From assembly GCA_005772955.1 (NCBI GenBank), contig SXID01000149.1, positions 22,594 through 86,593 on the forward strand: a stretch of DNA of 64,000 nucleotides. Direction: 5' to 3'. Source of the stretch: Planctomycetia bacterium. Its GTDB lineage: Bacteria > Planctomycetota > Planctomycetia > Gemmatales > Gemmataceae. Positions 1 through 64,000 of the stretch are shown in pieces. The notes beneath the pieces were generated by a model. It did not search any database, was not told where the DNA came from, and saw only the letters and a program-made list of their open reading frames with translations. Positions within the stretch are counted from its first letter, which is position 1. Each line of letters starts with the position of its first letter. The position numbers were made by a program, and so were the translations under genes.

Positions 1-1082
1 CCGTCGGCCAGCAGCGACGACGCGTAGATCGTGTCCGGGCGCGGGACGCGTTCCTCGTACACCACTTCGCCGGTCGCGGCCTTCGCGCAGAACGCGACCC
101 CGGTCGCCTCGTTCGCCCAGTACAAGTGGCCGTCGTGGTACACCGGTGACGACACGTTCGCGCCCTTCTTGCCCGTCCAGAGGCGGTGCGTCTTGGTCAC
201 GTCGCCCTTCCCGCCCGCGCGAACGGCCATCGCCGCGACCCCGCTGCGCCCGCCGAGAACGTACACGATGCCGTCGTGCGCCACCAGACTCGGCACCATG
301 TACCACGTGATGTCGGTGGCGCACGTCCAGAGTGACGCGCCGGTCGCAGGGTCGAAGGCGAGCACCTTGCCCTGAATCGCGACCACCAGTTCGTCCTTGC
401 CGTCCTTGTTCTTCACGATCAGTGGCGTGTTCCACGACTCCCTGATGCCGGTCGCCTTCCACTTCTCCTTCCCGGTCTTCTTGTCGAGCGCGAACAGCGT
501 CTGACTCTCGACGCTCGCGTTCACGAACACGAGGTCGCCGTGCAGCACCGGTGACGCGGCGGAACCCCAACCGTTCAGTTGCGTGCCGACGTTCGCCTGC
601 CAGAGTTGCTTGCCGGTGTGGTCGAACGCGAACGCGCCGGACTTGCCGAAGAAGCAGTACACGCGCTCCGCGTCCACCGCGGGCGTGCTGGACGCGTAGC
701 CGTGGTTGTCGCGGATAGTCTCTTGCTCCGGCAGTTTCGCTTCGATCTCCTTGTTCGCGAGAATCTTGCCGGTCTTGCGGTCGAGTATGAGGAGGTTTCT
801 GCGCAAGTTGGCTTGCTCGCCCTTCGCCTGACCGGGCACGTTGTAACCGGTGTAGCACGTGATGAAGATGCGGTCACCGATGAACACCGGGCACGACGAA
901 CCGGGGCCGGGCATCTCGGTCTTCCACGCGAGATTCTCCTTCGCGCTCCACTTCGACGGCAGCCCCTTCTCGGCGCTCACGCCGCTTCCGGTCGATCCGC
1001 GGAACTGTGTCCAGTCGGCGCCTTGGGTGAGTGTCAGGGTAAGTGCGAGTGTGAGAGAAGACAGAAGCAACAAACGCGGCAT
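1..1082 (-). CDS. PQQ-like beta-propeller secreted protein (BamB-like, planctomycete family); 3' end runs off the window
   Basis: ATG at 1082. Translation MPRLLLLSSLTLALTLTLTQGADWTQFRGSTGSGVS...W..WKT..PGPGSSCPV is a signal peptide plus the typical 'DW.QFRG' propeller start. Not in the ORF track because it is truncated. Confidence 0.85.
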   Translation of the reverse strand, partial: MPRLLLLSSLTLALTLTLTQGADWTQFRGSTGSGVSAEKGLPSKWSAKENLAWKTEMPGPGSSCPVFIGDRIFITCYTGYNVPGQAKGEQANLRRNLLILDRKTGKILANKEIEAKLPEQETIRDNHGYASSTPAVDAERVYCFFGKSGAFAFDHTGKQLWQANVGTQLNGWGSAASPVLHGDLVFVNASVESQTLFALDKKTGKEKWKATGIRESWNTPLIVKNKDGKDELVVAIQGKVLAFDPATGASLWTCATDITWYMVPSLVAHDGIVYVLGGRSGVAAMAVRAGGKGDVTKTHRLWTGKKGANVSSPVYHDGHLYWANEATGVAFCAKAATGEVVYEERVPRPDTIYASSLLAD

Positions 1083-1148
1083 GGGTGGCCTCGAAGGAGA
1101 GTGAACGGCTGCGACGAGTGTAATGGAAGCGGAGTGTCGCGGATACCT

Positions 1149-1871
1149 TCACCCTTTCGGGAACACCGCGATCTCGCTGCCGGCCGCGAGCACCACGCTC
1201 GCTGGTTGTGTGCCGTTCATCACGCCCCACTCGGCGCCGTATAGCGTCGCCCAATCAACGTCTGCTGTGAACTCGCGCACGGGGTACACGTCCCACTCGG
1301 GATGGTTCACCTCGTAGCGGATCAGCTTCCCGAGGCGACTCGTGCCGAAGCCCCATGAGTGTTCCTTGAACCAGTGTTCCGTGCTGTCGGACGCGGGCCG
1401 AAACGCGGGCTTCTCGCCGACCGCGCGGAGCGAGTGAACGCGGCCGGCCCACTTCAGGGTGTAGGTCGCGGTGAGTAAGTCGGGTTCCTCTTCAATGTGC
1501 ATAGTCATTCGCGCGGCCCGGTACGGCTCGTTGTAGATCACACGCGCCAACGTCGCAACGGTCCACTGCGGCACGAACTCGCGCACGAAGCACACCCCCC
1601 GCGCGCCGTTGTGGGAGACGTAGAACCGCAGATTCCATTCGGGGAAGTTGCGGAACCCCGGCCAGCCGATTCCGAGAACGCGAGTCCCGAGGAACTGGAA
1701 GCCCACCAGACTCGCCCAGCACGCTCCGTCGCGGCGGTCGAGTTCGCAACCCGGCGGCACCAGCGGGCGCAGCAGTTCCTCCGGCACCGCGTAGTTCGCG
1801 AGGATCAGGTTGCACCAGCGCGCGGTGAGAAACTTGCGGCGCGACACGGGGGAATCTCCGGTGGTCTTCAT
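1149..1871 (-). CDS. DUF2071 (YqjF-like) protein
   Basis: FLTARWCNLILANYAV...SLVGFQF...NFPEWNLRFYV. The ORF-track start at 1883 lies inside a REP; ATG at 1871 preferred. Confidence 0.8.
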   Translation of the reverse strand: MKTTGDSPVSRRKFLTARWCNLILANYAVPEELLRPLVPPGCELDRRDGACWASLVGFQFLGTRVLGIGWPGFRNFPEWNLRFYVSHNGARGVCFVREFVPQWTVATLARVIYNEPYRAARMTMHIEEEPDLLTATYTLKWAGRVHSLRAVGEKPAFRPASDSTEHWFKEHSWGFGTSRLGKLIRYEVNHPEWDVYPVREFTADVDWATLYGAEWGVMNGTQPASVVLAAGSEIAVFPKG

Positions 1872-1872
1872 G

Positions 1873-2009
1873 GTAGTCATCACGCTCCGCGTGATGTCCG
1901 CGCTGCGGGAAGTGATAACGGTTGCTCGAATCGCACCTGAACCGCGAAGGCGACATCACGCGGAGCGTGATGACTACGGTAAAGACATCACGCGGAGCGT
2001 GATGACTAC
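1873..2009. repeat. Three GTAG-type REP hairpins (one inverted pair plus a tandem copy)
   Basis: GTAGTCATCACGCTCCGCGTGATGTC at 1873-1898; its exact reverse complement at 1952-1977 and 1984-2009. Confidence 0.9.
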
Positions 2010-2015
2010 GATGCG

Positions 2016-4418
2016 CTAACGCGCAGACAGTTCCTTCGCGGTGTCGCTGAGTTTCTTCAGGTCGAGTTTGCCGCTACCGAGAACGGGCATCGCGTCCACC
2101 GGGTAACAATCACGGCGGTCCGGTACCCACAGATTCGGGATGCCTCGCTTCGAGAGAGCGCCCAGCAACTCCGGGAGTTTCGCCGCGATTTCGGGGAGGT
2201 ACAGCACCACAAGCCGCTCACCGCGTTTCTCGTCCGGCACCGCTGCCACAGCGAGGACGCGGTCGCCTCCGGTCGCAAGCAATTCGTGCATCTCATCATC
2301 GAGTTTTTCAAGCGGCACCATCTCCCCCGCGATCTTCGCGAACCGCGACAGCCGCCCAGTGATTCGCGCGAATCCGTTCGCCTCGATCAACCCCATGTCA
2401 CCGGTGTTGTACCAGCCGTCGCGAATCACGGTCGCGGTCTTCTGCGGTTGGTTCAGGTAGCCGCTCATCACGTTCGGCCCCTTCGCGCACAACACGCCCT
2501 CCACGCCGACCGGCAGCGGTTCCATCGTGTCGGCGTCGAACGCCTTCACGCACACGCCGAAGATCGGCTGACCGATGGTGCCGCGTGTGTTCCGCTGTTG
2601 CGGCATCCCGCCGACGTTCACGTCCGGCATGTTACACGACACAACCGGCGACAGTTCGGTGCAGCCATACCCTTCGAGCGGCAACACGCCGAACTTCTCG
2701 CGGAACTCATCCTGGAGTTTCACCGGCAGCTTTTCCGCGCCGCAGATGATGAGCCGCAGTGTGCGGAAGTCGTCAGGCCCACACCGGCGCATGTAGAAGC
2801 GGAGAAACGTCGCGGTCGCGGCCATCACCGTAGCGCGGTTCGTGCGTGCGATCTCGCCCACCTCCTTCGACTGTCGCGGATCGGGGAAATACACCGCGGT
2901 ACACGGCGAGTTCATCGGCACCCACAGACACACCGTGTACCCGAAACTATGGAAGAACGGGAGGATGCCAAACAGCACCTCGCCCGGCACCACCTCGAGC
3001 GTGCGCACCGACGCGTCCGTGTTCGCGGCGATGTTCCGGTGCGTGAGCACCACGCCTTTTGGCTCGCCCGTGCTGCCGCTGCTGAACACGATGGTAAGCA
3101 CATCGTCGAGCCGGTGCCGGTGTAACCCTAGACAGAACCGGTCAATGGCCCAACCGGGCAACATAAGAACGAGAAGGAAGGTGCGGATACGCTCCCACTT
3201 TGTGACGCCTTCGAGCGCGTCCTCGAGGTATACAACGGTGACGCCCTCAGGCAGCTCGATCGGAAAGCGGTTGGCGAACCGCTTGGCGGTGATGACGAAC
3301 CGCATGCCAGCCTGCTGGATCGCAGAGCGCACCGCCGCGGGACCGGCGGTGTAGTTCAGATTCACGGACGCCTTGCCCAGAAACGCGGCAGCGATGTTCG
3401 CGAGCGCGCCGCCCAACCCCGTTGGGAGCCAGATACCGACGTTCGGCGCGTCGCCTACGCGCGAGCGCAGGTATCGCGTGATGCACAGCGCGCCGACAAG
3501 GAGCTTCGCCCACGAGAGCGTGCGCGGCGGGCTGTTGGGGTGATTGTCCACGATTGCCGGTTTGAACAGACGACGGAACTTCGACGCGACCCGCACGAAC
3601 CGCCGATGCACTGGCAGCAGGTGTGCGCTTTCGAGGATGGAGAGATCCGCGGTCGCTTCCTGCACCGCGAGGCGCAGGTTGGCGGCGCGGGGCGAAGAAC
3701 CTCTCCCCCCAACCCCCTCCCCTAAGAAGGGAGGGGGAGTAAGTCCTGCTCCCCTTCCCTTCTTAGGGGAGGGGGTTGGGGGGAGAGGTCTCTTCGCTTC
3801 CCCAAACAGCACGCTGACGCGCGGCCGGAACGCCTTCGGCCACTTCCGTAAGATCGGCCCGTTTCCATGACTGAAGAAACCGGTCCACAGCCCCGCGGTG
3901 CAAGCGGGAATCACCGGCATCGCGGTCGTTGTCATCTTCAGGATGCGCTCGACTCCGCGTCCGAACGGCAGCATGTTCCCGGCTCGCGTGAGAGCGCCTT
4001 CGGGGAACATCACCACCACACGCCCCGCGTCCAGCGCCGCCGCGATCTGCTTCAAACTGTCGTTGACCGCGTGCGCGTGCGTGATGCGGTCGGTGATACG
4101 AACCGTGTTGTGCCTCGCCCAGGACAGGAAGAACCGCAACACCGGGTTCCGGTAGTACATCCCCCACAGCACGAACGTGACCGATCGCGGGCACGCGACC
4201 CAGAACACCAGCCAGTCGATGTAACTCACGTGGTTCGCAACGATCAGCACGCCGCCGGTCGCGGGGACGCGGTCGCGGTGATACACCGTGAACCGGTACA
4301 GCACACGTGCGACAACCCACAACACCGGCCGTAGCAGTGCCGGGAACAGCCACGTCAGCCCGAGGAGAACGAAGAATATCCCAAGGAACACGAGGACAAC
4401 GTCAACCAGTTCAAACAT
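2016..4418 (-). CDS. aas: Aas-like bifunctional lysophospholipid acyltransferase / acyl-ACP synthetase (AMP-binding)
   Basis: NHVSYID and FPEG acyltransferase motifs; FSSGSTGEPKG, YGCTE and TGD AMP-binding motifs. Carries an in-frame repeat insertion. Confidence 0.85.
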   Translation of the reverse strand: MFELVDVVLVFLGIFFVLLGLTWLFPALLRPVLWVVARVLYRFTVYHRDRVPATGGVLIVANHVSYIDWLVFWVACPRSVTFVLWGMYYRNPVLRFFLSWARHNTVRITDRITHAHAVNDSLKQIAAALDAGRVVVMFPEGALTRAGNMLPFGRGVERILKMTTTAMPVIPACTAGLWTGFFSHGNGPILRKWPKAFRPRVSVLFGEAKRPLPPTPSPKKGRGAGLTPPPFLGEGVGGRGSSPRAANLRLAVQEATADLSILESAHLLPVHRRFVRVASKFRRLFKPAIVDNHPNSPPRTLSWAKLLVGALCITRYLRSRVGDAPNVGIWLPTGLGGALANIAAAFLGKASVNLNYTAGPAAVRSAIQQAGMRFVITAKRFANRFPIELPEGVTVVYLEDALEGVTKWERIRTFLLVLMLPGWAIDRFCLGLHRHRLDDVLTIVFSSGSTGEPKGVVLTHRNIAANTDASVRTLEVVPGEVLFGILPFFHSFGYTVCLWVPMNSPCTAVYFPDPRQSKEVGEIARTNRATVMAATATFLRFYMRRCGPDDFRTLRLIICGAEKLPVKLQDEFREKFGVLPLEGYGCTELSPVVSCNMPDVNVGGMPQQRNTRGTIGQPIFGVCVKAFDADTMEPLPVGVEGVLCAKGPNVMSGYLNQPQKTATVIRDGWYNTGDMGLIEANGFARITGRLSRFAKIAGEMVPLEKLDDEMHELLATGGDRVLAVAAVPDEKRGERLVVLYLPEIAAKLPELLGALSKRGIPNLWVPDRRDCYPVDAMPVLGSGKLDLKKLSDTAKELSAR
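3699..3789. repeat. Palindromic element inserted in frame in aas
   Basis: 41-bp arms (40/41 complementary) with a 9-nt loop; encodes RPLPPTPSPKKGRGAGLTPPPFLGEGVGGRG. Confidence 0.95.
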
Positions 4419-4675
4419 GGGCGTTCCAGTTTAACCGTGACCCGAATGGGAAGCGTGTGGCGAGAGTGCTTCGCCCAGATTACGCCACTTGCTCGCCCGT
4501 GCCAACTCTACGCACGAACCAGGCACGAAGAGCGCGATGTCCGCTTGCGAGCACTGCGAACCGGCGATATACGACCCTCACTTCACACGAAGCACAGAGA
4601 CGGGAACGGACGGGGCCAGCGGGTTGGGGGACTCGTCGGCCGGTAATTGTCGTGGACGGCCTGGGGGAACGGTTC

Positions 4676-5032
4676 ATGCCGACGCAGTGTGATACGCTCA
4701 TTCGCCTCGTGTTGCGCGACGAGGCGATGACCCGCGGATTAGGTGACATCGAGGCGCGGATGTTGGTCGAATGGCTCGCGGACTGGACCGAACTGCTCTC
4801 GGACGCGGCCCGCTCCGAGGACGACGCGTGGTCGTGCGTCGAGAGATTGTGCCGACGCGGGCGAGCCATCGGCCGATTCGTGCAACTGTGGGGCGACCCA
4901 TTCGACCGCGGTGCCGCAATCCAACTGGCCGCGTCCGAGCGGTTCGACTGGCCACTCCCGGCCAACGACATGGACCCCGGCGACCTCATGCACCACATCC
5001 TGACGTGGGAGAATCAGCACCCCGGTGCATAA
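4676..5032 (+). CDS. Hypothetical protein, 118 aa, upstream of the adaptor operon
   Basis: ATG 4676 within ORF 4307-5032; coding-like composition (MPTQCDTLIRLVLRDEAMTRGLGDIEAR...). Confidence 0.65.
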   Translation: MPTQCDTLIRLVLRDEAMTRGLGDIEARMLVEWLADWTELLSDAARSEDDAWSCVERLCRRGRAIGRFVQLWGDPFDRGAAIQLAASERFDWPLPANDMDPGDLMHHILTWENQHPGA

Positions 5033-5055
5033 GCGCGTGCGTAAGATGAGTGGTT

Positions 5056-5175
5056 GGGGCGTTTCAAAGTAGTAGGCACACTCCGTGTGCCGTTGTTACG
5101 TGAGTCAGAACCGCCAAACGTTCTTGAGTTGCGAAGCGACGGCACACGGAGTGTGCTGCTACTTTGAAACGCCCC
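5056..5175. repeat. 120-bp inverted-repeat element (REPIN/MITE-like) built from GTAG-type REPs
   Basis: Ends GGGGCGTTTCAAAGTAG / CTACTTTGAAACGCCCC; inner GTAGGCACAC-TCC-GTGTGCC hairpin and its near reverse complement. Confidence 0.85.
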
Positions 5176-5282
5176 GATCGAGGGGCGAACTTGCCCCCTT
5201 CGCCGTTTCTGAGGTATGATCCTCAGGACGCGGCTAATCGCGCCCTCCGGTTTGCTCGGTGTAACGCAGTACGAGGTTCCCC

Positions 5283-7532
5283 GTGAGTACAACCCCAACC
5301 ACCGCGCCCACCCCACAATCTTCCGGTGGTGGCGACGCCGCCCGGACCAAGTACGCACGCCAGATCGAAGACGCCTTCGAGTCAGCCGGGAAACTGGCCG
5401 GCTCTGCGCTGGCACCCACCGACTTCTACCAGCAGTTCCTGAACCGCACGCTTTCGGCCATCGACGCGCCCGCAGGCGCCGTGTGGCTCCGCACGCCGCA
5501 AGGCTTCCTGCAACTCGCGTGTCAGGAGAACATCGACAAGGTTGGACTGGACGCGCGCCGCGGCGCGCGTCAGTGCCACAACGAGGTGCTGCGACAGGTG
5601 TTCCAGGCCGCGCCGCCGCGCCCGGTGCTGTTGGAGCCGAACGGGCGCATGGCCCCCGGTCCCGGCGAACCTGGGCCTGTTCCGCCCGCCAACCTCACCG
5701 ACCACTTCACGCTCTTCGCCCCGATTGTTACGCCCGACAAGCAGGCGCTCGGCATCCTCGAAATCTTCCAGGATGCCACACACGACCCGCGCCTGTACCC
5801 CACCTTCTTGAACTACACGTTCCAGATGGCCGGGTACGCGAGCCAGTACCACAGTTTCAGCAACGCCCGCATCGCGGCCGGCGTCGAGAAGACGTACGCG
5901 CAAGTCGAATCATTCGCTCGACAGATCCACAGCAGTTTGAACCCCACCGAGGTGGCGTACCACGTCGCCAATGAGGGACGTAAACTGATCGAGTGCGACC
6001 GATTGTGCGTCGGGATTCGCCACGACCGCTACCGCGTCACCGTCGAATCGGTCAGCGGGGCCGATGTGGTCGAGAAGGCCAGCACACACGTCCGCTCGCT
6101 GCGCCGGCTCATGGAAGCCGTGTTGCAGTGGGGCGAACCGCTCACGTTCAAGGGCGAGAAGGATCCCGGGTTGCCCGCGGCTGTCGCTCACGCGCTCGAC
6201 GACTACCTGCACGAGAGCCAGCCGAAGTTGCTCATCGTGCAGCCGACGCGCGACGAGCGCGAGAAAGACATGACCAAGCCGGCCCGCGCCATACTGGTCA
6301 TGGAGTGCTTCAACCCACCAGAACAAACCGAACCGCTGCTCCAACGGCTCGACGTGGTGACCAAGCACGCGGCACCGGCGCTGTACAACGCGGCCGAACT
6401 CAAGCGTGTCCCGCTCAAGTTCCTGTGGTGGCCGATCGCCAGGGTTCAGGAGGGTCTCGGCGGCAAGCGGCGGTTCATCGCCGCGTCGATCGCGCTACTG
6501 GTCGCGGTGCTTGTGGGCGTGATGGCTGCGCCGCCGTCGATCCCCCCGTTCGGCGCCCAGTTGAGAATGGAGGCGAAGGGCCAGATGCTGCCCGTCGAAA
6601 TCGCCAAGATCTTCCCGCCACGCGAAGGTGTGGTGAAGGAGGTCCGCGCCAAGCCGGGCCAGCAGGTCGATCCCAACTTTGAACTCGTCGCCTTGTACAG
6701 TGAGTCGCTAGCCGACGAGTACAACCGGGCGCGGAGCGAGTGGAACGAACAGAGCAGTTTCGTGTCTGAATACACGAAACAGCTCCAAACCAACCTGAGC
6801 AAGGAAGACCGGAACCGCGTCTCGGCCGACAAGACCGTTGCTGAGGGCCGAAGCAAGAAGGCACAGGGCGACATGGAGGCGCTCGACCAACAGTACAACA
6901 AGGTGAACAACAAGCCGAACAGCAAGGGCCAGGCAAACAATTCCGGCCCCGGCCACTTCCGCGCCATTGCGCCGGACTTCGACACCAGACTTGCACGCGA
7001 ACTCGGCCGCTCGCGATGGACCGTGCTCAACGACGACCGACGCGAGAGCCTGCTCGGGCGAACCATGCGACCCAACGAGGAGATGCTTCGCATCGGCAAC
7101 CTCGAAGGCGCGTGGCACATCGAACTGAAGATCCCGCAGCGCAATGTCGGGCAGGTGCTCAGAGCCTTCGCGGACCCGAAGAAGCACCTGATCAACAAAG
7201 ACCCGGTGAAGGGCGACCGCAAGTTCCTCGACGTGGATGTGCTATTGTCGAGTCAGACGGACACGAGTTATACGGGCCGTCTGTACCGCGATGACATCGC
7301 CGCCGAAGCGGTGCCCAACAAGAACGAGCACGACGAGAACGAACCGGTCGTGACCGCCTACGTGAAGTTGAACGTGAAGGGGATCGACGAAAGCCGGTGG
7401 GTGCCGCGGAACCACTTCATCACCGGACTTGAGGTTCGCACCCGGATCCGCTGCGGCGAACACGCACTCGGCTACACGCTCTTCCACGGCGTCTGGGAGT
7501 GGTTCTACGAGAAGGTCGTGTTCTTCTTCTAA
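5283..7532 (+). CDS. GAF-domain protein fused to an HlyD/membrane-fusion-like adaptor module
   Basis: N-terminal GAF-like regions (AGAVWLRTPQG; ECDRLCVG), one TM helix, biotinyl-lipoyl-like 'GVVKEV..KPGQQV', coiled coil, beta-barrel 'WHIELKIPQRNVGQV'. Confidence 0.75.
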   Translation: MSTTPTTAPTPQSSGGGDAARTKYARQIEDAFESAGKLAGSALAPTDFYQQFLNRTLSAIDAPAGAVWLRTPQGFLQLACQENIDKVGLDARRGARQCHNEVLRQVFQAAPPRPVLLEPNGRMAPGPGEPGPVPPANLTDHFTLFAPIVTPDKQALGILEIFQDATHDPRLYPTFLNYTFQMAGYASQYHSFSNARIAAGVEKTYAQVESFARQIHSSLNPTEVAYHVANEGRKLIECDRLCVGIRHDRYRVTVESVSGADVVEKASTHVRSLRRLMEAVLQWGEPLTFKGEKDPGLPAAVAHALDDYLHESQPKLLIVQPTRDEREKDMTKPARAILVMECFNPPEQTEPLLQRLDVVTKHAAPALYNAAELKRVPLKFLWWPIARVQEGLGGKRRFIAASIALLVAVLVGVMAAPPSIPPFGAQLRMEAKGQMLPVEIAKIFPPREGVVKEVRAKPGQQVDPNFELVALYSESLADEYNRARSEWNEQSSFVSEYTKQLQTNLSKEDRNRVSADKTVAEGRSKKAQGDMEALDQQYNKVNNKPNSKGQANNSGPGHFRAIAPDFDTRLARELGRSRWTVLNDDRRESLLGRTMRPNEEMLRIGNLEGAWHIELKIPQRNVGQVLRAFADPKKHLINKDPVKGDRKFLDVDVLLSSQTDTSYTGRLYRDDIAAEAVPNKNEHDENEPVVTAYVKLNVKGIDESRWVPRNHFITGLEVRTRIRCGEHALGYTLFHGVWEWFYEKVVFFF

Positions 7533-7622
7533 GTTGCGAGGTGTGAGGTGCGAGGTGCGAGTTGAAAGCACAAAACCGGCGATTGCTTTCACCTCGCAGT
7601 TCGCAACTCTGAACTCGCAACT
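7532..7622. repeat. Heptamer-periodic inverted repeat
   Basis: AGTTGCG AGGTGTG AGGTGCG AGGTGCG ... CGCAGTT CGCAACT CTGAACT CGCAACT directly after the stop codon. Confidence 0.8.
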
Positions 7623-7719
7623 TCCCCAAAGTCCCGCCTCCCAGCGGCCGGCGAGCGCCGGACCCCGGTGGCACCCACGCTACAACCCCTCGTCCCCTTT
7701 TTGACTAGAGGACAACGTC

Positions 7720-9786
7720 ATGCGCTCGCGTGTACTCGCGTTCTGGTGCCTTCCGACCGTACTCGCCGCCCTGCTCATCGGCTGCGGACCCAAACCCAAC
7801 CCGACAGGCGACAAGCCCGGCACCCCCGAACTCGCCGTCCCGGTCAAGACTGGTAGCCCGCTGTACGCGGCGGCTGCGCCGCTGACGTACGAGGCGCAGG
7901 CCGCGAGCGGCGAACCGTTGGTGATCCCGAACTGCGTCGTACAGTATGAGGAACGGCAAATCGTTTCGGCCGAGGTGGACGGCACCATCGAATTATTCGC
8001 CACCGGGTTCAAGCCCGGCGAGTACGAGAAACTGACTGACGCGCAGAAACGCGAGTGGGTCATCTACCACCCGCGTGACCCAAACCCGAAGAATCCGACC
8101 CCCCTGAAGCGAATCCGCGAGAGTATGCCCGTCGATGCGCGGCAGGTGGTCGCGTTCATGGACGACCAACTCGTCCAGGCGCGCCTCGACGGAGCGCAGA
8201 AGATCAAGGACTCGGCGATCAAGGCCAAGGAGAACGCCACTACGGGGGCGAATGCTGCCAAGAAGAAATACGAGATCACCTTGAAGGTGTACGGCGACCA
8301 ACTCACCAAGGAGGTACTCGACGACCTCATCACGCTCAGCCGGTTCCTTGAGAACCTCGACCAGGCGACCCAGCAGATCGCGAAGTCCGAGGCGGACTAC
8401 AAGGAAGCACAAGTGTTGATCGGCCGGCACCAGGTCAAGAGCGGCGTGGACGGCACCATTCGCACCATCTCCAAACGCCCCGGCGAGTATGTGAAGGCCG
8501 GCGAGAAGATCATGGAAATCGAGGGCACCGACAAGGTGCGGATCGAGGGCCAGATCGACGTTCAGTACTTCGCGCAAGTGCGCGAACACATGCAGAACAA
8601 CAAGGACGTGATTATCGAGCCGGCGCTGCCGAGTGCGCCGGAAGCATCGCACACGGGACACCGTCAAGCGGTCACCGGCGTCGCGGTCACCGCGCACCCG
8701 GACGGCCCGCTTGTCGTTTCCGCTGGTGCCGACGGCGGCGCGCTGGTGTGGGATCCGAACCTGGGTAAGAAACCGAACCGCCCGGCGGTTCCGCACAATC
8801 TGCCGCACCCGGTCGGCGTGAAGTGCGTTGCCGCGACGCCCGCGACCTCGAAAGCCTCACTCATCATCACAGGGGCCGACGACGGCAAAGTCCGCATTTG
8901 GGACGTGTCGAACCGCGACAAACTCCCAACGACACCGAGAGCGGAACCGGACGACGCGCACGCGTCCGCGGTTCAGGCAGTCGCGATTAGCCCGGATGGA
9001 CGGCACTTCGCCACCGCCGCTGGGCGCGACGTGTTCGTGTGGGAAGTCGCGACCGCGAAGAAACTCTATTCGCTTGCGCTGGAACACCGCGACTCGGTCA
9101 CGTCCGTGAGTTTCACCCCCCAAAACACGCTCATCACCGCGTCGAAGGACGGCACCGTCAAGGTGTGGAAACTCGGCACCGAACAGGCTGCCGTGGTTCG
9201 CACGCTCGACCACCGGGCCGGGGCCATCGACGTGCTCGGCGTCAGCCGCGACGGCGCGCGTATGCTCTTCGACCAGGACAAGGCCCGCGTGGACTTGGTT
9301 GATCCGGCGACCGGGCAGACTGTGGGGCAGATCCAGAACGGCGGCTCGGCCGGTTCGTTCTCCACATTTGCCGTGTTTGGCCCCGACGAGGTGGCGCCTG
9401 GTACTGATGCGGCGAAGGTGCCTTACACCATCGCAACGGCTGGCGGCGACGGCGACCTCAAAGGCGCTCTCCAAGTGTGGCAATCGCCCCGCACCGGCGG
9501 GCGCGGAGCGGAAGTGGGACGGCTCATCACCCCCAACCGCACGCCGGTAACGGCTATTGCGTTCAGCCCGGTTCGTGGCGAGCAGTTCCTCGTGGTCGGC
9601 ACCAGCGCCGGCTCCGTTCACCTGTGGAAGCCCCCGACCCAGGCGCCCAAGGCGTACAAGGGACGGATCGTGAACATCGACGCGGCCGACACCAAGTACG
9701 TCACGGTTCGCGTCGAGATGGACAACCGGGAACTCCGGCTCCTTGACCACAGCATCGCCAACGTCATCATCGCTTCGGAGAAGTAG
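7720..9786 (+). CDS. Lipoprotein HlyD-family periplasmic adaptor with an internal WD40 propeller
   Basis: Lipobox LLIGC; 'VSAEVDGTI' and 'VKSGVDGTI...PGEYVKAGE' lipoyl halves around a coiled coil; about seven WD40 repeats ending WD/WE/WK. Confidence 0.8.
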   Translation: MRSRVLAFWCLPTVLAALLIGCGPKPNPTGDKPGTPELAVPVKTGSPLYAAAAPLTYEAQAASGEPLVIPNCVVQYEERQIVSAEVDGTIELFATGFKPGEYEKLTDAQKREWVIYHPRDPNPKNPTPLKRIRESMPVDARQVVAFMDDQLVQARLDGAQKIKDSAIKAKENATTGANAAKKKYEITLKVYGDQLTKEVLDDLITLSRFLENLDQATQQIAKSEADYKEAQVLIGRHQVKSGVDGTIRTISKRPGEYVKAGEKIMEIEGTDKVRIEGQIDVQYFAQVREHMQNNKDVIIEPALPSAPEASHTGHRQAVTGVAVTAHPDGPLVVSAGADGGALVWDPNLGKKPNRPAVPHNLPHPVGVKCVAATPATSKASLIITGADDGKVRIWDVSNRDKLPTTPRAEPDDAHASAVQAVAISPDGRHFATAAGRDVFVWEVATAKKLYSLALEHRDSVTSVSFTPQNTLITASKDGTVKVWKLGTEQAAVVRTLDHRAGAIDVLGVSRDGARMLFDQDKARVDLVDPATGQTVGQIQNGGSAGSFSTFAVFGPDEVAPGTDAAKVPYTIATAGGDGDLKGALQVWQSPRTGGRGAEVGRLITPNRTPVTAIAFSPVRGEQFLVVGTSAGSVHLWKPPTQAPKAYKGRIVNIDAADTKYVTVRVEMDNRELRLLDHSIANVIIASEK

Positions 9787-9897
9787 CGAGCAATGTGTGG
9801 CGAGTGACGAGCAAAACCTGATCGCGGGCTTTGCTCGTCACTCGTCCTCCTCGCTCGATTTCTCCGACTCGCAACTTGTCACTCGCTACTCGTGACT
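9783..9897. repeat. Heptamer-periodic inverted repeat
   Basis: AGTAGCG...AGTGACG AGCAAAA / TTTGCT CGTCACT ... CGCAACT TGTCACT CGCTACT. Confidence 0.7.
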
Positions 9898-9905
9898 GTT
9901 TTCAC

Positions 9906-12167
9906 ATGGCCAACGACCTGATCACGAACCTGAACAGCCCCGCGGAGCGCCGCAAGCAGGTGCGGCTGCGCGTGCGCCCCGACCTTCAGGCGTTCGAGCA
10001 GAAGTACGAGGGGAAGACGTTCACCGTCATCAAGGATCCGGTGTGCCTCCGGTACTACCGGTTCAGCAAGCAAGAATACTTCGTGTTCCAGTTGTTCGAC
10101 GGCAAACACACGATGGAAGAGGTGCAGAAGCAGTTCGAGGAAGAATTCAAGCCGATGCGGTTAGAGCAAGCAGACCTGGAGGGTTTCGCGCGTCAACTGG
10201 TGACCGCGGGTCTGGTGCAGAACGAACAACCCGGTGCGGCGCAGCACCTGTTTCAACGGCGTGCCAAGCAGCGCCGGATGCGCCGGCTCGCGACCTTCTC
10301 CAACATCCTGTACCTCAAGATTCCGGTCTTCGACCCGGACCGACTGCTCACGTGGATGTTTCGCTACCTGTCGTGGATCTTCACGCTGTGGTTCTTCGCG
10401 CTCAGCGTCGGGTTGATGATCGCGGCAGTAGTTCACGTCACGCTGCACTTCAACACGTTCCAGGCGAAGTTGCCGGCGTACCAGGAGTTCTTTACGTGGA
10501 ACTCCGTGCTCTACATGTGGCTCTCACTCGGCGTGGTGAAGGTCATCCACGAGTTCGGGCACGGGTTGAGTTGTAAAGCGTTCGGCGGCGAGTGTCACGA
10601 AATGGGCATCTTGCTCATGTGCCTCTCGCCGGCGCTCTACGCGAACGTGACCGACGCGTGGACACTGGCCGACAAGTGGAAGCGGATCATCATCAGCTTC
10701 GCGGGCATCTACGTCGAGTTGGTGATCGCGTCCATCGCCACGTTCGTGTGGTGGTACACGCCCGCGTACCCCACCGCGAACAACATCGCGCTGTGTATCA
10801 TGGTGCTGTGTTCGGTGTCCACCGTGATGTTCAACGCGAACCCGTTGATGCGCTTCGATGGTTACTACATCCTCGCCGACTGGTTGGAAGTGCCGAACCT
10901 GCGCGAGAAGGCTACCAAGTTCCTGAACAACCTGTTCCTGTCGAAGTGCCTGGGCGTCGAGGTGCCGCCGGACGCGTACATGGCCCCGGGGCGCAAGTGG
11001 CTGTTCGTGATCTACGCGATCGCGAGTTGGGTGTACCGGTGGGTGGTGACGTTCAGCATTCTGTGGTTCCTTGCCGACTTCATGGGTCCGAAACTCAAAA
11101 TCCTGAGCCAGATGTTAGCGATCATGTCGCTGGCGTCGCTGTTCATCTGGCCGGGATACAAGGTGATCAAAAACATTCGTCAGCGCGGGCGGTTACCAGA
11201 CATGAAAGCGGCGCGGGTGCAGATCACCCTCGGTGTGTTCGGGTTGTTGCTCCTGGGGTTCTTTTTCCTGCCGTTGCCGGTGAGTCGGGTCCACGAGACG
11301 GGTCTGGTCGCGGTCGATCCCGACCACTTTGAAGGCGTGCTGCTGGCGGAACCGGCGCGTCTGGTCGCGATCGAAGACGTGGGACCGGGACAGAATGTGC
11401 GCCGCGGGCAAACGCTGGCGACCTTCAAGAGCGAGACACTGGAGGTCGAACTGGCGAAGGCGCAGTCGATCAAGAACGAGCAGTGGCTAACGGCGGGGTT
11501 GCTGAACGCTTCCGCGATCAAGGCACGCGGTGCGGGAGACACGGCGGCCGAACAGCGGTTCGCGGCGGAGTACAAGAAGGCCCGCGCGAAGGCCGAAACT
11601 GCCGCTGACGAAGTAACACGGTTGCTCGCCCGCCAGAACCGCTTGCGCGAGTTGAAAGCCCCACGCGACGGAGTTCTCCTCACCACGCCAAAGCGCGACG
11701 ATGTCGGCAAACTCTTCGACAAGGGTTACGCCGAAACGGCCCCGGTGTTCACGGTGGGCGACCTGGGCCGGCTGATTCTGAAGGTGCCGGTCAGCCCACC
11801 GGACTTCCGCGTGCTGAAGGACGACCTCGCGGTGTACGGCGAACTGGACGTGTCGGTGTGCGCGAAAGGCCGGAGCGACCGTACGTTCAGCGGGAAACTC
11901 CGCAGGTTGCCGGCACAGAACGCGGCCACGGTGCCGCTGGCGCTGACGCAACGCGGCGGAGGATCGCTCGCGGTCAAGCCGGGCGACGACCCGAACGTGC
12001 TCATCCCGCTGGCGCAGGTGTATCTGGTGGAAATCGCGATGACCGACCCGGACCTGACCATCGATCCCGGTCAACTCGCGATCGTGAAGATCCACGCCCG
12101 CTGGCGTAGTAGCGCCTGGTGGGTCGGCCGCGCGCTCTCCAACTCGCTCGACATCGGGCTGTATTGA
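9906..12167 (+). CDS. Site-2 (M50) metalloprotease fused to an N-terminal PqqD-like domain and a C-terminal HlyD-like adaptor
   Basis: HEFGH zinc motif, NANPLMRFDG (NxxPxxxxDG), multiple TM helices, 'LKAPRDG' lipoyl half and beta-barrel. ATG at 9906. Confidence 0.85.
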   Translation: MANDLITNLNSPAERRKQVRLRVRPDLQAFEQKYEGKTFTVIKDPVCLRYYRFSKQEYFVFQLFDGKHTMEEVQKQFEEEFKPMRLEQADLEGFARQLVTAGLVQNEQPGAAQHLFQRRAKQRRMRRLATFSNILYLKIPVFDPDRLLTWMFRYLSWIFTLWFFALSVGLMIAAVVHVTLHFNTFQAKLPAYQEFFTWNSVLYMWLSLGVVKVIHEFGHGLSCKAFGGECHEMGILLMCLSPALYANVTDAWTLADKWKRIIISFAGIYVELVIASIATFVWWYTPAYPTANNIALCIMVLCSVSTVMFNANPLMRFDGYYILADWLEVPNLREKATKFLNNLFLSKCLGVEVPPDAYMAPGRKWLFVIYAIASWVYRWVVTFSILWFLADFMGPKLKILSQMLAIMSLASLFIWPGYKVIKNIRQRGRLPDMKAARVQITLGVFGLLLLGFFFLPLPVSRVHETGLVAVDPDHFEGVLLAEPARLVAIEDVGPGQNVRRGQTLATFKSETLEVELAKAQSIKNEQWLTAGLLNASAIKARGAGDTAAEQRFAAEYKKARAKAETAADEVTRLLARQNRLRELKAPRDGVLLTTPKRDDVGKLFDKGYAETAPVFTVGDLGRLILKVPVSPPDFRVLKDDLAVYGELDVSVCAKGRSDRTFSGKLRRLPAQNAATVPLALTQRGGGSLAVKPGDDPNVLIPLAQVYLVEIAMTDPDLTIDPGQLAIVKIHARWRSSAWWVGRALSNSLDIGLY

Positions 12168-12188
12168 GAACATCTGATCGCGTAGCCG

Positions 12189-12328
12189 AGCATCTTCGAG
12201 TACATCGAAGCGTTCTACAACCGCGTCCGGCGCCACTCGTCACTGGGGTACGTTGCCCCAGACGAGTACGAACGGACGCATAACCAAACCCACCGCTAAA
12301 CACTGTCCACCATTCGTGGGGAACTCCA
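12189..12328 (+). mobile_element. IS3-family remnant (transposase C-terminus plus right inverted repeat)
   Basis: 12189-12299 encodes [28 protein letters not shown]...*, with an in-frame stop just upstream; followed by CTGTCCACCATTCGTGGGGAACTCCA ending in CA. Confidence 0.85.
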
Positions 12329-12388
12329 GGTGCCGGTTCAGGGTGTCGAGCATCCGTGCCGTCCTTCGCGATCCCCTTCGGGACGCGG

Positions 12389-13321
12389 CTAACTGAGAAG
12401 TGTCTTCTGCCACTCCACCTGTCGTGCTAAACCGGCGTCGATGCTCGTCGTTGGCTTCCATCCCAAATGGCGGAAGAGTTTCGTCACGTCGGCACCGGTC
12501 GCGAGTTGGTCGCCGGTGCGCGGCGGGTGGCGTTCGATGATCGCCGGCTTCCCAATGATGCGCTCCAGCTTCTTGAACACCTCCAGCACCGTCACCAGTT
12601 CGCCGCCGCCGAGGTTGAAGGTTTCGCCCGGTGTCGCCTGCGTCGCGCGGATCGTCGCTTCCACACAGTCCGCGATGTAGGTGTTGCCGCGAACCTGCAA
12701 TCCGTCGCCGGTGAGTTTAATGGGCTTGCCTTGAAGGATCGCATTGATGAAGAGGTGGTAGCCCATCTCCGGGCGCTGACGCGGGCCGTACACGCTGAAG
12801 TACCGCAGCACCACGGCCGGCACGTTCCACTCGTCGCAGTAGACGCGACACAGTTGCTCCGCGGCGAGCTTCGTGATGCCGTACGGCGAACTCGGGCGAG
12901 TCGGAAGCGATTCGTCGCCGCTCGCGTACTTGCCGTACACGGAAGAAGTGCTCGCGTAGATCACACGTTTCAGCGTGGGCGAACCCTTCAGCGCTTCGAG
13001 CAGCTGGTGCGTAGCAGTAAGGTTGTGGCGGTTGTAGCTATCGAAATCCAACCAGCTTCGCGTCAGCCCGGCCATCGCCGCAAGGTGGAACACCCACTCC
13101 GCGCCGCTAGCGACTTCAGCGGGCACGCCCTGCGACAGATCGAGTTCGCGGAACTGGAAGTGCGGGTGCTTGCGAAGATCCGCGAGGTTCCGCTCTTTGA
13201 TGGGTCGTGGGTAGTAGTCGGTGAAGCAGTCGATACCCGTGACCGCGTGACCGTCCGCGAGCAACCGCTCGCACAGATGTGAGCCGATGAACCCGGCCGC
13301 GCCGGTAACGATGCAACGCAT
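12389..13321 (-). CDS. NAD-dependent epimerase/dehydratase (extended SDR, nucleotide-sugar 4-epimerase-like)
   Basis: TGAAGFIG, STSSVYG, YGITK, LRYFSVYGPRQRP. Confidence 0.9.
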   Translation of the reverse strand: MRCIVTGAAGFIGSHLCERLLADGHAVTGIDCFTDYYPRPIKERNLADLRKHPHFQFRELDLSQGVPAEVASGAEWVFHLAAMAGLTRSWLDFDSYNRHNLTATHQLLEALKGSPTLKRVIYASTSSVYGKYASGDESLPTRPSSPYGITKLAAEQLCRVYCDEWNVPAVVLRYFSVYGPRQRPEMGYHLFINAILQGKPIKLTGDGLQVRGNTYIADCVEATIRATQATPGETFNLGGGELVTVLEVFKKLERIIGKPAIIERHPPRTGDQLATGADVTKLFRHLGWKPTTSIDAGLARQVEWQKTLLS

Positions 13322-13384
13322 GGTAGTCCCCCACGGGAGACTCTATCAGGTTGAGGAACGCGGTCGCAAGCCCGACCCTGGAAC

Positions 13385-13479
13385 AGTCGCGAGTTGCGAA
13401 TTGCGAGCGAAAGTCCAGCGGCCTTCGTTCTCGGGTCTTCTGCTCGCAACTCGCAACTCACCACTCGCAACTCACTTCT
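13385..13479. repeat. Heptamer-periodic inverted repeat
   Basis: AGTCGCG AGTTGCG AATTGCG ... CGCAACT CGCAACT CACCACT CGCAACT. Confidence 0.8.
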
Positions 13480-13885
13480 ACTCGTACAGGTCCACGAAGA
13501 ACTTGTTCCCGTCGTTCTTGAAGACGTACTTGTGGGCGACTTCCCAGTCATGAGCCGGGGCCGCGTTCTTCTTTAGCTTGTACGTGATGAAGAACGGTTT
13601 CTGCTTCGGGTCAAACTCCGAGTCGAACTTGAAGTGGAACTCTGGCGACTTGTTCTCGTTGGCCTTCGCGTAGGTGTGCCAGTGGAGCCGCTGTTCGCCC
13701 GGCTTCTGCGTGGCGTTGTGCCACGGGTCGTTGCCCCACATGTACTGATACGTGATCGTGTTCGTGCTCGAGTCCTCGATGCCGGTCACCGCGAACCGGT
13801 TCAGGGCGGATGTCGTGCCCGGGCTGAGCATCGTGGCGGCGATTGCGACAAGGGGGCGACCAGAGCGAGCAGTCTTGTGCCTCAT
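13478..13885 (-). CDS. Small hypothetical, probably secreted, protein
   Basis: 135-aa ORF with aromatic/Lys-rich beta-like composition and a weak signal peptide. Confidence 0.6.
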   Translation of the reverse strand: MRHKTARSGRPLVAIAATMLSPGTTSALNRFAVTGIEDSSTNTITYQYMWGNDPWHNATQKPGEQRLHWHTYAKANENKSPEFHFKFDSEFDPKQKPFFITYKLKKNAAPAHDWEVAHKYVFKNDGNKFFVDLYE

Positions 13886-14118
13886 TGTCGTGTTCCGTCA
13901 GAGAGGAAGGGTTAGGGTTGTTCTTTCGCGTCTCGCGTAGCGATCACTCGTCGCACCGCTTAGATCTCCAGTACGCGCCGCGCCCGACCTCTTGCGCTCG
14001 CGAAACTGCTTTCGGGAATTTCGCTCACGTGCCTGTTTCACCCGCACCAGAACTGCGGTTGCGTTGGAGAAGGAATCTACGTCGCGTATGATGGCGAATA
14101 CTTGGTGATCCAGGGGAG

Positions 14119-15471
14119 ATGCTGATGACACGGTTCGCGTTCGCCACTTTCGCGCTGCTCGTCGCCTGCGTCCCCGCGTTCACCGCCGACAAGGATCCAG
14201 CGCCCTCGGACGTGGGCTACAAGGCGATCACGCAAACCGCATTCATCCCGGCCTTCTGGACGCAGCAGGCGCTCCCTAATGCGTGGAAGCAGTGGGGCGT
14301 TGCCGAGAAGCCCGCGAACTACGGCGCGGCCGTGCTCGAACGCTATGGGCTGCACGCGGCCCCGTACCCGAACGACGGCCTCCCGATGGGGCTTCGCAAG
14401 GCGAGTCGCGTGCTGAACGTCGGCGTGGGGATCGACTGCATGCTGTGTCACGCGGGGTCGATCGCGGGGAAGAGCTACGTCGGTCTCGGCAACACAACGC
14501 TCGACGTGCAGGCGCTCTTCGAGGACATGGCGAAAGCAGACGGCCTCAGCGGGAAACTACCGTTCACGTTCTCGAATGTCCGCGGCACCACCGAAGCCGG
14601 CGGGTTCGGCGTGTACCTGCTCGGCTTCCGCAACCCGGACTTAACGCTCCGCTCACCGCGCAAGGAACTTGGACTGCGAGACGATCAGTGCGAAGACGTG
14701 CCCGCGTGGTGGCTCATGAAGAAGAAGAAGACCATCTACCACACGGGCGCGACCGACTCGCGCTCGGTCCGCACGCTCATGCAGTTCATGATGCACCCGC
14801 TCACCACGCCGAAGGACTTCGAGAAGCACGAACCAGCATTCCGCGACGTGCAGCAGTACCTCGTGAACCTCGAACCGCCGAAGTACCCGTTCGCGGTCGA
14901 CAAGGACAAGGCAGCAAAAGGCGAAACGCTATTCAAGCAGAACTGCGCGAAATGCCATGGCAACTACGGCGAACGGTGGACGTACCCGAACAAAGTGATC
15001 GCGCTCGAAGAGATCGGCACCGACCCGACCCGACACAAGGGTATCGACATCGCCTACGGCAACGAGTACTCCGCGTCGTGGTTTGGGAAGGAGAAGAGCG
15101 GTTGGTTCGTGAACGGCTTACCGCTGCGCGCAACGGACGGCTACCAGGCTCCGCCGCTCGATGGCATCTGGGCAACGGCCCCGTACTTCCACAACGCGAG
15201 TGTGTCAACGCTCGACGGCGTGCTGAACTCGAAGGCCCGCCCCAAACTGTACACGCGAAGTTACAAAACCGAAGAAGCCGATTACGACAAGGTGAAGGTA
15301 GGCTGGAAGGTGACCGAAGTGCGCGACGCAAACGACAAGCTCTCACCGCACGAGGCACGCAAGATCTACGACACGTCAAAGCCAGGCCGCGGTAACGCGG
15401 GCCACGTCTACGGCGACGACTTCACCGACGAAGAACGCGCACAAGTGATCGAGTACCTGAAGACGTTGTAG
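14119..15471 (+). CDS. Secreted di-heme c-type cytochrome (RoxA/MauG-like C-terminal signature)
   Basis: Signal peptide; CMLCH and CAKCH; GYQAPPLDGIWATAPYFHNASV; GNAGH near the C-terminus. Confidence 0.8.
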   Translation: MLMTRFAFATFALLVACVPAFTADKDPAPSDVGYKAITQTAFIPAFWTQQALPNAWKQWGVAEKPANYGAAVLERYGLHAAPYPNDGLPMGLRKASRVLNVGVGIDCMLCHAGSIAGKSYVGLGNTTLDVQALFEDMAKADGLSGKLPFTFSNVRGTTEAGGFGVYLLGFRNPDLTLRSPRKELGLRDDQCEDVPAWWLMKKKKTIYHTGATDSRSVRTLMQFMMHPLTTPKDFEKHEPAFRDVQQYLVNLEPPKYPFAVDKDKAAKGETLFKQNCAKCHGNYGERWTYPNKVIALEEIGTDPTRHKGIDIAYGNEYSASWFGKEKSGWFVNGLPLRATDGYQAPPLDGIWATAPYFHNASVSTLDGVLNSKARPKLYTRSYKTEEADYDKVKVGWKVTEVRDANDKLSPHEARKIYDTSKPGRGNAGHVYGDDFTDEERAQVIEYLKTL

Positions 15472-15486
15472 GAGTGTCCTGTTAGA

Positions 15487-15558
15487 CGCGACCCGTAGTC
15501 CGCGGAGGGGATCTCGCAACCGACGCGGCACGCTCCCCGACGCGGACTACGGGTCGCG
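15487..15558. repeat. 18-bp perfect inverted repeat between convergent genes
   Basis: CGCGACCCGTAGTCCGCG (15487-15504) / CGCGGACTACGGGTCGCG (15541-15558). Confidence 0.8.
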
Positions 15559-15568
15559 GCTCCACGAA

Positions 15569-16057
15569 CTATCCTCTTGGCGTGAGCCTCGTAATCTGCT
15601 CCGCAAGCGCCGGCCACTTCGCCACCAGTTCGGCGCGGCTCGCACTCTTGTAATCGGCGTAGTCGAAGCCCGGCGCTACGGTGCAACCCAAGAGTGCGAA
15701 GCCGTTGTCACCGATCAGGTGCGTGCCCTGCCACACGCCGCCGGGTACGACCAACTGCGGCACCTCTCCCTCCGCGATGTCTGCACCGAGAACCACTTCA
15801 CGCCCACTGCCGTCGGGCCACAGTTGTAGCATCCGCACCGACCCGCCGAGATAGAAGTGAAACACTTCGTCGCCGGGGAGCACGTGCAGTTCGGAGACGT
15901 GTCCCGGCTTGAGCAGATAGTAGATCGCGGTGGACACGTTGCGCGTCGCGCCGTGCGCGGCCATCGTCGTTGATGAGCGGTACGTTTCGCGGAAGTACCC
16001 GCCCTCGACCGGGTGGGCTTGGAGTTGCAGCAGGCGAATCACGTCGTCCGCGGTCAT
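15569..16057 (-). CDS. Cupin domain protein (DUF985 / Cupin_5)
   Basis: LQAHPVEGGYFRETYRS, STAIYYLL, DEVFHFYLG, GCTVAPGFDYAD. Confidence 0.9.
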   Translation of the reverse strand: MTADDVIRLLQLQAHPVEGGYFRETYRSSTTMAAHGATRNVSTAIYYLLKPGHVSELHVLPGDEVFHFYLGGSVRMLQLWPDGSGREVVLGADIAEGEVPQLVVPGGVWQGTHLIGDNGFALLGCTVAPGFDYADYKSASRAELVAKWPALAEQITRLTPRG

Positions 16058-16126
16058 GTCTTCCTCTGCGGAGCTTGTGCCGCTTGCGGCTTCGCGGGCG
16101 ATTTCACGCAAAGCCGCAAACGGCTC

Positions 16127-17629
16127 TCACGGCCCCGCGCTTGCGCGCTTCCAGGCTGCATCGAGCGCCTGCGTACTCTCGATGCCGTACTGCCGCTTCA
16201 GCGCCTGCGCGGTGCCATAGCGTTGCGCATCGCTCAAGAAGATCTTGAAGTTCCGCTCGCCGTTCAACTTGATGAGGTACTCCGTCACGCTCACGCTCTG
16301 ACAGTAGAAGCCGGTGATCTTGTCGCTGGGGAAGTCCTTCAGGTCGAAGAGCGTCGCGAGGTTCCGCAGTTCGCCATCACGTGCGCATCGCGGGAGCGTT
16401 CGCGTGTAGCGACTGATCTCCTCCGGCGAACCCGCGAGGATCGCCATGCCTTCCAGCGCCCATTTCGGCGGCGGCTTGTCCGCGAACAAGTCCGCGAGAA
16501 CAACGTGCGTGAGTTCACGCGGCAGCGTGTTCGTTACCATCGCGGTGTCATCGGCACGGAGGTCGATGCGGCGTTCCGTCGCACGCCCGTTGGTCAGCTG
16601 CACGCTCGCGTGTCCGGTGAACCCGGCTGGCTTGCGCGTTGCCTTCGCGTAGGCGGCGGCGGTTGGGTGAATCACAATGTCGCACTTCGCTTGCCACGCG
16701 CCTCCAGCCGGGCCGCTCCACCGCTCGAAGATCTGCTTGCGGTTCGCTTCGGCCGCCTTCGCGACCGCGTCGCCGAGTGTGCGGTCGCCGCCGTGATACA
16801 CGCGGAAGCTCGCAGATTCGATCATGTCGCCGTTTGCCGTGACCGGGGCCACCGCCTTCGCGGTGCCTGCCTTCGCCTGAGCAGCCTTCAACAGTTGCTG
16901 ACCCACCTTCTGAAGTTCCGCGTTCCGCGGAACAAGCTGCAACGCTTCGGCCACGTCCCGCACCACTGTGGCAGCAGTGGTGGCGTCACAAGTCGGCGAG
17001 TTCACGCGATCCGCGGCGAGTTTGATGCAGCAGTACGCCCACGCGGTCTTCTGCTCCGCAGTGAGTTTCGCCGAACCGATTGAAGCAAACAAACGGTCCG
17101 CATCCGCGTAGTTCGCCTTCTTGAACGCGGCCACGGCATCCGCCGCGAAGTCGTTCTCTGGCTTGGCGAGCGGGGGCTGTAAAGCCCCCGAGGGAACAAC
17201 CAACGACGGCCCCAGGTTCGGTTCCGGCAGCGTCACGGGAACGGTATTGGCGAGCGAAGGCTGTGAAGCACCTGTTGCGACCGGGCCTCCGAGCAGTGAG
17301 AGCTTGCGCCGCGTTTGGGCGATGCGTTCCGGTTCGGCAACTGGTGTTTTTTCGAGCCGGTAGAGTTCGGCGAGGTAGGCTTCGCGAAGCAGCGTGAGGT
17401 ACGTCTTGCTGCCGTCCGCGTTCGACACTTCCTTTTCGAGCGCCGCGACCGCTTCGGCCGGCAGTTGCGCGTCGAGGTATTTCCTTGCCGACTCCATCGC
17501 GGACTGCACCGCGAGGTGTTTCTCGACCGGTGAGGGGTCGGCGGCGGGCGCTAATGGCGTAGCGAGAAGAACGCCCGTGAGGGCGAGAGCGGTCGCGGAG
17601 CGGAGCATGGTGGCTGGCATCCTTGCCAT
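16127..17629 (-). CDS. Secreted protein with helical N-terminus and peptidase MA-like domain (RExxH variant)
   Basis: Signal peptide; TLPRELTHVVL...PKWALEGMA; FYCQS. Confidence 0.7.
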   Translation of the reverse strand: MARMPATMLRSATALALTGVLLATPLAPAADPSPVEKHLAVQSAMESARKYLDAQLPAEAVAALEKEVSNADGSKTYLTLLREAYLAELYRLEKTPVAEPERIAQTRRKLSLLGGPVATGASQPSLANTVPVTLPEPNLGPSLVVPSGALQPPLAKPENDFAADAVAAFKKANYADADRLFASIGSAKLTAEQKTAWAYCCIKLAADRVNSPTCDATTAATVVRDVAEALQLVPRNAELQKVGQQLLKAAQAKAGTAKAVAPVTANGDMIESASFRVYHGGDRTLGDAVAKAAEANRKQIFERWSGPAGGAWQAKCDIVIHPTAAAYAKATRKPAGFTGHASVQLTNGRATERRIDLRADDTAMVTNTLPRELTHVVLADLFADKPPPKWALEGMAILAGSPEEISRYTRTLPRCARDGELRNLATLFDLKDFPSDKITGFYCQSVSVTEYLIKLNGERNFKIFLSDAQRYGTAQALKRQYGIESTQALDAAWKRASAGP

Positions 17630-17717
17630 GTAGCGGCGAGTTGGGCGATTCGCGCCCGCCGCGGGGACGGCACTCTATACGCAGACACGCGAAGTGAGAC
17701 AAGCCCGATTGAGCGCA

Positions 17718-17811
17718 GAGGGGGAGGGCCGAAAGGGTGAAGGGGAGAGAAGACAAGAGCACGGCGGCTTTGTCCTCTCTCCCCTTCACCCATTCGGCAC
17801 TCCCCCCCTCT
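17718..17811. repeat. Purine/pyrimidine-skewed inverted repeat
   Basis: GAGGGGGAGGGCCGAAAGGGTGAAGGGGAGAGA...TCTCTCCCCTTCACCCATTCGGCACTCCCCCCTC. Confidence 0.7.
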
Positions 17812-18719
17812 TACTTCTTCGCCGCCGGTGGCGCAGTTGCCACGCCCAGAATCTTGTCCAGTTCCAACTTGATCTCCTTCGCTCCGACCGACTTCATGAT
17901 AGCCGCGTTCGCCTTGTCCAGAAGTTGCTTCTCCAGGTCCGGCTTGACGACCTTCACCATGTCGAGCACGAAGTCGCCCGCATTTTTCGCATCTTCACCG
18001 TCCAGACCGGCGGTGTGGTCGATCGTGATCTTGTCGTGGAACAGTTTCGCGTCCGTCACCTTGATGAAGAGCGTGACGTTCGGGAAAAACGAACCGGGCA
18101 ACTTCTCCGTCTTGGTCGTCACCTCGACCTTCATCATCAACCCCGCCTTGCAGTGGCCGCGAGTTTCACCGGAATAGAGTTGGTGACCGCGCTTCCAGAG
18201 TTGGTGTTCGACGCGGAAGTCGATCTCCATTTCCACGTGCAGTGTGAGGTTCGCGGTTTCCGCGGTGGGCTTGGTGAGTTCGGGAATGCCCACGGCCAGC
18301 GTGTCAGCCGGCTTGAGTCCTTGCACGGTGATGCGCCGCCAGAGGCCATCGTTGACCATCTGCCGCGGCACTTCTGGCCCGAACTTCTTTGGACTGCGCA
18401 GCATCAACGCACCGACGACGAACTCCTTCTGGTTCCCCCAGCCGTCGTTAGATTGGACGAGCGGGTTGGGGAAGTTCGTGAGCATCAGCGCGCGGAGCGT
18501 TTTGGCGAACGCCGCTGCTTCCGCCTCCGTTGGCTGCGCGACGCCCCTTGGCGTCTTCAGCGGGAGGGGCGTCGGCGTTTGCACCGGTGCCGCCTTCGGC
18601 ATGGGGTTGGGCAGCGGAAGCGGGATTGGCTCCGGGTCCGGTGGCTGCGCGGACGCCGACGCGATCAGCAGCGCACCCAGAATCGCGGTCGTGGCGTACC
18701 GAATCATGAAAGACCTCAT
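17811..18719 (-). CDS. Hypothetical secreted protein
   Basis: Signal peptide (AILGALLIASASAQ), Pro-rich linker, coding-like composition. Confidence 0.7.
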   Translation of the reverse strand: MRSFMIRYATTAILGALLIASASAQPPDPEPIPLPLPNPMPKAAPVQTPTPLPLKTPRGVAQPTEAEAAAFAKTLRALMLTNFPNPLVQSNDGWGNQKEFVVGALMLRSPKKFGPEVPRQMVNDGLWRRITVQGLKPADTLAVGIPELTKPTAETANLTLHVEMEIDFRVEHQLWKRGHQLYSGETRGHCKAGLMMKVEVTTKTEKLPGSFFPNVTLFIKVTDAKLFHDKITIDHTAGLDGEDAKNAGDFVLDMVKVVKPDLEKQLLDKANAAIMKSVGAKEIKLELDKILGVATAPPAAKK

Positions 18720-18821
18720 GTCGATCAGGAGTTCCAAGTGCCAAGTCAAAACCAAGAGCGACCCCAACCTCCGCCTTCTGTCTTCAACTTGGAACCTGGA
18801 ACTGCAGGAACTTCTCCGCTG

Positions 18822-19748
18822 TCAGGTCGCGGCCTTCAAGGTGCGTTCGATGTACGTTCGGACCTCGTCCACGGCCACGCCGGTCGCGACCCTGGCGTTC
18901 GCCGCGGACGTGCGACCCGGTCGCGTGTCGATCACCGTCATGCCGCGAGTCAGGTCGCCTCGCGTCTCCACATCCACATAATGCGGCTCGCTGCTCACGC
19001 ACCCGGCGAGCGCGACCGCCACCACGCCGAGTACGTCCTTCAGGTGGAAGCCCTCGATGCCATACAGGTTGGAACTCGCGCGGATGCCGAACGGGACGAT
19101 CTTACGCAGGAACTGACACGTCCGCGAATCCGGGTTCGGCAGGTCGAGAAGGTCACGCGGGGAGAAGATCAACTTGCGCGTGGAATCGAGCGTAATGAGC
19201 AGCGGGTTCAGGTCGGCGGCAAGAACACGCCTGGCCGCGTCCGGGTCGAGGCGCATGTGGAATTCGGCGACCGCCCCGGCGTTGCCGGGTTCGCGCCAGC
19301 ACCCGCCGATGATTACCGTCTGGTCGAGAATCGCTGGCAGAACTGGGTCGCGGTCGAGCGCGGCGGCGAGCGTCGTGAGCGGACCGAGGTTGATCACCGT
19401 AACTTGTCGCGGGTACTCGTGAGCCAGTTCGCAGAGCAACTTGTCGGCCAGGTGAAGCGTGTGCCGCGTCGCCGACGGGAACGTTACGCCGCCCAATCCG
19501 CCGGGGCCGTGAAGCGAGGTGCCGTCGGAGTCGTAACGCACCGGCAGCGCGGCCCCGAGTTTGGGCCACTTGGGTGGGTCGATGACATCGATGAGCGTGT
19601 GAACGTTGGCGGTCGCCTGTTCCGCGGACACGTTCCCGGCGGTGGGCAGCACGCCGACCACTTCGAGGTTCGGATCGTTAAGTGCGAGCGCCACCGCGAA
19701 CGCCGTGTCGATGCCCGGATCGGCGACGAGGATTACCTTTCGTGGCAT
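18822..19748 (-). CDS. Nucleoside hydrolase (IU-NH) family protein with a degenerate Asp motif
   Basis: ADPGIDT, GNV, LGPLTTLA, MGG-like IIGG...GNA..VAEF, VETRGDLTRGMTVID. Confidence 0.85.
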   Translation of the reverse strand: MPRKVILVADPGIDTAFAVALALNDPNLEVVGVLPTAGNVSAEQATANVHTLIDVIDPPKWPKLGAALPVRYDSDGTSLHGPGGLGGVTFPSATRHTLHLADKLLCELAHEYPRQVTVINLGPLTTLAAALDRDPVLPAILDQTVIIGGCWREPGNAGAVAEFHMRLDPDAARRVLAADLNPLLITLDSTRKLIFSPRDLLDLPNPDSRTCQFLRKIVPFGIRASSNLYGIEGFHLKDVLGVVAVALAGCVSSEPHYVDVETRGDLTRGMTVIDTRPGRTSAANARVATGVAVDEVRTYIERTLKAAT

Positions 19749-19886
19749 GTTGTCGGTTCCCCGCTAGGGAAAGGCGAGAGGCGAACCGCAGGCGAAACGT
19801 CGGTGAATTGTACCCACACGCCACCACAACGCGAAACCTGTTTGTTAGGAACGGGTCGGGAATAAGTTCTTGGTTATGGTGAGCGT

Positions 19887-20017
19887 GCAAAAGCCACCCC
19901 TCTCCCCGAAGCGGGGCGAGGTGAAAAACCCGACCCGCAGGCTCTTCACCTCTCCCCGTGAAGCACGGGGAGAGGTCGCCACGAAGTCGCGCTTCGCGAC
20001 TTGCGGTGGGTGAGGGG
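19887..20017. repeat. CCCTCTCCCC...GGGGAGAGG hairpin cluster (related palindromic family)
   Basis: CCCCTCTCCCCGAAGCGGGGCGAGG and CACCTCTCCCCGTGAAGCACGGGGAGAGG in the trpD downstream spacer. Confidence 0.65.
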
Positions 20018-20054
20018 CCGCGCGACCAACCGAGATGCGATTCGCCCAGTCGCT

Positions 20055-21077
20055 TCACTTCGCCTTCAGCGCGTCCAGCACCGCGAGCGGCTTGCCCGCC
20101 TTCAACGCGGCTTCCGCTTTCTCCACGCCCTCGCGCAACGTGGATACCGCTTCCGCGGCCCACAGAGCTGCCGCCGCGTTCGCCACCACGATGCGCCGCG
20201 CCGGGCCGTCGTCGCCGTTCAGCACCCCGCGAATGATCGCGGCGCTTTCGATGGAATCCTTCGCGCGAATCTCGGAAGTCAAGACAGAGGAAAGGCCGAA
20301 CTCCGACGGGTTCCACTCGCGGGTTTCGTACGTGTTGCCCCGCACGACCCGCACCATCGTCGGGGCCGCCAAACTCACTTCGTCCAGCCCGTCGCGGCTA
20401 CACACCAGAACCGCTTGCCGAATCCCCAAATGCGCGAGCGCCGCTGCAAGAGGGTCCAACAACTCAGCTTTGCCCACACCAAGAAGTTGGTACGGTGCGT
20501 TGGCCGGGTTCGCGAGCGGACCCAACAGGTTGAACAGCGTGCGAACACCGAGCTTCTTTCGGAGATCAGCAACGTGAGCCATGCCGCGGTGAAAGTGCGG
20601 GGCGAAACAGAACGCGAACCCGGTGCGGTCGAGGCACTTTTGCGCCCACTCCGGGCCGGCGTCGATCGGAACGCCGAGTTCGCGCAGCACGTCCGCGCTG
20701 CCGGACTTGCTCGACACCGCACGACCGCCGTGCTTCACAACCGGTACACCGGCACCGCACGCGACCAGCGCTGCCGCGGTGCTGATGTTGAAGGTGCCGC
20801 TGTCATCGCCGCCAGTGCCGCAGGTGTCCAGCACCTGCCCGGACACGGGCACAAGGCAAATCATTTGTTCGCGCAACACGAGGGCCGCCGCCGCGACTTC
20901 TTCGGCGGTTTCGCCCTTCATGCGAAGCGCGGTCAGGAACGCGGCGCCGCGAGCGTCGTCCACGCGCCCTGCGACGAGGTCGCGCACTGCCTCCGTGACC
21001 CCTGCCGCGGACAGGTCTTGCCCGGCCAGCAGAGCCGCGAACAGGTCGGGAAACCAGGCTGGGGTCGGTAACTCCAA
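20055..21077 (-). CDS. trpD: Anthranilate phosphoribosyltransferase
   Basis: DTCGTGGD..GTFNIST, KHGGRAVSSKSGSAD, RTLFNLLGPLANP, GLDE. Confidence 0.97.
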   Translation of the reverse strand: MELPTPAWFPDLFAALLAGQDLSAAGVTEAVRDLVAGRVDDARGAAFLTALRMKGETAEEVAAAALVLREQMICLVPVSGQVLDTCGTGGDDSGTFNISTAAALVACGAGVPVVKHGGRAVSSKSGSADVLRELGVPIDAGPEWAQKCLDRTGFAFCFAPHFHRGMAHVADLRKKLGVRTLFNLLGPLANPANAPYQLLGVGKAELLDPLAAALAHLGIRQAVLVCSRDGLDEVSLAAPTMVRVVRGNTYETREWNPSEFGLSSVLTSEIRAKDSIESAAIIRGVLNGDDGPARRIVVANAAAALWAAEAVSTLREGVEKAEAALKAGKPLAVLDALKAK

Positions 21078-21353
21078 GCGACGCGCCCTCGTGGGACAAA
21101 GGAGAGATGAAAGACCGGACTACTTCGCGAAATGGTATCGCGCAAGGTCGGAAACCCCAATTTTTCTCTTCCGTTGTGAACAGTTGTTACTTATACTTCC
21201 ATACAGAAGTGGACAGGCGTAACGATTGTGTCAACAAGGAAGTTTACACAGGAGACGCACACAATGACGCCGTTCACCACAACCAACCCGACAGACGCGG
21301 ACGCTCCTTCTGGGGGAACCGTCTGTCTGCCTTTCATCCCACCGGAGCCAATC

Positions 21354-21983
21354 ATGCCTGACCGTGTCCCATTGACCGACCGGCAAGAGGCGATCTACAA
21401 CTTCATTCGCAAACACATCGAGGAAAAAGGCTTTCCGCCCGCGATCCGCGACATCTGCTTCGAGTTCGGCATCTCGTCCCCGAATGGCGTGATGTGCCAC
21501 CTGAAGGCGCTGCAGTCAAAGGGATACATCAATCGCGTGCAGAAAGGCGAGAACTCGCTAAAGGCACAGGCACGGGGGATCACAATTCCCGGCGTCACGT
21601 CCGGCGGGTTCAGCCTGCCCCTCGTCGGTGTGGTTGCCGCCGGCAAAGCCATCGAATCGGCCGAAGACGACGAGCGCCTCGAAATGCGTGAGCTGTTCGG
21701 CAGCGACGATTTGTTCGTGGTGAAGGTGCGCGGCACGTCTATGATCGACGGCCACATCGCAGACGGCGACTTCGTGGTGATCCGCAAGTCGGAGACGTGC
21801 GAGAACGGCGAGAAGGTGATCGCAATGGTCGAGAAAGCGATGACGCTCAAGAAGTATTACAAGAAGAAGAACGAGATCCAACTCCACCCGATGAACAGCA
21901 CGATGGAACCGATCATCGTGGACCCGACCCGCGAGGACATCCGCATCCTCGGTATCCTGGCCGGCGTCATCCGCAAGTGCTGA
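21354..21983 (+). CDS. lexA: SOS repressor LexA
   Basis: LTDRQ..IYNFI...GFPPAIRDI wHTH; VAAG cleavage site; GTSM serine; TLKK lysine. Start could be upstream (21228 or 21264). Confidence 0.95.
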   Translation: MPDRVPLTDRQEAIYNFIRKHIEEKGFPPAIRDICFEFGISSPNGVMCHLKALQSKGYINRVQKGENSLKAQARGITIPGVTSGGFSLPLVGVVAAGKAIESAEDDERLEMRELFGSDDLFVVKVRGTSMIDGHIADGDFVVIRKSETCENGEKVIAMVEKAMTLKKYYKKKNEIQLHPMNSTMEPIIVDPTREDIRILGILAGVIRKC

Positions 21984-21992
21984 CCCACGATC

Positions 21993-22045
21993 CGAGCCGC
22001 TTGCGGCTTCGCGAGTCTATTGCTCGCGAAGCCGCAAGCGGCTCG
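21993..22045. repeat. GCCGC-family REP-like hairpin (23-bp perfect stem), probable bidirectional terminator
   Basis: CGAGCCGCTTGCGGCTTCGCGAG / CTCGCGAAGCCGCAAGCGGCTCG; relatives at 16079-16125, 28855-28913 and 41040-41102. Confidence 0.85.
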
Positions 22046-22057
22046 TTCATTTTCCCC

Positions 22058-23395
22058 TCAAGGTGCGGGAGTCGGGGCCGGCATTCGCGGCGGGAACCGC
22101 AGCTCGGTCGCGTCGCTTCGCACGACCCCCGACCAGAGCGGCGGTGCGTCGGGCGAGCGGCGCACCGACTTCTCCTCTTGAAGCTTTTGCATCCGATCAC
22201 CCCAACGCGGGAGTTCGATGCGATTCGCCGTCACCAGAACCGAAACGCGAGCCGCTCCGCTCGCGCCGACGTGCTCGCGCCAGTCGGTCGGCAAGCGCGC
22301 TTCGATCGTCAGCGGCGTGACCAGAGCCGTGTCCCGCTCCAGTGCCTTGAGTTTCCGGTCGGCCGATTGCCGCCCCCGCTCCGCGTCGGCAGGCGTTTCA
22401 ATCTGAAGATGCAGTCGCGGCACCTCCTCGAAGCACACACGCTCGTAAGGCAGCACGGCGCGGAGCGTGACCACAACGCGATCACCGTCGCGGTACGGCT
22501 TCCACTCCACCCACGCTTCCACCAGTTTGTCGGCCTTGCCAACGGTGTGCAGATCGGGGACGAACGTGCCGTGTTGCCCGACCGCGAGCGCCGCGGCGAA
22601 GTCGTCGGTGTCCACGTGAGCCAGTTCGCAGTCGCGCCACCGGAACGGTTCGCCGACCGTGTCCGGGCGCTCCTCTTCTGCTTCCCCGAATTCCGGATCG
22701 ATGTGATAGAAGTGCAGCGCGGGGCGGTTCGGGAGCTTCGCACTCTTCGCGCCAGCGTGCTCTCGAACCGTGAACGCCACCGGCGCGGAACACAGATTGC
22801 CGTAGCGCCAATCCACCTCGTAATCGCCCGGCGGCAGCACGCGACCCGCGAGCCGGTTCAGGTCGCCCGACACACAGTAGAAACCATCCGCGGGCACGTC
22901 CACGAGCGAACCGCCGCCGCAGTGCGTTGACGAACTCCGAAGCTGAATCACCGACTTGCCGGTCGCACGGTCGCGGATGTCGTACTGGCACGAGCCGCCA
23001 CGCAGCGTCGGCGTTGGCTCACACATATCGATCCGCGACCGCAGACCGAGCACCGAGCCGCGGTTGTTGCGAAGCACGAAGTACGCGGGCATCGGTTCGC
23101 CCTCGCGGAACTTTGTCCACGACATGTGAGTGGCCACGTCGTAACGGTTCGCCGGGCGCACCTTCACGGGGCCGTCGATCCGCCGTTTAACGACGTCTTC
23201 GACTTCCTTCTCCGCCTTCTCTTCACGGAACTTGTCGCCATCCTTCACCAGGCGCGAATCGAACTTGACCTTCTCCAGATCGGCGTGCGTGAGCAACCCG
23301 TTGGTGCCGAACTCGGTGCGCCCGCCGGGCGGCACGGGGGCCGCGACCGCCGCAGGCAGCAGAGCGAACGCCAGGAGTGGGAGAAGGCGAAGCAT
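22058..23395 (-). CDS. Hypothetical secreted protein
   Basis: Signal peptide followed by APVP (common planctomycete N-terminus); 445-aa ORF. Confidence 0.7.
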   Translation of the reverse strand: MLRLLPLLAFALLPAAVAAPVPPGGRTEFGTNGLLTHADLEKVKFDSRLVKDGDKFREEKAEKEVEDVVKRRIDGPVKVRPANRYDVATHMSWTKFREGEPMPAYFVLRNNRGSVLGLRSRIDMCEPTPTLRGGSCQYDIRDRATGKSVIQLRSSSTHCGGGSLVDVPADGFYCVSGDLNRLAGRVLPPGDYEVDWRYGNLCSAPVAFTVREHAGAKSAKLPNRPALHFYHIDPEFGEAEEERPDTVGEPFRWRDCELAHVDTDDFAAALAVGQHGTFVPDLHTVGKADKLVEAWVEWKPYRDGDRVVVTLRAVLPYERVCFEEVPRLHLQIETPADAERGRQSADRKLKALERDTALVTPLTIEARLPTDWREHVGASGAARVSVLVTANRIELPRWGDRMQKLQEEKSVRRSPDAPPLWSGVVRSDATELRFPPRMPAPTPAP

Positions 23396-23417
23396 GGGCA
23401 GACCCCTGGTTAGTTAG

Positions 23418-23469
23418 CCACAAGCTGAAGGCAAGCGCGAACGTTCGCGCTCGCCTTCAGCTTGTGGCG
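23418..23469. terminator. 16-bp stem hairpin downstream of the S46 peptidase
   Basis: GCCACAAGCTGAAGGC ... GCCTTCAGCTTGTGGC. Confidence 0.6.
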
Positions 23470-23481
23470 AACCAACGAACA

Positions 23482-25602
23482 TCACTTCCCCGTTAGTTCT
23501 TTGACGAGCGGCGCGGCCGGATACAACTTACGAAGCGCCTCCAATACCGCTTTCGAGTGAACCGCGATGTGCCGCGCCTGCACATCCGTGTACACGAAGT
23601 TCCGCACCAGGCCGTGCCGGTTGCGGTCGAAGTTGATCCCGACCAGTTCGCCCGCGCGGTTCAACACCGGGCTGCCGCTGTTGCCGCCGATGGTGTCCGC
23701 GGTGCTCACGAAATTGAACGGCGTCTTCAGGTCGAGCTTATCCTTTCCGTCGAGCCACCGCCTGGGCAGGTCAAAAGGTTCTTTTCCGTCGAGGCGCGCG
23801 GCCTTCTCGAACGCCTCGCCGAACGTGGTGTGGAAGTTCAACTTCTCGCCGCCAACCTCGTACCCCTGCACGGTGCCGAACGCGAGGCGCAGCGTGAACG
23901 TCGCGTCCGGCGCGACCGTGTTGCCGTAGGTCAGGAACCGCACGCCGGAGAGGGCAGCGTAACCCTGGCGTTCGGGTTCTTCCACTTCGGTTTCGTACTG
24001 CGTGCGCAGCTTGCGTGCCTCGGCATCAATCGCCTTCGCGAGCAGAATCATGGGGTCATTGCTCGCGTCGATCGCTTCTTTTGAGCCTTCGACGAGCTTC
24101 TTCCGCTCCGCCGGGTCAAAGAGTTTCGTCCCCGCGATCAGTTCCTCGGCGCGCGTTGCCGGGTTCTTCCCACCGAGAACGAGCCGCACCAGCGGATGTT
24201 CGCCGCCGAGGTTCTCCGCCAAGAACGTTAGCGACGTCGCTAGCTTCGCGCGCTCCAGTTCCGGGTACATCGGGGCCGGGCTGTAGAGCTGGTACTTGAG
24301 CGATTCGAGGTTGCTGTCGCGGTACTCGCGCAGGCGGTCCGCAGGCTTCTTGGGCAGTTCATCGCCCATGCGGACACAGTGCCTGGCAGTGCCGAACAGC
24401 GGCGTGTAAAACGCGTGCCCGAGTTCGAGCAGGTTGTATTCCTTCTCGAACCCGCGAAGCCTGCGTTGCACGCCTTCGATCTTCGCGAGCGCGTCGAGCG
24501 TGTCGTCGAACGCGGAGAGCCACTTCGGATCGACCGGGCCGGGAATCATCGACGCGCGCTGTTTGTACGCGGCCGCGCTCTCGATGAGTTGCCGCTCGGA
24601 CTTGTTCTTCTGCTCGATCACGATGGGGTCGAGCAACCCCTGGAGTTGTCCGCTGAACGCCTTGCGCGCATTGGCGACGCTGTGCAGGTCGGTCGCGGCC
24701 TGCCGCCGCTTCTCGCCGCTCTGCTCGCTGTACTGAATGAGCGCGGCTTCGAGCGTGCGCAACCGGTACAGCGTATACGGCAGCGTGTGGTCGCGGCGGT
24801 GCTTCAGGCGCGCGAGCGTTTCGAGCCGCTGCGTCGTGCCGGGGTGCCCCGTTACGAACACGAGGTCACCGCCAAGCGGGCCAGTCTCGCTCCACTTGAA
24901 GAAGTTGGGCGTCTTCGCCGGCTTGTCGTTCTCGTACGCGCGGAAAAACGCGACGTCGAGGTTCATTCGCGGGTACTCGAAGTTGTCCACGTCACCGCCG
25001 AAGCTCGCGGCCTGCCGCTCTGGGGCGAACACGAGCCGCACGTCGGTAAACTTCTTGTACAGGTACAGGTGGTACAGCCCGCCGTTGTAGAGCGTGACCA
25101 CGTCCGACCGCAGCCCGGTCTTGTCGAGCGATTCCTTCTCGATCTTGCCCATCACGGTGCGCCGCGCCGCGAACGCCTCGCCCGCCGACATGCCCGGCTT
25201 CACGGCCGCGTTCACCTCCTTTGTCACGTCAGTGATTTCTTGGAGTACGTTGATCTCTTGATCAGGGCACTTCAATTCCTTGTCGCGCGCGTCTGCGTAG
25301 AATCCGTCGCGCAGAAGGTCTTGCCCCGACTTACTCAACTTCTGAAGCGAATCGGCCGCGACGTGGTGGTTCGTCACGAACAGCCCGTCCGCGGACACGA
25401 ACCCGCCGGACCCGCCGCTGTTGAGCCGCACCGAGCCGAGCATCGCGTTCTTCGCCCACGTGTCGGTGAGTTCAAACTTGTGCTTGTCCTTGAGGAGTTG
25501 CTTGGGCGGGTCACTGAGCAGCCACATGCCTTCGTCCGAAACCGCCGTCATGGTCCAAACTCCGACGAACACGAGGGCGAGAACAAAGTGTTGATATCGC
25601 AT
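23482..25602 (-). CDS. S46-family dipeptidyl peptidase
   Basis: DEGMWL N-terminus, TNHHV, GGDVDNFEYPR, DTIGGNSGSPV, INFD. Confidence 0.93.
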   Translation of the reverse strand: MRYQHFVLALVFVGVWTMTAVSDEGMWLLSDPPKQLLKDKHKFELTDTWAKNAMLGSVRLNSGGSGGFVSADGLFVTNHHVAADSLQKLSKSGQDLLRDGFYADARDKELKCPDQEINVLQEITDVTKEVNAAVKPGMSAGEAFAARRTVMGKIEKESLDKTGLRSDVVTLYNGGLYHLYLYKKFTDVRLVFAPERQAASFGGDVDNFEYPRMNLDVAFFRAYENDKPAKTPNFFKWSETGPLGGDLVFVTGHPGTTQRLETLARLKHRRDHTLPYTLYRLRTLEAALIQYSEQSGEKRRQAATDLHSVANARKAFSGQLQGLLDPIVIEQKNKSERQLIESAAAYKQRASMIPGPVDPKWLSAFDDTLDALAKIEGVQRRLRGFEKEYNLLELGHAFYTPLFGTARHCVRMGDELPKKPADRLREYRDSNLESLKYQLYSPAPMYPELERAKLATSLTFLAENLGGEHPLVRLVLGGKNPATRAEELIAGTKLFDPAERKKLVEGSKEAIDASNDPMILLAKAIDAEARKLRTQYETEVEEPERQGYAALSGVRFLTYGNTVAPDATFTLRLAFGTVQGYEVGGEKLNFHTTFGEAFEKAARLDGKEPFDLPRRWLDGKDKLDLKTPFNFVSTADTIGGNSGSPVLNRAGELVGINFDRNRHGLVRNFVYTDVQARHIAVHSKAVLEALRKLYPAAPLVKELTGK

Positions 25603-25693
25603 GGTGTGAACCTGATGATGGTACACGACCCCTGCGGGGTCGCCGCAAAACGTCGTGGTATTTCAGTTGTACCTGTTTCGTTGTGGTGCCGCC

Positions 25694-27433
25694 ATGCGCT
25701 GCCTCTCCTTGTTACTTCTCCTCGTCGTTCCAACTCTCGCGCTCGCTCAACCAAAGGAGCCGTCGAAGGAACTCCCGAAGGTGCTGCTGCTCGGTGATTC
25801 GATTCGCCTCGGCTACGCACCGTTCGTCGCGAAGAAACTGGAAGGCATCGCGGATGTCATCAGCCCGAAAGACAACGGCGGCGACACCGCCAACACACTC
25901 AAGATGCTCGACAAGTGGCTCGAAGCCGGCAAGCCGGTGGTCGTTCACATCAACTGCGGGTTGCACGACCTGAAGTTCGGCAAGAAGACGAACGCCTTCC
26001 AGGTGCCGCCCGACGACTACGCGAAGAACCTGAAAGCCATCGTCGAGCGCCTGCGCAAGGAAACGCTCCACGTGATGTTCGCGACGACGACACCGATCCT
26101 CGACGACCGGCACGCGGGGCGCAAAGCCGACTTCGACCGCTTCGACAAGGACGTGAAAGCGTACAACGAGCGCGCGGTGAAGATGATGCTCGAACTCGGC
26201 GTGCCCGTCGACGACCTGTACCGCGTCGTGCAAGACGGCGGCCCGGCGGAACTGCTCGGCAAGGACGGCACGCACTACACGCTGGCCGGTTACGAGCGCC
26301 TCGCGGACGCAGTCACCGATTGCGTAAAACGTCAACTCAAACTGCGCGCGCCCACCGTGCTGAAGACACCCGCGAGCGGCCCCGACGCGTTGAAGGCGTA
26401 CACCGACGCCGAGACCGCGAACGACAAACTCGTGCCGGAAGCGTTCAAGAAGATGAAGGTGCCGGAGTTCGCGGTGCCAGCCACGAAAGCCGATTGGGAC
26501 AAGGCGCGGTCCGACGTGAAGGCGAAAGTGGTCGCGACGCTCGGCGACCTCCCGGCCCGCCCCGCGAAACCGAAGGCACATCTGGTGTCCGCCGAGATAC
26601 GCAACGGCTACCGGCTCGAACGACTCCGCATCGACAACGACGTGGACGGCGTCATGTCCGCGCTGATGCTCATCCCCGACGGCGTGAAGTCACCGGCGCC
26701 GACCATTCTCTGGCTCCACTCATCGAGCTACGATCACCACCAACTGCTGCAACCGAACTCGAACGGCGGCGACGAACCGCTGGCTGTGACGTTCGCTAAA
26801 AAGGGCTGGGTCGTGTTCGCGCCGGACGCCGCGTGGTACGGCGACCGCGCCGGGCAAGGCCCGGCCGGTGCGCGCGAAACCACTCGCGAGCAGCAAGACA
26901 GCCTACACCGGTATCACCTCTGGTTCGGGCGCACGCTGTGGGGGATGTTCGTGCGCGACGATCAGGTCGCGCTCGACTACCTCTGCACACGCCCGGAGGT
27001 CGATACGAAGAAGATCGGCGCAACGGGGATGAGCATGGGCAGCACGCGGGCGTGGTGGCTCGCGGCCGTCGATGATCGCATCGCGTGCATGGTCGGGGTC
27101 GCGTGTCTGACGCGATACGAACACCTGTTGAAGCACGGGCAACTCAGGCAGCACGGTAACTACTACTTCGTGAACGGGCTGTTGAAGCACTTCGACACGG
27201 AAGCGGTAGTATCGCTGATCGCGCCGCGCCCGACGCTGTTCCTGACGGGCGATCTCGACGCCGGCAGCCCCGCCGACGGCATCAAGGTGATCGAGGCGAA
27301 GGCGGGTAGTTTGTTCAAGGCGGTCAGCGCGGCGGAGAAATTCAAGAGCATCCGCTACCCAGACGTCGGACACACCTACACGCCGGAGATGCGCAAGGAG
27401 ATGCTCGCGTGGTTCGAGAAGTGGCTGAAATGA
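25694..27433 (+). CDS. Secreted SGNH/GDSL hydrolase fused to an alpha/beta-hydrolase
   Basis: GDSI, NCGLHD and DGTH (SGNH blocks); GMSMG nucleophile elbow, D and GH of the second triad. Confidence 0.85.
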   Translation: MRCLSLLLLLVVPTLALAQPKEPSKELPKVLLLGDSIRLGYAPFVAKKLEGIADVISPKDNGGDTANTLKMLDKWLEAGKPVVVHINCGLHDLKFGKKTNAFQVPPDDYAKNLKAIVERLRKETLHVMFATTTPILDDRHAGRKADFDRFDKDVKAYNERAVKMMLELGVPVDDLYRVVQDGGPAELLGKDGTHYTLAGYERLADAVTDCVKRQLKLRAPTVLKTPASGPDALKAYTDAETANDKLVPEAFKKMKVPEFAVPATKADWDKARSDVKAKVVATLGDLPARPAKPKAHLVSAEIRNGYRLERLRIDNDVDGVMSALMLIPDGVKSPAPTILWLHSSSYDHHQLLQPNSNGGDEPLAVTFAKKGWVVFAPDAAWYGDRAGQGPAGARETTREQQDSLHRYHLWFGRTLWGMFVRDDQVALDYLCTRPEVDTKKIGATGMSMGSTRAWWLAAVDDRIACMVGVACLTRYEHLLKHGQLRQHGNYYFVNGLLKHFDTEAVVSLIAPRPTLFLTGDLDAGSPADGIKVIEAKAGSLFKAVSAAEKFKSIRYPDVGHTYTPEMRKEMLAWFEKWLK

Positions 27434-27461
27434 GCGGCGTTAGCGATCGCCTTCGGCGCGG

Positions 27462-27866
27462 CTAACGCTCGATTCCCAACTCGTTCAGAAGTTCGCGCAC
27501 CTTCGCACCGATAAGGTCACGGACCTTGCGGAACTCTTCGGGCGACATCTCGCGCGGGTCGGGAATCTGCCAGTCGCGGCGGCGGGCGGCATTCACCAGA
27601 GGGCACGCGTCTCCGCAACCCATTGTCACAGCCGCGTCGATCTCCGTGCCGTTGAAATCGTCCAGCCCCTTCGACGCGTGCGAAGTGAGGTCGTAACCGA
27701 GTTCGGCCATCGCCGCGATCGCCTTCGGGTTCACCTTCCCGCTCGGCCGGCTTCCCGCGGACAGCGACTCCACCGCCTCGCCGCCGTACATCGCGGCGAA
27801 CGCCTGCGCCATCTGACTGCGGTTACTGTTCTCCACGCACACGAACAGCACGCGAACCTTGCCCAT
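27462..27866 (-). CDS. arsC: Arsenate reductase / low-molecular-weight PTP family
   Basis: FVCVENSNRSQMA, SAGS, TMGCGDACP, W.IPDP. Confidence 0.8.
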   Translation of the reverse strand: MGKVRVLFVCVENSNRSQMAQAFAAMYGGEAVESLSAGSRPSGKVNPKAIAAMAELGYDLTSHASKGLDDFNGTEIDAAVTMGCGDACPLVNAARRRDWQIPDPREMSPEEFRKVRDLIGAKVRELLNELGIER

Positions 27867-27883
27867 GATTTGGCTCCTCTTTC

Positions 27884-28717
27884 TCACTCTTCTTCCGGTC
27901 GGGTGCGATTGCCCCAGTGTTCCGGCACGTCGCCTTTCACAATCACGCCCTTGTCAGCCCAGCCCATGTACGCGCGAACGTCGCCCGTGGTGAACCGGAG
28001 CGTTAGCCCGCAGCGGCGGCGGTTGCTGGTGTTCGCATCGGACCCATGAAGCAGCAAGTCGGAGTGCAGCGACGCTTCGCCGGCCTTCAGTTCGACGTAC
28101 ACCGGTGCGCCGTACTTCTCCACTTCGGGCACGGTCTGGTTCAGGATGTTGCTCTCGTCGGTCTCACTCAGATTGTAGGTGAGGTGGCCGAGCCCCTGCG
28201 TGCCGGGGATGTACTTCATGCACGCGTTGCCGCGGTCCGCGTCGTCGATCGCCAGCCACACGGTCACAGCCTTCGATGGCGTGAGCGGCCAGTAACTTGC
28301 GTCCTGGTGCCAGCTCACCGTCTTGCCGTCCTTCGGCATTTTGCAGAAGAAGTGCGACCCCCACGCGACCACACTTTCGCCCAACAGGTCCGACACGATG
28401 GACACAATGCGCGGGTTCGTAAGCACGTCCCACACGCGACCGTGCCGCAGGTGCGCGGAACTGATGGAATAGCTGTCTTTGCCTTCCGACATGTACCTGG
28501 CGAGGAGGTTATCGAAGTATGTTCGTAGCCCCGCAATCTCACTCTCGGTGAAGATGCGAAGCGGCAGAATGTAGCCATCGCGGTTGAACGCCGCGATCTG
28601 TTCGCGCGTGAGCACCTTCGGGTTCGTATTCGTGCCTGGGTGAAACAACAGGTCTCGCGGGATCTGCTGCAACTCGTCCTGACCGGGGATCGGCTGAAAG
28701 ATGTTCGGGGCGGCCAT
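27884..28717 (-). CDS. Phytanoyl-CoA dioxygenase (PhyH) family Fe/2OG enzyme
   Basis: WHQD, VWLAIDDA..GN.CM..IPG, LLHGS..N.S.RRR. Confidence 0.9.
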   Translation of the reverse strand: MAAPNIFQPIPGQDELQQIPRDLLFHPGTNTNPKVLTREQIAAFNRDGYILPLRIFTESEIAGLRTYFDNLLARYMSEGKDSYSISSAHLRHGRVWDVLTNPRIVSIVSDLLGESVVAWGSHFFCKMPKDGKTVSWHQDASYWPLTPSKAVTVWLAIDDADRGNACMKYIPGTQGLGHLTYNLSETDESNILNQTVPEVEKYGAPVYVELKAGEASLHSDLLLHGSDANTSNRRRCGLTLRFTTGDVRAYMGWADKGVIVKGDVPEHWGNRTRPEEE

Positions 28718-28818
28718 CGCGGGATCTCGGTGGGAGTAGTTCACAGAACTATTACGGCACTGGGCGCATCGCGTCTTGCGGCTAGACTCGCGGCGTCCCT
28801 GCGATGAGCGTATGACGG

Positions 28819-28970
28819 ACCTACCCCCGGCCCCATCCCGAAAGGGGAGTTTGAAGCCGCTCGCGGCTTCGCGAGTTTCCTCTTTCGCGTGACTCGCGAA
28901 GCCGCGAGCGGCTCCCAAGAGCGAATGTCTTTCCCCCCATCCCTTTAGTGACGGAGCCTGGGGGTAGGGT
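28819..28970. repeat. Composite repeat: degenerate ACCTACCCCC...GGGGTAGG palindromic element enclosing a GCCGC-family pair
   Basis: Outer ACCTACCCCCGGCCCCATCCCGAAAGGGGAG...CCCCCCATCCCTTTAG..GGGGTAGGGT; inner 22-bp IR at 28855-28876 / 28892-28913. Confidence 0.7.
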
Positions 28971-29065
28971 CTTGGAGTCCCGCACGAGCGACGATGACGA
29001 CTTGATCAGCCTGGACGACCTACCGGGCGAAGCCCGGCGGCGGAGTGGTTCAATCACGGTGTTGC

Positions 29066-29252
29066 GGTGCGGGCGTGCCACCCGGTGCGAAACGTTCGAC
29101 TGACGAATCGCGACGTAATACCCCGCGACGAGTGATACGCACACCTCGCGGCGCTTCGCGGGTTACGTTGCGTTCAACCCATGTGGCACGGCGCGGGGTT
29201 TGATCCGTGGCTCCAGCAGTGGCTGCCTGGAACCACCGTGGTGGACCGCACC
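29066..29252 (-). ncRNA. Candidate 6S-like RNA (rod with central bubble, 187 nt)
   Basis: Closing helices GGTGCGG/CCGCACC, CCACC/GGTGG and CGGTG/CACCG; inner helices ACGAATC/GATCCGT and ACCCCGCG/CGCGGGGT. Strand inferred from a G-U versus A-C pairing. Confidence 0.45.
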
Positions 29253-29307
29253 TCATTCTGAAGGCGAAACGCTGCCTTTCGCCGCAAACGGCGAAGCAAA
29301 GACAGAC

Positions 29308-29883
29308 CTACTTGCCTTCCTTCGAACGGCGGAGGTACTTGCCGTCTTCCGTCTGCACTTCCACCAATTCGCCTTGCGTGATGAACGACGGTACCTGAAT
29401 GATCAGACCCGTTTCCAGCGTCGCGGCTTTCGTCTGTGCCGCAGCGGTCGCACCCTTGATGCCGGGTTCCGTCTCGATCACCTTCAGCGTCACCGTCTGC
29501 GGCAGTTCCATCGAGAGCGCCTTACTCTCGTAGAACGTGATCTTCACGTCATCGTTTTCGCGCAGATACTTCATCATGTCGCCGACCATGTCGCTCGGCA
29601 GCGTGACCGGCTCGAACGACTCCTTATCGACGAACACGTAGTCGTCGCCGTCCTTGTACGAGTACGTGTAGTCTTGCGTGTCGAGGTACACGACATCCAC
29701 TTTGTCGTCGGGGTGAACGCGCTCCTGCGTGATCGAACCCGTGGTCATGTTCTTGAGCTTGAGGTACAAGATCGCACGCCAGTTCCCCGGCGTATTGAGG
29801 TCGCGGTCGAGACAGTAGAAAAGCGTGCCGCCCATGTTCAGCACCATGCCGCGCCGGATGTCGATCATCTTCGTTGACGCCAC
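29308..29883 (-). CDS. efp: Translation elongation factor P
   Basis: TPGNWRA tip loop, YSYKDG, LPQTV.LKV.ETEPG.KG.T, K.ATLETGL.IQVP.FI..GE...V.T..G.Y..R. Confidence 0.97.
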   Translation of the reverse strand: MASTKMIDIRRGMVLNMGGTLFYCLDRDLNTPGNWRAILYLKLKNMTTGSITQERVHPDDKVDVVYLDTQDYTYSYKDGDDYVFVDKESFEPVTLPSDMVGDMMKYLRENDDVKITFYESKALSMELPQTVTLKVIETEPGIKGATAAAQTKAATLETGLIIQVPSFITQGELVEVQTEDGKYLRRSKEGK

Positions 29884-29964
29884 TGGAACCCTCCGTTGTG
29901 GGACTCCGCGCTCCGTGCGGAATGTCCCGGTCGTTGAAATCGCTCAATTGTCGTTCTAGCGGAA

Positions 29965-30071
29965 CAGTGGGCAGTAAACAGTGAGCAGTGGACGGAGAGG
30001 AAAGACCCGGCGGACAGAAGCGAGCGATATCTGCTTTCTCTATCTTATCTCCTGCCCACTGCCCACTGCCA
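29965..30071. repeat. Heptamer-periodic inverted repeat
   Basis: CAGTGGG CAGTAAA CAGTGAG CAGTGGA ... CTGCCCA CTGCCCA CTGCCAA. Confidence 0.8.
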
Positions 30072-30093
30072 ACGACACCCCAGAGGTGCCCTC

Positions 30094-32115
30094 ATGTTCG
30101 CGCTCCCCCGCGCTTTCGCTGCATCACTCTTCTTGACCGCTCTCGCTGCTCTCGCCGCGCTGCCCGCGAGCAACACGTTCGCGGACGGTCCGAAAGACAA
30201 CATCGCGACCCAGGTGCGCCCGGTCCCACCGCCCGGAAATGACATCCCGGCCGAAGACCTCGCGGACATCAAGAAGGGACTCGCGGAGCTTCAACAACTC
30301 ATCAACGACATCGGCAAGCACGAACTCCTGCCGGACGTGCTCGTCTACGAGAAGGCGGTGCGGTGGGCGATCGACTACAAGGAGATATATGACGGCAAAG
30401 GCGCGAAGCCGGCCACGAACGTGAAGAAGGCTCTCGCCGCGGGCCTCGAACGCGCGAAGGCGATGAAGGAAGGCAAGACGCCGTGGACCACGCAAACCGG
30501 CGGCGTGCTTCGCGCGTACAAGTCGAAGATCGACGGCAGCGTGCAACCGTACTGGCTCATCGTCCCGAAGGAATACGACTTCGCCGCAAATACAAAACAC
30601 CGGCTCGACTTCTGGTGGCACGGCCGGTACGAGAACACCGTCGAAGCGGGATTCATCGCCAACTCGCCCGGTTCGGGCGGCGGCATCATCCCCGCACCCG
30701 GCGTGCTCGTTCTTCACCCGTTCGGGCGATTCAGTAACGCGAACAAGTTCGCCGGCGAAATCGACACCTTCGAGTGCCTCGAACACGCGAAGAAACACTA
30801 CCGCATCGACGAGTCGCGGTTGGTGGCGCGCGGGTTCAGCATGGGCGGGGCCGCGTGCTGGCAGTACGGCGCGCACTATCCCACACTGTGGGCCGCGTGC
30901 GCGCCCGGTGCCGGGTTCAGCGAGACGCCGGAGTTCCTCAAGGTCTTCCAGAACGAGAAGCTTGAGCCGACGTGGTACGAAAAGAAACTGTGGCACATGT
31001 ACAACGCCAGCGACACCGCGCTGAACTTCTTCAACCTGCCCACCGTCGCGTACAGCGGTGAGATCGACTCGCAGAAACAAGCCGCCGACGTGATGGCCCG
31101 CGAGTTCAAGAAGGTTGGGTTGGAACTCAAGCACATCATCGGTCCGAAGACTGGGCACAGCTACGAGAAGGGCGCGAAGGAGGAGGTCAACAAGCTCATC
31201 GACGCGGTCGTGGAGAAGGGCAAGCCCGCGGTGCCGAAGGAGATCAAGTTCACGACGTACACGTTGCGCTACAACCAGTGCGCGTGGTTGTCGGTGCTTC
31301 GACTTGAGAAGCACTGGTCCGAGGCGACGGTGAGCGGAACGTACAAGGACGGAAAGGTCGAGTTGAAAGCGACCGGCGCGTCGGTGTTACGGCTCACGCT
31401 CCCGACGGAACCCAAGAACGGCGTCGTCATCAACGGTGAGCGGGCGGAGGCCCTCTGGCGAAATTCAGGCGAGGGCGTGACCGCGTCGTTTGAGAAGGCC
31501 GAAGGGAAGAAGTGGGGCATCCCCGGGAGTACACTTTACGTCCCCAAAAAGCCCGGCCTTCAAGGCCCGATTGACGACGCGTTCATGGACTCGTTCGTGA
31601 TGGTGAAGCCGAGCGGTCGCCCGATGAACGCGAAGACCGCGGAGTGGGCCGAGAAGGAGATGAAGCACGCTGCCGATCACTGGCGCAAGCAGTTCCGCGG
31701 CGACGCGCCGATGAAGGCCGATACCGAGATCAAGGAAGCCGACATCGCGAACAGCAACCTCATCTTGTGGGGCGACCCCATGAGCAACGCGGTTCTCGCC
31801 AAGATCGCGGACAAACTGCCTATAAAGTGGACCAGCAAGGGCATCACGATCGGCAAGGATACCTATGAAGCGGGTACACACGTCCCGGTGCTGATCTACC
31901 CGAACCCGCTGAACCCGTCGAAGTATGTCGTCATCAACAGCGGGTTCACGTTCCGCGAGTACGACTACCTGAACAACGCGCGCCAGGTGTCGAAGTTGCC
32001 CGACTACGCGGTGATCGACACCACCACGCCGCCGGACGCGCGCTACCCCGGCAAGGTCGTGCGTGCCGGCTTCTTCGGCGAGAAGTGGGAGTTATTGGAG
32101 AACGACGGGAAGTAG
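30094..32115 (+). CDS. Secreted alpha/beta-hydrolase (prolyl oligopeptidase/esterase-like, planctomycete family)
   Basis: Signal peptide; SKIDGSVQPY; GFSMGG; GH. Confidence 0.8.
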   Translation: MFALPRAFAASLFLTALAALAALPASNTFADGPKDNIATQVRPVPPPGNDIPAEDLADIKKGLAELQQLINDIGKHELLPDVLVYEKAVRWAIDYKEIYDGKGAKPATNVKKALAAGLERAKAMKEGKTPWTTQTGGVLRAYKSKIDGSVQPYWLIVPKEYDFAANTKHRLDFWWHGRYENTVEAGFIANSPGSGGGIIPAPGVLVLHPFGRFSNANKFAGEIDTFECLEHAKKHYRIDESRLVARGFSMGGAACWQYGAHYPTLWAACAPGAGFSETPEFLKVFQNEKLEPTWYEKKLWHMYNASDTALNFFNLPTVAYSGEIDSQKQAADVMAREFKKVGLELKHIIGPKTGHSYEKGAKEEVNKLIDAVVEKGKPAVPKEIKFTTYTLRYNQCAWLSVLRLEKHWSEATVSGTYKDGKVELKATGASVLRLTLPTEPKNGVVINGERAEALWRNSGEGVTASFEKAEGKKWGIPGSTLYVPKKPGLQGPIDDAFMDSFVMVKPSGRPMNAKTAEWAEKEMKHAADHWRKQFRGDAPMKADTEIKEADIANSNLILWGDPMSNAVLAKIADKLPIKWTSKGITIGKDTYEAGTHVPVLIYPNPLNPSKYVVINSGFTFREYDYLNNARQVSKLPDYAVIDTTTPPDARYPGKVVRAGFFGEKWELLENDGK

Positions 32116-32123
32116 GTCAAACA

Positions 32124-32244
32124 ACCCCTCCCCAACCCCTCCCCTAAGAAGGGAGGGGCTTCAAACCGAAGACAAGGTTCTTCGCGTTTGTCTTTCGCTT
32201 TGCTCCCCCTTCCTTCTTAGGGAAGGGGGTTGGGGGGTTAGGTT
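32124..32244. repeat. Intergenic copy of the palindromic element found in aas, ispA and lnt
   Basis: AACCCCTCCCCAACCCCTCCCCTAAGAAGGGAGGGGC...GCTCCCCCTTCCTTCTTAGGGAAGGGGGTTGGGGGGTTAGGTT. Confidence 0.9.
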
Positions 32245-32258
32245 CTTCAGGAGTCCAC

Positions 32259-34079
32259 ATGCCCAGCATCCGGGTTATCCTCGCCGCGCTGTTCACAATG
32301 GCGCTCGTCGCGGGCGTCGGCGGATACTTCCTGCTGCGCCCACCGGTGTCGAAGCCTGGGCCGCGGCACGGCGAACCGCCGATCGATCCGGTCCCGCCCG
32401 TCAGCGGCAACCCGAAGTCTGCCACCGAGCAGCCCAAACTTGTCGTACTCGTAGTGTTCGACCAGATGCGCGGCGACTACCTCACACGCTGGGCCGAACA
32501 CTACGGCCCCGACGGCTTCGAGCGCATCAAGAAAGAGGGCGTCTGGTTCAGTGAGTGCCACGTCCCCTACGCTTGCACCTCGACCGGGCCGGGGCACGCG
32601 TCGCTCTCCACCGGCGCGGCGCCGAGTGTTCACGGCATCATCGAGAACGTCTGGTACGACCGTGAGAAGAAGGCGGCCGTGTACTGCTGCCAGCCGACGA
32701 AGCGCGAGTATGACCTTATCCCACCCGTGCCGCCAGAACTTGGCAAGCCCAGCCGCGGGTCGGCCGCAGGCTACTCACCAGAGCGCCTGCTCGCGCAGAC
32801 CGTCGCGGACTCGCTTCACGACGCGACCAAAGGCAAGGGTCGCACGTTCTCGCTCTCCTTGAAAGACCGCACCGCGGTGCTCATGGGTGGGCAGAAACCG
32901 ACCGGCGCGTACTGCTTCGACACCCGCGACGGCAAGTTCCACACCGGCGCGTTCTACGGGCGCGACGCCGCGCACCCGTGGGTGACCGAGTTCAACGCCG
33001 CGAAGCCCGCCGACGCGTGGTTCGATAAGAAGTGGGACAAACTGAAACCCAGTCTCGACTACGCGAAGCACAGTGGCCCGGACGATGCGCCCGGTGAGGC
33101 GGCTTGGTTCAACTGGCAGAACCGCACGTTCCCACGCGACTTCAAGGGCAAACTGACCGCGCCCGCCGCGCCGTACTACGCCGCGGTGGAGGCGTCACCG
33201 TTCGGCAACGAGTTGCTCCTGGGTCTGGCGAAGAAGGCCGTGACCGCGGAGAAACTCGGGCGCGGTGAAACCCCGGACCTGCTGTGCGTCAGCTTCTCCT
33301 CAACCGACCTCGTCGGGCACCAGTACGGCCCCGACTCGCAAGAAGTGTTCGACGTGACGCTCCGCGCCGACAAACTCGTCGGTGAGTTCCTCACGTTCCT
33401 CGACACGGAAGTCGGAAAGGGAAAATACGTGCTGGTGATCGCGGCCGACCACGGCGTTTGCCCGCTACCGGAGCTTGCCTCATCGAAGGAGAAGTACCCG
33501 GCCGCGAAGCGCACGCCGGTGAAGGAACTCGCCGACGGCCTCGACGCCGCTCTTAACGCCATGCACAACACACTGACCGATCCCCCGACGAGGTGGGTCG
33601 AGGCGTTCGACGACGACATCTGGCCGTGGGTGCATCTGAATCACAAGACCATCGAGGCGCGGAAGCTGAAGCTCGAAGACGTGGCGAACGCGGCGCGCGA
33701 CTATCTCACCGGTCGCGTGTACATCGAAACAGCGTACACGCGCAAGGAACTCGAAGACGGCCAGTTCCCGGCGGACAAGCCATTCAAGAAGTCCGCGGCG
33801 CTCGCGTACCACCCAGACCGATGTGGCGACGTGATCGTGATCCCGAAGGCCGGTGTGCTGGTCACGAAGTACCCTGCCGGCACAAGCCACGGCAGCCCAC
33901 ACTACTACGACACACACGTTCCGTTCCTGGTCTACGGGGCCGGTGTGCCGGCACTGGGCAAGCGCACGGAGGAGGTATCGTCGCTGCGAATCGCGCCGAC
34001 GCTCGCGTGGGCGCTGGGCGTGCCGGCGCCGAAGCAAGCGGCGCTGGACCGACCGGACGCGATCGTGGGGAAGAAGTGA
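32259..34079 (+). CDS. Alkaline phosphatase superfamily protein (PafA-like)
   Basis: VVFDQMRGD, TGPGHA (Thr nucleophile), D.VGH..GP, ADHG, SHGSP. Confidence 0.9.
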   Translation: MPSIRVILAALFTMALVAGVGGYFLLRPPVSKPGPRHGEPPIDPVPPVSGNPKSATEQPKLVVLVVFDQMRGDYLTRWAEHYGPDGFERIKKEGVWFSECHVPYACTSTGPGHASLSTGAAPSVHGIIENVWYDREKKAAVYCCQPTKREYDLIPPVPPELGKPSRGSAAGYSPERLLAQTVADSLHDATKGKGRTFSLSLKDRTAVLMGGQKPTGAYCFDTRDGKFHTGAFYGRDAAHPWVTEFNAAKPADAWFDKKWDKLKPSLDYAKHSGPDDAPGEAAWFNWQNRTFPRDFKGKLTAPAAPYYAAVEASPFGNELLLGLAKKAVTAEKLGRGETPDLLCVSFSSTDLVGHQYGPDSQEVFDVTLRADKLVGEFLTFLDTEVGKGKYVLVIAADHGVCPLPELASSKEKYPAAKRTPVKELADGLDAALNAMHNTLTDPPTRWVEAFDDDIWPWVHLNHKTIEARKLKLEDVANAARDYLTGRVYIETAYTRKELEDGQFPADKPFKKSAALAYHPDRCGDVIVIPKAGVLVTKYPAGTSHGSPHYYDTHVPFLVYGAGVPALGKRTEEVSSLRIAPTLAWALGVPAPKQAALDRPDAIVGKK

Positions 34080-34193
34080 GTGGTGGTTCTGGGTGATCCC
34101 CGGAGGGCAACGCCGTGAGGGATTATTCTGCTTGAATCTGGGGCTTTTAGAGCGCTTTCAGGAAACGCGCTCTAAAACCAGGACGCGCCTCTG

Positions 34194-35033
34194 TTACTTC
34201 TCGATGTCCTTCAGCCTCTTCTGAATCGCGGCGGCTTCTTCTTCCAGCGCCTTGTGTTCCTTCGTCACCTTCGCCAGAACCTCTTTGGCCTCCTTCACCT
34301 TTGCTTCGGCCGTTGGGATGAAGTCGGCCGTGACCCGCCCCCGCTTTGCGATGTCTTTACGCTTGGCGAGTTCAGCTTCAGCGACCTTCACCTCGGCTTC
34401 GGCCTTCTTCGCCTCGGCCGCGATCTTGTCGGCCGAAGCCTGCACTTTCGCGAGCTTGGCCTTCAGTTCGGCAACTTCCTTTTCGTCGGCGGCGAAGCGG
34501 ACCTGTGGGAGTGGGTCCACGGCCTTCGGATCGATCGGCAGCGGACGGATGAGGCCCGGCGCGGGGCGCACGCCGCCGAGCTTCGCGTCGTCGAGCCTTT
34601 TCTTCGCGTGCTTCACCTTCACGTCGCTTTCCTTCAGCTCGGCGATCTTGATCTCGACCTGCGCCTTGGCGAGTTCAACATCCACCTTCGCCTTCTCGGC
34701 TTCTTCCTTGGAAATCGACCCTTTGGCTGCGAGTTGGTTCACCCGTTCGGCGTTCAACTCGGCCGCGCGCACACCGATCTCGGCGGCCTTCACGTGAGCT
34801 TTCTTCACGTCGCGCTGAGCTTCGACCGTTTCGAACTCTTCTTCCAACTGTGCCATCTTCAGGGCAGTCACCGCAACCGGGCGAATTGGCAGCGGCAGCA
34901 CCGGCTGCACGGGCTTCGGCAGCACGGCCTTCGGCACCGGCTGCGCGGGCTGTACCGGCTTCGCGTCTTCGGCGTTGACCACCAGACCAGCGACCAGCAC
35001 GCACGCGGTCGCCGCGATCATCATTCGACGCAT
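34194..35033 (-). CDS. Secreted coiled-coil protein
   Basis: Signal peptide, Pro-rich segments, two helical-hairpin-like segments. Confidence 0.7.
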   Translation of the reverse strand: MRRMMIAATACVLVAGLVVNAEDAKPVQPAQPVPKAVLPKPVQPVLPLPIRPVAVTALKMAQLEEEFETVEAQRDVKKAHVKAAEIGVRAAELNAERVNQLAAKGSISKEEAEKAKVDVELAKAQVEIKIAELKESDVKVKHAKKRLDDAKLGGVRPAPGLIRPLPIDPKAVDPLPQVRFAADEKEVAELKAKLAKVQASADKIAAEAKKAEAEVKVAEAELAKRKDIAKRGRVTADFIPTAEAKVKEAKEVLAKVTKEHKALEEEAAAIQKRLKDIEK

Positions 35034-35141
35034 TGCATGTCCTCCAGTGGTGTCGGCTCAGAACGATTCGGGGGAGAGCCGAATGTTAACCCTAACATCA
35101 TAAGGAATGCGGGGGGTTGAATGCGAGAGGCTGTCACGCGG

Positions 35142-36428
35142 TTAGCGGGTCGGGTCGAGGACGCGACCCATGAACAGCACGGTCCCGGTCGGCTCATGCT
35201 TGATGACGAACACGAACGGGTGATCCGCGCGAAACTCGTTGACCAACGCCGGCTCCGGTCCCGCTGCGGACCGCCCGAACATCACGACCGCCGTGGCCGC
35301 AGCCGCCTCGGTGCCCTCTTCGTCAAGTTCCACGAACGCCTTGTGAATCACGCGGCCGATGTACAGTCCTTCGGGGTGTTCGGTCATTCCCGTGAAGTTC
35401 GCTTTCGACGCGTCGAACGCTTCCTTCATCCCCATCTTTTGCAGCGTGGTCGCGAGTTCGGTTGGCACGCTGAACTTGAATTTCGGTAGCCACACCTTCG
35501 CCTCGACAAGCGGTGACTTCAGCGGACCGCGTGTCCACTTCGCGATGTTCTCGGCGGTCAACTGCTGCTCCAGCGCGGGCAATCCGTCGGCCGTTCGCGG
35601 GAGCAGCACATACATCGAAGCGGGGCCATTGTAAGGCAATCGCAGCACCTGAAGCCCGTCCAGTTCCTGAAGCCAGAATTCGCCCTTCTGATGCATGAGT
35701 GGCGTTTGAATCTTCTGACCGGTGGCGAGCGTGAAGTCTTCCGGCCGGGTGTTGGTCTTCTTGAACGCTTCGGCCCAGCGCGCCTTGAAGTAGATCGCGT
35801 TCGCGACGACGAGGCGTGTGTTGCCGCTGATGCCATCGGGTGGAACCAGATCCTTGATGTGATCGCGCGTCTGGTTCTCGACCCACTTGTTGATGCGCCC
35901 GCGTGCGGCTTCCGGTTCGTGAGCGAAGTCCGCCCCGGATAACGTGGCGCGGAAATCGTGCTGCGCGAGCGCCAGGTACTCTTTCTTCCACGAATCACCC
36001 TTCTGGAGCCACAGCGAGTTGGCGACGAGCAGTTCCGACGTCATCACGCTCTCCTTACCTCGGCCGCTCCACACGCTCGCTCTCGTGCCGTTGGTCATCG
36101 CGCCGTACGCGGGTCCGACCTTCGCGCCGGGCGGTAGGTGCAACACCGATTCCATCTCCGTTCGCGTGTTCCCCTGTGCCCCAGCCGCAGTCAGTGAGAG
36201 CGCGGCGCTCACGCTGTACGGCGAGACGATCAGGTTCCCGTTCTCGGTTCGGAGTTGGCCGTAGAGATCGGCGGCGAACGCATTGACGCCGTCAGCCGCG
36301 ACCTTCGCAGTCTTCGCGTCCTCGGAAGTGTTGGGCCGCGAGGTAAGTGGCGGAAGCGGGGAAGGCAGCGTACACGCGACCACCGCCAGAAGCGCAACTG
36401 GCACCAGCGCGACGCGCAGGCGAAGCAT
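35142..36428 (-). CDS. Serpin (probable lipoprotein)
   Basis: SPYSVS, NAIYFKARW, HKAFVELDEEGTEAAAAT hinge, FRADHPF.F.I......LF.GR. Confidence 0.95.
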   Translation of the reverse strand: MLRLRVALVPVALLAVVACTLPSPLPPLTSRPNTSEDAKTAKVAADGVNAFAADLYGQLRTENGNLIVSPYSVSAALSLTAAGAQGNTRTEMESVLHLPPGAKVGPAYGAMTNGTRASVWSGRGKESVMTSELLVANSLWLQKGDSWKKEYLALAQHDFRATLSGADFAHEPEAARGRINKWVENQTRDHIKDLVPPDGISGNTRLVVANAIYFKARWAEAFKKTNTRPEDFTLATGQKIQTPLMHQKGEFWLQELDGLQVLRLPYNGPASMYVLLPRTADGLPALEQQLTAENIAKWTRGPLKSPLVEAKVWLPKFKFSVPTELATTLQKMGMKEAFDASKANFTGMTEHPEGLYIGRVIHKAFVELDEEGTEAAAATAVVMFGRSAAGPEPALVNEFRADHPFVFVIKHEPTGTVLFMGRVLDPTR

Positions 36429-36604
36429 TCGGAACCCTCGCGACGTGGAAACGGCACCTCACCGCGCGACTCCATACCCGATTCGGATTCGCGTTGCACC
36501 GTCAACTCAAAGAGGTTTCGCCATTTTCAATGCGCGCCGCGTGTGCGATGCTGGAACGGTTCGCGCTCCCCTTCGGGTCGCGGCTAACCGCCAGGGCTTC
36601 TTTC

Positions 36605-38017
36605 ATGCGTCGCCTTGCACTGCTCCTTCCCCTCTCACTCTCCCCCCTGCTCCTTGTCTCGCCTTCCTCCTCGGCGCCGCCGCTTGCGGCCGAGCTTCCC
36701 GCCGCGAAGGACATCGTTCGCTACGGCGAGGGCTACCGCTATCCGCAAGCCGGGTGGGTGGTGCTGCACATTGAGGGCGAACCGTACCCGCGCGGCTATC
36801 AACACGGAAAGTTGCTGGCGAAGGAGATCGCCGCCTACATTCGGATGCTCGCGACCGAGCGCAGCGTGAAAGCCCCCGCCGACGGATGGAAGTCCGCACG
36901 TCAACTCGCGAACGTGCTGTTCATGCGCAAGATCGACCGCGAAGTGCTGGAAGAGATGAAGGGCATCGCAGACGGCGCGACCGACGCCGGGGCGAGTTAC
37001 GACAATCGCGACATTGACTTGCTCGATGTGGTCGTGCTGAACACGTGGATGGAGATCGTGTGCCTCGATTCAGCGCTCGACACGATGCCCACGGGCCTCG
37101 AGGGCAAGGTATTCCCGCGACCGGGGCTGCCCAAAGCGCCGGCCCCGCGACCGAAGAAGCAAGATCACTGTTCGGCGTTCATCGCGACCGGAGCTGCAAC
37201 CTCAGACGGGAAGATCGTGTTCGGGCACATCACGATGGCCGGGCTGACCGCAGGGCCGTTCGTGAACGTGTGGATCGACGTCGTGCCGAAGAAAGGCCGC
37301 CGATTCGTGATGCAGGCGTTCCCCGGCGGTGTGTGGTCGAGCCAGGATTACTACATCAACGACGCCGGCATTCTGCTGTGCGAAACGACCATCAATCAGA
37401 CGCCGTTCGACGCAACCGGGATGTCGCTCGCGAGCCGCGCACGCAAAGCCATTCAGTACGGCGAGAGCATCGACGCGGTGGTAAAGACGCTCTCCGAGAA
37501 GAACAACGGGCTGTACTCGAACGAGTGGCTCATCGGCGACCTGAACACCAACGAGATTGCGATGTTCGAACTGGGCACGAAGGCCAGCAAACTGTGGCGG
37601 AGTTCCAAGAACGAGTGGTTCGAGAACACGAAGGGCTTCTACTGGGGCAACAACAACGCGAAGGATTTGGCGGTGCGGTTCGAGGCACTCCCGGCAGACG
37701 CCGCCGACAAGCCGGACAAGTTCGAGTGGGAAGCGGACGAACGCGATAAAGCGTGGCTAGCGTTCTACAAGAAGCACGCGGGGAAAATCGACGCGTCCGC
37801 GGCGAAGAAGGCGTTCACCGACGAGACGCTCGCGCAAGACACATCGCTGGACGCGAAGTACACGACAGCGGACCTGGCGAAGAAACTCGCGACGCACGCA
37901 ATGTACGGCCCGCCGACTGGCAAAGCCTGGAAGCCAACCGACGAGCAGAAGCGCGACCACCCCGAAATCGTGACGCTCGAACCGCACCCGTGGACGGTGC
38001 TCACTGCCCCGCGGTGA
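36605..38017 (+). CDS. Ntn-hydrolase, C45 peptidase / phospholipase B-like
   Basis: Signal peptide; G.PY.RGYQHG; autoproteolytic HCSAF; NNGLYSNEWLIGD. Confidence 0.8.
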   Translation: MRRLALLLPLSLSPLLLVSPSSSAPPLAAELPAAKDIVRYGEGYRYPQAGWVVLHIEGEPYPRGYQHGKLLAKEIAAYIRMLATERSVKAPADGWKSARQLANVLFMRKIDREVLEEMKGIADGATDAGASYDNRDIDLLDVVVLNTWMEIVCLDSALDTMPTGLEGKVFPRPGLPKAPAPRPKKQDHCSAFIATGAATSDGKIVFGHITMAGLTAGPFVNVWIDVVPKKGRRFVMQAFPGGVWSSQDYYINDAGILLCETTINQTPFDATGMSLASRARKAIQYGESIDAVVKTLSEKNNGLYSNEWLIGDLNTNEIAMFELGTKASKLWRSSKNEWFENTKGFYWGNNNAKDLAVRFEALPADAADKPDKFEWEADERDKAWLAFYKKHAGKIDASAAKKAFTDETLAQDTSLDAKYTTADLAKKLATHAMYGPPTGKAWKPTDEQKRDHPEIVTLEPHPWTVLTAPR

Positions 38018-38040
38018 GGTGAGTTGAAGTCTCAAGTCCG

Positions 38041-38088
38041 CAGGTCTCAAGTCGAAGACAGATACCTCGGTCTTCGACTTGAGACCTG
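38041..38088. terminator. 19-bp perfect stem between convergent genes
   Basis: CAGGTCTCAAGTCGAAGAC / GTCTTCGACTTGAGACCTG. Confidence 0.65.
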
Positions 38089-38091
38089 TGA

Positions 38092-38400
38092 CTACTTCTT
38101 TTCGCCGGCATCCTTGATCTCGACCACCTTGCCCTTGGCGAGCGTCGTCTTGAGCGACTCGACCTCTTTCAGCGCCTCGTCCTTCTTCTCGTAGCCCTGC
38201 ATCCCTACCGCGACCGACTTGCCCTCCGCGTTCTTGACGCGGAACCGCCAGCCGTCCTTCGCCTTGTAGACCTCGACCGTACCGACCTCCTCTTTCTTAT
38301 CCTTGTCCTTTTGGAAGGCCGGTGCGGAGGACAACCCGCCGGCCGCGACCAGCGCAGCGATGGCAGCGAACAGCACGAACGAACGGAACGCGACACGCAT
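38092..38400 (-). CDS. YegP/DUF1508 family protein with signal peptide
   Basis: EVYKAKDGWRFRVKNAEGKSVA...GYEKKDEA. Confidence 0.8.
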   Translation of the reverse strand: MRVAFRSFVLFAAIAALVAAGGLSSAPAFQKDKDKKEEVGTVEVYKAKDGWRFRVKNAEGKSVAVGMQGYEKKDEALKEVESLKTTLAKGKVVEIKDAGEKK

Positions 38401-38496
38401 TTGGAGAACTCGCAGGGGAGGAACGCCACGGCGAGTCCGCGGCGCGAGTGGGATTATCGCACGCGAGAGGTTGAGCCACAAGAAACCGTAAGGCAT

Positions 38497-39092
38497 TCAC
38501 GCGGGCAGAAGATCACTGACGAGCACGGCGAACCCCGGAAACACCGGAAGAGCGATCAGCGTGTCGGTCGCGGTGAAGACAACAGGCGTCTGGTTCGCCT
38601 GGTACGCGGTGACCGTTCGTGCGTCTGGGTCCGCGACCCACACAAGAACGGCCCCGGCAGTCAGGTAATCGTTGACCTTCTCATCGACATCCGGTTGCGT
38701 GTCGTTCTTGCTCCGCACCTCAACGACCAACTCCGGGATGGTGACGAGGTAACCTTCGGGGGAAACCAGAGGCGGGAGTTGCGCGGTCGTCAAGAACGCC
38801 GCGTCTGGGCCGCGCAGGTGATCCGGGTAGCGGCGGAGGATAATGCCGACTTCGCCGCGTGCTCCGCCGTAACCGCGCTGCTGGCCGTAGATGAACAGAT
38901 ACGAGGGAAACAGCACCTGACGGTAACCGTGGATGTCTCCGGGAGCGACATGACGCTCAGCCTCCCATCGTGAAGTTCGTATTTCACGGGGCCGGACGGC
39001 AAACGATCCGGCAGTGCGGCGACATCCGCGGCGGTAAGCAGCCGAGTGCCACCGTGGACCGGCGTCGGCGGGGGAAGTGTTGCGGTACTCAT
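38497..39092 (-). pseudogene. Uma2/DUF820 endonuclease-like gene with a 1-bp frameshift near 38945
   Basis: MSTATL...YELHDGRLSVMS in one frame; GDIHG...RGPDAAF...PELVVEVRS...YL..G..LVWV.DP in another. Confidence 0.8.
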
Positions 39093-39101
39093 GTCTTGAT
39101 T

Positions 39102-40565
39102 CTACACCACGGGGCGCTTCGTGTGCCAGTCGGTTGCGGCTTCGTACATGCGCGCGATGCGGAGCAACTTCTCCTCCGCAAACGGGCCGCCCAGCAGTTG
39201 CAGTCCGATGGGCAAGCCGGTTTTCGTGAAGCCGCACGGGATGCTCAGTCCGGGAATGCCCGCGAGGTTGCACGACACCGTGTACACATCCGACAAGTAT
39301 AGCGCGAGCGGGTCGTCCGACTTCTCGCCCGCCTTGAACGCGGCCGTCGGCGTCGTCGGTCCCATCACCACGTCGCACGAGTTGAAAGCATCGTCGAAGT
39401 CCTTCTTCACCAGTCGGCGCACCTTCAGCGCTTTCAGGTAATAGGCGTCCTTGTAGCCGCTCGAAAGCACGTAGGTTCCCAGAATGATGCGGCGTTGCAC
39501 TTCCGGGCCGAAGCCATCTCCCCTCGACTTGGAGTAGGTCGCGATCAGGTCACACTTCGTCGCGGTGCGGTGGCCGTAGTGCATCCCGTCGAAGCGAGCG
39601 AGGTTGCTCGACGCTTCCGCCGGCGCGACGATGTAGTACGCCGCAAGCGCATACGGGCTGTGTGGCAACGACACGTCAACCAACGTCGCACCGCGCTTCT
39701 CGTACTCCTTCAGCGCGGCCCGAACGGACGCTTCCACTTCCGCGTCGAGTCCTTGCCCAAAGAACTCTTTCGGCACGCCGATGCGAAGCCCCTTCACCGG
39801 GTCGTTCACGGTGCGCGTGTACGCCGGCACTGGTTCGTTCACGCTCGTGCTATCTCGCTTGTCGTAACCCGCGATGGCTTCCATCAGCAGCGCGCAATCG
39901 GTGACATCGTGGCTGAACGGGCCGACCTGGTCCAAGGAACTCGCGAACGCGATGAGTCCATATCGGCTCACACGGCCGTAGGTTGGCTTCATGCCGACGA
40001 TGCCGCACAGTGCCGCGGGTTGCCGGATCGAACCGCCGGTGTCGGTGCCGAGTGAGAGCGGCGCCTGCCCCCCCGCGACAGACGCGGCACTTCCGCCCGA
40101 CGAACCGCCGGGAATGCAGTTCGTGTCCCAGGGGTTGCGCGTGGTGTGGTACGCGCTGTTCTCCGTGGACGACCCCATCGCGAACTCGTCCATGTTCGTC
40201 TTTCCGAAGATGATCGCATCTTGCGTTTTCAGCCGTTCGACAACATCCGCGTCGTAGGGCGGGACGAAGTTATCCAGAATCTTGCTCGAACACGTGGTGC
40301 GGATACCCTTCGTACAAAGCACGTCCTTCACCGCGACCGGCACGCCCGCGAGTTTGCCGAGCGGTTCGCCTTTCGCGCGCTTCGCGTCGATGGTTTTCGC
40401 TTGTTCGCGCACCGCGTCCGCATCGGGCGCGAGCATGAACGACTTGAGTTTCGGCTCGCGCGCAGCGGTTGCCGCGAGGAACGCGTCCGCGATCTCCGCG
40501 GCGCTCGCCTTGCCTTCGGCCTGAAGGGTAAGGAGTTCGGTCGCGGTCTTCTCGATGAGGGACAT
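39102..40565 (-). CDS. gatA: Glu-tRNA(Gln) amidotransferase subunit A
   Basis: [33 protein letters not shown]; follows gatC. Confidence 0.97.
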
Positions 40566-40617
40566 GGGTGTTCCCGTGGGGTGGAACAAGGCACTACGCC
40601 GTCCCACCTCTTTTCTT

Positions 40618-40686
40618 GTGTCACAGACATTCCTGTCTGTGCTGGTATGCGACACGGAGCAGCACAGACAAGAATGTCTGTGCCAC
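40618..40686. repeat. Inverted REP-like pair in the gatC-gatA spacer
   Basis: GTGTCACAGACATTCCTGTCTGTGCTG / CAGCACAGACAAGAATGTCTGTGCCAC. Confidence 0.8.
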
Positions 40687-40712
40687 GAACATCAAGACGA
40701 AGACAGGACGGA

Positions 40713-41021
40713 TCAGTGACTGACGGGTTCGTCGGTGTCGAAGACCGCGGGGACGCCGAAATAGTCGCCGACCTTGCTCGGCGCGTTCTGGAGCGCAGCA
40801 TCCACAGGCAGAGAGGGAGTGGGTTCGTCGGGGCGGAACACGTTCTGCACGGGTAACGGGTGCGCGAGCGGTTCGACGCCATCGGTATTCAGTTGGTTCA
40901 GTTGGTCGATGTAATCGAGGATCGCGGATAGTTGGACCTGCATCCGCGCGAGGTCCGGTTCGGACATTTCGAGCCGTGCCAACTTCGCGACCTTGCGCAC
41001 GTCGTCGAGTGAAAGGGACAT
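40713..41021 (-). CDS. gatC: Glu-tRNA(Gln) amidotransferase subunit C
   Basis: DVRKVAKLARL, ILDYIDQL, FRPDE, NAP....YF.VP.V. Confidence 0.95.
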   Translation of the reverse strand: MSLSLDDVRKVAKLARLEMSEPDLARMQVQLSAILDYIDQLNQLNTDGVEPLAHPLPVQNVFRPDEPTPSLPVDAALQNAPSKVGDYFGVPAVFDTDEPVSH

Positions 41022-41123
41022 GATTTTTCTCGTTACGAAGAAGCCGCTTGCAGATTCGCGAGTGCGCCCCGGCGCGGAACTCGCGAAGCCGCAAGCGGCT
41101 TCAAACGGCCAGGCTGGGTTGTC

Positions 41124-43040
41124 TTACGACGCCTTCGCGACTTCGGCCGCGCGGCTCTCACGCACCAGTGTCACCAGCGCGTCCACGCTCAGCCCGATGT
41201 CGGCCAGCAGTTCGCCGCGTTCGCCGTGTTCGATGAACTTGTCGGGGATGCCGCGACGCACCACGTTCCGCGTATCGAGACCGACTGCGTTGGCAGCTTC
41301 AAGCACCGCGGACCCAAAGCCGCCTTCGAGCGTACCTTCCTCGACCGTTACCACAAGCGGGAGCGTTTCGATCGCGCGGAACATCGTCTCTTGGTCGAGC
41401 GGCTTCACGAACCGGGCATTGATCACGCCGATGTGAATGCCTTCCGCCTTCAGTTTCTTCGCGGCCGCGGTGCAGTTTGAAAGCAACGTGCCGAACGCGA
41501 TGAAACAGCCATCTTCGCCCCAGTCGATGACTTCCGCCTTGCCCATCTCGATTGGTGTAGACGGTTCGGAGCGTTCAATCTTCTCCAGATTCGTCTTCGG
41601 GTACCGCATCGAGATCGGCCCGGTGTGTTTGAGCGCGAACTTCAGCATCGGCCCGACGTCCGTCTCGTCGCCGGGCGCCATGCTCACCATGTTCGGGAAC
41701 AGCCGCATGTACGGGATGTCGAACACCCCGTGGTGAGTCGGTCCGTCCGGCCCGGTCAGACCGGCGCGGTCCATCAAGAATGTGACGTGCAGGTTCTGGA
41801 GGCACACTTCCTGGAAGATCTGATCGAAACTGCGCTGCAGGAACGTGCTGTAGATATCCACCACGGGGTTCGCGCCGGCCTTCGCCATGCCCGCCGCGAA
41901 CGCGACCGCGTGGCTCTCGCAGATGCCGACGTCGTGGAATCGGTCCGGGAAGTCCTCGCGGATCTTTTCGAGCTTGTTGCCCTGGCACATCGCGGCCGTC
42001 ATCACCGCGACCGTCGGGTCGTCCTGCATCGCCTGGTGCAGCGCGAAACTGATCGCGTCGGTGTAACCCTTCGCCCCGCCCTTCTTGAAGGAGACGATGG
42101 CGCGGTCCGGCCCAACCTCGGCGAACACCGGCGGTGTGTGGTACGTGACCGGGTCTTCGGCTGCCTGCGGGACACCGTGCCCCTTGTTCGTGAACACGTG
42201 CAGCAGGATCGGACCTTCTTGCGTCTTCAGATCGCGTAGAATCTTCCGCAAACCGACGAGGTCGTGACCGTCTACCGGGCCGAAATACCGGAAGCCGAGT
42301 TCCTCGAACAGCATCCCGTCTTTGAAGAACGCTTTCATCCCATCGCGGAACTGCTCAAGTGCGGAGTGAGCCATACCCCCTATTACCGGAATGTTGTTCA
42401 GGAGTTGGTTCAGTCGGCGTTTGCTGCCCTGATAGAGGCCCGTCATGCGGCACTGGTCGAAGTACTTGCCCACGCCGCCGGTTCGCGGGCAGATGGACAT
42501 CTTGTTGTCGTTGAGGATGACCAGTGTGTTCTGGTTCATCCCGCCGATGTTGTTGAGCGCCTCGAACACGATGCCTGACGGGAACGCACCATCGCCGATC
42601 ACCGCGACCGCGTGGTTATCTTTGCGGCCCATCAACTCGTCGCCGGCCTTGAGTCCCGACGCGGTGGAAACGCTACAACCCGCGTGGCCGGTCATGAACA
42701 GGTCGTACTCGCTCTCTCCCGGATGGGGGAACCCCATCAACCCGCCCTTTGTGCGGATCGTATGGAACTTGTCGTAGCGGCCGGTGATGAGTTTCTGCGG
42801 GTAGATCTGATGGCCCGTGTCCCAGATGAGCCGGTCCTTGTTCTTCGAGAAGTCGAAGGTAAGGTGCAGCGCCATGCACAGTTCGACCACGCCAAGGTTG
42901 CTGGCGAAGTGCGCGGGGCGATTGGTGAGTACCCTGATCAGTTCATCGCGGATCTCATGCGAAAGCCCCAACAGTTGCTCGTCCGAGAGTTTCTGCAGGT
43001 CAGTTGGGGATGCAATCTGCGACAACTGGTTCGTCGTCAT
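41124..43040 (-). CDS. dxs: 1-deoxy-D-xylulose-5-phosphate synthase
   Basis: HFASNLG.VEL, WDTGHQ.Y, GDGA...NDN TPP motif, DVGICE.HAV, DRAG..G.DG.TH. Confidence 0.97.
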   Translation of the reverse strand: MTTNQLSQIASPTDLQKLSDEQLLGLSHEIRDELIRVLTNRPAHFASNLGVVELCMALHLTFDFSKNKDRLIWDTGHQIYPQKLITGRYDKFHTIRTKGGLMGFPHPGESEYDLFMTGHAGCSVSTASGLKAGDELMGRKDNHAVAVIGDGAFPSGIVFEALNNIGGMNQNTLVILNDNKMSICPRTGGVGKYFDQCRMTGLYQGSKRRLNQLLNNIPVIGGMAHSALEQFRDGMKAFFKDGMLFEELGFRYFGPVDGHDLVGLRKILRDLKTQEGPILLHVFTNKGHGVPQAAEDPVTYHTPPVFAEVGPDRAIVSFKKGGAKGYTDAISFALHQAMQDDPTVAVMTAAMCQGNKLEKIREDFPDRFHDVGICESHAVAFAAGMAKAGANPVVDIYSTFLQRSFDQIFQEVCLQNLHVTFLMDRAGLTGPDGPTHHGVFDIPYMRLFPNMVSMAPGDETDVGPMLKFALKHTGPISMRYPKTNLEKIERSEPSTPIEMGKAEVIDWGEDGCFIAFGTLLSNCTAAAKKLKAEGIHIGVINARFVKPLDQETMFRAIETLPLVVTVEEGTLEGGFGSAVLEAANAVGLDTRNVVRRGIPDKFIEHGERGELLADIGLSVDALVTLVRESRAAEVAKAS

Positions 43041-43065
43041 GGTCAAACCTCATGGACAAATCACG

Positions 43066-43136
43066 AGTCGCGAGTAACGAGGAAAGACAACGGTCCGCTT
43101 GTTTCTCCCGTCACTCGTTACTCGTCACTTACTTCT
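43066..43136. repeat. Heptamer-periodic inverted repeat
   Basis: AGTCGCG AGTAACG ... CGTCACT CGTTACT CGTCACT. Confidence 0.7.
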
Positions 43137-44259
43137 CCCGTGTCACCACGTACCGGGCCAGGTCCGCGAGCAGCGTGCTACCGAGTTGTCCGGCGGCCGC
43201 GACCGCGTGTTGGCCCAGTTCCTCTGCCCTTCTCCGCGATTCCTCAACGCCAAGGAGTCCGGGGTAGGTCATTTTCCCGCGAGCGGCGTCTTTGCCCACC
43301 CGCTTGCCGACTTTATCAGCCGTACTTTCGACATCTAACAAGTCGTCCGTCACCTGGAACGCCAACCCGAACGCCGCGGCGTAGTCATCGGCTGCTTGCA
43401 GTGCCTTCGGGTCGGCTCCCGCGGGTCGCTCGGCTTGTGCCGCGTAAACTCCGAGTCGCAGCGACGAGCGGAACAGCGCGCCCGTTTTGCGGGCGTGGAT
43501 GTTTTCAAGCAGACCTCTCTCCCCAACCCCCTCCCCTAAGAAGGGAGGGGGAGAAAGACAACCTCTGGCTTGCGCTCGCGGTTCTTCGGAAGGTGCGGCT
43601 CCAGCCGCACCGCAGGCTCCCCCTCCCTTCTTAGGGGAGGGGATTGGGGGGAGAGGTTCTGCGCTCAACCGCCCCTCGGCTTCGAGGTCGAGCGTTTGCC
43701 CACCGACCATCCCAACCGCCCCGGAACCGCGAGCCAACTCTACACAACTAACCGCAGCGGTCCGCGCCGGGTAACTCGTTCCGATCACTTCAAACGCGGC
43801 TGTCAGCAGCGCGTCGCCCGCGAGAATCGCCAGTGCCTCGCTGAACTTCTTGTGGCACGTCGGCTGTCCGCGTCGGAGGTCGTCGTCGTCCATCGCCGGC
43901 AGGGCGTCATGAATCAGCGAGTATGTGTGAATCATTTCCACCGCACATGCGGATGGCAACGCCAACTCCAACGAGCCGCCCGTTGCTTCGCACGCCAACA
44001 CCACCAACAACGGGCGGAGTCGCTTGCCCGGTGAGAACAGGCTGTACGCCATCGCGTCGGCCAATATTGGGGGCGCGTCCGCAGCCACCTGCGCCAGGGC
44101 CGCACGCAGCGCCTGTTCCACACGGTCCTGACGCGGCTTCAAGGCTTCCAGTAACGAACCGGACCCAGACCCGGCGAAGCCCAAAGATGCAGTATTACAG
44201 ACTTTGCATTGCAAAGCCACCCGACTTTGGGCTTCATCGGTAATTGATCCCGGTGTCAT
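43129..44259 (-). CDS. ispA: Polyprenyl (farnesyl) diphosphate synthase
   Basis: GKRLRP, HDALPAMDDDDLRRG, GQ.LDL, KTG, FQVTDDLLD; xseB-ispA-dxs order; ATGA overlap with xseB. Carries an in-frame repeat. Confidence 0.9.
   Translation of the reverse strand: MTPGSITDEAQSRVALQCKVCNTASLGFAGSGSGSLLEALKPRQDRVEQALRAALAQVAADAPPILADAMAYSLFSPGKRLRPLLVVLACEATGGSLELALPSACAVEMIHTYSLIHDALPAMDDDDLRRGQPTCHKKFSEALAILAGDALLTAAFEVIGTSYPARTAAVSCVELARGSGAVGMVGGQTLDLEAEGRLSAEPLPPIPSPKKGGGACGAAGAAPSEEPRAQARGCLSPPPFLGEGVGERGLLENIHARKTGALFRSSLRLGVYAAQAERPAGADPKALQAADDYAAAFGLAFQVTDDLLDVESTADKVGKRVGKDAARGKMTYPGLLGVEESRRRAEELGQHAVAAAGQLGSTLLADLARYVVTREK
43513..43657. repeat. Palindromic element inserted in frame in ispA
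   Basis: 41-bp arms (39/41 complementary; left arm 40/41 identical to the aas copy) around a 63-nt spacer. Confidence 0.95.
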
Positions 44260-44570
44260 TCAGGTATTCCCGGATCGCGTGCGGTTTTGCGGACGGCTGC
44301 CTTTGCAGTTTCGATGGAGGCGACATGGTCGAACGGCTTGAGTTCGGCCCCACTTTCTTCGCTGACCCCGGCGAGCAACTTCACCTTCTGTTCGGCGTCG
44401 CGGAGTTGGCCGTAGCACTGTCGAAGGAGTGTCACGCCGCGTTCGTAGCGATTGAGGGCGTCTTCGAGCGTGGTGGTGCCGTCTTCCAGTTCGCGCAGGA
44501 TGCCGTCGAGTTCAACGAGCGCCTGCTCGAATCGCAACGGAGAGGCAGACGTTGTTGAGATGTCTGGCAT
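44256..44570 (-). CDS. xseB: Exodeoxyribonuclease VII small subunit
   Basis: FEQAL.ELD.I..ELE.G...LE.AL..YERG..L...C...L..AEQKV. Confidence 0.95.
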   Translation of the reverse strand: MPDISTTSASPLRFEQALVELDGILRELEDGTTTLEDALNRYERGVTLLRQCYGQLRDAEQKVKLLAGVSEESGAELKPFDHVASIETAKAAVRKTARDPGIPE

Positions 44571-44672
44571 GGGTGTACGTCCCATCCGTGGGCGAAGGCG
44601 TTTAGTGTTGGCCCCGTAGGGGCCAGCTTTCCGCGCTGGGTTGCGTGAAGCATCGCCCCTGCGGGACGAACG

Positions 44673-45941
44673 CTAAACGGGATCCTGTTCTTCGTTGGCG
44701 CCTTGCGCCAGGTTTCCGTTCGTCCCAGTAACGAGCGAGCGAATCACCCCAGAAGCGACGCGCGTGACGAGTACGTCGCCCGGTCGCAGTGCGGCGGTGT
44801 CGCGAACGAGTTGGCCATCGTTCGTGTGCGTCAAACTATAACCACGGGCGAGAACCTGCAAGGGGCTAAGCGTCTCCAGTTGGGCCGAACGCGACGCGAG
44901 TTCTTGTGCAACCTGAACGAGGCGTTGCTTTGCGGCGCGAGCGAGGCGCTCGCAAGTCTCATCGAGGCGCTGTCCGAGGTCGTTGATCCGCTGGAGTGGA
45001 AGCCGGATCGCGGGTCGCGTTGCGAACTGTTCGAGGCGTTGCTTCGCGAGCTTGATTCTGCGCTCGGCCGCGTCGCCCATGCGGGTTCGCAAATCGCGCA
45101 GCGACGCGAGCAGTTCCTGCCGGTCAGGCGTGAGCGCGACGACCGCAGCCGTCGGCGTTTCAGCGCGGTGGTCCGCGACGAGGTCGGCAATCGTCACGTC
45201 AATCTCATGACCGACGGCCGACACCACCGGCACGTTCGAGTTGAAGATCGCGTCCGCGACTGACTCCTCGTTGAATGCCCACAGATCCTCTGTGCTGCCG
45301 CCACCGCGCCCGAGGATGATCACGTCGAACGAGAGCTTGTTGTTCCGGTGTAGCCAGTTGAGTTGCCGCACCGCGAGCGAGATGTCGTGCGCGGCGCCTT
45401 CGCCCTGCACACGCGATGGCCGCACGATGAGTTCCGTGAACGGCCAGCGTTGCGCGAACACTTCGATCATGTCGCGAATCGCGGCGCCGGTTGCGCTTGC
45501 GACAAGCCCCACGCGCTGCGGCGGTCGCGGAAGTGCCCGCTTGCGTGCCTGACTGAAGTAGCCCTTCGCGAGCAACTTCTCTTTCAGTTGTCGGAGTGCG
45601 AGTTCCGCAGCCCCGACACCCTTCGGTTGCATCTCCTCGACGATGAACTGATATTCGCCTCGCGGGTCGTAAACGGTGAGCCGCCCGCGGGCGATGATTT
45701 CCATGCCGTTGCGCAAGTCGAACCGGAGCCGCAGGTTGATACCGCGGAACGCGACCGTCTTGATCTGCGCGCCGTCGTCCTTGAGCGTGAAATACCAGTG
45801 CCCACTGGACGCGCGTGTGAAGTTCGACACTTCGCCCGCGACCCACACGGACAGGAACTTCCCTTCGAGTGTGCCTCGCACCTGTGCGGTGAGTTGCGAC
45901 ACCGAGAGCGGTGTAACGGCAGTTTTGGGGACGGCGCTCAT
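44673..45941 (-). CDS. xseA: Exodeoxyribonuclease VII large subunit
   Basis: VWV.GEVSN, SGHWYFTLKD, RGGGS.EDLWAFN, AVGHE.D.TIAD.VAD.RA.TPTAA. Confidence 0.97.
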   Translation of the reverse strand: MSAVPKTAVTPLSVSQLTAQVRGTLEGKFLSVWVAGEVSNFTRASSGHWYFTLKDDGAQIKTVAFRGINLRLRFDLRNGMEIIARGRLTVYDPRGEYQFIVEEMQPKGVGAAELALRQLKEKLLAKGYFSQARKRALPRPPQRVGLVASATGAAIRDMIEVFAQRWPFTELIVRPSRVQGEGAAHDISLAVRQLNWLHRNNKLSFDVIILGRGGGSTEDLWAFNEESVADAIFNSNVPVVSAVGHEIDVTIADLVADHRAETPTAAVVALTPDRQELLASLRDLRTRMGDAAERRIKLAKQRLEQFATRPAIRLPLQRINDLGQRLDETCERLARAAKQRLVQVAQELASRSAQLETLSPLQVLARGYSLTHTNDGQLVRDTAALRPGDVLVTRVASGVIRSLVTGTNGNLAQGANEEQDPV

Positions 45942-47377
45942 TACGGTGCGCGCACGAGGTAAATGGGATCACCCTGCTGATCGTGCATACAGCATAACAA
46001 TCCGAGGTGGCTGAACGCAGCGCGATCTTCCCACTCTTGGCGAATCAGGAGAGCGAACGCGCCCGATGGTAGCGACCGCACGTCGGTGAGACGCAGCGCG
46101 GGCCGAGCGTAGTAGAACATCACGCCTTCGTCCTTCAACTTGAATACGTGCAGTGGTTGACCGGTTGGGACGCGAGCGCGGAGCGCTGCGCCGGTGGCTT
46201 CCGCGTTGCGGCCCTCCGCGCGCTGTGGAATGACGACTTCCACGAACACGATCTTTGCAATGAACCAACACAAAAGGAAGGCGAGGACGAAAGGCAACCT
46301 ACCCCCCCAACCCCCCTCCCTGAAGGGAGGGGGGGTTGGGGGGGTAGGTCTCTTCAGCAACCCCATTACACCGAGTCCCATCAGCCCGGCGCTCATGGGC
46401 AGTGCATAGCGTATGTTGTGGTTTGGCACGAGCGTCCAGAAGAACAGGTTCGGCCAGGTCCAGCAGTGAAGCAATTGGAGGAGTAACTTCCCACGATCGT
46501 CCCATTGCTTCCAGAAGGTCGGCCGCAGCGTGAGCATCGCGAACGCGGACACGGGAAGGTGCGCTGCGAACACGCTGAGCGGGTACGTCGCGAGTTCCGC
46601 CCACGGATAGCCCTTGCTCGCCTTCGGCGCGAACCGGTACGCGGCCTCCTTGCGGAGCGTGTCCGCGAGCGCGTCCCAGCCGACTTGTTGCACAACGGCG
46701 AATGCCCACAGCGCGCACGTGGCGCACGCGACGCTGACAGCGAGTAGGTGCCGCCAGCCGAAGAGCAGCGCGAGTTGACGCCGCCACGCGAGCAACGGAA
46801 TCACCGTGAGGTAGAAGAACGCGGGCGCGGTCCACTTCGTCAGCGTGCCACCCGCGACACAGAGCAACGACGTTATCCAGAATCCCAGAGCCGCGCGCCC
46901 TTCGCTTTCGAGCGCGCGGTGAAACAGCATGATCGCGGCCGTGACCCAGCCCACGAGCGTCATGTCGATTTCCGCGCTCGGCACCTTGTCGAGCCACAGC
47001 ACCGAACACGGTAGCAACACCGCGACCAGCAACGCGGCCTTCTCACCCAGGACGCGGCGGAACATGCCGTACATCAGCACAACGCTGAGTGTCGCGGCAA
47101 ATATTGAAGGGAGACGTGCGCTCGCGGCGCTCACTTCGCCGAACAGCAGGCTGCACAGCGCGACCGCAACGTAGTGACCAGGCGGTTTCGTCAGGAACGG
47201 TTCGCCATACAGCACCGGATACAGCCATTGTCCTTCGAGGCACGATCGGCCGATGATCGCCCGTAGCGATTCCGTGCGATACAGCGGACCAGCCGCGACG
47301 CCGTACAGAAAGAGAAACGCGCACCACCCCGCGACGAACACCGGCATGAACCGCATCGCGCGAAACCTGGGGCGCAA
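45941..47377 (-). CDS. ArnT/PMT-family membrane glycosyltransferase
   Basis: TKPP, ARLPS, EID, LTKW, many TM helices, RY.LP. Carries an in-frame repeat. Confidence 0.85.
   Translation of the reverse strand: MRPRFRAMRFMPVFVAGWCAFLFLYGVAAGPLYRTESLRAIIGRSCLEGQWLYPVLYGEPFLTKPPGHYVAVALCSLLFGEVSAASARLPSIFAATLSVVLMYGMFRRVLGEKAALLVAVLLPCSVLWLDKVPSAEIDMTLVGWVTAAIMLFHRALESEGRAALGFWITSLLCVAGGTLTKWTAPAFFYLTVIPLLAWRRQLALLFGWRHLLAVSVACATCALWAFAVVQQVGWDALADTLRKEAAYRFAPKASKGYPWAELATYPLSVFAAHLPVSAFAMLTLRPTFWKQWDDRGKLLLQLLHCWTWPNLFFWTLVPNHNIRYALPMSAGLMGLGVMGLLKRPTPPTPPPFREGGWGGRLPFVLAFLLCWFIAKIVFVEVVIPQRAEGRNAEATGAALRARVPTGQPLHVFKLKDEGVMFYYARPALRLTDVRSLPSGAFALLIRQEWEDRAAFSHLGLLCCMHDQQGDPIYLVRAP
46297..46348. 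repeat. Short single-hairpin form of the palindromic element, in frame in the ArnT-like gene
   Basis: Perfect 24-bp stem ACCTACCCCCCCAACCCCCCTCCC-TGAA-reverse complement; encodes RPTPPTPPPFREGGWGGRL. Confidence 0.95.
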
Positions 47378-47428
47378 CGAGATGAGTGACGCGAGTCGAA
47401 TCGGCGGCCTCCTTGCCTTCTCTGCGGA

Positions 47429-49228
47429 TTAAGCCGGCTTCCACCGCACCCACGTGACCACCACGCCAACCAGCCCGACGAGCCAGCACAGCGCGGGAAT
47501 CCAGTCACCGAGGGTCGCGTACAACGACCCCCGCCCGTCGATCGGCACCACCGCGGTTACCACCGCGTCCACCTTCTTCGACTTGCTCCAATCGGGATCG
47601 GGCAGCGCGATCACGCGGCCATCGGAGTCGATCACACCGGAGATGCCCATGTTCACGCTACGCACCACGGACCGCCTCGCTTCGACCGCACGGAACCGGC
47701 AGATCGCGAGGTGCTGTTCGTGTTCTTCGGTGCCGTCGAACCAGCCGTCGTTGGAGATGTTCACGAGGAAGCTGACCGGTTCGGTCCGAACGTACTGCCG
47801 CGCGAGGTACGGGTCGGTGTCCTCGTAGCAGGTGAGGCACCCGAAGGTGAAGTTACGTCTGTCGCGTGTCGTGAGTTGGAACCGCGTCCAGTTCTCACCG
47901 ACGCGGCACTCGTAACCCTTCTTGTAGGGCGTGAACCATCGCATGAACGGCAGGTATTCGCCGAGCGGCACGTACTCCCCGAACGGCACGAGGTGGATCT
48001 TGTCGTAGCGCCCGGCGGGCGCGCTGTAGTCAATAACGGGGTCGCCCGGCTTCCACAGTTCGTCCTTCGGTAGCGGCTTCACGAAGAACGCGGAGTTGTG
48101 TTTCCACACCCGCTCGCCGTCCCATTCCAGACCGTTCAACCCGAAGAGGGTCGGCGCTCCCCACTGGCGACCGAGGAACCAGTCCTGTGAGTAGACGCGG
48201 TGCCGCTGGAACGCCTCTGGCGAGTCTTCCGCGCTCGCGCCGGGCGCAATCTCGCACCAGTCCACCGGCTGGCACGTCTCCGGCCAGACGACGAGGTCCG
48301 GGATCGGGTTGCCGTTGAATGCCTCACGTTTCCGATCGTAGTTAATCGCCTGGTAATGCAAATCGCTGTACGACTTGAGGAGCCGGTCCGGGTCGTCCAT
48401 CTTGTCGCCCTGCGACAAGTTCCCTTGAAGCACCGCGACCAGCGGGCCACTCGCGAACGCCGGGTGTTCGAGGCGCCAGTAGCCGTAGCCGATGCTCGCA
48501 ACGAGTAGCACAAGAGCGAAGGCGAGACCTACCCCAACCCCCCTCCCTAAGAAGGAAGGGGGAGCAGGACTGTCGGTCGGATTTGGCCCCTCCCTTTTTA
48601 GGGGAGGGGTTGGGGAGGGGTTCGGCTCGGCTTCTTCCCACCGCAGCGCGCGTCGCACTCCGCCCGCTCGGAACACCACTTCCGCGAGCGCACCGTTTAC
48701 CGCACTGACAACGAACGATACCGCGTACACGCCACCCACGTCCGCGATCTGGATGAGCGGCACGATTGCGTGCTGTGTGTACCCGAGGTAGTACCAGCCG
48801 AAGCCGATCATCTGGTACGCGCCGATGTGCTTCATGAACGGGAAGCCGGTCGGGAAGTGCATCCGGCAGTACTCGAACGCAACCCACGCGACCGGCACCG
48901 CGAGCGCCAGCGGCACGCCCAGGCGGTCCAGACGCCGCAGAACGGCGAGCGAGCCGAGCCAGTACACCGGCATCACGACCGCGAGACCGATCCACGACAT
49001 GACCATCATTGGGTGCGCGACGCGAATCCACTTCGCCGCGAGCGCGAAGAACACCACGCCCCCGACATAGGCTGCAAAGTACCGCCGCCGGTTCGACACC
49101 GGTGCGCGCACAAGCGTCAGCCAGGGGATGAGCGCGACGAACCCGAGCGGCCCGAGGTTCAGTGGGAAGAACGCCATCCACAGCAGCACGCCAGAGGCGA
49201 TCGCGGGTAGGAACACGCGAGGCTTCAC
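47429..49228 (-). CDS. lnt: Apolipoprotein N-acyltransferase
   Basis: WPET, YDKIHLVPFGEY, TCYED (E-K-C triad), NISNDGWF. GTG 49228 preferred to ATG 49315, which lies in a repeat. Confidence 0.95.
   Translation of the reverse strand: MKPRVFLPAIASGVLLWMAFFPLNLGPLGFVALIPWLTLVRAPVSNRRRYFAAYVGGVVFFALAAKWIRVAHPMMVMSWIGLAVVMPVYWLGSLAVLRRLDRLGVPLALAVPVAWVAFEYCRMHFPTGFPFMKHIGAYQMIGFGWYYLGYTQHAIVPLIQIADVGGVYAVSFVVSAVNGALAEVVFRAGGVRRALRWEEAEPNPSPTPPLKREGPNPTDSPAPPSFLGRGVGVGLAFALVLLVASIGYGYWRLEHPAFASGPLVAVLQGNLSQGDKMDDPDRLLKSYSDLHYQAINYDRKREAFNGNPIPDLVVWPETCQPVDWCEIAPGASAEDSPEAFQRHRVYSQDWFLGRQWGAPTLFGLNGLEWDGERVWKHNSAFFVKPLPKDELWKPGDPVIDYSAPAGRYDKIHLVPFGEYVPLGEYLPFMRWFTPYKKGYECRVGENWTRFQLTTRDRRNFTFGCLTCYEDTDPYLARQYVRTEPVSFLVNISNDGWFDGTEEHEQHLAICRFRAVEARRSVVRSVNMGISGVIDSDGRVIALPDPDWSKSKKVDAVVTAVVPIDGRGSLYATLGDWIPALCWLVGLVGVVVTWVRWKPA
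48527..48622. repeat. Palindromic element inserted in frame in lnt
   Basis: Arms nearly identical to the reverse complement of the intergenic copy at 32124-32244; encodes PNPSPTPPLKREGPNPTDSPAPPSFLGRGVGVG. Confidence 0.9.
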
Positions 49229-49255
49229 GCGGAGTCCTTCCAGAAAGAGCAGAAG

Positions 49256-49374
49256 AGATTTAACCACAAAGGCACAAAGGGCACAAAGAAGACAGCAGAG
49301 AATACAGTTCTTCAAAACAGCATTTCTCTTGTGCTTCTCTTCTTTGTGTCCTTTGTGCCTTTGTGGTTAAATCT
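49256..49374. repeat. AT-rich inverted repeat with internal CACAAAG(G) periodicity
   Basis: 37-bp arms, 36/37 complementary: AGATTTAACCACAAAGGCACAAAGGGCACAAAGAAGA / TCTTCTTTGTGTCCTTTGTGCCTTTGTGGTTAAATCT. Confidence 0.9.
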
Positions 49375-49382
49375 TGTTTTCC

Positions 49383-50588
49383 TCACAGCAGCACCACGTC
49401 CATGATAGCGCCGCGGTCGGCACGGGCATCGCCCGCCGGCAGGCTGAGCAGAGCGTCAGCCGGTTGCAGTCCGACCAGATCCGGCGCACCGGAACACGGC
49501 AACGGGCGCACGCTCCAACCGCCTTCGCCGAGTTCCAGTTTCGCGGGGCGGTAGGTCGGGCGGTCGTTGCTTTCGGCCAGTCCTTCCGCCAGCGGCAGCC
49601 GGATTGTGCGCGGACCGGCCTCCGCGTGTCCACCCAGAATGCGAATTGCGGGCCGCACAAACAACTCGAAGCCGACGAACGAACTCACCGGGTTCCCCGG
49701 CAGACCGAACACAAGCTTCCCGTTCTCCGTGGTGCCGAACAGCAGCGGCTTGCCGGGCTTCACGCGGATCTGTCGAAAGTGAATCGTGACTCCGAGTTCC
49801 TTCAGCACGTCGGGCACGAGGTCGAAGTCGCCGACCGATACGCCGCCCGCGATCAGCACCACGTCGGACACGTCGATGCCTTCCGCGATGAGCGATTTCG
49901 CGATGGCGTGCGTGTCGCGCGCAATGCCGAGGTACCGCGGAAGCCCGCCGCCGCGAACCGTCTGCGCGGTCAACATCGGGCCGTTCGAGTTGCGAATCTG
50001 CCCGGGCTTAGGCTTCATGTTCGCTTCGACCAACTCGTCGCCGGTCGCGATGATGCCGACGCGTGGGAACGGATACGCCGTGACTGCGGTCTTCCCAACG
50101 TTCGCAAGCACGCCGAAGGCGGCTGGGTTGATCGGCGTTCCACGCGACAGCACGACCGCACCGGCTTTCATCTCGGTGCCTTGCGCGTACACGTGCTGAC
50201 GCGCCTTCACGTTCGTGTCGGTGATCTTCACGCGACCGCCTTCGAACGCCTGCGCGTGTTCTTGCATTACAACGGCGTCGGCGCCGTCAGGCAGCGGCGC
50301 ACCGGTGAAGATACGGCTGGCCTCCCCTGCCCCGACGGGCTTCGTGGGCATCTTCCCCGCGGGCACTTCTTCGACTACCTTCAGTTCCGCGTTTAGCGAA
50401 GCGCAGTCGGTGGAGCGCACCGCGTAGCCGTCGCGTAGCGACTTGGGGAACGGCGGCGAGTCCACGTCCGCGACGATGTCGGCGGCGAGCACCTGCCCGA
50501 GCGCAGCGGTGGTGAGCGCGGCGACTTCGGTCTTGAGCGGCTTCGCGTGTTTGAGAACGGCCGCGATCGCGTCGGCAACTTCGAGCAT
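49383..50588 (-). CDS. moeA: Molybdopterin molybdotransferase
   Basis: PPF..S..DGYA, RIFTGA.LP.GADAVVMQE, TGDEL, NSNG, GGVSVGD.D, KPGKP, LPGNPVS. Confidence 0.97.
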   Translation of the reverse strand: MLEVADAIAAVLKHAKPLKTEVAALTTAALGQVLAADIVADVDSPPFPKSLRDGYAVRSTDCASLNAELKVVEEVPAGKMPTKPVGAGEASRIFTGAPLPDGADAVVMQEHAQAFEGGRVKITDTNVKARQHVYAQGTEMKAGAVVLSRGTPINPAAFGVLANVGKTAVTAYPFPRVGIIATGDELVEANMKPKPGQIRNSNGPMLTAQTVRGGGLPRYLGIARDTHAIAKSLIAEGIDVSDVVLIAGGVSVGDFDLVPDVLKELGVTIHFRQIRVKPGKPLLFGTTENGKLVFGLPGNPVSSFVGFELFVRPAIRILGGHAEAGPRTIRLPLAEGLAESNDRPTYRPAKLELGEGGWSVRPLPCSGAPDLVGLQPADALLSLPAGDARADRGAIMDVVLL

Positions 50589-50682
50589 CGGAGCGTCTCC
50601 GGGTAGGTTCGGATTGTATACCGATCCTGGAAAAGCGATCTATCCTGATCGGTGGTGCCACTCGCGTGGAACAGTGTTCGCA

Positions 50683-50698
50683 TGTTCCACGTGGAACG
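50683..50698. promoter_or_regulatory. parS-like palindrome
   Basis: TGTTCCACGTGGAACG, 15/16 match to TGTTCCACGTGGAACA; a second half-site CGTGGAACA at 50665-50673. Confidence 0.6.
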
Positions 50699-50859
50699 TT
50701 ATTCGATGCTACGAACGTGAGGAAACAAGCGGCTTTTCTAAGGCGGCCGAAGGTGGCCAAAGATGGCCAAAGGGGGCCAACTGTGTCGCCCGGGCTTCTC
50801 CGCGGAGCGCGGGGTGTCCCGCCCGCTGCACAACGCAGATCGCGACAAGAGTTACTCCT

Positions 50860-51289
50860 CACGCCGCATCGAGCGGTAGCGTGTGGGCCAGAGGCCCGCG
50901 CTCCGCGGTAAAGGCTTGGCGGTCCGTTGTCTACGCAACGCAACGGCGAGTCGCCGAAGAGGAAGGCACGAACCCGAACGTCCGAACTTTGCGACAATCA
51001 TGTAAGGACGCAAAGACGGAGGAGTACACACTGCAAGCCGCCATTCTGCGCGACATCTTCGGTAACCCGTTCCGTCCAATCACCTTCGGCCCCGCGTGGC
51101 GCACGTCGGATGCTCTCGCTCTGGCGCGGAATGTACGAGTCGCGCGACTTTGGCGCGAGGCCGATTCTCGCGGACGCACTCCAAGACGTGGGCCGCGACA
51201 ACACCGACAACCTCACGCACTGCCGCGACGCGAACCGAGTTCCTGTTCGCGGGTGTTGGGTCGTCGATCTGATTCTTGATAAGGAATAA
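50860..51289 (+). pseudogene. Degraded member of the Gemmataceae 'LRDIFGNPF...PILADALQDAG...RGCWVVDL' paralog family
   Basis: QAAILRDIFGNPFRP...LALAR in one frame, MYE...PILADALQD...RGCWVVDLILDKE in another (shift near 51128). 5' boundary uncertain. Confidence 0.8.
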
Positions 51290-51343
51290 GCCACGCGAAG
51301 CAGACCAATTGTCCACTTAACGCGTGGCTTGATCGAACGCGGG

Positions 51344-51856
51344 TCAGGCCGCGTGAGAGCTTACCATCGGCAGGTCATGGCCGCCGAACTCATGCACGAT
51401 TTCCGCGGCCCGGTCGTGCGCGGTGCCCGCGGCAACCGCGATGACAAACGGGTCGGTCGAACCAGTGGCTGGGGCGACCATGCCACTCCGCGGAACGCTC
51501 ATTCCGATACACCCGCCGAGGAAGCTGAGGAACAGCGCACCAAACACACCGCATGTCACCGCGAGGCCGAACAGGTCGTAGACACCGCTGGGCGGGGCCA
51601 TCAACCAGGCCAGAACCGGAGCAAGCCCGACTCCGAGTGCGGCCCCAGCGAGACCTCCCAGAGCCGCACCACCGAACGAGCGGTCCCGTTCCAAGAGATC
51701 CACGACGTGACCGTTGAGAAGCCGACCGGTGTACCCGATCTGGCGGTCACGAAAACCCGTGAGCCGCAACAGGTAAACGGCATCGTCGGCATCGTCCTGA
51801 TTCTCAAACGTCACGACCACATCCGCGGCGTGCGACCTGCTATCATGCGCCCACAT
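51344..51856 (-). CDS. Hypothetical membrane protein (Gly-zipper, general-stress-protein-like)
   Basis: VVVTFENQDDADDAV..L...GF, GAALGGLAGAALG TM hairpin. Confidence 0.6.
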   Translation of the reverse strand: MWAHDSRSHAADVVVTFENQDDADDAVYLLRLTGFRDRQIGYTGRLLNGHVVDLLERDRSFGGAALGGLAGAALGVGLAPVLAWLMAPPSGVYDLFGLAVTCGVFGALFLSFLGGCIGMSVPRSGMVAPATGSTDPFVIAVAAGTAHDRAAEIVHEFGGHDLPMVSSHAA

Positions 51857-51978
51857 AGCGAACCTCCCCGTATTCGATTCGGGCGACCAGAATAGGAGGG
51901 AGCAATTCCCGCGCCGGACTTCGCACCGCAACGCGGCATTTCAGCTCGCGTTCCGGGACGTTTGGTTGAGGAAAGTGC

Positions 51979-52425
51979 ATGCTGACGATCTACGTTGATG
52001 CCGACGCGTGCCCAGTCAAGGACGAGGTGTACAAAGTCGCGCGGCGGTACGCGTTGCAGGTCTTCGTCGTCGCGAACAGCACCATGCGCGTGCCCACCGA
52101 CGCGCTCTTTGAATTGGTCGTTCAGGTCGGGTTCGGCGCAGCCGATGACTGGATCGCGGGCGTGATTGGGACCGCCGACATTTGCATCACGTCCGACGTG
52201 CCGCTCGCCGCGCGGTGCGTGGCGAACGGGGCCGTCGCGCTCGACCCGAAGGGGCGGCTGTTCAACGCGGACACCATCGGCGAAGCTGTTGGGGTGCGCG
52301 ACCTTCTGGAAGAACTCCGCGCAACCGGCGAGGCGCGTGGTGGGCCCGCACCAATGACCGCAAAGGACCGGTCGCGGTTCCTGTCGCGATTGGATGAAGC
52401 CGTGGTCGCGGCCCGGCGAACTTGA
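51979..52425 (+). CDS. YaiI/YqxD (DUF188) family protein
   Basis: IYVDADACPVK, AADDWI, ITSD.PLA. Confidence 0.92.
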   Translation: MLTIYVDADACPVKDEVYKVARRYALQVFVVANSTMRVPTDALFELVVQVGFGAADDWIAGVIGTADICITSDVPLAARCVANGAVALDPKGRLFNADTIGEAVGVRDLLEELRATGEARGGPAPMTAKDRSRFLSRLDEAVVAARRT

Positions 52426-52427
52426 AG

Positions 52428-52470
52428 AACCTACCCCCCAACCCCCTCCCTGAAGGGAAGGGGGTTGGTC
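52428..52470. repeat. Short intergenic copy of the palindromic element between convergent genes
   Basis: AACCTACCCCCCAACCCCCTCCCTGAAGGGAAGGGGGTTGG, near-identical to the ArnT copy's left arm and loop. Confidence 0.85.
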
Positions 52471-52476
52471 TTTCTC

Positions 52477-53436
52477 CTACTTCCGCACGAACTCGTATGC
52501 ACCGGTTGGATACACGGTGTACGGAGTGGACGTGATGCCGTTGCGAACCGTGCCCGCGAACGCCGGCGGCGATGCGATGATCCGCACACGCACCGCCACC
52601 GTTTCGCCCGGCTTCGCGAAGCCCGCGTGAACTACCGCCGACTGCAGGTTGGAGTCGAGCGTGTACACATCCTGGCCCCACACACTTCCCTGCGCGCCCA
52701 CCGCCACACCTGTTACACTGAACACAAACTCTTTTCCGAACTGGTTCTGGTAGTTGGCCAGGTGCGCCGGCCCCGGCACCGCGTTCGCCAGTTCCTCCAC
52801 GACCGCGCCCGAGCCAGCGCGGAGCGTCCGCACATCGGTCAACTTCAGTTGGAGATCGCCGAACTGGAACGTGCTCACGCGCAGCATCTCCGCCGAGAGC
52901 TTGCCCGTGATCTTCGAGTCCTCGGTGTGAATCACGTCGAAGTCTCGCTGCTCCAGGTTCGTGGCCGGCACCCTGCGCTTGATGACCGTGATGATTTCCT
53001 CGGCCCGGCGTGCGACCTCCGGGTCTTCGCTCTTCTGCGCCTTCAGCAATGCCGGGTACGCCCGCTCGCGGAGGGTTTTCAGTTCCTCTGTCGCCGCTTC
53101 GCGAATCTTGAAATCCGAGTGATTCAGTTGCGAGATAGCGATGGCCACCTTCTCGGCGTCGGCGGTCGAAATGCGGTTGGCGAATTCGATGCGCCGGATG
53201 TCCACGACCGCGACCCGAAGAACACCGTGCTTCGTGACCAGTTCGAGTTTCTCGTCGAGCAGTTTCAGCTTCATGCCGCTGTCGTCGACGTATTTCACCT
53301 CGGCTTCAACGCTCGGGACGGGCTTGTTCGCTTCCGGGGGCTTTGGTGGCTGTGGGCCCCCGCGAAGCGGGGCGGCGTCAAAGCCGACAGACAACACGAC
53401 AGGAACGATCCAGAAAATTGTGCGGACGACGGGCAT
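52477..53436 (-). CDS. Secreted protein with a HEAT-like helical segment and C-terminal LCCL domain
   Basis: QLNHSDFKIREAATEEL; VWGQDVYTLDS.L..A.VHAG. Confidence 0.75.
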   Translation of the reverse strand: MPVVRTIFWIVPVVLSVGFDAAPLRGGPQPPKPPEANKPVPSVEAEVKYVDDSGMKLKLLDEKLELVTKHGVLRVAVVDIRRIEFANRISTADAEKVAIAISQLNHSDFKIREAATEELKTLRERAYPALLKAQKSEDPEVARRAEEIITVIKRRVPATNLEQRDFDVIHTEDSKITGKLSAEMLRVSTFQFGDLQLKLTDVRTLRAGSGAVVEELANAVPGPAHLANYQNQFGKEFVFSVTGVAVGAQGSVWGQDVYTLDSNLQSAVVHAGFAKPGETVAVRVRIIASPPAFAGTVRNGITSTPYTVYPTGAYEFVRK

Positions 53437-53787
53437 GTTGTTTGCCCTCCGAAGTGTGGGATCCGTCCTGGAAGTAAGGAAGTGGCCGCTTCCTTGCGGT
53501 AGAAAGGCTACTTCATACACTAGCTTATTTTCTTTCGGGCGTGCTATCCCAGTTTGCACCGCGACCCCTCGGAGGGGTGCAGTACACGGTTTGGGGAGGC
53601 CCAGTCGACCGCCGGCGTACGCCGGTTGGGTGAGGGTGAAAAACCCAGCCGGCTTACGCCGGCGGTTCGACAATCGCTGCGGAAACCGAGATGTGGCGCA
53701 ATGCGTGTCCTGCGCCCCCCTCGAGTTTCCGGTGCCGGGGTGATACACTCAAACGGAACGTGAAACATTCCGCCGGAGTCCGCCCCG

Positions 53788-56019
53788 ATGCCCGCACGTC
53801 GATACCTGCTCGTGCTCCTCCTCACGGCATCAGGGGGCTTTCGCCCCCCGCTCGCCTCAGCAGGTGACGTGTCGTTCGAGCGCGACGTGCTCCCCGTCAT
53901 CACTCGCGCCGGGTGCAACGCGGGCGCGTGCCACGGCAACCTCAACGGCAAGGGCGGCTTCAAACTCTCGCTGAAAGGCGAAGACGTTGCGGGGGACTTC
54001 GCGGCGCTCACGCGAGACATGCTCGCACGCCGCACCGACCCAATTCGACCCGACGAAAGTCTCATCCTGAAGAAAGCCACCGCGCAGGTTCCGCACGAGG
54101 GCGGGGCGCGGTTCTCGAAAACGAGCAACGAGTATGCGATCCTCAATACTTGGGTTGCGAACGGCTGCAAGTTCGACACCCAGGGTGGCCCGACGCTCAC
54201 GAAGCTCACCGTCACGCCCGCGAGCAAGATCCTGGTGAACCCGGCTGACCGGTTTCGGGTGAAGGCGATCGCGCACTTCTCCGACGGAAGTACACGCGAC
54301 GTCACTCCGCTTTCTGCGTTCGAGTTCACACAAGTTGGTGTCGCGAAGATTAACGCCGCGGGTGAAGTGATTCGCGAACAGCCCGGCGAAGCCGTCCTTC
54401 TGGTGCGCTACATATCGCAGGTCGTGCCGGTGCGAGTCGTCTTCCTGCCGGACCGCCCAGCACCCGAAATGGGCGCGTTCACCACTAACAACGAGATCGA
54501 TAAACTCGTGTTGGCGCAGTTGAAGGAACTGCGCTTGAAACCGGCGGAACTCGCACCCGATCACATATTCCTGCGACGTGCATTCCTCGATGCCTGCGGC
54601 ATTCTACCCACACCAGCGGAGACGCGAGCATTCCTCGCGGACATCGACGCGAAGAAACGCGAGAAACTCATCGACGCGCTGCTCACGCGACCGGAGTTCG
54701 CGGAGTTCTGGGCGCAGAAGTGGTCCGATCTGCTCCGCAACGAAGAGAAGGCGCTCGACAAGAAGGGCGTTGCGGTATTCTACCGGTGGATCACGGCGCA
54801 ACTCGCGGCTGACCGGCCTCTCAATGAGTTCGCGCGAGACATCATCGCGGCACGTGGCAGCACCTACGAGAATCCGCCCGCGAACTTCTGGCGCGCGATC
54901 CGCGACCCGCTGGTGCGATCGGAATCCGTCGCGCAGGTGTTCCTCGGCACTCGCATCGGCTGCGCGCGGTGCCACAACCACCCGTTCGACCGCTGGACGA
55001 TAGACGATTACTACGGGTTCGGCGCTCTGTTCGCGCGCGTCGATTATCGCGTGCTGGAGAACAATAGGAAGGACATCCTCGACAAGCACGAGTTCGTCGG
55101 CGAACAGATCGTGTGGCAGAACCGCACCGGCGAGATGCCGAACCCGCGAACCAAGCAGAACGCGAAGCCGAAATTCCTCGGCGCACCGACGCCCAACATG
55201 GGCGACGCGGACGACCGACTCGCGGCGGTCGCGGACTGGATCGCGTCGCCCACGAACCCGTTCTTCGCGATGGCTCAAGTAAACCGCATCTGGCTCCATC
55301 TGATGGGTCGCGGACTTGTGGACCCAAACGACGACTTCCGCGCGACCAACCCACCGACGAACCCGGAATTGCTCGACTGGCTCGCGAAGGACTTCGCGAA
55401 GGGCGGCTTTCGCTTGAAGCGCATGGTGAAGACGATCATGCTGAGCCGCACGTACCAACTGAGCGCGACCGTTCGCGACCGCACGACGATGGGCGACGAA
55501 CTTCACAACTCGCACGCGGCGGTGGTGCCGCTTGAAGCGGAACAACTGCTCGACGCGCTCGCGCAGGTGACCGGCGTGCCAGTGCAGTTCAAGGGTTACC
55601 CGTTGGGGATGCGCGCGAACCAACTCCCGGCCCCACCGCAGAGCGGGCGGCGATTCGACGGTGTTGGCATGGGCGAGAAGTTCCTGAAGACGTTCGGCAA
55701 ACCAGACCGACTGCTCACGTGCGAGTGCGAGCGCAACGACGACCCCGGCCTGCTGCAAGCGTTCCAGCTCATCACCGGCGAGCTAATGAACTCGCTCGTG
55801 CGCGATGCGGACAACCGCGTCGGGATGATGCTCTCCGCGGGCAAGACGGATGCGGAGATGCTCGACGAGATCTACCTCGCGTCGTTGTGCCGCCCGCCGA
55901 CGCCGGTGGAAGCGAAGAAGTTGCTCGCACTGTTGGCCGCCGCGAAGGACCGCCGCGCCGCGTGGGAGGACGTGCTGTGGGCGCTGCTCAACAGCAAGGA
56001 GTTTCTGTTGCGGAGATGA
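53788..56019 (+). CDS. DUF1549/DUF1553 domain protein (planctomycete PSD1 family)
   Basis: SFERDV.PV, CNAGACHG, CARCHNHPFD.WT..DYY, NRIW.HLMGRG, S.TYQL. Confidence 0.92.
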   Translation: MPARRYLLVLLLTASGGFRPPLASAGDVSFERDVLPVITRAGCNAGACHGNLNGKGGFKLSLKGEDVAGDFAALTRDMLARRTDPIRPDESLILKKATAQVPHEGGARFSKTSNEYAILNTWVANGCKFDTQGGPTLTKLTVTPASKILVNPADRFRVKAIAHFSDGSTRDVTPLSAFEFTQVGVAKINAAGEVIREQPGEAVLLVRYISQVVPVRVVFLPDRPAPEMGAFTTNNEIDKLVLAQLKELRLKPAELAPDHIFLRRAFLDACGILPTPAETRAFLADIDAKKREKLIDALLTRPEFAEFWAQKWSDLLRNEEKALDKKGVAVFYRWITAQLAADRPLNEFARDIIAARGSTYENPPANFWRAIRDPLVRSESVAQVFLGTRIGCARCHNHPFDRWTIDDYYGFGALFARVDYRVLENNRKDILDKHEFVGEQIVWQNRTGEMPNPRTKQNAKPKFLGAPTPNMGDADDRLAAVADWIASPTNPFFAMAQVNRIWLHLMGRGLVDPNDDFRATNPPTNPELLDWLAKDFAKGGFRLKRMVKTIMLSRTYQLSATVRDRTTMGDELHNSHAAVVPLEAEQLLDALAQVTGVPVQFKGYPLGMRANQLPAPPQSGRRFDGVGMGEKFLKTFGKPDRLLTCECERNDDPGLLQAFQLITGELMNSLVRDADNRVGMMLSAGKTDAEMLDEIYLASLCRPPTPVEAKKLLALLAAAKDRRAAWEDVLWALLNSKEFLLRR

Positions 56020-56133
56020 TCGCATTTGTAGCCTGCGGAGCCCGGCCCAGGGTTGGCTCGCAGACGCGCTGCACCCTGGGCTAACATCTACCGCCCTCTC
56101 CGCAGTCTGAAAGCCAAAACACGAGGACGAGCC

Positions 56134-57495
56134 GTGATCGAACGAACGCCAATTGCCCGCCGGGCCGTTCTCCGCGTCGGCGGTGCTGGTCTGCTCGGTA
56201 TGTCGTTCTCGCAACTCCTGGCGGCGGCGGAAACGCCGAAGGCCCGCCACAAGGCAACGGCAAAGGCGGTCATCTTCCTGCACCAGTGGGGCGGGCCGGG
56301 ACAACACGAAACGTTCGACCCCAAACCGGACGCGCCCGATAACGTTCGAGGCTGGTACAAGGCCACCAAGACGAAACTCCCCGGCATCATCTTCGGGGAA
56401 CGCATCCCGAAGATCGCGACGATAGCCGACAAGCTCACAATCGTGCGCTGCATGCAGCACACGATGAAGAACCACAACTCCGCCGGCTACTACTCCCTCA
56501 CTGGAGTTGCGCCCGCCACCGACGACCAGCGGCTTCGCGACTCGCTCGAACTCTTCCCGGCTTACGGCTCCATCGTCGATAAGCTCGCGCCAGCGCCGAA
56601 GGGCGCGGCCACGTTCGTCGCGTACCCACACGTCATCGCGGACGGCAGCATCACGCCCGGTCAACACGCGAGCTTCCTCGGCAAGTCTCACGCTCCGCTG
56701 TTCGTGAACCAGGATCCGAGCAAAGCCGACTTCAAGTTGCCGGAACTCACGCTCCCGGAGAACCTCAGCGTCGAGCGGTTGGAGAACCGCAAAGACATCC
56801 TGAAGTTGATCGACGAGCAATCCGATCTGCTCGAAACTTCACTCGTGGCGCAGGGGTTGGACGAGAGCTATCAGAAAGCGGTCGCGATGCTCACCAGCCC
56901 GCGATTCAAACAGGCCTTCGACCTCTCGAAAGAAACGAAGAAGACACGCGACGCCTACGGCCCCACCACTTACGGGCAGGGATGCTTGCTGGCGCGCCGC
57001 GTTGTGGAAGCCGGGGCGAAGTTCGTGAACGTGTACTTCGCGCGATCCATTGGCGGGAAGGGACAGGGATGGGACTACCACGGCTTCCGCGGCGAGGACG
57101 TGCCGGCCCGACTCGACGAGTTACTGCCCATGACCGACCAGACGTTACCGGCGCTGATCACCGATCTGGAAGACCGCGGAATGCTGGACGACACGCTGGT
57201 GGTGTGGGTGGGCGAGTTCGGGCGCACGCCGAAGATCAGTTCCAACGGCGGTCGCGACCACTGGCCGCAGTGCTACTGTGCTGTCCTCGCCGGAGGCGGG
57301 ACCAAGAAGGGGTTCGTGTACGGTTCGAGTGACAAGATCGGCGCGTACGCGACTGCCGGCCAGGCGCGCCCGGAAGACCTCGCCGCGACCATGTTCGAGG
57401 CACTGGGGATCGACCCGGAATCGGAGATCAAGGATAAGCTGAACCGGCCGCTACCGATCGCGCGTGGCAAGCCGATCAGGGAGTTGTTCGCGTGA
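56134..57495 (+). CDS. DUF1501 domain protein
   Basis: RR.VLRVG Tat-like leader, GGP...ETFDPKP, CLLARR.VE.G, WD.H, GEFGRTP, GRDHW. Confidence 0.95.
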   Translation: MIERTPIARRAVLRVGGAGLLGMSFSQLLAAAETPKARHKATAKAVIFLHQWGGPGQHETFDPKPDAPDNVRGWYKATKTKLPGIIFGERIPKIATIADKLTIVRCMQHTMKNHNSAGYYSLTGVAPATDDQRLRDSLELFPAYGSIVDKLAPAPKGAATFVAYPHVIADGSITPGQHASFLGKSHAPLFVNQDPSKADFKLPELTLPENLSVERLENRKDILKLIDEQSDLLETSLVAQGLDESYQKAVAMLTSPRFKQAFDLSKETKKTRDAYGPTTYGQGCLLARRVVEAGAKFVNVYFARSIGGKGQGWDYHGFRGEDVPARLDELLPMTDQTLPALITDLEDRGMLDDTLVVWVGEFGRTPKISSNGGRDHWPQCYCAVLAGGGTKKGFVYGSSDKIGAYATAGQARPEDLAATMFEALGIDPESEIKDKLNRPLPIARGKPIRELFA

Positions 57496-58019
57496 ACAGT
57501 CGCACACGTCGAGCGGTCACGCTGCCCCTTGCGCTGGTCGCCCTCTCTTTGGGCGGGTGCTACGCCGTCGAAGATACGCCGGACTGGGCCGTCATCCGGT
57601 TCAACGTCGCCTCGCGGCTCATCATGATTCTGATCCCGGTGGGCGGTCTCGCGACCGGTGCTGCGCTCGGTTACTTCCGCCGGACCCGCATTGCGGGGGC
57701 CATCGTCCTCTGCGGAACGGTTTTGCTCGGCGGACTTGTTCTCCCCGGCATGTACCTCGACACGGTCGCGATCACCCCGACCGAGATCACCCAGAAGACC
57801 GGGTTCTGGTTCGCGCCAACGGTCAAGGGATTCCGGTACGCGGACGTGCGGTCCGTTTCGATCCGGGAGGTGCCGGAGGGCGCCTCCACAATGCGCGTGT
57901 GGACCCTCCGCCTCAAGGACGGCGCCACTCGGGAACTCGATGTGGGCGACCTCTGGGAGTTCAACGAGGCGTTCGTCGTCCAGAAACTACGCGGGTATGG
58001 TGTCACGTTCGAGCCGTGA
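57492..58019 (+). CDS. Hypothetical membrane/lipoprotein
   Basis: GTGA overlap with the DUF1501 stop; SLGGC lipobox-like; two TM helices. Confidence 0.65.
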   Translation: MNSRTRRAVTLPLALVALSLGGCYAVEDTPDWAVIRFNVASRLIMILIPVGGLATGAALGYFRRTRIAGAIVLCGTVLLGGLVLPGMYLDTVAITPTEITQKTGFWFAPTVKGFRYADVRSVSIREVPEGASTMRVWTLRLKDGATRELDVGDLWEFNEAFVVQKLRGYGVTFEP

Positions 58020-58314
58020 CGCTCTGCTTGCGGTGATCACGCCGCCGTGCTGCTCGCCGTCAAACTCGGCGACTGTACTCTCGACGCGGCGATGGACGCC
58101 GAAGAGGAAAGTCGGCGGTTCTCACATCTAACGTTTGACACCGACTTGCGGTTCTGTCATCCTGCCTTTTGTTGCGGGCCTCACATTCAGCCCGCCGATA
58201 CTCGCTTAACGTGCCGCGTGGGTTGGCTGTTTTTCGCGTGGGTTCTACCATCTCCCCCAAGCGCGAAAGTCGGACATCACTCGCGCGGCGATTGTCATCT
58301 CAGGGTGCCCCGGA

Positions 58315-59565
58315 ATGCCCGAACCACCCCGTACCAGCGATGCCGTTCTCGCGCTCGTGCGTCGCGCCGAGATCGCGGATGACGACGCGCTCGCCGGGTT
58401 CCTCACCCAGTCCGGGACGCTACCGCCCACGGCGTCGGACACCGCGACCCGGCTCATCCAGGCCGGTATCCTCACGCCGTTCCAGGCGCGGCTCATTCTG
58501 CAAGGGAAGCACAAGGGGTTCAAACTCGGGCCGTACCGCATCCTGAACCAGATCGGGGCCGGTGGGATTGGCATCGTGTACCTCGCCGAACACGCCGCAC
58601 TGCGTCGGCGAGTCGCGCTCAAGGTGCTTCCCGTCAAGCAAGCCCGCGACCAGTCCAACGTGGACCGTTTCTACAAGGAAGCCCGCGCGGCCGCGACGCT
58701 CGACCACCCGAACATCGTCCACGCTTACGACGTGGCGTGCGACAAGGGCACACACTTCCTGGTGCTGGAGTACATCGACGGCGACACGCTCGACCGGTTG
58801 CTCGCGTCACGCGGCCGGTTGCCCGTGGGCGAGGCCGTGAGCTACGCGGTGCAGGTCGCGGCTGGTCTTCAACACGCGCACGGGAAGGGCGTCGCCCACC
58901 GCGACATCAAGCCCGCGAACCTGCTCGTCGGCCGCGACGGGATCGTGAAGGTTCTCGACCTCGGACTCGCGGAGTTCTTCGAGGACTCGGGTACGAGGCT
59001 CGAACGGCACAACGGCGGCGTGATGGGCACGACCGATTACGTTGCCCCGGAGCAACTCCGCGACTGTGCCGCCGCCGACCACCGGGCCGACATCTACAAC
59101 CTCGGCGCGACGCTCTACCACCTGCTCACCGGTCGGCCGCCGTTCATCGGCACCACTGCGGCGAAGATGATCGCGCACCAGTTGTCGGCTGTTCCGCTGG
59201 CGCACGACCACTGTGGAGACGTTCCCAAAGCGCTATCTCACGTCGTCGAGAAGATGCTGGCGAAGAACCCCGACGCTCGCTACCAGACAGCGGCCGAAGT
59301 GGTGCAAGTGCTGTTGCCGTTCGTGGACACGCCGGACCGCAACGGCCGCGCGTCTGGGAATCTGCCGCCACTCGCGGCCGTGCTCGTTCAAGAAAGCACC
59401 GGGGGGTTGGAGGTGGCCCCCGCTCTTGAAGACGCGATCACACTCGCCGACGCGCTCGCGCAGGCCCAACGGTGGAAGCGGCGCGCGATCGCGGGAATGG
59501 GTGCAGCAGCAGTGTTCGCGACCGCGACCGTCGCGCTGGCGTTCGTGGTTTGTTTCGGGAAGTAA
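58315..59565 (+). CDS. Hanks-type Ser/Thr protein kinase with C-terminal TM helix
   Basis: GAGGIG, VALK, HRDIKPAN, DLG, GTTDYVAPEQ. Confidence 0.95.
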   Translation: MPEPPRTSDAVLALVRRAEIADDDALAGFLTQSGTLPPTASDTATRLIQAGILTPFQARLILQGKHKGFKLGPYRILNQIGAGGIGIVYLAEHAALRRRVALKVLPVKQARDQSNVDRFYKEARAAATLDHPNIVHAYDVACDKGTHFLVLEYIDGDTLDRLLASRGRLPVGEAVSYAVQVAAGLQHAHGKGVAHRDIKPANLLVGRDGIVKVLDLGLAEFFEDSGTRLERHNGGVMGTTDYVAPEQLRDCAAADHRADIYNLGATLYHLLTGRPPFIGTTAAKMIAHQLSAVPLAHDHCGDVPKALSHVVEKMLAKNPDARYQTAAEVVQVLLPFVDTPDRNGRASGNLPPLAAVLVQESTGGLEVAPALEDAITLADALAQAQRWKRRAIAGMGAAAVFATATVALAFVVCFGK

Positions 59566-59712
59566 TGATTGCTCTTTGGTTCCACCCGCTTTGCAAGCGA
59601 AGCGGAGAAGGGGAGAAGTGGGGAGGGGCATGGGTACGCGTCCTGGTTTTCAGCCCTCGGAGCGGGCTGAAAACAGGACACGGCTTCACCTGTCTTCCGA
59701 TCTCTGCCTCGC

Positions 59713-60441
59713 TTACTTCACCAACTTCGCGATGTCTTCCTTGATCGCTTCGGCCCAAATCTTGTAACCGGCTTCGCTGAGGTGCAGCAGGTCGGGCATC
59801 ACCTTCTTTTCGAGGCCGCCGTCGGTGTTGAGGAACTTCGCGCCGATGTCCTTGTAGAACACTTTCTTGTCGTCTGCGAACTTCGAGATGATGTCGTTGA
59901 TGCCCTTGATCTTCGGGTTGAGCTTCTCCTTCGGGGCGACGGTGTCTTCTTTGCCGATGCCGCCGGCCCGCGGGAACACGCCGAGGAGCAGAATCTTCAT
60001 GTCGGGCTTCTGCTTCTGAAGTTCGGTGATGATGGCCTTGATGCCGCCGGCGACCTGCTCGGGCGTGTGCCCGTTATTCGTGCCGATCATGATGACCGCG
60101 AGTTTCGGCTTGAGCGGGTCGATCTCCTTGCCCTCGGTGATCCGCCAGATCACGTGCCCGGTCTGGTCGCCGCCGATGCCGAGGTTGACCGGCTTGAACG
60201 CGGCGAAGTTGTCGGCCCACACCTTCTTGCCCGCGCCTTCCCAGCCCTGCGTGATGGAGTCGCCGAGGAAAATCACGTCGCCTTCGCCCTTCTCCACGAC
60301 CTTGAGGAACTGCTTGTGCCGCGCAATGTCGCGATTGAGCGCCTTCGCGGCCGGGTTATCTTTCGGTTCTTGCGCGCCGAGGGGTGCGGCGATACACAGC
60401 GCCAGCACGAGGCCGGTGCCCACGAGACGACGGACGAGCAT
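59713..60441 (-). CDS. Secreted SGNH/GDSL hydrolase (PAF-acetylhydrolase IB-like)
   Basis: GDSITQGW, NLGIGGD.T, IGTNN, PD.LH. Confidence 0.92.
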   Translation of the reverse strand: MLVRRLVGTGLVLALCIAAPLGAQEPKDNPAAKALNRDIARHKQFLKVVEKGEGDVIFLGDSITQGWEGAGKKVWADNFAAFKPVNLGIGGDQTGHVIWRITEGKEIDPLKPKLAVIMIGTNNGHTPEQVAGGIKAIITELQKQKPDMKILLLGVFPRAGGIGKEDTVAPKEKLNPKIKGINDIISKFADDKKVFYKDIGAKFLNTDGGLEKKVMPDLLHLSEAGYKIWAEAIKEDIAKLVK

Positions 60442-60552
60442 TGCGGTTCTCCAGGTGGTGTTCAGGCGGGTGGTGGGAAGGTAATCTGAGTGCGAGGCGG
60501 GTTGAAGCCCGAACACGGGTAGTATCGCGGTTCGCGGTGCGCGCGGCAACAA

Positions 60553-61704
60553 CTATCCCGGTGCAAACCTCTCGGCCGTTTCCTCGATCTCCATTGCGTG
60601 AACCGAACGGCCGCGCGCGTCGGTCCAGCCGGGGAAGAAGTCGCCGAACGCGTTCACTTCGAGGATGTAATGCCGGCGGAACCCGCGCTCGAAGAGCAGG
60701 TCCACACCCGCGATGGCGGAGTCGAATTGCTCGGCGGTTTCGGCGCAGTGGTCGAGCGCGTCGAGCCATTCGCGTGTCGGGATCGCGGCGCGGCACCGAT
60801 CGTAGTCGCCACGCCGCCCGCCGAGGTGCAGATTCGTCATCGGGTGCGGGCTTAACCGGAAAATGATCGCCGCGGGCTTCCCGTAGATGCACACCACGCG
60901 GATGTCGAAGTTCTGGCCGTCCACTTGCGCGATCGGAATGCCCTGTTGGATGACGGCACCTTCGTTCAGGACGAACTGCACGGCCGCATCGAGGTCGGGA
61001 CCGGTGACACGCCGGACGAGGCGCGAGTTGTAGAACGCGCCATCGATAGCCGCCAACGTGGTGTCGCCGTATTGCCTCGCATCTGGCGCCTGGTGGAAAA
61101 CCACAATCCCGGTCGCGGACGAGCCGGTATTGAGTTTGACGTATGCAGTCGGCCAGTCGAACGCGCGAGCGAGGTCGTGAAGAATATCGAGCGTGTCGAC
61201 TTCCGACGGTAGCATCAACGGTACGGGCACACCGGCGGTGCCAATCTTTTCGGCGGTCGCGATCTTGTCGAACATCTCCGCGACCGCCAACGGACACGCG
61301 GTCGGCTTCAACTGCGGTCGCGAATCGAACGACGCACGCAGCCCGCGGAGCACGCGGTGGAAGCCGTGATACAGCAACCCCGGCCGCACGAGCAAACCCT
61401 TCGGTAACTCCAATGCACGCCAGTCGCGTGGAGCCTCCGAAGGGTCATCTCTCGCCCCGGCTTCGAGGAGCAAACGCGTGGCGTCGTCATTCTTGCCGGG
61501 CGATTCCATCCGCACGATCGCGGGCTTGTCGAACGCGCGTAGGTCGTCGAGGTTGCCGTCGCGCGCGATCACTTCGACCCACGGGACCACTTCCAGTTCG
61601 GGTGTGGTTCCGCGCGCAGCCCAGTACGCCCCCAACTCCGCGCGGTACATCTCGCACCGCTTCGTGCCCGGGTTCGCGATCAGCACGTAGCGGAGCGCGG
61701 TCAC
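60553..61704 (-). CDS. ATP-grasp protein, STM4014-like
   Basis: LIANPG.KR, KL..GSSA.G, FDIRVV, P.TNLHLGGRR, GVD, LEVNAFGD; GTGA overlap with the upstream stop. Confidence 0.8.
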   Translation of the reverse strand: MTALRYVLIANPGTKRCEMYRAELGAYWAARGTTPELEVVPWVEVIARDGNLDDLRAFDKPAIVRMESPGKNDDATRLLLEAGARDDPSEAPRDWRALELPKGLLVRPGLLYHGFHRVLRGLRASFDSRPQLKPTACPLAVAEMFDKIATAEKIGTAGVPVPLMLPSEVDTLDILHDLARAFDWPTAYVKLNTGSSATGIVVFHQAPDARQYGDTTLAAIDGAFYNSRLVRRVTGPDLDAAVQFVLNEGAVIQQGIPIAQVDGQNFDIRVVCIYGKPAAIIFRLSPHPMTNLHLGGRRGDYDRCRAAIPTREWLDALDHCAETAEQFDSAIAGVDLLFERGFRRHYILEVNAFGDFFPGWTDARGRSVHAMEIEETAERFAPG

Positions 61705-63125
61705 TCCGGGTCTCCGTGGGCGAGGTATTCCTGGTAGTCGTCCGGGTCGTAGGCGGTGTCCGTGTGCATGTGGTTTGCCGCGAGTGGAACGCCCGTCGCC
61801 TTGAGCGCGTCGATGCCCTCTTTCGTGAGTGCGTTGAAGGACACGTCGAGGAGCGTGAGGTTCTTCAGATCGGGCGACGCGGCCAGCGCCTTCGCGCCCT
61901 TGTCGCTCATGCACCCGTGGCGCAGGTCGAGTACCTTGAGTTGTTTCAGAATGCCCGATGACACGATCTCCTCCGCGCCCTTATCGCCGAAGTCGGTAAG
62001 CCTCAGACGCAGGTGCGTGAGCTTCTTCAGGTGCGGCGACCGGCACACGGCCTTCAGCCCCGCGAGCCGAATGTACGGCGGGTTGTCGTCTTCCAACCCG
62101 TGCGGGTGGCAGTGAAGGTGCGTGAGGTTCGTGAGCGACGTGTTGCTCGCCAGTTTGTCGAGCGGGTAACTCCACCCGTGGTACAACTCGAACACACGCA
62201 GGTTCGGCATCGGCAGGGCGACGAGTTTTTTCGCGTCGCGCACGTGGGCGAAGATGCGCAGTTCTTCGACGTCCGGCATCTGCTTCACGAAGTCGTAGAC
62301 GTGCTCGCCGGGCATGTGGCAACTGTGGCTGGCCCAGTCGCCGTAGTTCTCGTCCGCGGGCCAACCCCACCCGAACCGGCGGATGTACTTGAGTTGCTTC
62401 CAGCGCAGCAGCGGGTACTGGCCCTGGTACTCTTCCGCTTCAGCCGGGATGTCCGGACCGGCCGCCGGTTCCTCGTCCTCCTCATCGTCTGCGATCGCGC
62501 CGACGAACAGGTTCCGCACGAACTTCGCGTCGGTGGCCGCGACGATCGCGCGGGCGCGGACCACCGTGAGCGAGCCGACGTGGATGGTCGTCACCACGCC
62601 GCGCTGGAACTCATACGGCTTCCCGCCCGTGGAATCGACCTGGCCGTAGTCCGCTTCGGTCCCAGCCAGATCCCGCGCCCAGTTGGCGACCCACTCCTTC
62701 TCGTGCTTCTTGAGCAGCGCGGCTTCCTTCTTCTTGAGAACGTCGCGTTCCGCCTTTGGTCGCGATTCGTCTTCGAGCGCGATCTGCGTTTGCATGAACT
62801 CGCCGCGTGGGTCGCCTTGTTCCGCGAGGTAGTCCGCGAACGCGCACCACCCCGCAAGGTCGTGCGGGTTCGCGCGGAGCGCCGTCTCGAACGCTTCCGC
62901 GTCGCTCGCGGTCGCTTTGGGTGTCGTCTCGGTGTAACCCTTTTTGGTCTTCTCCTTGATGAGCTTGTCCGCTTCGGCCTGCGCCGCGGCGGGGCTGCCG
63001 AAGGTCTTCGTCTGGGCCTGACCCGCAGTGTTGATCTTCCCGTACGTCACGGTGAAGGCGTTCCCCTGCACGTCAATGTTCCAGAACTTGTGGCTCTTCG
63101 CGTCACTAAACTGAAACGTTCGCAT
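61701..63125 (-). CDS. WGR domain + TIGR02996 domain + LRR-like protein (STM4015-like)
   Basis: KFWNI...VTYGKI...GQ...K.F...A......LI.EK.KKGY (WGR); AL.ANP.D......ADYL.EQGDPRGEF (TIGR02996); L..L..LDL repeats. Confidence 0.85.
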   Translation of the reverse strand: MRTFQFSDAKSHKFWNIDVQGNAFTVTYGKINTAGQAQTKTFGSPAAAQAEADKLIKEKTKKGYTETTPKATASDAEAFETALRANPHDLAGWCAFADYLAEQGDPRGEFMQTQIALEDESRPKAERDVLKKKEAALLKKHEKEWVANWARDLAGTEADYGQVDSTGGKPYEFQRGVVTTIHVGSLTVVRARAIVAATDAKFVRNLFVGAIADDEEDEEPAAGPDIPAEAEEYQGQYPLLRWKQLKYIRRFGWGWPADENYGDWASHSCHMPGEHVYDFVKQMPDVEELRIFAHVRDAKKLVALPMPNLRVFELYHGWSYPLDKLASNTSLTNLTHLHCHPHGLEDDNPPYIRLAGLKAVCRSPHLKKLTHLRLRLTDFGDKGAEEIVSSGILKQLKVLDLRHGCMSDKGAKALAASPDLKNLTLLDVSFNALTKEGIDALKATGVPLAANHMHTDTAYDPDDYQEYLAHGDPE

Positions 63126-63161
63126 CGGGCAATTCTCCAATGGTAAGTGGTTCGGGTGATA

Positions 63162-63998
63162 TCACTCCCAGTCGCCTTCGCGTCCTTCGTCGTCCGGGTC
63201 GTATCGGCCGCGGTGGTTGCGCACGTTCGCTTCGTGAGCATCCAGTTCGCGCCGACTCGCCACAGTCTTCGCCACCGCGTTCACGCCGGCGCGTGTGAGC
63301 AGGTTCAAGCCCACGTGCGTGACCGCGTTGCGCGACAGGTCGAGCCGGCGCAGTTCCTTAGCGGCGGCACACGCGACGAACGCCCGCGCGCCGTGGTCGG
63401 TAATGGTGCCGTTTCGCAGGTCGAGCCGGCCGAGGCGATTCACGATGCCGGATTCGACGATCGCGGTGGCTCCGTCGTCGCCCATGTTCGAGAGCCGCAG
63501 TTGCAGGTGCGTGAGACTCTTCAGCCACGGCGAGTTGACCAGCGTGCGGACCTGCGCGAGCGGCAGGTAATTCCAGCCGGTCGAGTTCGGGTGAACGAAC
63601 AGATGCGTGAGGTTCGCCAGCACTGGGTTGCGCGCCAGCTCGCCGAGCGGGATCGGTGGGCCGTCACCCCCGTCGCCAAACCCGACGACCCGGAGCACCT
63701 GGAGGTTCGTGAGGCTGGACAATGCGAACAACGTGCCTGCGTCGTACCCCCGACACAACAACTGGAGTTCTTCGACGCGTGTCATCTCGGCGACGAGGTG
63801 TTCGAGGCCTGGTGCGCGCATGCGAACATCGGTCTGGGCATCGTCGGAGTCGCCGCCGGATTCGCCGACCTGAAACGATTGCAGCGTCGCGAGCCACGGG
63901 GCACCGATTAGCTCGAAGTACGGCTCGTGTGCCGTCGCACCGGGCGGGAGCGGTGCCTGCGGTGGCGTGTCCGTGACGAACGTCGAACGGGGCGTCTG
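63162..63998 (-). CDS. Paralogous LRR-like protein; 5' end outside the window
   Basis: The frame stays open from 63821 to the window edge; LTHLQLRLSNMGDDG, LDLR.G.ITD.GA, LDLSRNA match the downstream paralog. Confidence 0.85.
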   Translation of the reverse strand, partial: QTPRSTFVTDTPPQAPLPPGATAHEPYFELIGAPWLATLQSFQVGESGGDSDDAQTDVRMRAPGLEHLVAEMTRVEELQLLCRGYDAGTLFALSSLTNLQVLRVVGFGDGGDGPPIPLGELARNPVLANLTHLFVHPNSTGWNYLPLAQVRTLVNSPWLKSLTHLQLRLSNMGDDGATAIVESGIVNRLGRLDLRNGTITDHGARAFVACAAAKELRRLDLSRNAVTHVGLNLLTRAGVNAVAKTVASRRELDAHEANVRNHRGRYDPDDEGREGDWE

Positions 63999-64000
63999 CC

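Follow-up and report, generated by a model that had tools for sequence, protein, structure and literature searches.

The C-rich/G-rich palindromic repeats found in a 64-kb stretch of planctomycete DNA (hereafter the window) form one real repeat family, represented there by six clear copies plus a degenerate composite. Of these seven, four lie in frame within genes. We consider it likely that they belong to a multi-copy, non-coding palindromic family, distributed mainly in Gemmataceae and built of REP-like units, which is probably mobile in a non-autonomous manner and is tolerated in frame by its host genes.

The existence of a single family, proposed in a preliminary description of this DNA, was borne out in two ways. 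The core motif occurs 18 times in the window (overlapping hits at six sites), compared with 0.24 occurrences expected from shuffles, and an nhmmer profile of the arm detected paired arms at 3698-3791, 32120-32244, 43511-43659, 46296-46351, 48525-48620 and 52427-52468, with no further significant match in the window. The unit, of approximately 40 nt, is composed of a tag (ACCT..CCCCCCAA) and a small hairpin (CCCCTCCCC-TAAGAA-GGGAGGGG). The arm consensus consists of the tag GAAGA-ACCT(A/C)(A/T)CCCCCC-NN followed by a C-run/G-run hairpin, CCCCCT(C/T)CCC-loop-GG(G/A)AGGGGG. ACCT and AGGT had been taken for the arm ends, which is incorrect, since the palindrome runs a few bases further (GAAGA-ACCT...AGGT-TCTTC). 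The units are arranged as inverted pairs with a variable spacer, collapsed single hairpins, solo arms or tandem arrays. The resulting palindromic elements, of about 50-150 bp, are present at many unrelated loci and fold as near-perfect hairpins (-57.9 kcal/mol, z = -11.9, for the aas copy). Their 41-nt arms share 95-100% identity among unrelated loci of the window, both coding and intergenic, and with more than 108 loci of other genomes. The copies of the window and their host genes are as follows.

2016-4418, minus strand: host gene 1, Aas-like acyltransferase and acyl-ACP/AMP ligase, 800 aa (Pfam Acyltransferase and AMP-binding)
3694-3797, minus strand: long-form element in aas (core ACCT..AGGT at 3699-3789, 91 nt)
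28819-28970, unstranded: composite with decayed outer arms of the family (ACCTACCCCCGGCCCC...GGGGGTAGGGT)
32118-32246, unstranded: intergenic long-form element, starting 3 nt past the stop of ORF 30094-32115
43129-44259, minus strand: host gene 2, polyprenyl (farnesyl/geranylgeranyl) diphosphate synthase, IspA-like, 376 aa (Pfam polyprenyl_synt, split in two)
43511-43660, minus strand: long-form element in ispA (core 43513-43657, 145 nt; spacer 63 nt)
45941-47377, minus strand: host gene 3, ArnT-like membrane glycosyltransferase (Pfam PMT_2)
46297-46349, minus strand: short-form element in the glycosyltransferase gene, a single 53-nt hairpin with a TGAA loop
47429-49315, minus strand: host gene 4, apolipoprotein N-acyltransferase Lnt (Pfam LNT_N and CN_hydrolase)
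48525-48624, minus strand: long-form element, more diverged, in frame in lnt
52425-52472, unstranded: intergenic short-form element with a TGAA loop, overlapping the TGA stop of the DUF188 gene 51979-52425

The claim that the repeats are inserted in frame in four housekeeping proteins was upheld, all four hosts being minus-strand ORFs with Pfam matches. The aas element, whose 41-nt arms are 98% complementary and separated by a 9-nt spacer, is placed in the linker that joins the acyltransferase domain to the AMP-binding domain and encodes KRPLPPTPSPKKGRGAGLTPPPFLGEGVGGRGSS. In ispA the element occupies a loop of the polyprenyl synthase, splitting the Pfam domain, and encodes EPLPPIPSPKKGGG...SPPPFLGEGVGERG. 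The glycosyltransferase copy lies in a loop between predicted membrane helices (encoding RPTPPTPPPFREGGWGGR); it corresponds to the long form present at the same site in a relative (L110), minus the centre. The lnt copy separates the LNT_N membrane domain from the next helix (encoding EPNPSPTPPLKREGPNPTDSPAPPSFLGRGVGVG). The inserted peptides (PLPPTPSPKKG...PPPFLGEGVGGRG and variants, 21-52 aa) are Pro-rich and then Gly-rich, as originally described. An AlphaFold model of IspA is confident except for residues 202-245, which form a coil (pLDDT<50) between two helices, suggesting that the insert is a disordered surface loop located where the fold tolerates insertion. Judging from the open frames, the in-frame copies should add floppy Pro/Gly loops to their hosts. 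The first ~30 codons of the Lnt ORF run through an unrelated intergenic palindrome (49256-49374); the true start is probably near 49230, as orthologs start with MKPRVFLP. As for the intergenic copies, the end of the element at 32118-32246 lies 13 nt ahead of the ATG of ORF 32259-34079. The composite at 28819-28970 had been regarded as a degenerate copy, which holds for its decayed outer pair; what lies between these arms is a palindrome of a different family (GAAGCCGCTCGCGGCTTCGCGAG, 28850-28918).

The reading-frame argument put forward earlier did not withstand inspection. The distance from ACCT to AGGT in the glycosyltransferase gene is 53 nt (46297-46349) and not 52 nt, and the lengths in aas, ispA and arnT (91, 145 and 53 nt) are 1, 1 and 2 mod 3, rather than uniformly 1 mod 3. 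Nor do these lengths suggest selection for frame, since the 1-mod-3 class predominates in intergenic copies too (8 of 14). Elsewhere, coding copies also fall into other length classes, and both of the frames that are open in an arm are read. The statement that the TAA frame is never used is trivial, as a coding copy needs an open frame anyway. All intragenic copies found are open and restore the host frame, a result which is partly circular, because frame-breaking copies would have been scored as intergenic.

The expectation of many copies elsewhere proved correct. We sampled 108 loci, mainly from Gemmataceae and other Planctomycetota, with 92 scorable copies, of which 34 (37%) are intragenic and in frame, the ORFs being validated by third-codon-position G+C (GC3). 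A Pfam match was obtained for 19 of the 20 hosts tested, which include aldehyde dehydrogenase, M16 peptidase, E2 acyltransferase, RsmB, SelB, MutL, AddB, GlnE, PKS, Mfd and CCA/poly(A) polymerase. According to Pfam coordinates, some inserts are located between domains (e.g. E2, MutL, Mfd), while others split a single domain (PMT_2, aldehyde dehydrogenase, PKS ketosynthase). The remaining copies mostly lie just past stop codons: among 28 intergenic copies, the stop codon was found 2-19 nt upstream of the element in 12 cases and inside it in another 12. The position 3' of genes would fit an intrinsic terminator; the tail is merely T-rich (GGTTCTTC), and terminator scan hits were not above those in shuffles. 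The profile tally amounted to 73 pairs and 71 solo arms. Individual loci showed tandem same-orientation arrays (one at L058 with a 62-nt period, and a less regular one at L063), a copy nested in another copy (L052) and a solo-arm remnant that is in frame (L113). In 29 of 53 elements the variable dinucleotide is identical between the two arms (12.4 expected). The copy number in the source metagenome appears to be high, because Logan contigs end at the elements and the summed depth over element bins is 3-27 times the baseline. Isolate genomes (Zavarzinella formosa, Gemmata sp. IIL30 and G. algarum) also have the same sites filled. Full-length matches, including the unforced tag, were detected in five Chloroflexota MAGs and one Armatimonadales MAG; these six come from different studies, several of the contigs are 110-487 kb long, and three of the MAGs have several positive contigs.

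Comparison of orthologous sites revealed that, for each of the four hosts, the insert is missing from distant orthologs, where the site holds just a short loop or linker (a single residue in the case of aas), which rules out an ancestral planctomycete linker, the explanation that the preliminary description had named as fatal to its own. Closer Gemmataceae relatives, including Gemmata obscuriglobus (with the same sites filled in its complete chromosome, CP042911), carry related elements of assorted subfamilies at the same sites. The idea that the four copies are recent private insertions was likewise rejected, as relatives at 73-89% protein identity are occupied at the same four sites. Within these sites the arms are 92% identical (304/331), compared with 82% (1986/2432) for 300 nt of flanking coding DNA (Fisher p = 1e-6), and the spacers vary in length and are unalignable. 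Many close orthologs lack the insert or hold a truncated remnant (P0005, P0012, P0018, L113, L114), the remnants also being in frame. No empty site differing from a filled one by the element alone was recovered in the ortholog comparisons, which makes the insertion event a putative one and the element ends approximate. A target-site duplication, a possibility raised earlier, was not visible either in the element flanks or in comparison with an empty ortholog; the flanks are inverted (GAAGA...TCTTC; AAGGCA...TGCCTT) and not direct.

We regard the family as a new relative, by kind, of the Rickettsia palindromic elements (RPE; Ogata et al. 2000 Science, summarised in PMC10969869 and PMC3733652) and of intragenic REPs. 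The analogy with RPE, drawn at the outset, holds in behaviour: both are short multi-copy palindromes without an associated transposase (here within the window and the sampled loci), a large share of which lie in frame in unrelated housekeeping genes that stay intact, adding a peptide at a fold-compatible position. In contrast to RPE, which reside in reduced, AT-rich genomes, the present family occupies the large genomes of free-living Planctomycetota with 63% G+C, encodes a disordered Pro/Gly loop, consists of REP-like units occurring solo and in tandem arrays, and has relatives in other phyla; its C-runs and G-runs are of unrelated composition, which makes homology unlikely. The architecture resembles that of REP/BIME/REPIN sequences, mobilised by RAYT transposases (Bertels & Rainey 2011 PMC3116915; Nunvar 2010 PMC2817692; Di Nocera 2013 PMC3733652): a 30-40 nt unit with a conserved tag and an imperfect hairpin, found as singlets, inverted doublets forming a long hairpin with a spacer, and tandem arrays (BIME), clustering just downstream of genes when intergenic, sometimes intragenic, and lacking a target duplication. 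The tag differs, however, being ACCT(A/C)(A/T)C6 and base-paired in the doublet, whereas the REP tag (GTAG or CGTC) is unpaired and 5' of the hairpin; only some copies contain GTAG (GGGGGTAGGT), where it is located 3'-terminally on the G-strand and is paired in the doublet. REPs have been reported inside ORFs of several species, named O. terrae, Thauera and others (PMC3733652), in variable number and mostly downstream of genes, and the 37% intragenic share observed here seems to exceed theirs. The family also crosses phyla, while REPIN-RAYT systems are reported to be vertically inherited, and no RAYT gene was found among the 47 genes of the window or in ORFs between arms at the sampled loci. 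Bacterial MITEs such as Correia/NEMIS, ERIC and Nezha (reviewed in PMC10969869) are likewise small, non-coding, multi-copy elements with terminal inverted repeats, at times fused in frame with ORFs; the present family differs from them in showing no visible target-site duplication and in its solo units and same-orientation arrays, which are not MITE-like, and the window and sampled loci yielded no parent insertion sequence whose ends match. A linked mobilising nuclease of the kind envisaged earlier (HUH/RAYT or DUF559-type), or any other transposase, was absent from the 47 genes of the 64-kb window, and none was detected between or beside the arms in ~0.9 Mb of sampled loci.

In the explanation that we favour, units are arranged in a REP-like manner, mostly as inverted doublets with a freely evolving spacer (REPIN-like), some solo and some in tandem arrays, and the short form could arise by deletion of the centre between the two sub-hairpins, themselves a pair of direct repeats. 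Mobilisation might be of the REP/RAYT-like or IS200/IS605-like single-strand type, rather than by a cut-and-paste TIR transposase, a conjecture based on the unit architecture. Copies landing behind stop codons may act as mRNA 3' ends or stabilisers, as such hairpins usually do. Each arm consists almost wholly of C or of G, and of its three frames just one contains a stop codon. A gene would therefore survive the arrival of a copy in a loop or inter-domain linker able to tolerate it, provided that the phase is open and preserves the frame; such a copy would be translated as a disordered Pro-rich then Gly-rich loop, and other landings would be purged by selection. An occupied site would then long stay occupied, while the spacer turns over, subfamilies replace one another and remnants decay in frame, the arms being kept uniform by gene conversion, re-insertion into existing copies or hairpin constraint. 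Besides the failure to recover an empty site, a target duplication or a transposase in the material sampled, two further points sit uneasily with this explanation: RNase III would be expected to cut a perfect RNA stem of 40-48 bp within a transcript, and REPIN-RAYT systems are described as strictly vertical in their inheritance, with which the copies in Chloroflexota and Armatimonadales are at odds.

A bolder version, which we put forward tentatively as a possible though not a probable one, is that of a phylum-crossing REP-like system with a novel mobiliser, which would maintain itself at sites already occupied, the copies there serving as targets for homing or conversion. Such homing or conversion would explain why the arms are more uniform than the surrounding essential genes while spacers and subfamilies are swapped.

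It is rather doubtful that the hairpins are kept for a host function as DNA or RNA, with mobility being secondary, although candidate roles can be named: a site for binding, a signal within mRNAs for RNase III or for translational pausing (from poly-Pro together with a strong hairpin), or useful flexible linkers. At orthologous sites the arms are better conserved than the neighbouring essential coding DNA while the spacer is free, the two arms co-vary, the same loops are occupied across genera and intergenic copies sit right at stop codons, as a host function would predict. However, many close orthologs fare well although their insert is absent or truncated to a remnant, the hosts are unrelated in function, and the subfamilies found at any one site vary in both sequence and reading frame, leaving no conserved peptide; gene conversion among many copies would account for the uniform arms too. 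Removal of the intragenic copies ahead of translation, whether by processing of the RNA or by programmed excision from the DNA, with proteins then lacking the peptide, is very unlikely. A very stable hairpin could serve as a processing substrate, which is not direct support, but open, frame-restoring copies and in-frame remnants would be needless if the copies were removed (with the partial circularity mentioned above), and an Rfam search of the window gave no family, intron or ribozyme signature. It is highly improbable that the Pro/Gly segments are old lineage-specific linkers expanded in place as low-complexity sequence, their likeness to the intergenic repeats being compositional: the sites are indeed natural linkers or loops, occupied in relatives too, but this view is contradicted by the near-identity of the arms in unrelated genes and intergenic copies, by the full palindromic architecture preserved within coding DNA, by the motif excess and by the short loops of distant orthologs. 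An assembly or binning artefact (repeats misjoined into genes, or contigs of other phyla misassigned) is scarcely credible, even though the window derives from a metagenome and short-read contigs break at the elements, because the same intragenic sites are filled in independent assemblies, including a complete chromosome, and in isolate genomes, and the non-planctomycete matches come from different studies, with long contigs and multiple positive contigs.

The analysis indicates that in-frame palindromic repeats, known from Rickettsia, recur in a new bacterial phylum. If the self-renewing version of our explanation is true, Gemmataceae would possess a permanent source, able to repair itself, of disordered loops, strong mRNA hairpins and poly-proline pauses, acting inside hundreds of core proteins, and some of the inserts would have been co-opted.

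The core motif of the C/G-run family of palindromic repeats, CCCTYCCY-N6-RGGRAGGG, occurs 18 times in the window (overlapping occurrences at six places), compared with 0.24 expected from dinucleotide shuffles of this DNA, whose G+C content is 63%. A search with a profile of twelve arms located paired arms at six places and gave no other significant match in the window:

3698-3791, minus strand, in an Aas-like acyltransferase plus AMP-binding enzyme; the insert sits between the two Pfam domains
32120-32244, intergenic
43511-43659, minus strand, in a polyprenyl synthase (IspA), where the insert divides the Pfam domain match into two parts
46296-46351, minus strand, in a PMT_2 glycosyltransferase, within a loop whose length varies among orthologs
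48525-48620, minus strand, in Lnt (LNT_N plus CN_hydrolase), after the LNT_N domain
52427-52468, intergenic

Four of the six arm pairs thus lie inside long minus-strand ORFs, and the Pfam identities bear out the preliminary description, in which in-frame copies were proposed for four housekeeping proteins. The inserted peptides are also as described there, with a Pro-rich half (PLPPTPSPKKG) followed by a Gly-rich half (PPPFLGEGVGGRG), and are 21 to 52 residues long. An AlphaFold model of the window IspA (36 homologs) has a confident synthase fold, in which residues 202-245, comprising most of the insert, form a coil (pLDDT below 50) between helices 184-194 and 247-275. From the reading frames we infer that the host proteins are translated through the inserts.

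The inserts add PPP and PPPF motifs to the host proteins, and motifs of this type need EF-P for efficient translation. An EF-P gene (EFP_N, EFP, Elong-fact-P_C) is located at 29308-29883, and its proximity to the elements is probably coincidental. At 49208-49315 the Lnt ORF opens with ~30 codons (LKNCILCCLLCALCAFVVKS...) that are read-through of an intergenic palindrome (49256-49374); since orthologs begin at MKPRVFLP, the gene probably starts in reality at the GTG near 49230. Residues 1-40 of IspA (44140-44259) form an N-terminal extension, MTPGSxTDDAQSRVALxxKV, which is conserved in many Gemmataceae orthologs, missing from some annotated ones, and modelled with a pLDDT around 30. In L110, a sampled locus of another genome, the start of the IspA gene and the end of xseB share 4 nt. 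Other window genes encode a full-length serpin (35142-36428), an HlyD-like plus WD40 fusion protein (7720-9786) and a WGR-domain plus leucine-rich-repeat protein (61701-63140).

Alignment of the arms defined a unit of ~40 nt, composed of a tag, ACCT(A/C)(A/T)CCCCCC plus a variable dinucleotide, and a small hairpin, CCCCCT(C/T)CCC-TAAGAA-GG(G/A)AGGGGG. The long form consists of two inverted units separated by a spacer (9-108 nt in the copies measured). The elements are predicted to fold into near-perfect single-strand hairpins (-57.9 kcal/mol for the aas copy and -60.9 kcal/mol for the ispA copy, both with z = -11.9). Each short form (the glycosyltransferase copy; 52425-52472) consists of one hairpin, with tag and stem paired directly about a TGAA loop. 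Sampled loci of other genomes revealed solo units, tandem arrays of units in the same orientation (with a period of 62 nt in L058, less regular in L063) and, in L052, one element nested within the spacer of another. The two sub-hairpins of the long form are direct repeats of each other, and the glycosyltransferase short form corresponds exactly to the L110 long form minus its centre; short forms therefore seem to be made by deletion between the sub-hairpins. The palindrome regularly runs a few bases past ACCT/AGGT (GAAGA before ACCT and TCTTC after AGGT; AAGGCA and TGCCTT in other subfamilies), so that ACCT and AGGT are not the true ends of the element.

The interval 28819-28970, earlier regarded as a degenerate copy, does contain a decayed outer pair of the C/G-run family, but this pair encloses a palindrome of a different family. 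In L111 (2800-2905), RTEEATASSLTP is duplicated in tandem within the spacer of the IspA element, and each copy contains a small hairpin of its own (GAAGAAGCAACAGCTTCTTC); it appears that smaller palindromes nest in this spacer. Strong palindromes of other families occupy window spacers at 1864-2013, 5056-5175, 7531-7623, 13385-13465, 15484-15561, 17717-17809, 21993-22045, 23409-23476, 28850-28918, 38041-38088, 40618-40686, 41040-41102, 49256-49374 and 53608-53666; these other families include GAAGCCGCTTGCGGCTTCGCGAG (three times) and the GCGAGGTGCGAGTTG type (twice). Among the listed window palindromes, only the C/G-run family is clearly well inside genes, and a few weaker palindromes (e.g. 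2309-2587 and 54677-54904) fall within coding ORFs.

The 23-nt core was found at no fewer than 108 loci when one genome per species was scanned. Among the matches listed, the carriers are isolates and MAGs of Gemmata, Zavarzinella and Frigoriglobus, other Planctomycetota MAGs and, outside this phylum, five Chloroflexota MAGs and one Armatimonadales MAG. The Chloroflexota and Armatimonadales copies also possess the tag (GACCTAACCCCC...GGGGTTAGGT), although it was not demanded by the search pattern; several of their contigs are 110-487 kb long, and three of these six MAGs have several positive contigs. In a Chloroflexia MAG (L044, 2067-3328) a Lyase_1 gene is broken into two ORFs that overlap, probably by a frameshift in a long-read assembly that has nothing to do with the element. 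The window derives from a freshwater metagenome in which short-read contigs are interrupted at the elements, and summing depth over the element bins gives 3 to 27 times the baseline value. This points to similar copies on the order of a hundred in the sample, not all of them necessarily in one genome. A search of Logan contigs for population variants without the element gave other repeat copies only and no deletion alleles.

Placement was scored, among the matches listed, for 92 elements with defined ends and away from contig ends, with coding calls based on G+C composition at each of the three codon positions in the adjoining sequence. Thirty-four of them (37%) lie inside a single coding ORF that reads through in frame. 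The proposal of a family resembling the Rickettsia palindromic elements (RPEs), inserted in frame in housekeeping proteins and in many of them, holds. Nineteen of the 20 intragenic host ORFs submitted to Pfam are recognisable proteins, with hosts including:

two aldehyde dehydrogenases
M16 peptidase
sulfatase
E2 acyltransferase, insert between the lipoyl and E3-binding domains
RsmB, SelB and AddB
MutL, insert between the mismatch-repair and C-terminal dimerisation domains
GlnE
polyketide synthase
Mfd
CCA/poly(A) polymerase
PSCyt/PSD1 proteins

One Hpt-domain protein (L050, 1-1509) has two separate in-frame copies, at residues 117-160 and 312-355. The other scored copies are intergenic. When these adjoin the 3' end of a gene (28 copies), a stop codon is found 2-19 nt upstream of the element in 12 cases and inside it in another 12, in some instances close to where the loop itself has its TAA. 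This placement would suit intrinsic terminators, but the tail behind the hairpin is no more than T-rich, and a consensus scan for terminators gave no more hits than shuffled sequence. The seven scorable copies from Chloroflexota, Armatimonadales and an unclassified MAG (L012) include no intragenic one, a sample too small to carry weight.

Each arm leaves two frames open and closes the remaining one with a stop codon (TAA for the left loop, TAG for the right), and the loop-to-loop distance modulo 3 sets which frames combine.

Loop-to-loop distance modulo 3 in 33 long forms with exact loops
Distance 1 (the class of the window aas and ispA copies): coding 13, intergenic 8
Distance 2: coding 6, intergenic 3
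Distance 0: coding 0, intergenic 3

Selection for frame had been inferred from element length, as the aas, ispA and glycosyltransferase copies were all thought to be 1 mod 3. This idea was rejected: the glycosyltransferase copy is 53 nt long (46297 to 46349) and not 52, and the 1-mod-3 class is the commonest among both coding and intergenic copies (8 of the 14 intergenic long forms). The predominance of this class therefore characterises the family itself and was not produced by selection in genes. The 1-mod-3 class in fact leaves only one of the three insertion phases open, and other open frames are used in other genomes (LSPQPPPLRREGE..., ...SPSLLRGGVGEG). Selection clearly removes copies that bring a stop codon or a frameshift.

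Distant orthologs of all four window hosts have a short loop without the insert (only ...KKG-LSAA... in the aas linker, ~10 residues in the ispA loop, and short loops also in lnt and the glycosyltransferase). The peptides are thus not an ancestral planctomycete linker, the condition under which the preliminary description would have been refuted. Nor are the inserts recent, because three relatives (L110, L111 and L112; 73-89% protein identity) carry an element at exactly the same junctions: they are old and turning over, not newly arrived. Across Gemmataceae the same loops hold different subfamilies in different frames (PTPQPPPCREGE...SPSLQGGGWGVG; PNPPTPFPKREGG...GKGVGGLG), and a TGAA-loop copy is present in the aas linker of the cultured, completely sequenced Gemmata obscuriglobus. 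The IspA loop of two orthologs (P0008 and P0015, one from Frigoriglobus tundricola) contains an unrelated repeat encoding ERGTRNEE...LRTPHSAL (alignment A1, columns 201-275), and hence the loop accepts several kinds of repeat. In L113 a truncated left arm alone remains, in frame. The dxs-gatC intergenic spacer carries the C/G-run family in the close relative L110 (13061-13170) and a different palindrome in the window (40900-41124); elements have evidently been replaced at this fixed site.

The 41-nt arms at orthologous sites are 92% identical (304/331), compared with 82% (1986/2432) for 300 nt of coding DNA on each side (Fisher p = 1e-6, the window ispA copy being counted in two of the four pairs), and for aas, together with the ispA comparison against L111, the arms match at 161 of 164 positions. 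Spacers at these sites differ in length and are unalignable. In 29 of 53 elements the two arms share their variable tag dinucleotide (12.4 expected under random pairing), with several dinucleotides represented. Together, these data indicate that uniformity is maintained in the arms, whereas the middle varies freely. Such uniformity might result from gene conversion among many copies, from re-insertion into occupied sites, or from constraint on the hairpin.

A linked mobilizing nuclease, envisaged in the preliminary description, was not found: Pfam searches detected no transposase or HUH nuclease among the 47 GC3-supported window genes or in ten ORFs between arms of the sampled loci. No target-site duplication was visible in 97 elements or relative to an empty ortholog, the flanks being inverted and not direct. 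Nor was a clean empty site found: all of the closest orthologs are either filled or hold remnants, with L109 and L113 falling short of clean empties and the divergence of L114 being too great to fix the ends. An Rfam gathering search of the window gave no matches. The solo units, the arrays and the lack of duplication make the unit architecture resemble that of REP/RAYT or IS200/IS605-type single-strand elements.

The arrangement of solo, inverted and tandem units is shared with REP/BIME/REPIN sequences rather than with classical MITEs. However, the C/G-run tag is neither GTAG nor CGTC, no RAYT was found among the window genes or the between-arm ORFs of the sampled loci, and the distribution crosses phyla, whereas REPIN-RAYT systems are reported to be vertically inherited. 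RPEs are described, in the accounts citing Ogata 2000 (PMC10969869, PMC3733652), as the classical palindromic repeats in frame in housekeeping genes, and Di Nocera et al. (PMC3733652) reported GTAG/CGTC REPs inside ORFs in several species, naming O. terrae, Thauera and others. We therefore describe the C/G-run family as working like REP/REPIN in layout and like RPE with respect to proteins, and file it in neither family. Searches by topic and by sequence string, in which subscription journals were mostly outside coverage, found no literature on such elements in Gemmata or other Planctomycetes.

In-frame palindromic repeats have so far been treated largely as a peculiarity of Rickettsia, with intragenic REPs scattered elsewhere. 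The C/G-run family shows the same behaviour, at a comparable or greater scale, in Planctomycetota that are free-living and have large genomes: roughly one in three sampled copies is intragenic, with MutL, Mfd, SelB, Lnt and IspA among the affected hosts. If this is confirmed, some of the length differences between orthologous proteins in this sample would be due to the family, Pro/Gly "linkers" and hypothetical peptides in these genomes would be flagged as derived from repeats, and the contig breaks in the short-read assemblies of the source metagenome would be explained. Arms better conserved than their host genes, loops reoccupied by different subfamilies and copies in other phyla all deserve follow-up, the last of these raising the separate question of horizontal spread of very small non-coding elements. 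As G. obscuriglobus is cultured and its genome complete, it should be possible to test in this organism how the elements move, how 40-48-bp perfect hairpins and PPP motifs are translated, and whether protein loops originate in this way.

Follow-up and report, generated by a model that had tools for sequence, protein, structure and literature searches.

A three-adaptor gene set with a site-2 protease in Gemmataceae, candidate core of a type-I-like envelope-spanning export apparatus

Background

What could three periplasmic adaptors, one of them joined to an intramembrane protease, be doing side by side with no pump next to them? The locus that raises this question lies in a 64-kb stretch of DNA (the window) and consists of three same-strand open reading frames at 5283-7532, 7720-9786 and 9906-12167 (+), in each of which the first-pass annotation had seen an adaptor module fused to another domain. 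The window itself was matched only in freshwater metagenome runs. Hardly more than ten kinds of secretion system are recognised, and the discovery of each has changed how adhesion, biofilms and host interaction are studied. The same annotation had remarked that similar trios are annotated with no mechanistic description known; the recurrence of the trio was borne out, but the module itself had already been described. Kamneva, Poudel and Ward (2015, PLoS One, PMC4452313) reported a "secondary SecA_DEAD + GAF/HlyD + HlyD + M50" module of unknown function and, in the sections of that paper covered here, a SecA-like protein is proposed as the ATPase of the module, its gene can be encoded elsewhere in the genome, and the module is also recorded in Verrucomicrobia, Nitrospirae and Chlorobi. 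No experiments on the module were found in the literature, which since 2015 has treated it purely as a gene neighbourhood.

Results

Domain architecture of the trio

The locus contains the following features, numbered by position in the window.

4676-5032 (+): gene for a 118-aa protein, conserved in 13 Gemmataceae-type loci, with no known-family match
5056-5175 (no strand): long, nested inverted repeat lying between the 118-aa gene and gene 1; its arms measure 20 nt (95% complementary) and 32 nt (81%)
5283-7532 (+): gene 1, a GAF-GAF-TM-membrane-fusion (adaptor) protein of 749 aa (Pfam, AF2, Foldseek, homologues)
5400-6401 (+): cytoplasmic region of gene 1 with two GAF-like domains, residues about 40-195 and 204-373 (GAF matches of homologues, AF2)
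6465-6533 (+): single TM anchor of gene 1, residues 395-417 (hydropathy scan; AF2 helix 395-415)
6552-7529 (+): periplasmic adaptor of gene 1, with lipoyl domain, alpha-hairpin 474-538, beta-barrel and aromatic C-terminal helix (Foldseek AcrA/MacA/MexA/ZneB, E 1e-10 to 1e-9)
7720-9786 (+): gene 2, a lipoprotein adaptor of 688 aa with an inserted WD40 propeller (HlyD_3, WD40, lipobox)
8635-9654 (+): WD40 beta-propeller within the adaptor beta-barrel domain of gene 2 (PF00400, 101 bits; many propeller families)
9906-12167 (+): gene 3, an RRE/PqqD-like domain, M50 (site-2) metalloprotease, TM anchor and adaptor in 753 aa (Pfam, profile, AF2, Foldseek)
9960-10223 (+): RRE/PqqD-like cytoplasmic domain of gene 3, residues 19-106 (weak PF05402/TfuB1/PqqD matches; invariant R24, K43 and P45; AF2 topology)
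10338-11186 (+): M50 transmembrane core of gene 3 (PF02163, 38.5 bits; catalytic motifs)
11283-12164 (+): periplasmic adaptor of gene 3, hairpin 510-581 (Foldseek AcrA/MacA; MacA profile)

Adaptor folds are present in all three products, as claimed at first pass, each fused to something else. In gene 1, Pfam matches to HlyD were sub-threshold (E 0.0025-0.019) and the fold was recognised from the AF2 model, residues 424-749 of which resemble AcrA, MacA and MexA by Foldseek (E about 1e-10). The assignment of its cytoplasmic region comes from relatives: the window's own protein gave no direct Pfam match to GAF, PF01590 (GAF) was matched by 20 of 30 close homologues, and more distant orthologues carry the domain twice (approximately 40-170 and 205-350). 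In the AF2 model the second alpha/beta domain (204-373) is confident and residues 1-203 are poor. The fold searches were made on whole models, in which the adaptor halves dominate, and they bear on the adaptor folds rather than on the GAF, RRE and M50 folds of genes 1 and 3.

Gene 2 begins with a signal peptide ending in the lipobox LLIG/C22 and scores above the cut-off against two adaptor models, HlyD_3 (35.9 bits) and HlyD_D23 (32.3 bits). Its propeller spans approximately residues 306-645, after which the adaptor resumes over the last 43 residues. The propeller is restricted to a long form of the protein (650-820 aa), and the orthologue outside Gemmatales is a plain adaptor of 300-350 aa. 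A match to generic WD40 was the only one obtained for the locus among the PADLOC defence models, and the defence-system reading was dropped on that ground.

Gene 3 most likely starts at ATG 9906 rather than TTG 9831, judging from the alignments, because homologues align from that methionine; 12,267 representative relatives were found at E <= 0.001. The HEFGH motif occupies residues 215-219 (window 10548-10562) within a transmembrane helix at 198-225, and NANPLMRFDG, the NxxPxxxxDG motif, occupies residues 310-319 (window 10833-10862). Across 59 sequences of the family, down to 29% identity, H215, E216, H219, N310, N312, P313 and D318 are invariant, so that the protease, called intact at first pass, is by its residues predicted to be catalytically intact. 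The N-terminus was previously taken for a PqqD-like domain, an assignment for which the sequence matches are weak (a sub-threshold PF05402 match at E 0.0046; lasso-peptide RRE TfuB1 E 0.006; PqqD E 0.1). In the AF2 model this putative RRE-like cytoplasmic domain is confidently built as a small beta-sheet plus helices, with strands at 20-53 and helices at 55-100 at pLDDT > 80 (85 for the model as a whole). Residues 460-753 match AcrA and MacA by Foldseek (E about 1e-12) and MacA by profile (E 5e-19). Among NCBIfam models, the best match of the protein is to the daptide intramembrane metalloprotease NF041824 (180 bits; family cut-off 300), followed by YydH/LiaK (NF058609) at 52 bits, also below the family cut-off.

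Adaptors of the AcrA/MacA type carry a conserved RLS-type motif at the hairpin tip that docks TolC. Inspection by eye of the three hairpin tips encoded here revealed no such motif; the hairpins are short, and in genes 1 and 3 few regions are as poorly conserved as the tips.

Gene by gene, three components of the Kamneva module are found in the window: GAF plus HlyD in gene 1, the separate HlyD/biotin-lipoyl adaptor that is a feature of that module in gene 2, and M50 plus HlyD in gene 3.

The gene and spacer upstream of the trio

Directly upstream of gene 1 lies a conserved 118-aa gene (4676-5032) that the first-pass annotation overlooked. Its product is acidic, helical, without a signal peptide and Gemmataceae-specific, with GDIEARMLVEW as its most conserved stretch, and it gave no Pfam, NCBIfam, PADLOC or PDB match. 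The gene occupies the position held in other lineages by DUF3467. That the protein is a diverged DUF3467 was considered and rejected, because hhalign gave a probability of 0.2% between the two families; profile searches of the PDB with either returned nothing meaningful. Both the upstream gene and the WD40 insertion in gene 2 are specific to Gemmataceae. A sigma-70-like site is located at 5191-5220, upstream of gene 1, and the promoter and terminator scan of the locus was uninformative.

The trio is the core of a widespread module

The trio is not an orphan but the core of a widespread, conserved module found in Planctomycetota and Proteobacteria. Of 63 informative Planctomycetota loci, 54 have a gene 1 homologue upstream of the M50 gene, and 53 have both partner genes upstream in the same order. 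One scan confirmed at least 571 module stretches, corresponding to several hundred species-level genomes at least, and 4,025 representative clusters of protein relatives were recovered at E <= 1e-30, with many close relatives inside Planctomycetota. The view that the three adaptors form one set is upheld to the extent that the proteins have adaptor folds and that the set is conserved and inherited together.

The first-pass annotation had also stated that the locus lacks an ATPase, RND and TolC gene. This holds for the window, where Pfam revealed no ABC, RND, TolC or SecA gene among the flanking ORFs and 20 larger ORFs elsewhere in the 64 kb, a selection of ORFs rather than a complete annotation. 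Queries with SecA-like, DUF3467 and BBP7 proteins gave no tblastn match in the window, and no ORF with the cargo-like leader motif described below was found in it. The statement does not carry over to related planctomycete loci, at which a truncated SecA paralog recurs (n=9), as does DUF3467 (n=22), which directly adjoins the module in most of its loci. In Pirellulales the SecA paralog precedes gene 1, and in two Gemmataceae loci (L002 and L011) it follows gene 3. It spans only about residues 14-604 of SecA, comprising NBD1-PPXD-NBD2 without the helical wing and the two-helix finger; one planctomycete and one alphaproteobacterial version share 46% identity. The paralog is widespread in Gemmataceae. 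No SecA-like gene was present in 22 kb around the Frigoriglobus trio, and no trio gene within 10 kb of the SecA-like gene of Limnoglobus roseus. An OEP-like gene is found at the edge of the Frigoriglobus locus, and tblastn with proteobacterial queries detected no TolC near the planctomycete loci.

A consistent ABC or RND partner in homologous operons, which would have told against a pump-less module, was looked for in 80 planctomycete and 12 proteobacterial loci; neither was a conserved neighbour among the former or present within the module operon in the latter. An ABC-like ORF directly follows the trio in one MAG (L004) and others are scattered in four further loci; these are not conserved and were taken as chance.

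In seven planctomycete loci, large ORFs next to or near the module begin with an R-rich N-terminus and LExLExRxLLA, and in one of these (L050) the ORF is co-oriented and directly follows DUF3467. These counts refer to the loci only. As a separate observation, BBP7 outer-membrane barrels are repeatedly encoded ahead of the SecA-like gene, only in SecA-adjacent loci of the Pirellulales type, a recurrence that could reflect shared ancestry. Public labels hide the module: 'prepilin peptidase' or 'DEAD/DEAH box helicase' is the name given to the SecA-like gene, while its M50 gene appears as 'PqqD family chaperone' or 'efflux adaptor'.

Giant leader-bearing proteins at proteobacterial plasmid loci

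Profiling for co-occurring TolC and substrates, suggested with the first-pass annotation, was productive at 12 proteobacterial plasmid loci. In 10 of them the gene immediately upstream of the module is co-oriented and large or giant, with products that, where the full length is known, range from about 1,200 to 16,000 aa. All seven cargo N-termini checked contain a basic stretch together with [LMI]E[PA]Rx[LM][LF]. Examples of leader peptides are KMEALEPRFLLSADP and, from a planctomycete, RLEALEDRRLLA. Our own scan matched one of the seven to the NCBIfam domain LEPR-XLL (NF012209), and two more are so annotated in their records. Taken from gene order and motifs, this putative link between the module, a cargo and a leader appears to be new here.

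The truncated SecA directly follows the M50 gene in 7 of the 12 loci, TolC adjoins the module in 5, DUF3467 is present in 5 and SapC, a component of the type I operon for the Campylobacter S-layer, in 1. The Azospirillum, Magnetospirillum and Variovorax loci have TolC and cargo without a SecA-like gene. One cargo (Pseudosulfitobacter) contains RTX repeats, and in Phyllobacterium a type I permease/ATPase (ABC + HlyD) pair is encoded on the opposite strand, 3 kb from the module. Literature searches on LEPR-XLL, DUF3467, DUF4347 and SecA/M50/TolC combinations found no functional study.

Discussion

A proposed role in export of large surface proteins

The domain folds and motifs, the conservation of the trio and its synteny in relatives with SecA-like, DUF3467, TolC and leader-bearing giant genes lead us to favour, by a modest balance of probability, the reading that the trio forms the core, in membrane and periplasm, of an envelope-spanning, type-I-like apparatus for leader-bearing large surface proteins, in which a SecA-like ATPase encoded elsewhere takes the place of the ABC pump. 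The cargo leader would consist of the basic stretch and the [LMI]E[PA]RxLL-type motif of the 'LEPR-XLL' domain and would dock on the RRE-like cytoplasmic domain of the M50 protein. The truncated SecA paralog, presumably located elsewhere in the genome of this organism along with the other partners, could then provide ATP-driven threading, and the site-2 protease core would remove or release the leader at the inner membrane. The adaptor modules of all three proteins, two membrane-anchored and one a lipoprotein, may assemble into one hetero-oligomeric periplasmic tube leading outward to an outer-membrane channel, which would be TolC in the proteobacterial versions. Tandem GAF domains might gate the machine by a small cytoplasmic ligand. 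The first-pass annotation had already cast the M50 protein as leader peptidase and inner-membrane conduit under GAF regulation; these three roles are inferred, as are the contacts between the proteins, the direction of transport and the identity of the inner-membrane pore.

Several observations stand against the secretion reading. In the window the trio and the small gene are alone, a cargo-like leader, SecA-like gene, DUF3467 and TolC not having been found, and no inner-membrane protein-conducting channel was identified among the components. We know of no site-2 protease that conducts polypeptides. The separation of trio and SecA-like gene at Frigoriglobus and Limnoglobus, the lack of an RLS-type motif on the short hairpins, the proteobacterial loci with TolC and cargo but no SecA-like gene, and the RTX/serralysin domains reported for Vibrio giants also weigh against it.

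More tentatively, and with somewhat less than even confidence, the module may be a distinct, as yet unnamed secretion system. In it the RRE-M50 protein would recognise an N-terminal leader with a basic stretch and LE[PA]RxLL on giant surface proteins, the wing-less SecA would drive the cargo, the leader would be stripped, and the three-adaptor tube would pass the cargo to TolC or another pore. DUF3467 would act as an accessory, its place in Gemmataceae being taken by the 118-aa protein (in which the conserved IEARMLV may mimic the leader), and the whole would serve as a housekeeping route for large surface proteins of planctomycetes.

Alternative explanations

The same proteins might serve retention, release or quality control rather than transport. 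The giants would exit C-terminus first through an ABC type I system, and the RRE-M50-adaptor protein would hold the leader until GAF-controlled intramembrane cleavage releases the adhesin, an arrangement that would resemble in its logic the LapD/LapG control of LapA. Vibrio LEPR-XLL giants are reported to have C-terminal RTX/serralysin domains (PMC10868602), and export through a classical ABC type I system is therefore conceivable for them. The RTX repeats of the Pseudosulfitobacter cargo and the ABC + HlyD pair 3 kb from the Phyllobacterium module point the same way, as do the GAF domains, which suggest second-messenger control, and the nature of an M50 protease, a cutter and not a known channel. 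We nevertheless consider this reading rather unlikely, since the 12 proteobacterial operons contain no ABC gene and none is conserved among the 80 planctomycete loci, and since a SecA-like motor, three adaptors and TolC exceed the needs of a release switch. Regulated intramembrane proteolysis would assign the M50 protein the cutting of a membrane-tethered regulator on envelope or GAF cues, with the adaptors only as scaffolds or sensors. The M50 family is best known for such signalling (RseP, SpoIVFB), GAF domains are sensory, and the window, in the ORFs scanned, is without transporter, cargo or outer-membrane partner. This explanation is improbable in our estimate: no anti-sigma/sigma pair is conserved beside the module, the company it keeps in other phyla, TolC, SecA-like and giant leader-bearing proteins, speaks for transport, and three full adaptor folds would be left unexplained.

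Two further readings follow from the closest matches of the proteins, and we give either very little credence. Maturation and export of a RiPP or bacteriocin, with the RRE-M50 protein as leader peptidase as in daptide and YydF pathways and the adaptors linked to an unlinked ABC exporter, would account for the RRE-like N-terminus and for the daptide and YydH/LiaK matches (180 and 52 bits). The former score is, however, well under the family cut-off of 300, and about 90 loci show no conserved gene for a precursor peptide, a modification enzyme or an ABC exporter. Instead of peptides, the neighbouring genes encode proteins thousands of residues long, and the module, unlike accessory RiPP clusters, occurs in hundreds of species-level genomes with many relatives in Planctomycetota. 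Ordinary adaptors of a drug or metal efflux pump, with an ABC, RND or MFS partner elsewhere and incidental fused domains, would fit the structural matches to AcrA, MacA, MexA and ZneB and the public annotation 'efflux RND transporter periplasmic adaptor subunit'. Yet three different adaptors occur always together and never with a pump, the fused protease and RRE domains are invariant, and the synteny with cargo, SecA-like and DUF3467 genes is left without a place.

Should the export reading be correct, it would provide a function for the LEPR-XLL domain, DUF3467 and the Gram-negative 'SecA2', and would place a site-2 protease with an RRE domain outside signalling and peptide natural products. 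It may explain the export of very large surface proteins in Planctomycetes. The link to cargo and leader also turns a vague 'secretion-related' label into a directly testable one.

Comparison with known systems

The tripartite efflux adaptors AcrA, MacA and MexA share the lipoyl, alpha-hairpin and beta-barrel fold with the proteins described here, which differ in having no cognate pump, in being fused to GAF, WD40 or M50 domains, and in their non-conserved hairpin tips. RiPP leader metalloproteases of the daptide (NF041824) and YydH/LiaK (NF058609) types have the same N-terminal RRE-like plus M50 architecture and motifs, but gene 3 adds a TM anchor and a 290-aa adaptor, scores below the cut-offs of these families and has no RiPP genes nearby. 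Exporters that combine a peptidase-containing ABC protein with HlyD (CvaAB-TolC, bacteriocin exporters) couple leader recognition and cleavage to an adaptor and TolC route, as we propose here; the protease in our case is an intramembrane zinc M50 enzyme and not a C39 cysteine protease, the putative ATPase is SecA-like, and the presumed cargo runs to thousands of residues, far beyond a peptide.

The type I systems for giant adhesins (HlyBD-TolC; LapBCE-LapA) share adaptors of the HlyD/MacA fold, TolC adjoining in some relatives, giant repetitive and partly RTX proteins encoded alongside and, if our reading is right, a single-step envelope-spanning logic. The HlyD-family adaptor of such systems is present here threefold rather than once. 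The ABC protein that forms their inner-membrane ATPase and channel was found neither among the window ORFs scanned nor as a conserved neighbour in the homologous loci, where a truncated SecA and an M50 protein appear instead, and the conserved signal is N-terminal, not C-terminal. The closest counterpart is the module of Kamneva et al. (PMC4452313), with which the trio shares the three protein types, the phylum and the lack of an ABC transporter. DUF3467 does not occur in the text of that paper, its covered sections make no mention of an RRE/PqqD-like domain or giant cargo, and its supplements gave no text match for Gemmata. Compared to that module as presented in those sections, the present locus has no SecA-like gene in it or in the 64-kb window, and it has a WD40 propeller in the middle adaptor and a 118-aa gene ahead of the trio.

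Organization of the locus

The three same-strand open-reading frames of the trio described in the first-pass annotation were confirmed at their coordinates, and a conserved gene directly upstream, overlooked there, completes the inventory:

4676-5032, + strand, ORF of 118 amino acids directly upstream of the trio
5283-7532, + strand, gene 1
7720-9786, + strand, gene 2
9831/9906-12167, + strand, gene 3, with two candidate starts

Gene 3 most likely starts at the ATG at 9906, since homologues begin there. The flanks are unrelated to the trio, an opposite-strand acyltransferase/AMP-binding gene and an epimerase being followed by a cytochrome c gene. The absence of ABC, RND and TolC genes from the locus, as first proposed, holds for the ORFs scanned: none of these, and no SecA, was found by Pfam among 20 larger ORFs elsewhere in the 64 kb, and tblastn with SecA-like, DUF3467 and BBP7 queries gave no match in the window. 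The G+C content of the window is 61-65%, its proteins are closest to those of Gemmata, Frigoriglobus and other Gemmataceae, and its DNA was matched solely in freshwater metagenome runs.

Each of the three trio spacers contains a long inverted repeat (5056-5175, 7531-7623 and 9801-9844) with arms of 18-40 nt that are 81-95% complementary. No T-run follows any of the three, so they are not classical terminators; they may act in mRNA processing or stability, or be REP-like repeats. A short open frame just 3′ of gene 3 (about 12180-12300, + strand) resembles, by eye, the C-terminus of an IS3-family transposase and would be an insertion-sequence remnant. Further away, a full-length bacterial serpin (35142-36428, - strand; PF00079, 376 bits) lies among hydrolase genes, which encode a peptidase S46 (23482-25626), an amidase, and S9-like and phospholipase B-like proteins. 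At 47429-49315 (- strand) there is a homologue of apolipoprotein N-acyltransferase (Lnt), whose presence suggests that the organism is able to triacylate lipoproteins, for instance the gene 2 product. A PSCyt2/PSD1 (DUF1549/DUF1553) gene followed by a DUF1501 gene occupies 53788-57495 (+ strand), a pairing common in planctomycetes.

Domain architecture

Gene 1 has a cytoplasmic half, a single TM segment (395-417) and a periplasmic half whose AF2 model resembles AcrA, MacA, MexA and ZneB (Foldseek E 1e-10 to 1e-9). The GAF-like domains first proposed for it have no Pfam match in the window protein, but PF01590 is matched by 20 of 30 close homologues, and Bremerella-like and Isosphaeraceae-like orthologues carry two GAF domains at about 40-170 and about 205-350; in the AF2 model the second GAF-like domain is confident and the first poor. 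Gene 2 is, as originally read, a WD40-propeller lipoprotein adaptor, with a lipoprotein signal (LLIG|C22), HlyD_3 and HlyD_D23 above threshold, and a propeller (101 bits) that sits inside the adaptor's barrel. Outside Gemmatales the orthologue is by Pfam a plain adaptor of 300-350 aa; the WD40-bearing form (650-820 aa) and the 118-aa gene occur only in the loci that resemble the window most, the majority of them labelled Gemmataceae.

The AF2 model of gene 3 (pLDDT 85) is divided as follows, and its motifs bear out the M50 protease of the first reading:

Residues 19-106, small N-terminal sheet-plus-helix domain (AF2 model)
HEFGH 215-219 and NANPLMRFDG 310-319, multi-helix membrane core
Residues 435-454, extra TM anchor
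Residues 460-753, adaptor module (fold and profile matches)

The adaptor module, of the HlyD/AcrA/MacA periplasmic membrane-fusion type, resembles AcrA and MacA by fold (E about 1e-12) and MacA by profile (E 5e-19). The N-terminal domain, read at first as PqqD-like, has a weak sequence match to that family (PF05402, E 0.0046); the family profile gave E 0.006 for TfuB1, a lasso-peptide RRE, and E 0.1 for PqqD. In an alignment of 59 family members reaching down to 29% identity, the protease ligands and R24, K43 and P45 of the N-terminal domain are invariant and the adaptor hairpins highly variable, indicating that the cytoplasmic and membrane parts are the most constrained regions. No RLS-type TolC-docking motif was found at the hairpin tips of the trio, and the tips are unconserved.

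Conservation and partner genes in Planctomycetota

Gene 3 has 12,267 representative relatives at E <= 0.001 and 4,025 at E <= 1e-30, and most of the best share a length of about 740 aa. A species-level scan with one genome per species gave at least 571 encoding stretches, of which the best 80 came almost all from Planctomycetota-labelled bins, three being labelled as other phyla. After clustering of ORFs in the 63 loci from these 80 with enough upstream DNA, a gene 1 homologue was present in the same order in 54, a gene 2 homologue in 58 and both in 53. This conservation marks the trio as a unit rather than a remnant. In the Planctomycetota loci compared, neither an ABC nor an RND gene is a conserved neighbour, so a pump partner consistently present in homologous operons and lost here, which would have counted against the first reading, does not appear.

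Other genes do recur. A truncated SecA paralog of about 670-730 aa, with SecA_DEAD, preprotein cross-linking and NBD2 domains, adjoins the trio in nine planctomycete loci, in two independent arrangements: Pirellulales-type loci have it before gene 1, and two Gemmataceae MAGs after gene 3. Solved SecA proteins align with it only over their residues 14-604 or so; the helical wing, two-helix finger and C-terminal tail are therefore absent from it. A DUF3467 protein of roughly 100 aa is found in 22 planctomycete loci, directly beside the module (the trio and its recurrent partners) in most, usually after gene 3 and in four before gene 1. BBP7 outer-membrane barrels recur upstream only in SecA-adjacent loci that are, by their record titles, of Pirellulales type; the barrel is a candidate outer-membrane partner, and since it is confined to one group of loci its recurrence may reflect shared ancestry. 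In six loci (L030, L037, L050, L051, L071 and L076) the BBP7 gene is divergent and upstream of the SecA-like gene.

Many Gemmataceae have short SecA proteins, Limnoglobus roseus and Fimbriiglobus ruber among them, and in L. roseus no trio gene lies within 10 kb of the SecA-like gene. At that locus (L082) the stand-alone paralog overlaps the start of a 504-aa multi-pass membrane protein of no family (12054-13568) and lies 4.4 kb upstream of the gene for a 1,405-aa FG-GAP protein (16515-20732), whose N-terminus (R-rich, then LEQLDDRLAPA) reads like a Gemmataceae version of the leader described below.

The 118-aa gene is conserved directly 5′ of the trio in 13 loci, all Gemmataceae-type, and encodes an acidic, helical protein that matched no known family. 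Its best-conserved part, GDIEARMLVEW, lies about 25 residues into the protein and is similar to LE[PA]RxLL, the leader core of cargo in other phyla; speculatively, the protein may be a ligand of the RRE domain.

Leader-bearing giant proteins beside the module

A tblastn search of plasmids and chromids with gene 3 returned 84 records, and 12 proteobacterial loci were inspected. In 10 of these a large or giant co-oriented gene, termed candidate cargo here, ends just upstream of the module.

Candidate cargo genes upstream of the module in proteobacterial loci
Azospirillum, DUF4347 protein of about 1,200 aa, then a 1,175-aa Ig-like protein
Phyllobacterium, HrpK-domain protein, 1,412 aa
Thalassospira, 4,030 aa
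Methylosinus, 8,850 aa
Mesorhizobium, 10,500 aa
Pontibrevibacter, 10,600 aa
Pseudosulfitobacter, 12,900 aa
Variovorax, 16,200 aa
Two further loci, unannotated ORFs of >2,500 aa extending past the fetched stretch

The remaining two are a Magnetospirillum locus with a 492-aa repeat protein upstream and a Rhizobium locus at the record start. All seven N-termini read share one leader design, in which 25-50 basic residues precede [LMI]E[PA]R[FVILY][LM][LF][SDN]A[DA] (for example MEALEPRFLLSAD, MALEPRFMFDAAG and MALEARYMFDAAA). PGAP labels some cargo 'LEPR-XLL domain-containing protein', one scored on NF012209, and one contains RTX repeats.

The truncated SecA lies directly 3′ of the M50 gene in seven of the 12 loci, a SecA-less subtype also being present, and is 46% identical to the planctomycete paralog. 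It is labelled 'prepilin peptidase', 'DEAD/DEAH box helicase' or 'hypothetical', or is unannotated; the first two labels are carried by RefSeq plasmid genes L085:12041-14065, L091:12189-14105, L090:12085-14070 and L095:12132-14093. The L085 paralog scored 585 bits against SecA (NCBIfam), and the other three were confirmed by tblastn. TolC is adjacent in five of the 12 loci, DUF3467 is present in five and SapC in one. In Pseudosulfitobacter the trio comprises, besides the M50 protein, a 620-aa adaptor that contains a GAF domain and a second, short adaptor of 260 aa.

In seven planctomycete loci, too, large ORFs whose arginine-rich N-terminus leads into LExLExRxLLA were found near the module (a raw count rather than a measured enrichment), as the next or next-but-one gene in four; in L050 the ORF is co-oriented and immediately after DUF3467. 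None was found in the window or in the Gemmataceae loci compared.

Proposed function and alternatives

From these folds, motifs and syntenies, we consider it somewhat better than an even chance that the trio forms the core of a secretion apparatus of type-I-like design, with a SecA-like motor and a site-2 protease in place of the ABC transporter. The cytoplasmic RRE-like domain would bind the N-terminal leader, the SecA-like ATPase would thread the cargo, the M50 core would cleave the leader, and the three adaptor modules would form one hetero-oligomeric tube to an outer-membrane pore, with the GAF pair gating the machine. The inner-membrane conduit may be an M50 oligomer, SecYEG or another structure.

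Some LEPR-XLL giants have RTX content, and this would also fit a module that holds, then frees, adhesins exported by a classical ABC type I system, which we regard as unlikely. A regulated-proteolysis signalling device seems less probable still. Sub-threshold daptide and YydH protease matches hint at small-peptide maturation and export, but a RiPP gene was never nearby in the loci compared, and we give this reading very little weight, as we do to ordinary efflux adaptors served by an unlinked pump.

Relation to the published module and to known systems

The trio was not new to the literature. A 2015 description (PMC4452313) reports secondary SecA-like proteins without the wing/scaffold domain, in neighbourhoods conserved with three proteins (peptidase M50-like, HlyD/biotin-lipoyl, and GAF plus HlyD), whose partners can be encoded elsewhere. 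A secretion-related function was proposed there, in which the SecA-like protein would be the ATPase and the M50 protein possibly a membrane pore, the biological role being 'completely unknown'. Since no later functional study was found in the searchable literature, the trio is a published but uncharacterised module.

Relative to the searchable literature, our additions to that description connect the module with giant proteins bearing LEPR-type leaders, place DUF3467 in it across phyla, describe an RRE-like domain that has invariant residues, and show that the SecA paralog is systematically misannotated; together they make the system open to experiment. Compared with the 2015 module, the window differs in lineage-specific ways: gene 2 has the WD40 insertion, the 118-aa partner is present, and SecA-like and DUF3467 genes are missing in cis. 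Although the module is without the ABC transporter that defines them, the systems it would most resemble in its working are the type I system for giant adhesins and, likewise, the peptidase-containing ABC exporter with its HlyD partner.

Follow-up and report, generated by a model that had tools for sequence, protein, structure and literature searches.

Introduction

Periplasmic adaptors (membrane-fusion proteins) connect the inner and outer membranes in machines for efflux and secretion, and their architecture has been regarded as an invariable series of four modules. The gene at positions 7720..9786 of the DNA analyzed here (a stretch of 64,000 nucleotides, hereafter the window) encodes an adaptor of this type that also carries WD40 repeats, and raises the question of how the repeats are built into the adaptor and what role they may have there. 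A preliminary description of the window had placed the WD40 part at 8640-9650 and interpreted it as a domain placed within a loop of the barrel instead of one fused to a terminus. These coordinates translate to aa 307-644 of a single 688 aa open reading frame, and the evidence presented below strongly supports an insertion into the turn between strands beta2 and beta3 of the adaptor barrel. All genes and domains located below lie on the forward (+) strand, with positions counted along the window.

Results and Discussion

An exported adaptor lipoprotein

The assignment of the 688 aa product as a lipoprotein periplasmic adaptor with an inserted WD40 propeller was based on the open reading frame list, Pfam and NCBIfam searches and homologs. 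Full-length homologs sharing 47-76% identity were found in Gemmata, Frigoriglobus and Thermogemmata. The names that these homologs carry in databases are either 'HlyD family adaptor' or 'WD40 repeat protein'.

Residue conservation and hydrophobicity point to a signal peptide at 7720..7785 that ends in the lipobox L-I-G-C, in which Cys22 was invariant and Gly21 at least 90% conserved across 58 homologs. The protein is therefore predicted to be exported and membrane-anchored through a lipid. Since the signal peptide is the sole hydrophobic segment of the 688 aa chain, the WD40 propeller would also reside in the periplasm.

Downstream of the signal peptide, strands predicted by AlphaFold2 (AF2) delineate, at 7918..8160, the barrel strand that comes first in the chain (aa 67-76) together with one half of a lipoyl domain, the N-terminal one. 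This lipoyl part contains a second lineage-specific insertion of ~40 aa (aa 95-135, 8002-8124), recognized by hhalign, where orthologs without the WD40 insert show a gap opposite adaptor aa ~93-129. An alpha-helical hairpin follows (aa 150-236, 8167..8427), outlined by AF2 helices 150-191 and 197-236 and by the RND_mfp match, and after it the C-terminal lipoyl half (aa 238-270, 8431..8529), identified by HlyD_3 and Biotin_lipoyl matches as well as AF2 strands. The adaptor thus has the lipoyl domain of the HlyD/RND_mfp family, in two halves parted by the hairpin.

The barrel is encoded on both sides of the WD40 repeats. Ahead of them, AF2 and the ortholog alignment define beta1 (272-280), a capping helix (281-292) and beta2 (296-305), the segment ending in ...VIIEPALPSA (8533..8637); behind them, AF2, profiles and hhalign define beta3 (646-654), beta4 (660-668) and beta5 (679-684) at 9649..9783. 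The two strings by which the preliminary description had recognized the start and the resumption of the barrel, KVRIEGQIDVQY...VIIEP and YKGRIVNID...VTVRVEMDN, were found at aa 272-301 and 646-669, respectively. Together with the strand at 67-76, these elements make up a predicted six-strand barrel with one helix. The chain stops after beta5, and a membrane-proximal domain is absent.

The AF2 model, for which the alignment of 58 sequences served as input, reached a pLDDT of 86.2 and a pTM of 0.67, with pLDDT values of 77-89 in the tail, and the matches of the full model in Foldseek were propellers only. The barrel assignment draws on sequence homology and on secondary structure, and in the model the propeller is flanked on either side by barrel elements. 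On this basis the two flanks would probably close one barrel in three dimensions, for which the pLDDT of the tail is no more than suggestive.

A closed WD40 propeller

The inserted domain spans aa 307-643 (~337 aa, 8638..9648) and was delimited from PF00400 matches, Foldseek, insert length and conservation. PF00400 was detected with E = 1.7e-29 and 101.4 bits (cut-off 27), with four stretches passing individually, and many other propeller families in Pfam also matched at ~aa 310-551. About seven repeats had been counted from the sequence. The AF2 model contains ~28 strands within aa 309-636, which correspond to seven four-stranded blades, and the strand at 309-311 finishes blade 7 in the usual 'velcro' closure. 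In comparisons against the PDB, Foldseek superimposed the adaptor model on the seven-bladed WD40 propellers RACK1, WDR5 and PkwA, with target-normalized TM-scores of 0.80-0.86 over ~345 columns. The model therefore predicts a closed seven-bladed propeller.

All 58 aligned homologs share the same layout, with an insert length of 317-345 aa, and the combination of adaptor and WD40 propeller is confirmed to be far beyond chance. The degree of conservation is the same in the propeller and the barrel: the consensus frequency averaged 0.72 over the insert, compared with 0.64-0.74 in the barrel and 0.53 in the hairpin. Its best paralog in the same genome has 36% identity, and none is close.

Insertion into the beta2-beta3 turn

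Searches with the native sequence returned truncated adaptor matches. HlyD_3 aligned at aa 239-320 in Pfam over profile positions 2-78 of 106 only, i.e., the match was broken off early, HlyD_D23 aligned at aa 208-292, and the NCBIfam model RND_mfp at aa 138-293. The WD40 insert was then removed in silico and the profile searches and alignments were repeated. After the deletion, the span covered grew from 2-78 to 2-96 of 106 positions for HlyD_3, from 84-164 to 83-209 of 214 for HlyD_D23 and from 48-189 to 48-244 of 322 for RND_mfp. Additionally, a profile of insert-deleted sequences aligned over the junction to the solved structure of MacA (4dk0).

Planctomycetaceae and Pirellulales, with Blastopirellula marina as one example, encode orthologs of 304-333 aa that lack the insert. 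These occupy the equivalent operon position, immediately upstream of the M50-adaptor gene, and join beta2 to beta3 through a short segment, a loop of 8-15 aa in Planctomycetaceae. A comparison with planctomycete homologs of this kind had been proposed as a check, and these proteins aligned to both flanks of the propeller from end to end: when the profile of insert-deleted sequences was compared by hhalign with that of the insert-less orthologs, the probability was 99.8% (E = 1.8e-27) over 251 columns reaching the C-terminus. The junction region was also clean in a MAFFT alignment of insert-deleted and insert-less sequences. These two comparisons were used in place of a global MAFFT alignment with full-length proteins, in which the short C-terminal piece was scattered over WD40 columns. 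In the AF2 model of the B. marina ortholog, strands 231-238 and 241-252 are linked by a two-residue turn where the insert would sit, which makes a tight hairpin of beta2 and beta3, and the barrel elements match those of the WD40-bearing adaptor. This model matched the solved structures of EmrA, MacA, AcrA and MexA with E = 1e-20 to 1e-14. A word-index search with the insert-deleted adaptor found no close insert-less homolog, and one candidate, P0121, was rejected as a frameshifted copy.

Two other readings of the gene were weighed, namely that the WD40 repeats are a C-terminal fusion followed by 45 unrelated last residues, or that the gene is a chimera of two genes created by assembly or annotation. 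Such an origin would account for the native-sequence Pfam result, in which just the N-terminal adaptor part is seen and then WD40 repeats, and for the division of homologs between two database names. Both readings are contradicted by the alignment of the tail to the final three barrel strands of the insert-less orthologs and MacA, by the extension of the profiles over the tail once the insert is removed, and by the presence of a single unbroken reading frame in more than 130 genomes, closed chromosomes among them; we regard them as very improbable. The claim of an insertion at a barrel loop accordingly stands, with the profiles, MacA, the insert-less orthologs and the AF2 models in agreement.

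Distribution in the Gemmatales

Of the 151 Gemmatales genomes sampled, 133 contained the adaptor with a WD40 insert. Most matches were open frames of ~670-800 aa, the match to the N-terminal part stopped at the junction every time, and the gene was always flanked by the genes for the GAF-adaptor and the M50-protease-adaptor. Four distant members, a second family among them, showed the same break from HlyD_3 to WD40 and the same gene order. The N-terminal part was followed directly by the WD40 part in 94 of 150 representative clusters. Direct tail alignment recovered a tail of ~54 aa with the adaptor barrel-end motif in all full-length clusters (67/67), and a short HMM of the 45-aa tail recognized only 14 of 94 divergent members. 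The layout is retained across the order Gemmatales. In the literature on WD40 domains with HlyD or periplasmic adaptors in planctomycetes, we found no description of the nested layout.

Operon partners

The adaptor gene lies between two other genes for adaptor-type proteins. The upstream partner (5283..7532) is a 749 aa protein with a cytoplasmic GAF-like part, one transmembrane segment (6474-6536) and an HlyD-like periplasmic part; its HlyD matches in Pfam were weak, and it aligned over its full length by BLAST to the GAF-HlyD protein of B. marina (E = 7e-59). The downstream partner (9831..12167) combines a PqqD-like N-terminus, an M50-type intramembrane metalloprotease with the motifs HEFGH (10548-10562) and NPLMRFDG (10839-10862), and an HlyD-like C-terminal part. 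It was matched by Pfam Peptidase_M50 and by the NCBIfam model daptide_HExxH at 6e-53, under that model's cut-off, and it also gave HlyD hits. The order of the three genes is the same as in Blastopirellula marina DSM 3645 and at Gemmatales loci. A scan for promoters and terminators gave matches no more than chance.

A 'type I secretion-related' module tied to secondary SecA_DEAD proteins has been reported by Kamneva, Poudel & Ward 2015 (PMC4452313), with GAF-HlyD, Peptidase_M50-HlyD, HlyD/Biotin_lipoyl and SecA_DEAD proteins as members and with the SecA_DEAD gene unlinked to the module in some genomes. The co-encoding of GAF-HlyD and Peptidase_M50-HlyD proteins around the adaptor agrees with this membership, as does a 666 aa truncated secondary SecA with SecA_DEAD, PPXD and P-loop domains, which is encoded on another contig of the same genome (C213), unlinked to the operon. 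Compared with the published module, in whose description (PMC4452313) WD40 is not mentioned, the Gemmatales middle adaptor adds the WD40 insert and the lipobox, and the SecA_DEAD gene of this genome lies off the operon. That the module acts as a conduit is a hypothesis from the literature.

The operon locus contains no gene for an ABC, RND or MFS pump or for an outer-membrane factor, and no conserved candidate cargo gene adjoins it. TolC-like (OEP) genes are present on other contigs of the same genome. In fold and ancestry the protein belongs to the HlyD/RND_mfp family, and the partnership with an ABC, RND or MFS transporter and a TolC-type factor that is seen in a canonical tripartite pump was not found at this locus.

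Comparison with known adaptors and propellers

With EmrA, MacA, AcrA, MexA and HlyD the adaptor shares the lipoyl domain, the alpha-hairpin, the six-strand barrel with its capping helix and the periplasmic anchoring. The barrel is described as six antiparallel strands with one capping helix in the part of an adaptor-family review consulted here (PMC8277102), whose first 300,000 characters contain no mention of WD40 or of a propeller. Like this adaptor, EmrA is without a membrane-proximal domain, and the insert-less ortholog model matched EmrA (8zal) with E = 1.6e-20 and MacA (3fpp) with 2.4e-17. Unlike in the known adaptors, a 337-aa WD40 propeller occupies the beta2-beta3 turn, the lipoyl domain carries an insertion of ~40 aa, and the adaptor has a GAF-adaptor and an M50-type membrane protease-adaptor for partners instead of an ABC, RND or MFS pump.

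Amongst known propellers, the inserted domain matched a Nostoc WD40 protein (2ymu; phmmer E = 2.4e-42) and PkwA of Thermomonospora curvata (5yzv; Foldseek TM-scores of 0.84-0.86). Both of these propellers are cytoplasmic and occur as terminal domains or stand-alone, whereas that of the adaptor is predicted to be exported and is nested within another domain. BamB and TolB are periplasmic beta-propellers that act as protein-protein platforms on envelope machines, and BamB is also a lipoprotein. By analogy, the adaptor may likewise present a periplasmic propeller attached to an envelope machine; BamB and TolB, which did not emerge as WD40-family homologs in the analyses made here, are separate polypeptides, whereas the WD40 propeller is nested in the adaptor.

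Origin, placement and possible roles of the propeller

Taken as a whole, we are highly confident in the following explanation: the gene encodes the adaptor lipoprotein of a three-gene module, a WD40 propeller was inserted into the beta2-beta3 turn of this adaptor in an ancestor of the Gemmatales, and the propeller probably serves in docking. The chain runs from the lipid anchor through a flexible linker to the first barrel strand, one lipoyl half, the alpha-hairpin, the other lipoyl half and the beta-barrel, with a complete seven-bladed propeller having entered the turn in the ancestor of the order. Because the chain ends of a velcro-closed WD40 domain adjoin in one blade, a hairpin turn can host the propeller and leave the barrel undisturbed. 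Within the conserved three-gene module the protein is the middle component, preceded by a GAF-TM-adaptor and followed by a PqqD-M50 protease-adaptor, and the module may form an envelope-spanning, type-I-secretion-like conduit that operates without an ABC, RND or MFS pump. Oligomerization would presumably proceed through the lipoyl and barrel domains, as in other adaptors.

The preliminary description had suggested that the propellers are arranged as a ring on the membrane-proximal face, possibly as receptors for substrates. In the strand order, beta0 runs up, beta1 down, the helix follows, beta2 runs up, beta3 down, beta4 up and beta5 down to the C-terminus. By this order the beta2-beta3 turn would be on the barrel end that faces the lipoyl domain, with the chain termini at the other end, and a propeller that projects sideways from the ring is therefore more likely than one that extends from the membrane face. 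The favored role is that of a periplasmic docking platform for proteins or peptides on the outer side of the adaptor ring, with a periplasmic or outer-membrane component, or cargo, as the docking partner. Binding would probably involve the more conserved 'top' face, which bears repeated His-Arg motifs, with R315, R457 and R499 as conserved positions. Consensus in the propeller loops was 0.83 (B-C) and 0.70 (D-A) on the top face, versus 0.63 and 0.62 on the bottom face; some of the top-face conservation comes from the Asp-His-Ser/Thr-Trp network, a structural feature of WD40 repeats, and does not necessarily mark a binding site.

It is possible, though unlikely, that the propeller is a structural brace and not a receptor, one that stabilizes a hetero-oligomeric adaptor ring or sets its stoichiometry by packing on neighboring subunits, either its own copies or the adaptor parts of the proteins encoded by the upstream and downstream genes. 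Rings of this kind are normally organized by membrane-proximal domains and by the periplasmic domains of the pump, both of which would be absent here. The absence of the membrane-proximal domain from both the adaptor and its insert-less orthologs would fit a brace, as would the constant co-encoding of three different adaptor-type proteins, conservation that spans the whole propeller instead of one face, and the service of barrel domains in hexamer formation and transporter contact described in the consulted part of the adaptor review (PMC8277102). However, the insert-less orthologs of other orders evidently assemble without a propeller, and a matching new domain was not seen in the Gemmatales proteins of either flanking gene.

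Somewhat less probable still is a strict receptor for cargo or peptides, in which the propeller would take the product of the M50 protease, or an unfolded periplasmic substrate, and feed it into the adaptor tunnel. Peptide binding by the top faces of WD40 propellers is common, and here conservation is higher in the loops of the top face; moreover, the downstream protein begins with a PqqD-like peptide-recognition region and its M50 motifs are intact, and its sub-threshold daptide_HExxH match gives it a resemblance to RiPP maturation proteases. Against this, the locus lacks a conserved cargo gene, the insertion point as placed by strand order is away from the membrane and probably faces outward, not into the lumen, and modules without the insert presumably manage their cargo without a propeller.

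Beyond the favored docking platform, the locus could belong to a hetero-oligomeric, pump-less trans-envelope machine driven by the truncated SecA-like ATPase and the RRE-M50 peptide protease, in which an external WD40 ring, particular to the Gemmatales, recognizes cargo or an outer-membrane or cell-wall partner. We consider this proposal speculative and, of the functional readings discussed here, the least probable. If true, such a machine would constitute a secretion or peptide-processing apparatus of a new class, into which a receptor ring in the periplasm is built.

Significance

The nesting of a large protein-interaction domain indicates that the adaptor scaffold accepts and retains big accessory modules. 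It is also a clean case from nature of a WD40 propeller inserted into a loop and may be of use in protein engineering. For the planctomycetes, the insert provides a handle on a widespread and functionally obscure module of GAF-adaptor, M50-adaptor and secondary SecA: orthologs without the insert can serve as natural controls in swaps, and the propeller could be expressed alone as bait for the contacts of this machine in the planctomycete periplasm.

Domain organization of the adaptor

The adaptor is encoded on the forward strand at window positions 7720-9786 (688 aa) and is an exported protein carrying a nested, conserved WD40 propeller. It starts with a signal peptide whose last residues are the lipobox L-I-G-C, in which Cys22 is invariant across 58 adaptor homologs; because this peptide is the only hydrophobic segment, the mature protein, including the propeller, should be periplasmic. 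Searches of the native sequence placed HlyD_3 at aa 239-320 (Pfam, profile positions 2-78 of 106), HlyD_D23 at aa 208-292 (Pfam) and RND_mfp at aa 138-293 (NCBIfam). After these adaptor families came PF00400 WD40 repeats (E = 1.7e-29) and many propeller families (Pfam). The WD40 stretch, previously assigned to 8640-9650, corresponds to aa 307-644.

The AF2 model, built with a 58-sequence alignment (pLDDT 86.2, pTM 0.67), comprised barrel strand beta0 (67-76), lipoyl strands, the hairpin helices 150-191 and 197-236, further lipoyl strands and, just before the propeller, beta1 (272-280), a helix (281-292) and beta2 (296-305). The propeller contained about 28 strands, arranged as seven sets of four (309-636), the last blade being completed by strand 309-311, and beta3 (646-654), beta4 (660-668) and beta5 (679-684) followed to the end of the protein. 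The strands on either side of the propeller would probably close into one barrel. Foldseek matched it to the seven-bladed WD40 propellers RACK1, WDR5 and PkwA with target-normalised TM-scores of 0.80-0.86. The N-terminal half of the lipoyl domain holds another lineage-specific insertion, of about 40 aa (aa 95-135, window 8002-8124); it is predicted by AF2 to form a short helix and strands, and is missing in natural orthologs without the propeller (insert-less orthologs).

Insertion versus terminal fusion

The preliminary description had proposed an insertion at a barrel loop, and four independent lines of evidence agree on this, making it very probable that the propeller interrupts the barrel and is not a terminal fusion. 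Firstly, when aa 309-640 were deleted in silico, the family profiles continued past the junction with higher scores than in the native sequence: HlyD_3 extended from positions 2-78 to 2-96 of 106, HlyD_D23 from 84-164 to 83-209 of 214, and RND_mfp from 48-189 to 48-244 of 322. Secondly, a profile of 15 insert-deleted members aligned to the solved structure of MacA (4dk0) through the lipoyl domain, the junction and the next strand.

Thirdly, genomes were searched for orthologs with the insert-deleted profile and the M50-adaptor, the downstream operon partner. Other planctomycete families were found to encode adaptors of 304-333 aa without the insert, placed directly ahead of the M50-adaptor gene; these relatives include Planctomycetaceae, Schlesneria, Planctomyces, Pirellulales and Blastopirellula marina DSM 3645. 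When the insert-deleted and insert-less profiles were compared by hhalign, the alignment (99.8% probability, E = 1.8e-27, 251 columns) spanned the first barrel strand to the C-terminus. At the junction, the adaptor reads ...VIIEPALPSA on one side and PKAYKGRIVNID... on the other, opposite ...VEVEVDIPGIRLPIEDRKYHGKITFID... in the insert-less sequences. Finally, AF2 modelled the B. marina ortholog (pLDDT 84.7) with the same barrel elements as the adaptor and with a two-residue turn linking strands 231-238 and 241-252 at the insertion point; this model matched solved EmrA, MacA, AcrA and MexA (E = 1e-20 to 1e-14).

These four lines place the propeller in the beta2-beta3 hairpin turn. Judging from the AF2 strand pattern, the host barrel probably tolerates it because the velcro closure of a propeller brings its two chain ends together in a single blade.

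Position and possible role of the propeller

In the strand order, beta0 runs up, beta1 down, then a helix, beta2 up, beta3 down, beta4 up and beta5 down to the C-terminus, so the insertion turn lies at the lipoyl-facing end of the barrel, opposite the chain termini and the membrane anchor. A lateral position is therefore expected, and we tentatively favor it over the membrane-proximal placement proposed earlier.

Conservation of the insert equals that of the barrel and exceeds that of the hairpin. Within the propeller, the loops of the top face (B-C 0.83, D-A 0.70) are better conserved than those of the bottom face (0.63 and 0.62). If the adaptor oligomerises as other adaptors do, the propellers would stand on the outside of the assembly and serve as docking platforms, either for a partner or for cargo. 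Alternatively, they could act as a structural brace of a hetero-oligomeric ring, or as strict cargo receptors. Of these roles we favor the docking platform, as possible rather than probable.

Distribution and age of the insertion

An insert of 317-345 aa was present in all 58 aligned homologs. Amongst sampled genomes of the same order (Gemmatales), 133 of 151 gave a match, mostly in open frames of roughly 670-800 aa, and the N-terminal match stopped at the junction in every case. Of four distant members, all sharing the HlyD_3-then-WD40 break and the three-gene order, one belongs to a second family. When 1.84 billion representatives were searched exhaustively with the N-terminal adaptor part alone, the WD40 part came directly after it in 94 of 150 clusters among the matches listed; all 67 full-length clusters retained a tail of about 54 aa bearing the typical adaptor barrel-end motif (...rqvrvwAEl.Np.g.rLlPG.tvt.vi). 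No close paralog of the insert was found in its own genome, where the best match had 36% identity; the insertion is therefore old and fixed and represents neither a recent shuffle nor an assembly artefact.

In the second-family member (G302, locus L041 3742-6030), the HlyD_3 match ends sooner, covering profile positions 2-60, and the protein, at 762 aa, is longer; the insert itself or the region around it may be different in that family. Homolog P0121 (460 aa), which comes from a 10-Mb Gemmata contig, is an adaptor copy that goes out of frame beyond about aa 240; either it is a pseudogene or the genome contains a sequencing error there.

Genomic context and relation to known systems

The adaptor gene is flanked on both sides by same-strand partners. 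Upstream, the GAF-adaptor (5283-7532, +) has a GAF-like cytoplasmic part, one transmembrane segment and an HlyD-like part, and aligns full-length with the B. marina GAF-HlyD protein (E = 7e-59). It ends in a strongly aromatic tail, WEWFYEKVVFFF (window 7494-7529), which distant Gemmatales retain and to which the end of the B. marina ortholog is similar. Downstream, the M50-adaptor (9831-12167, +) combines a PqqD-like N-terminus, of the peptide-recognition type, with an M50-type membrane protease domain, in which HEFGH and NPLMRFDG are intact, and an HlyD-like part. The M50-type domain is of the intramembrane protease kind, and the protein resembles RiPP maturation proteases (daptide_HExxH, 6e-53, below its cut-off).

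This trio and a truncated secondary SecA (SecA_DEAD) form a conserved module for which a type-I-secretion-like function was proposed, with no mention of WD40 (Kamneva, Poudel and Ward 2015, PMC4452313); the published module is that of the adaptor. The SecA_DEAD gene heads the operon in B. marina and in another genome (G190). In the genome of the window, a 666-aa SecA_DEAD/PPXD/P-loop protein is encoded on another contig (C213, locus L005 8636-10636), adjoining a SpoU methylase and an FHA-GAF-sigma54 activator. That assembly (5.9 Mb, 278 contigs) is rated 100% complete, and several genomes of the same genus measure 8-10 Mb. TolC-type genes were absent from the adaptor's contig and present elsewhere in the genome.

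In fold and ancestry, the adaptor belongs with the MPD-less adaptors, for example EmrA. Databases hold hundreds of such proteins, with annotations that include "HlyD family efflux transporter periplasmic adaptor subunit" and "WD40 repeat protein", and a literature search found no description of a nested propeller in such adaptors. Specialists in efflux and secretion machinery would find the nested propeller surprising; it also provides an experimental handle on an uncharacterised module.
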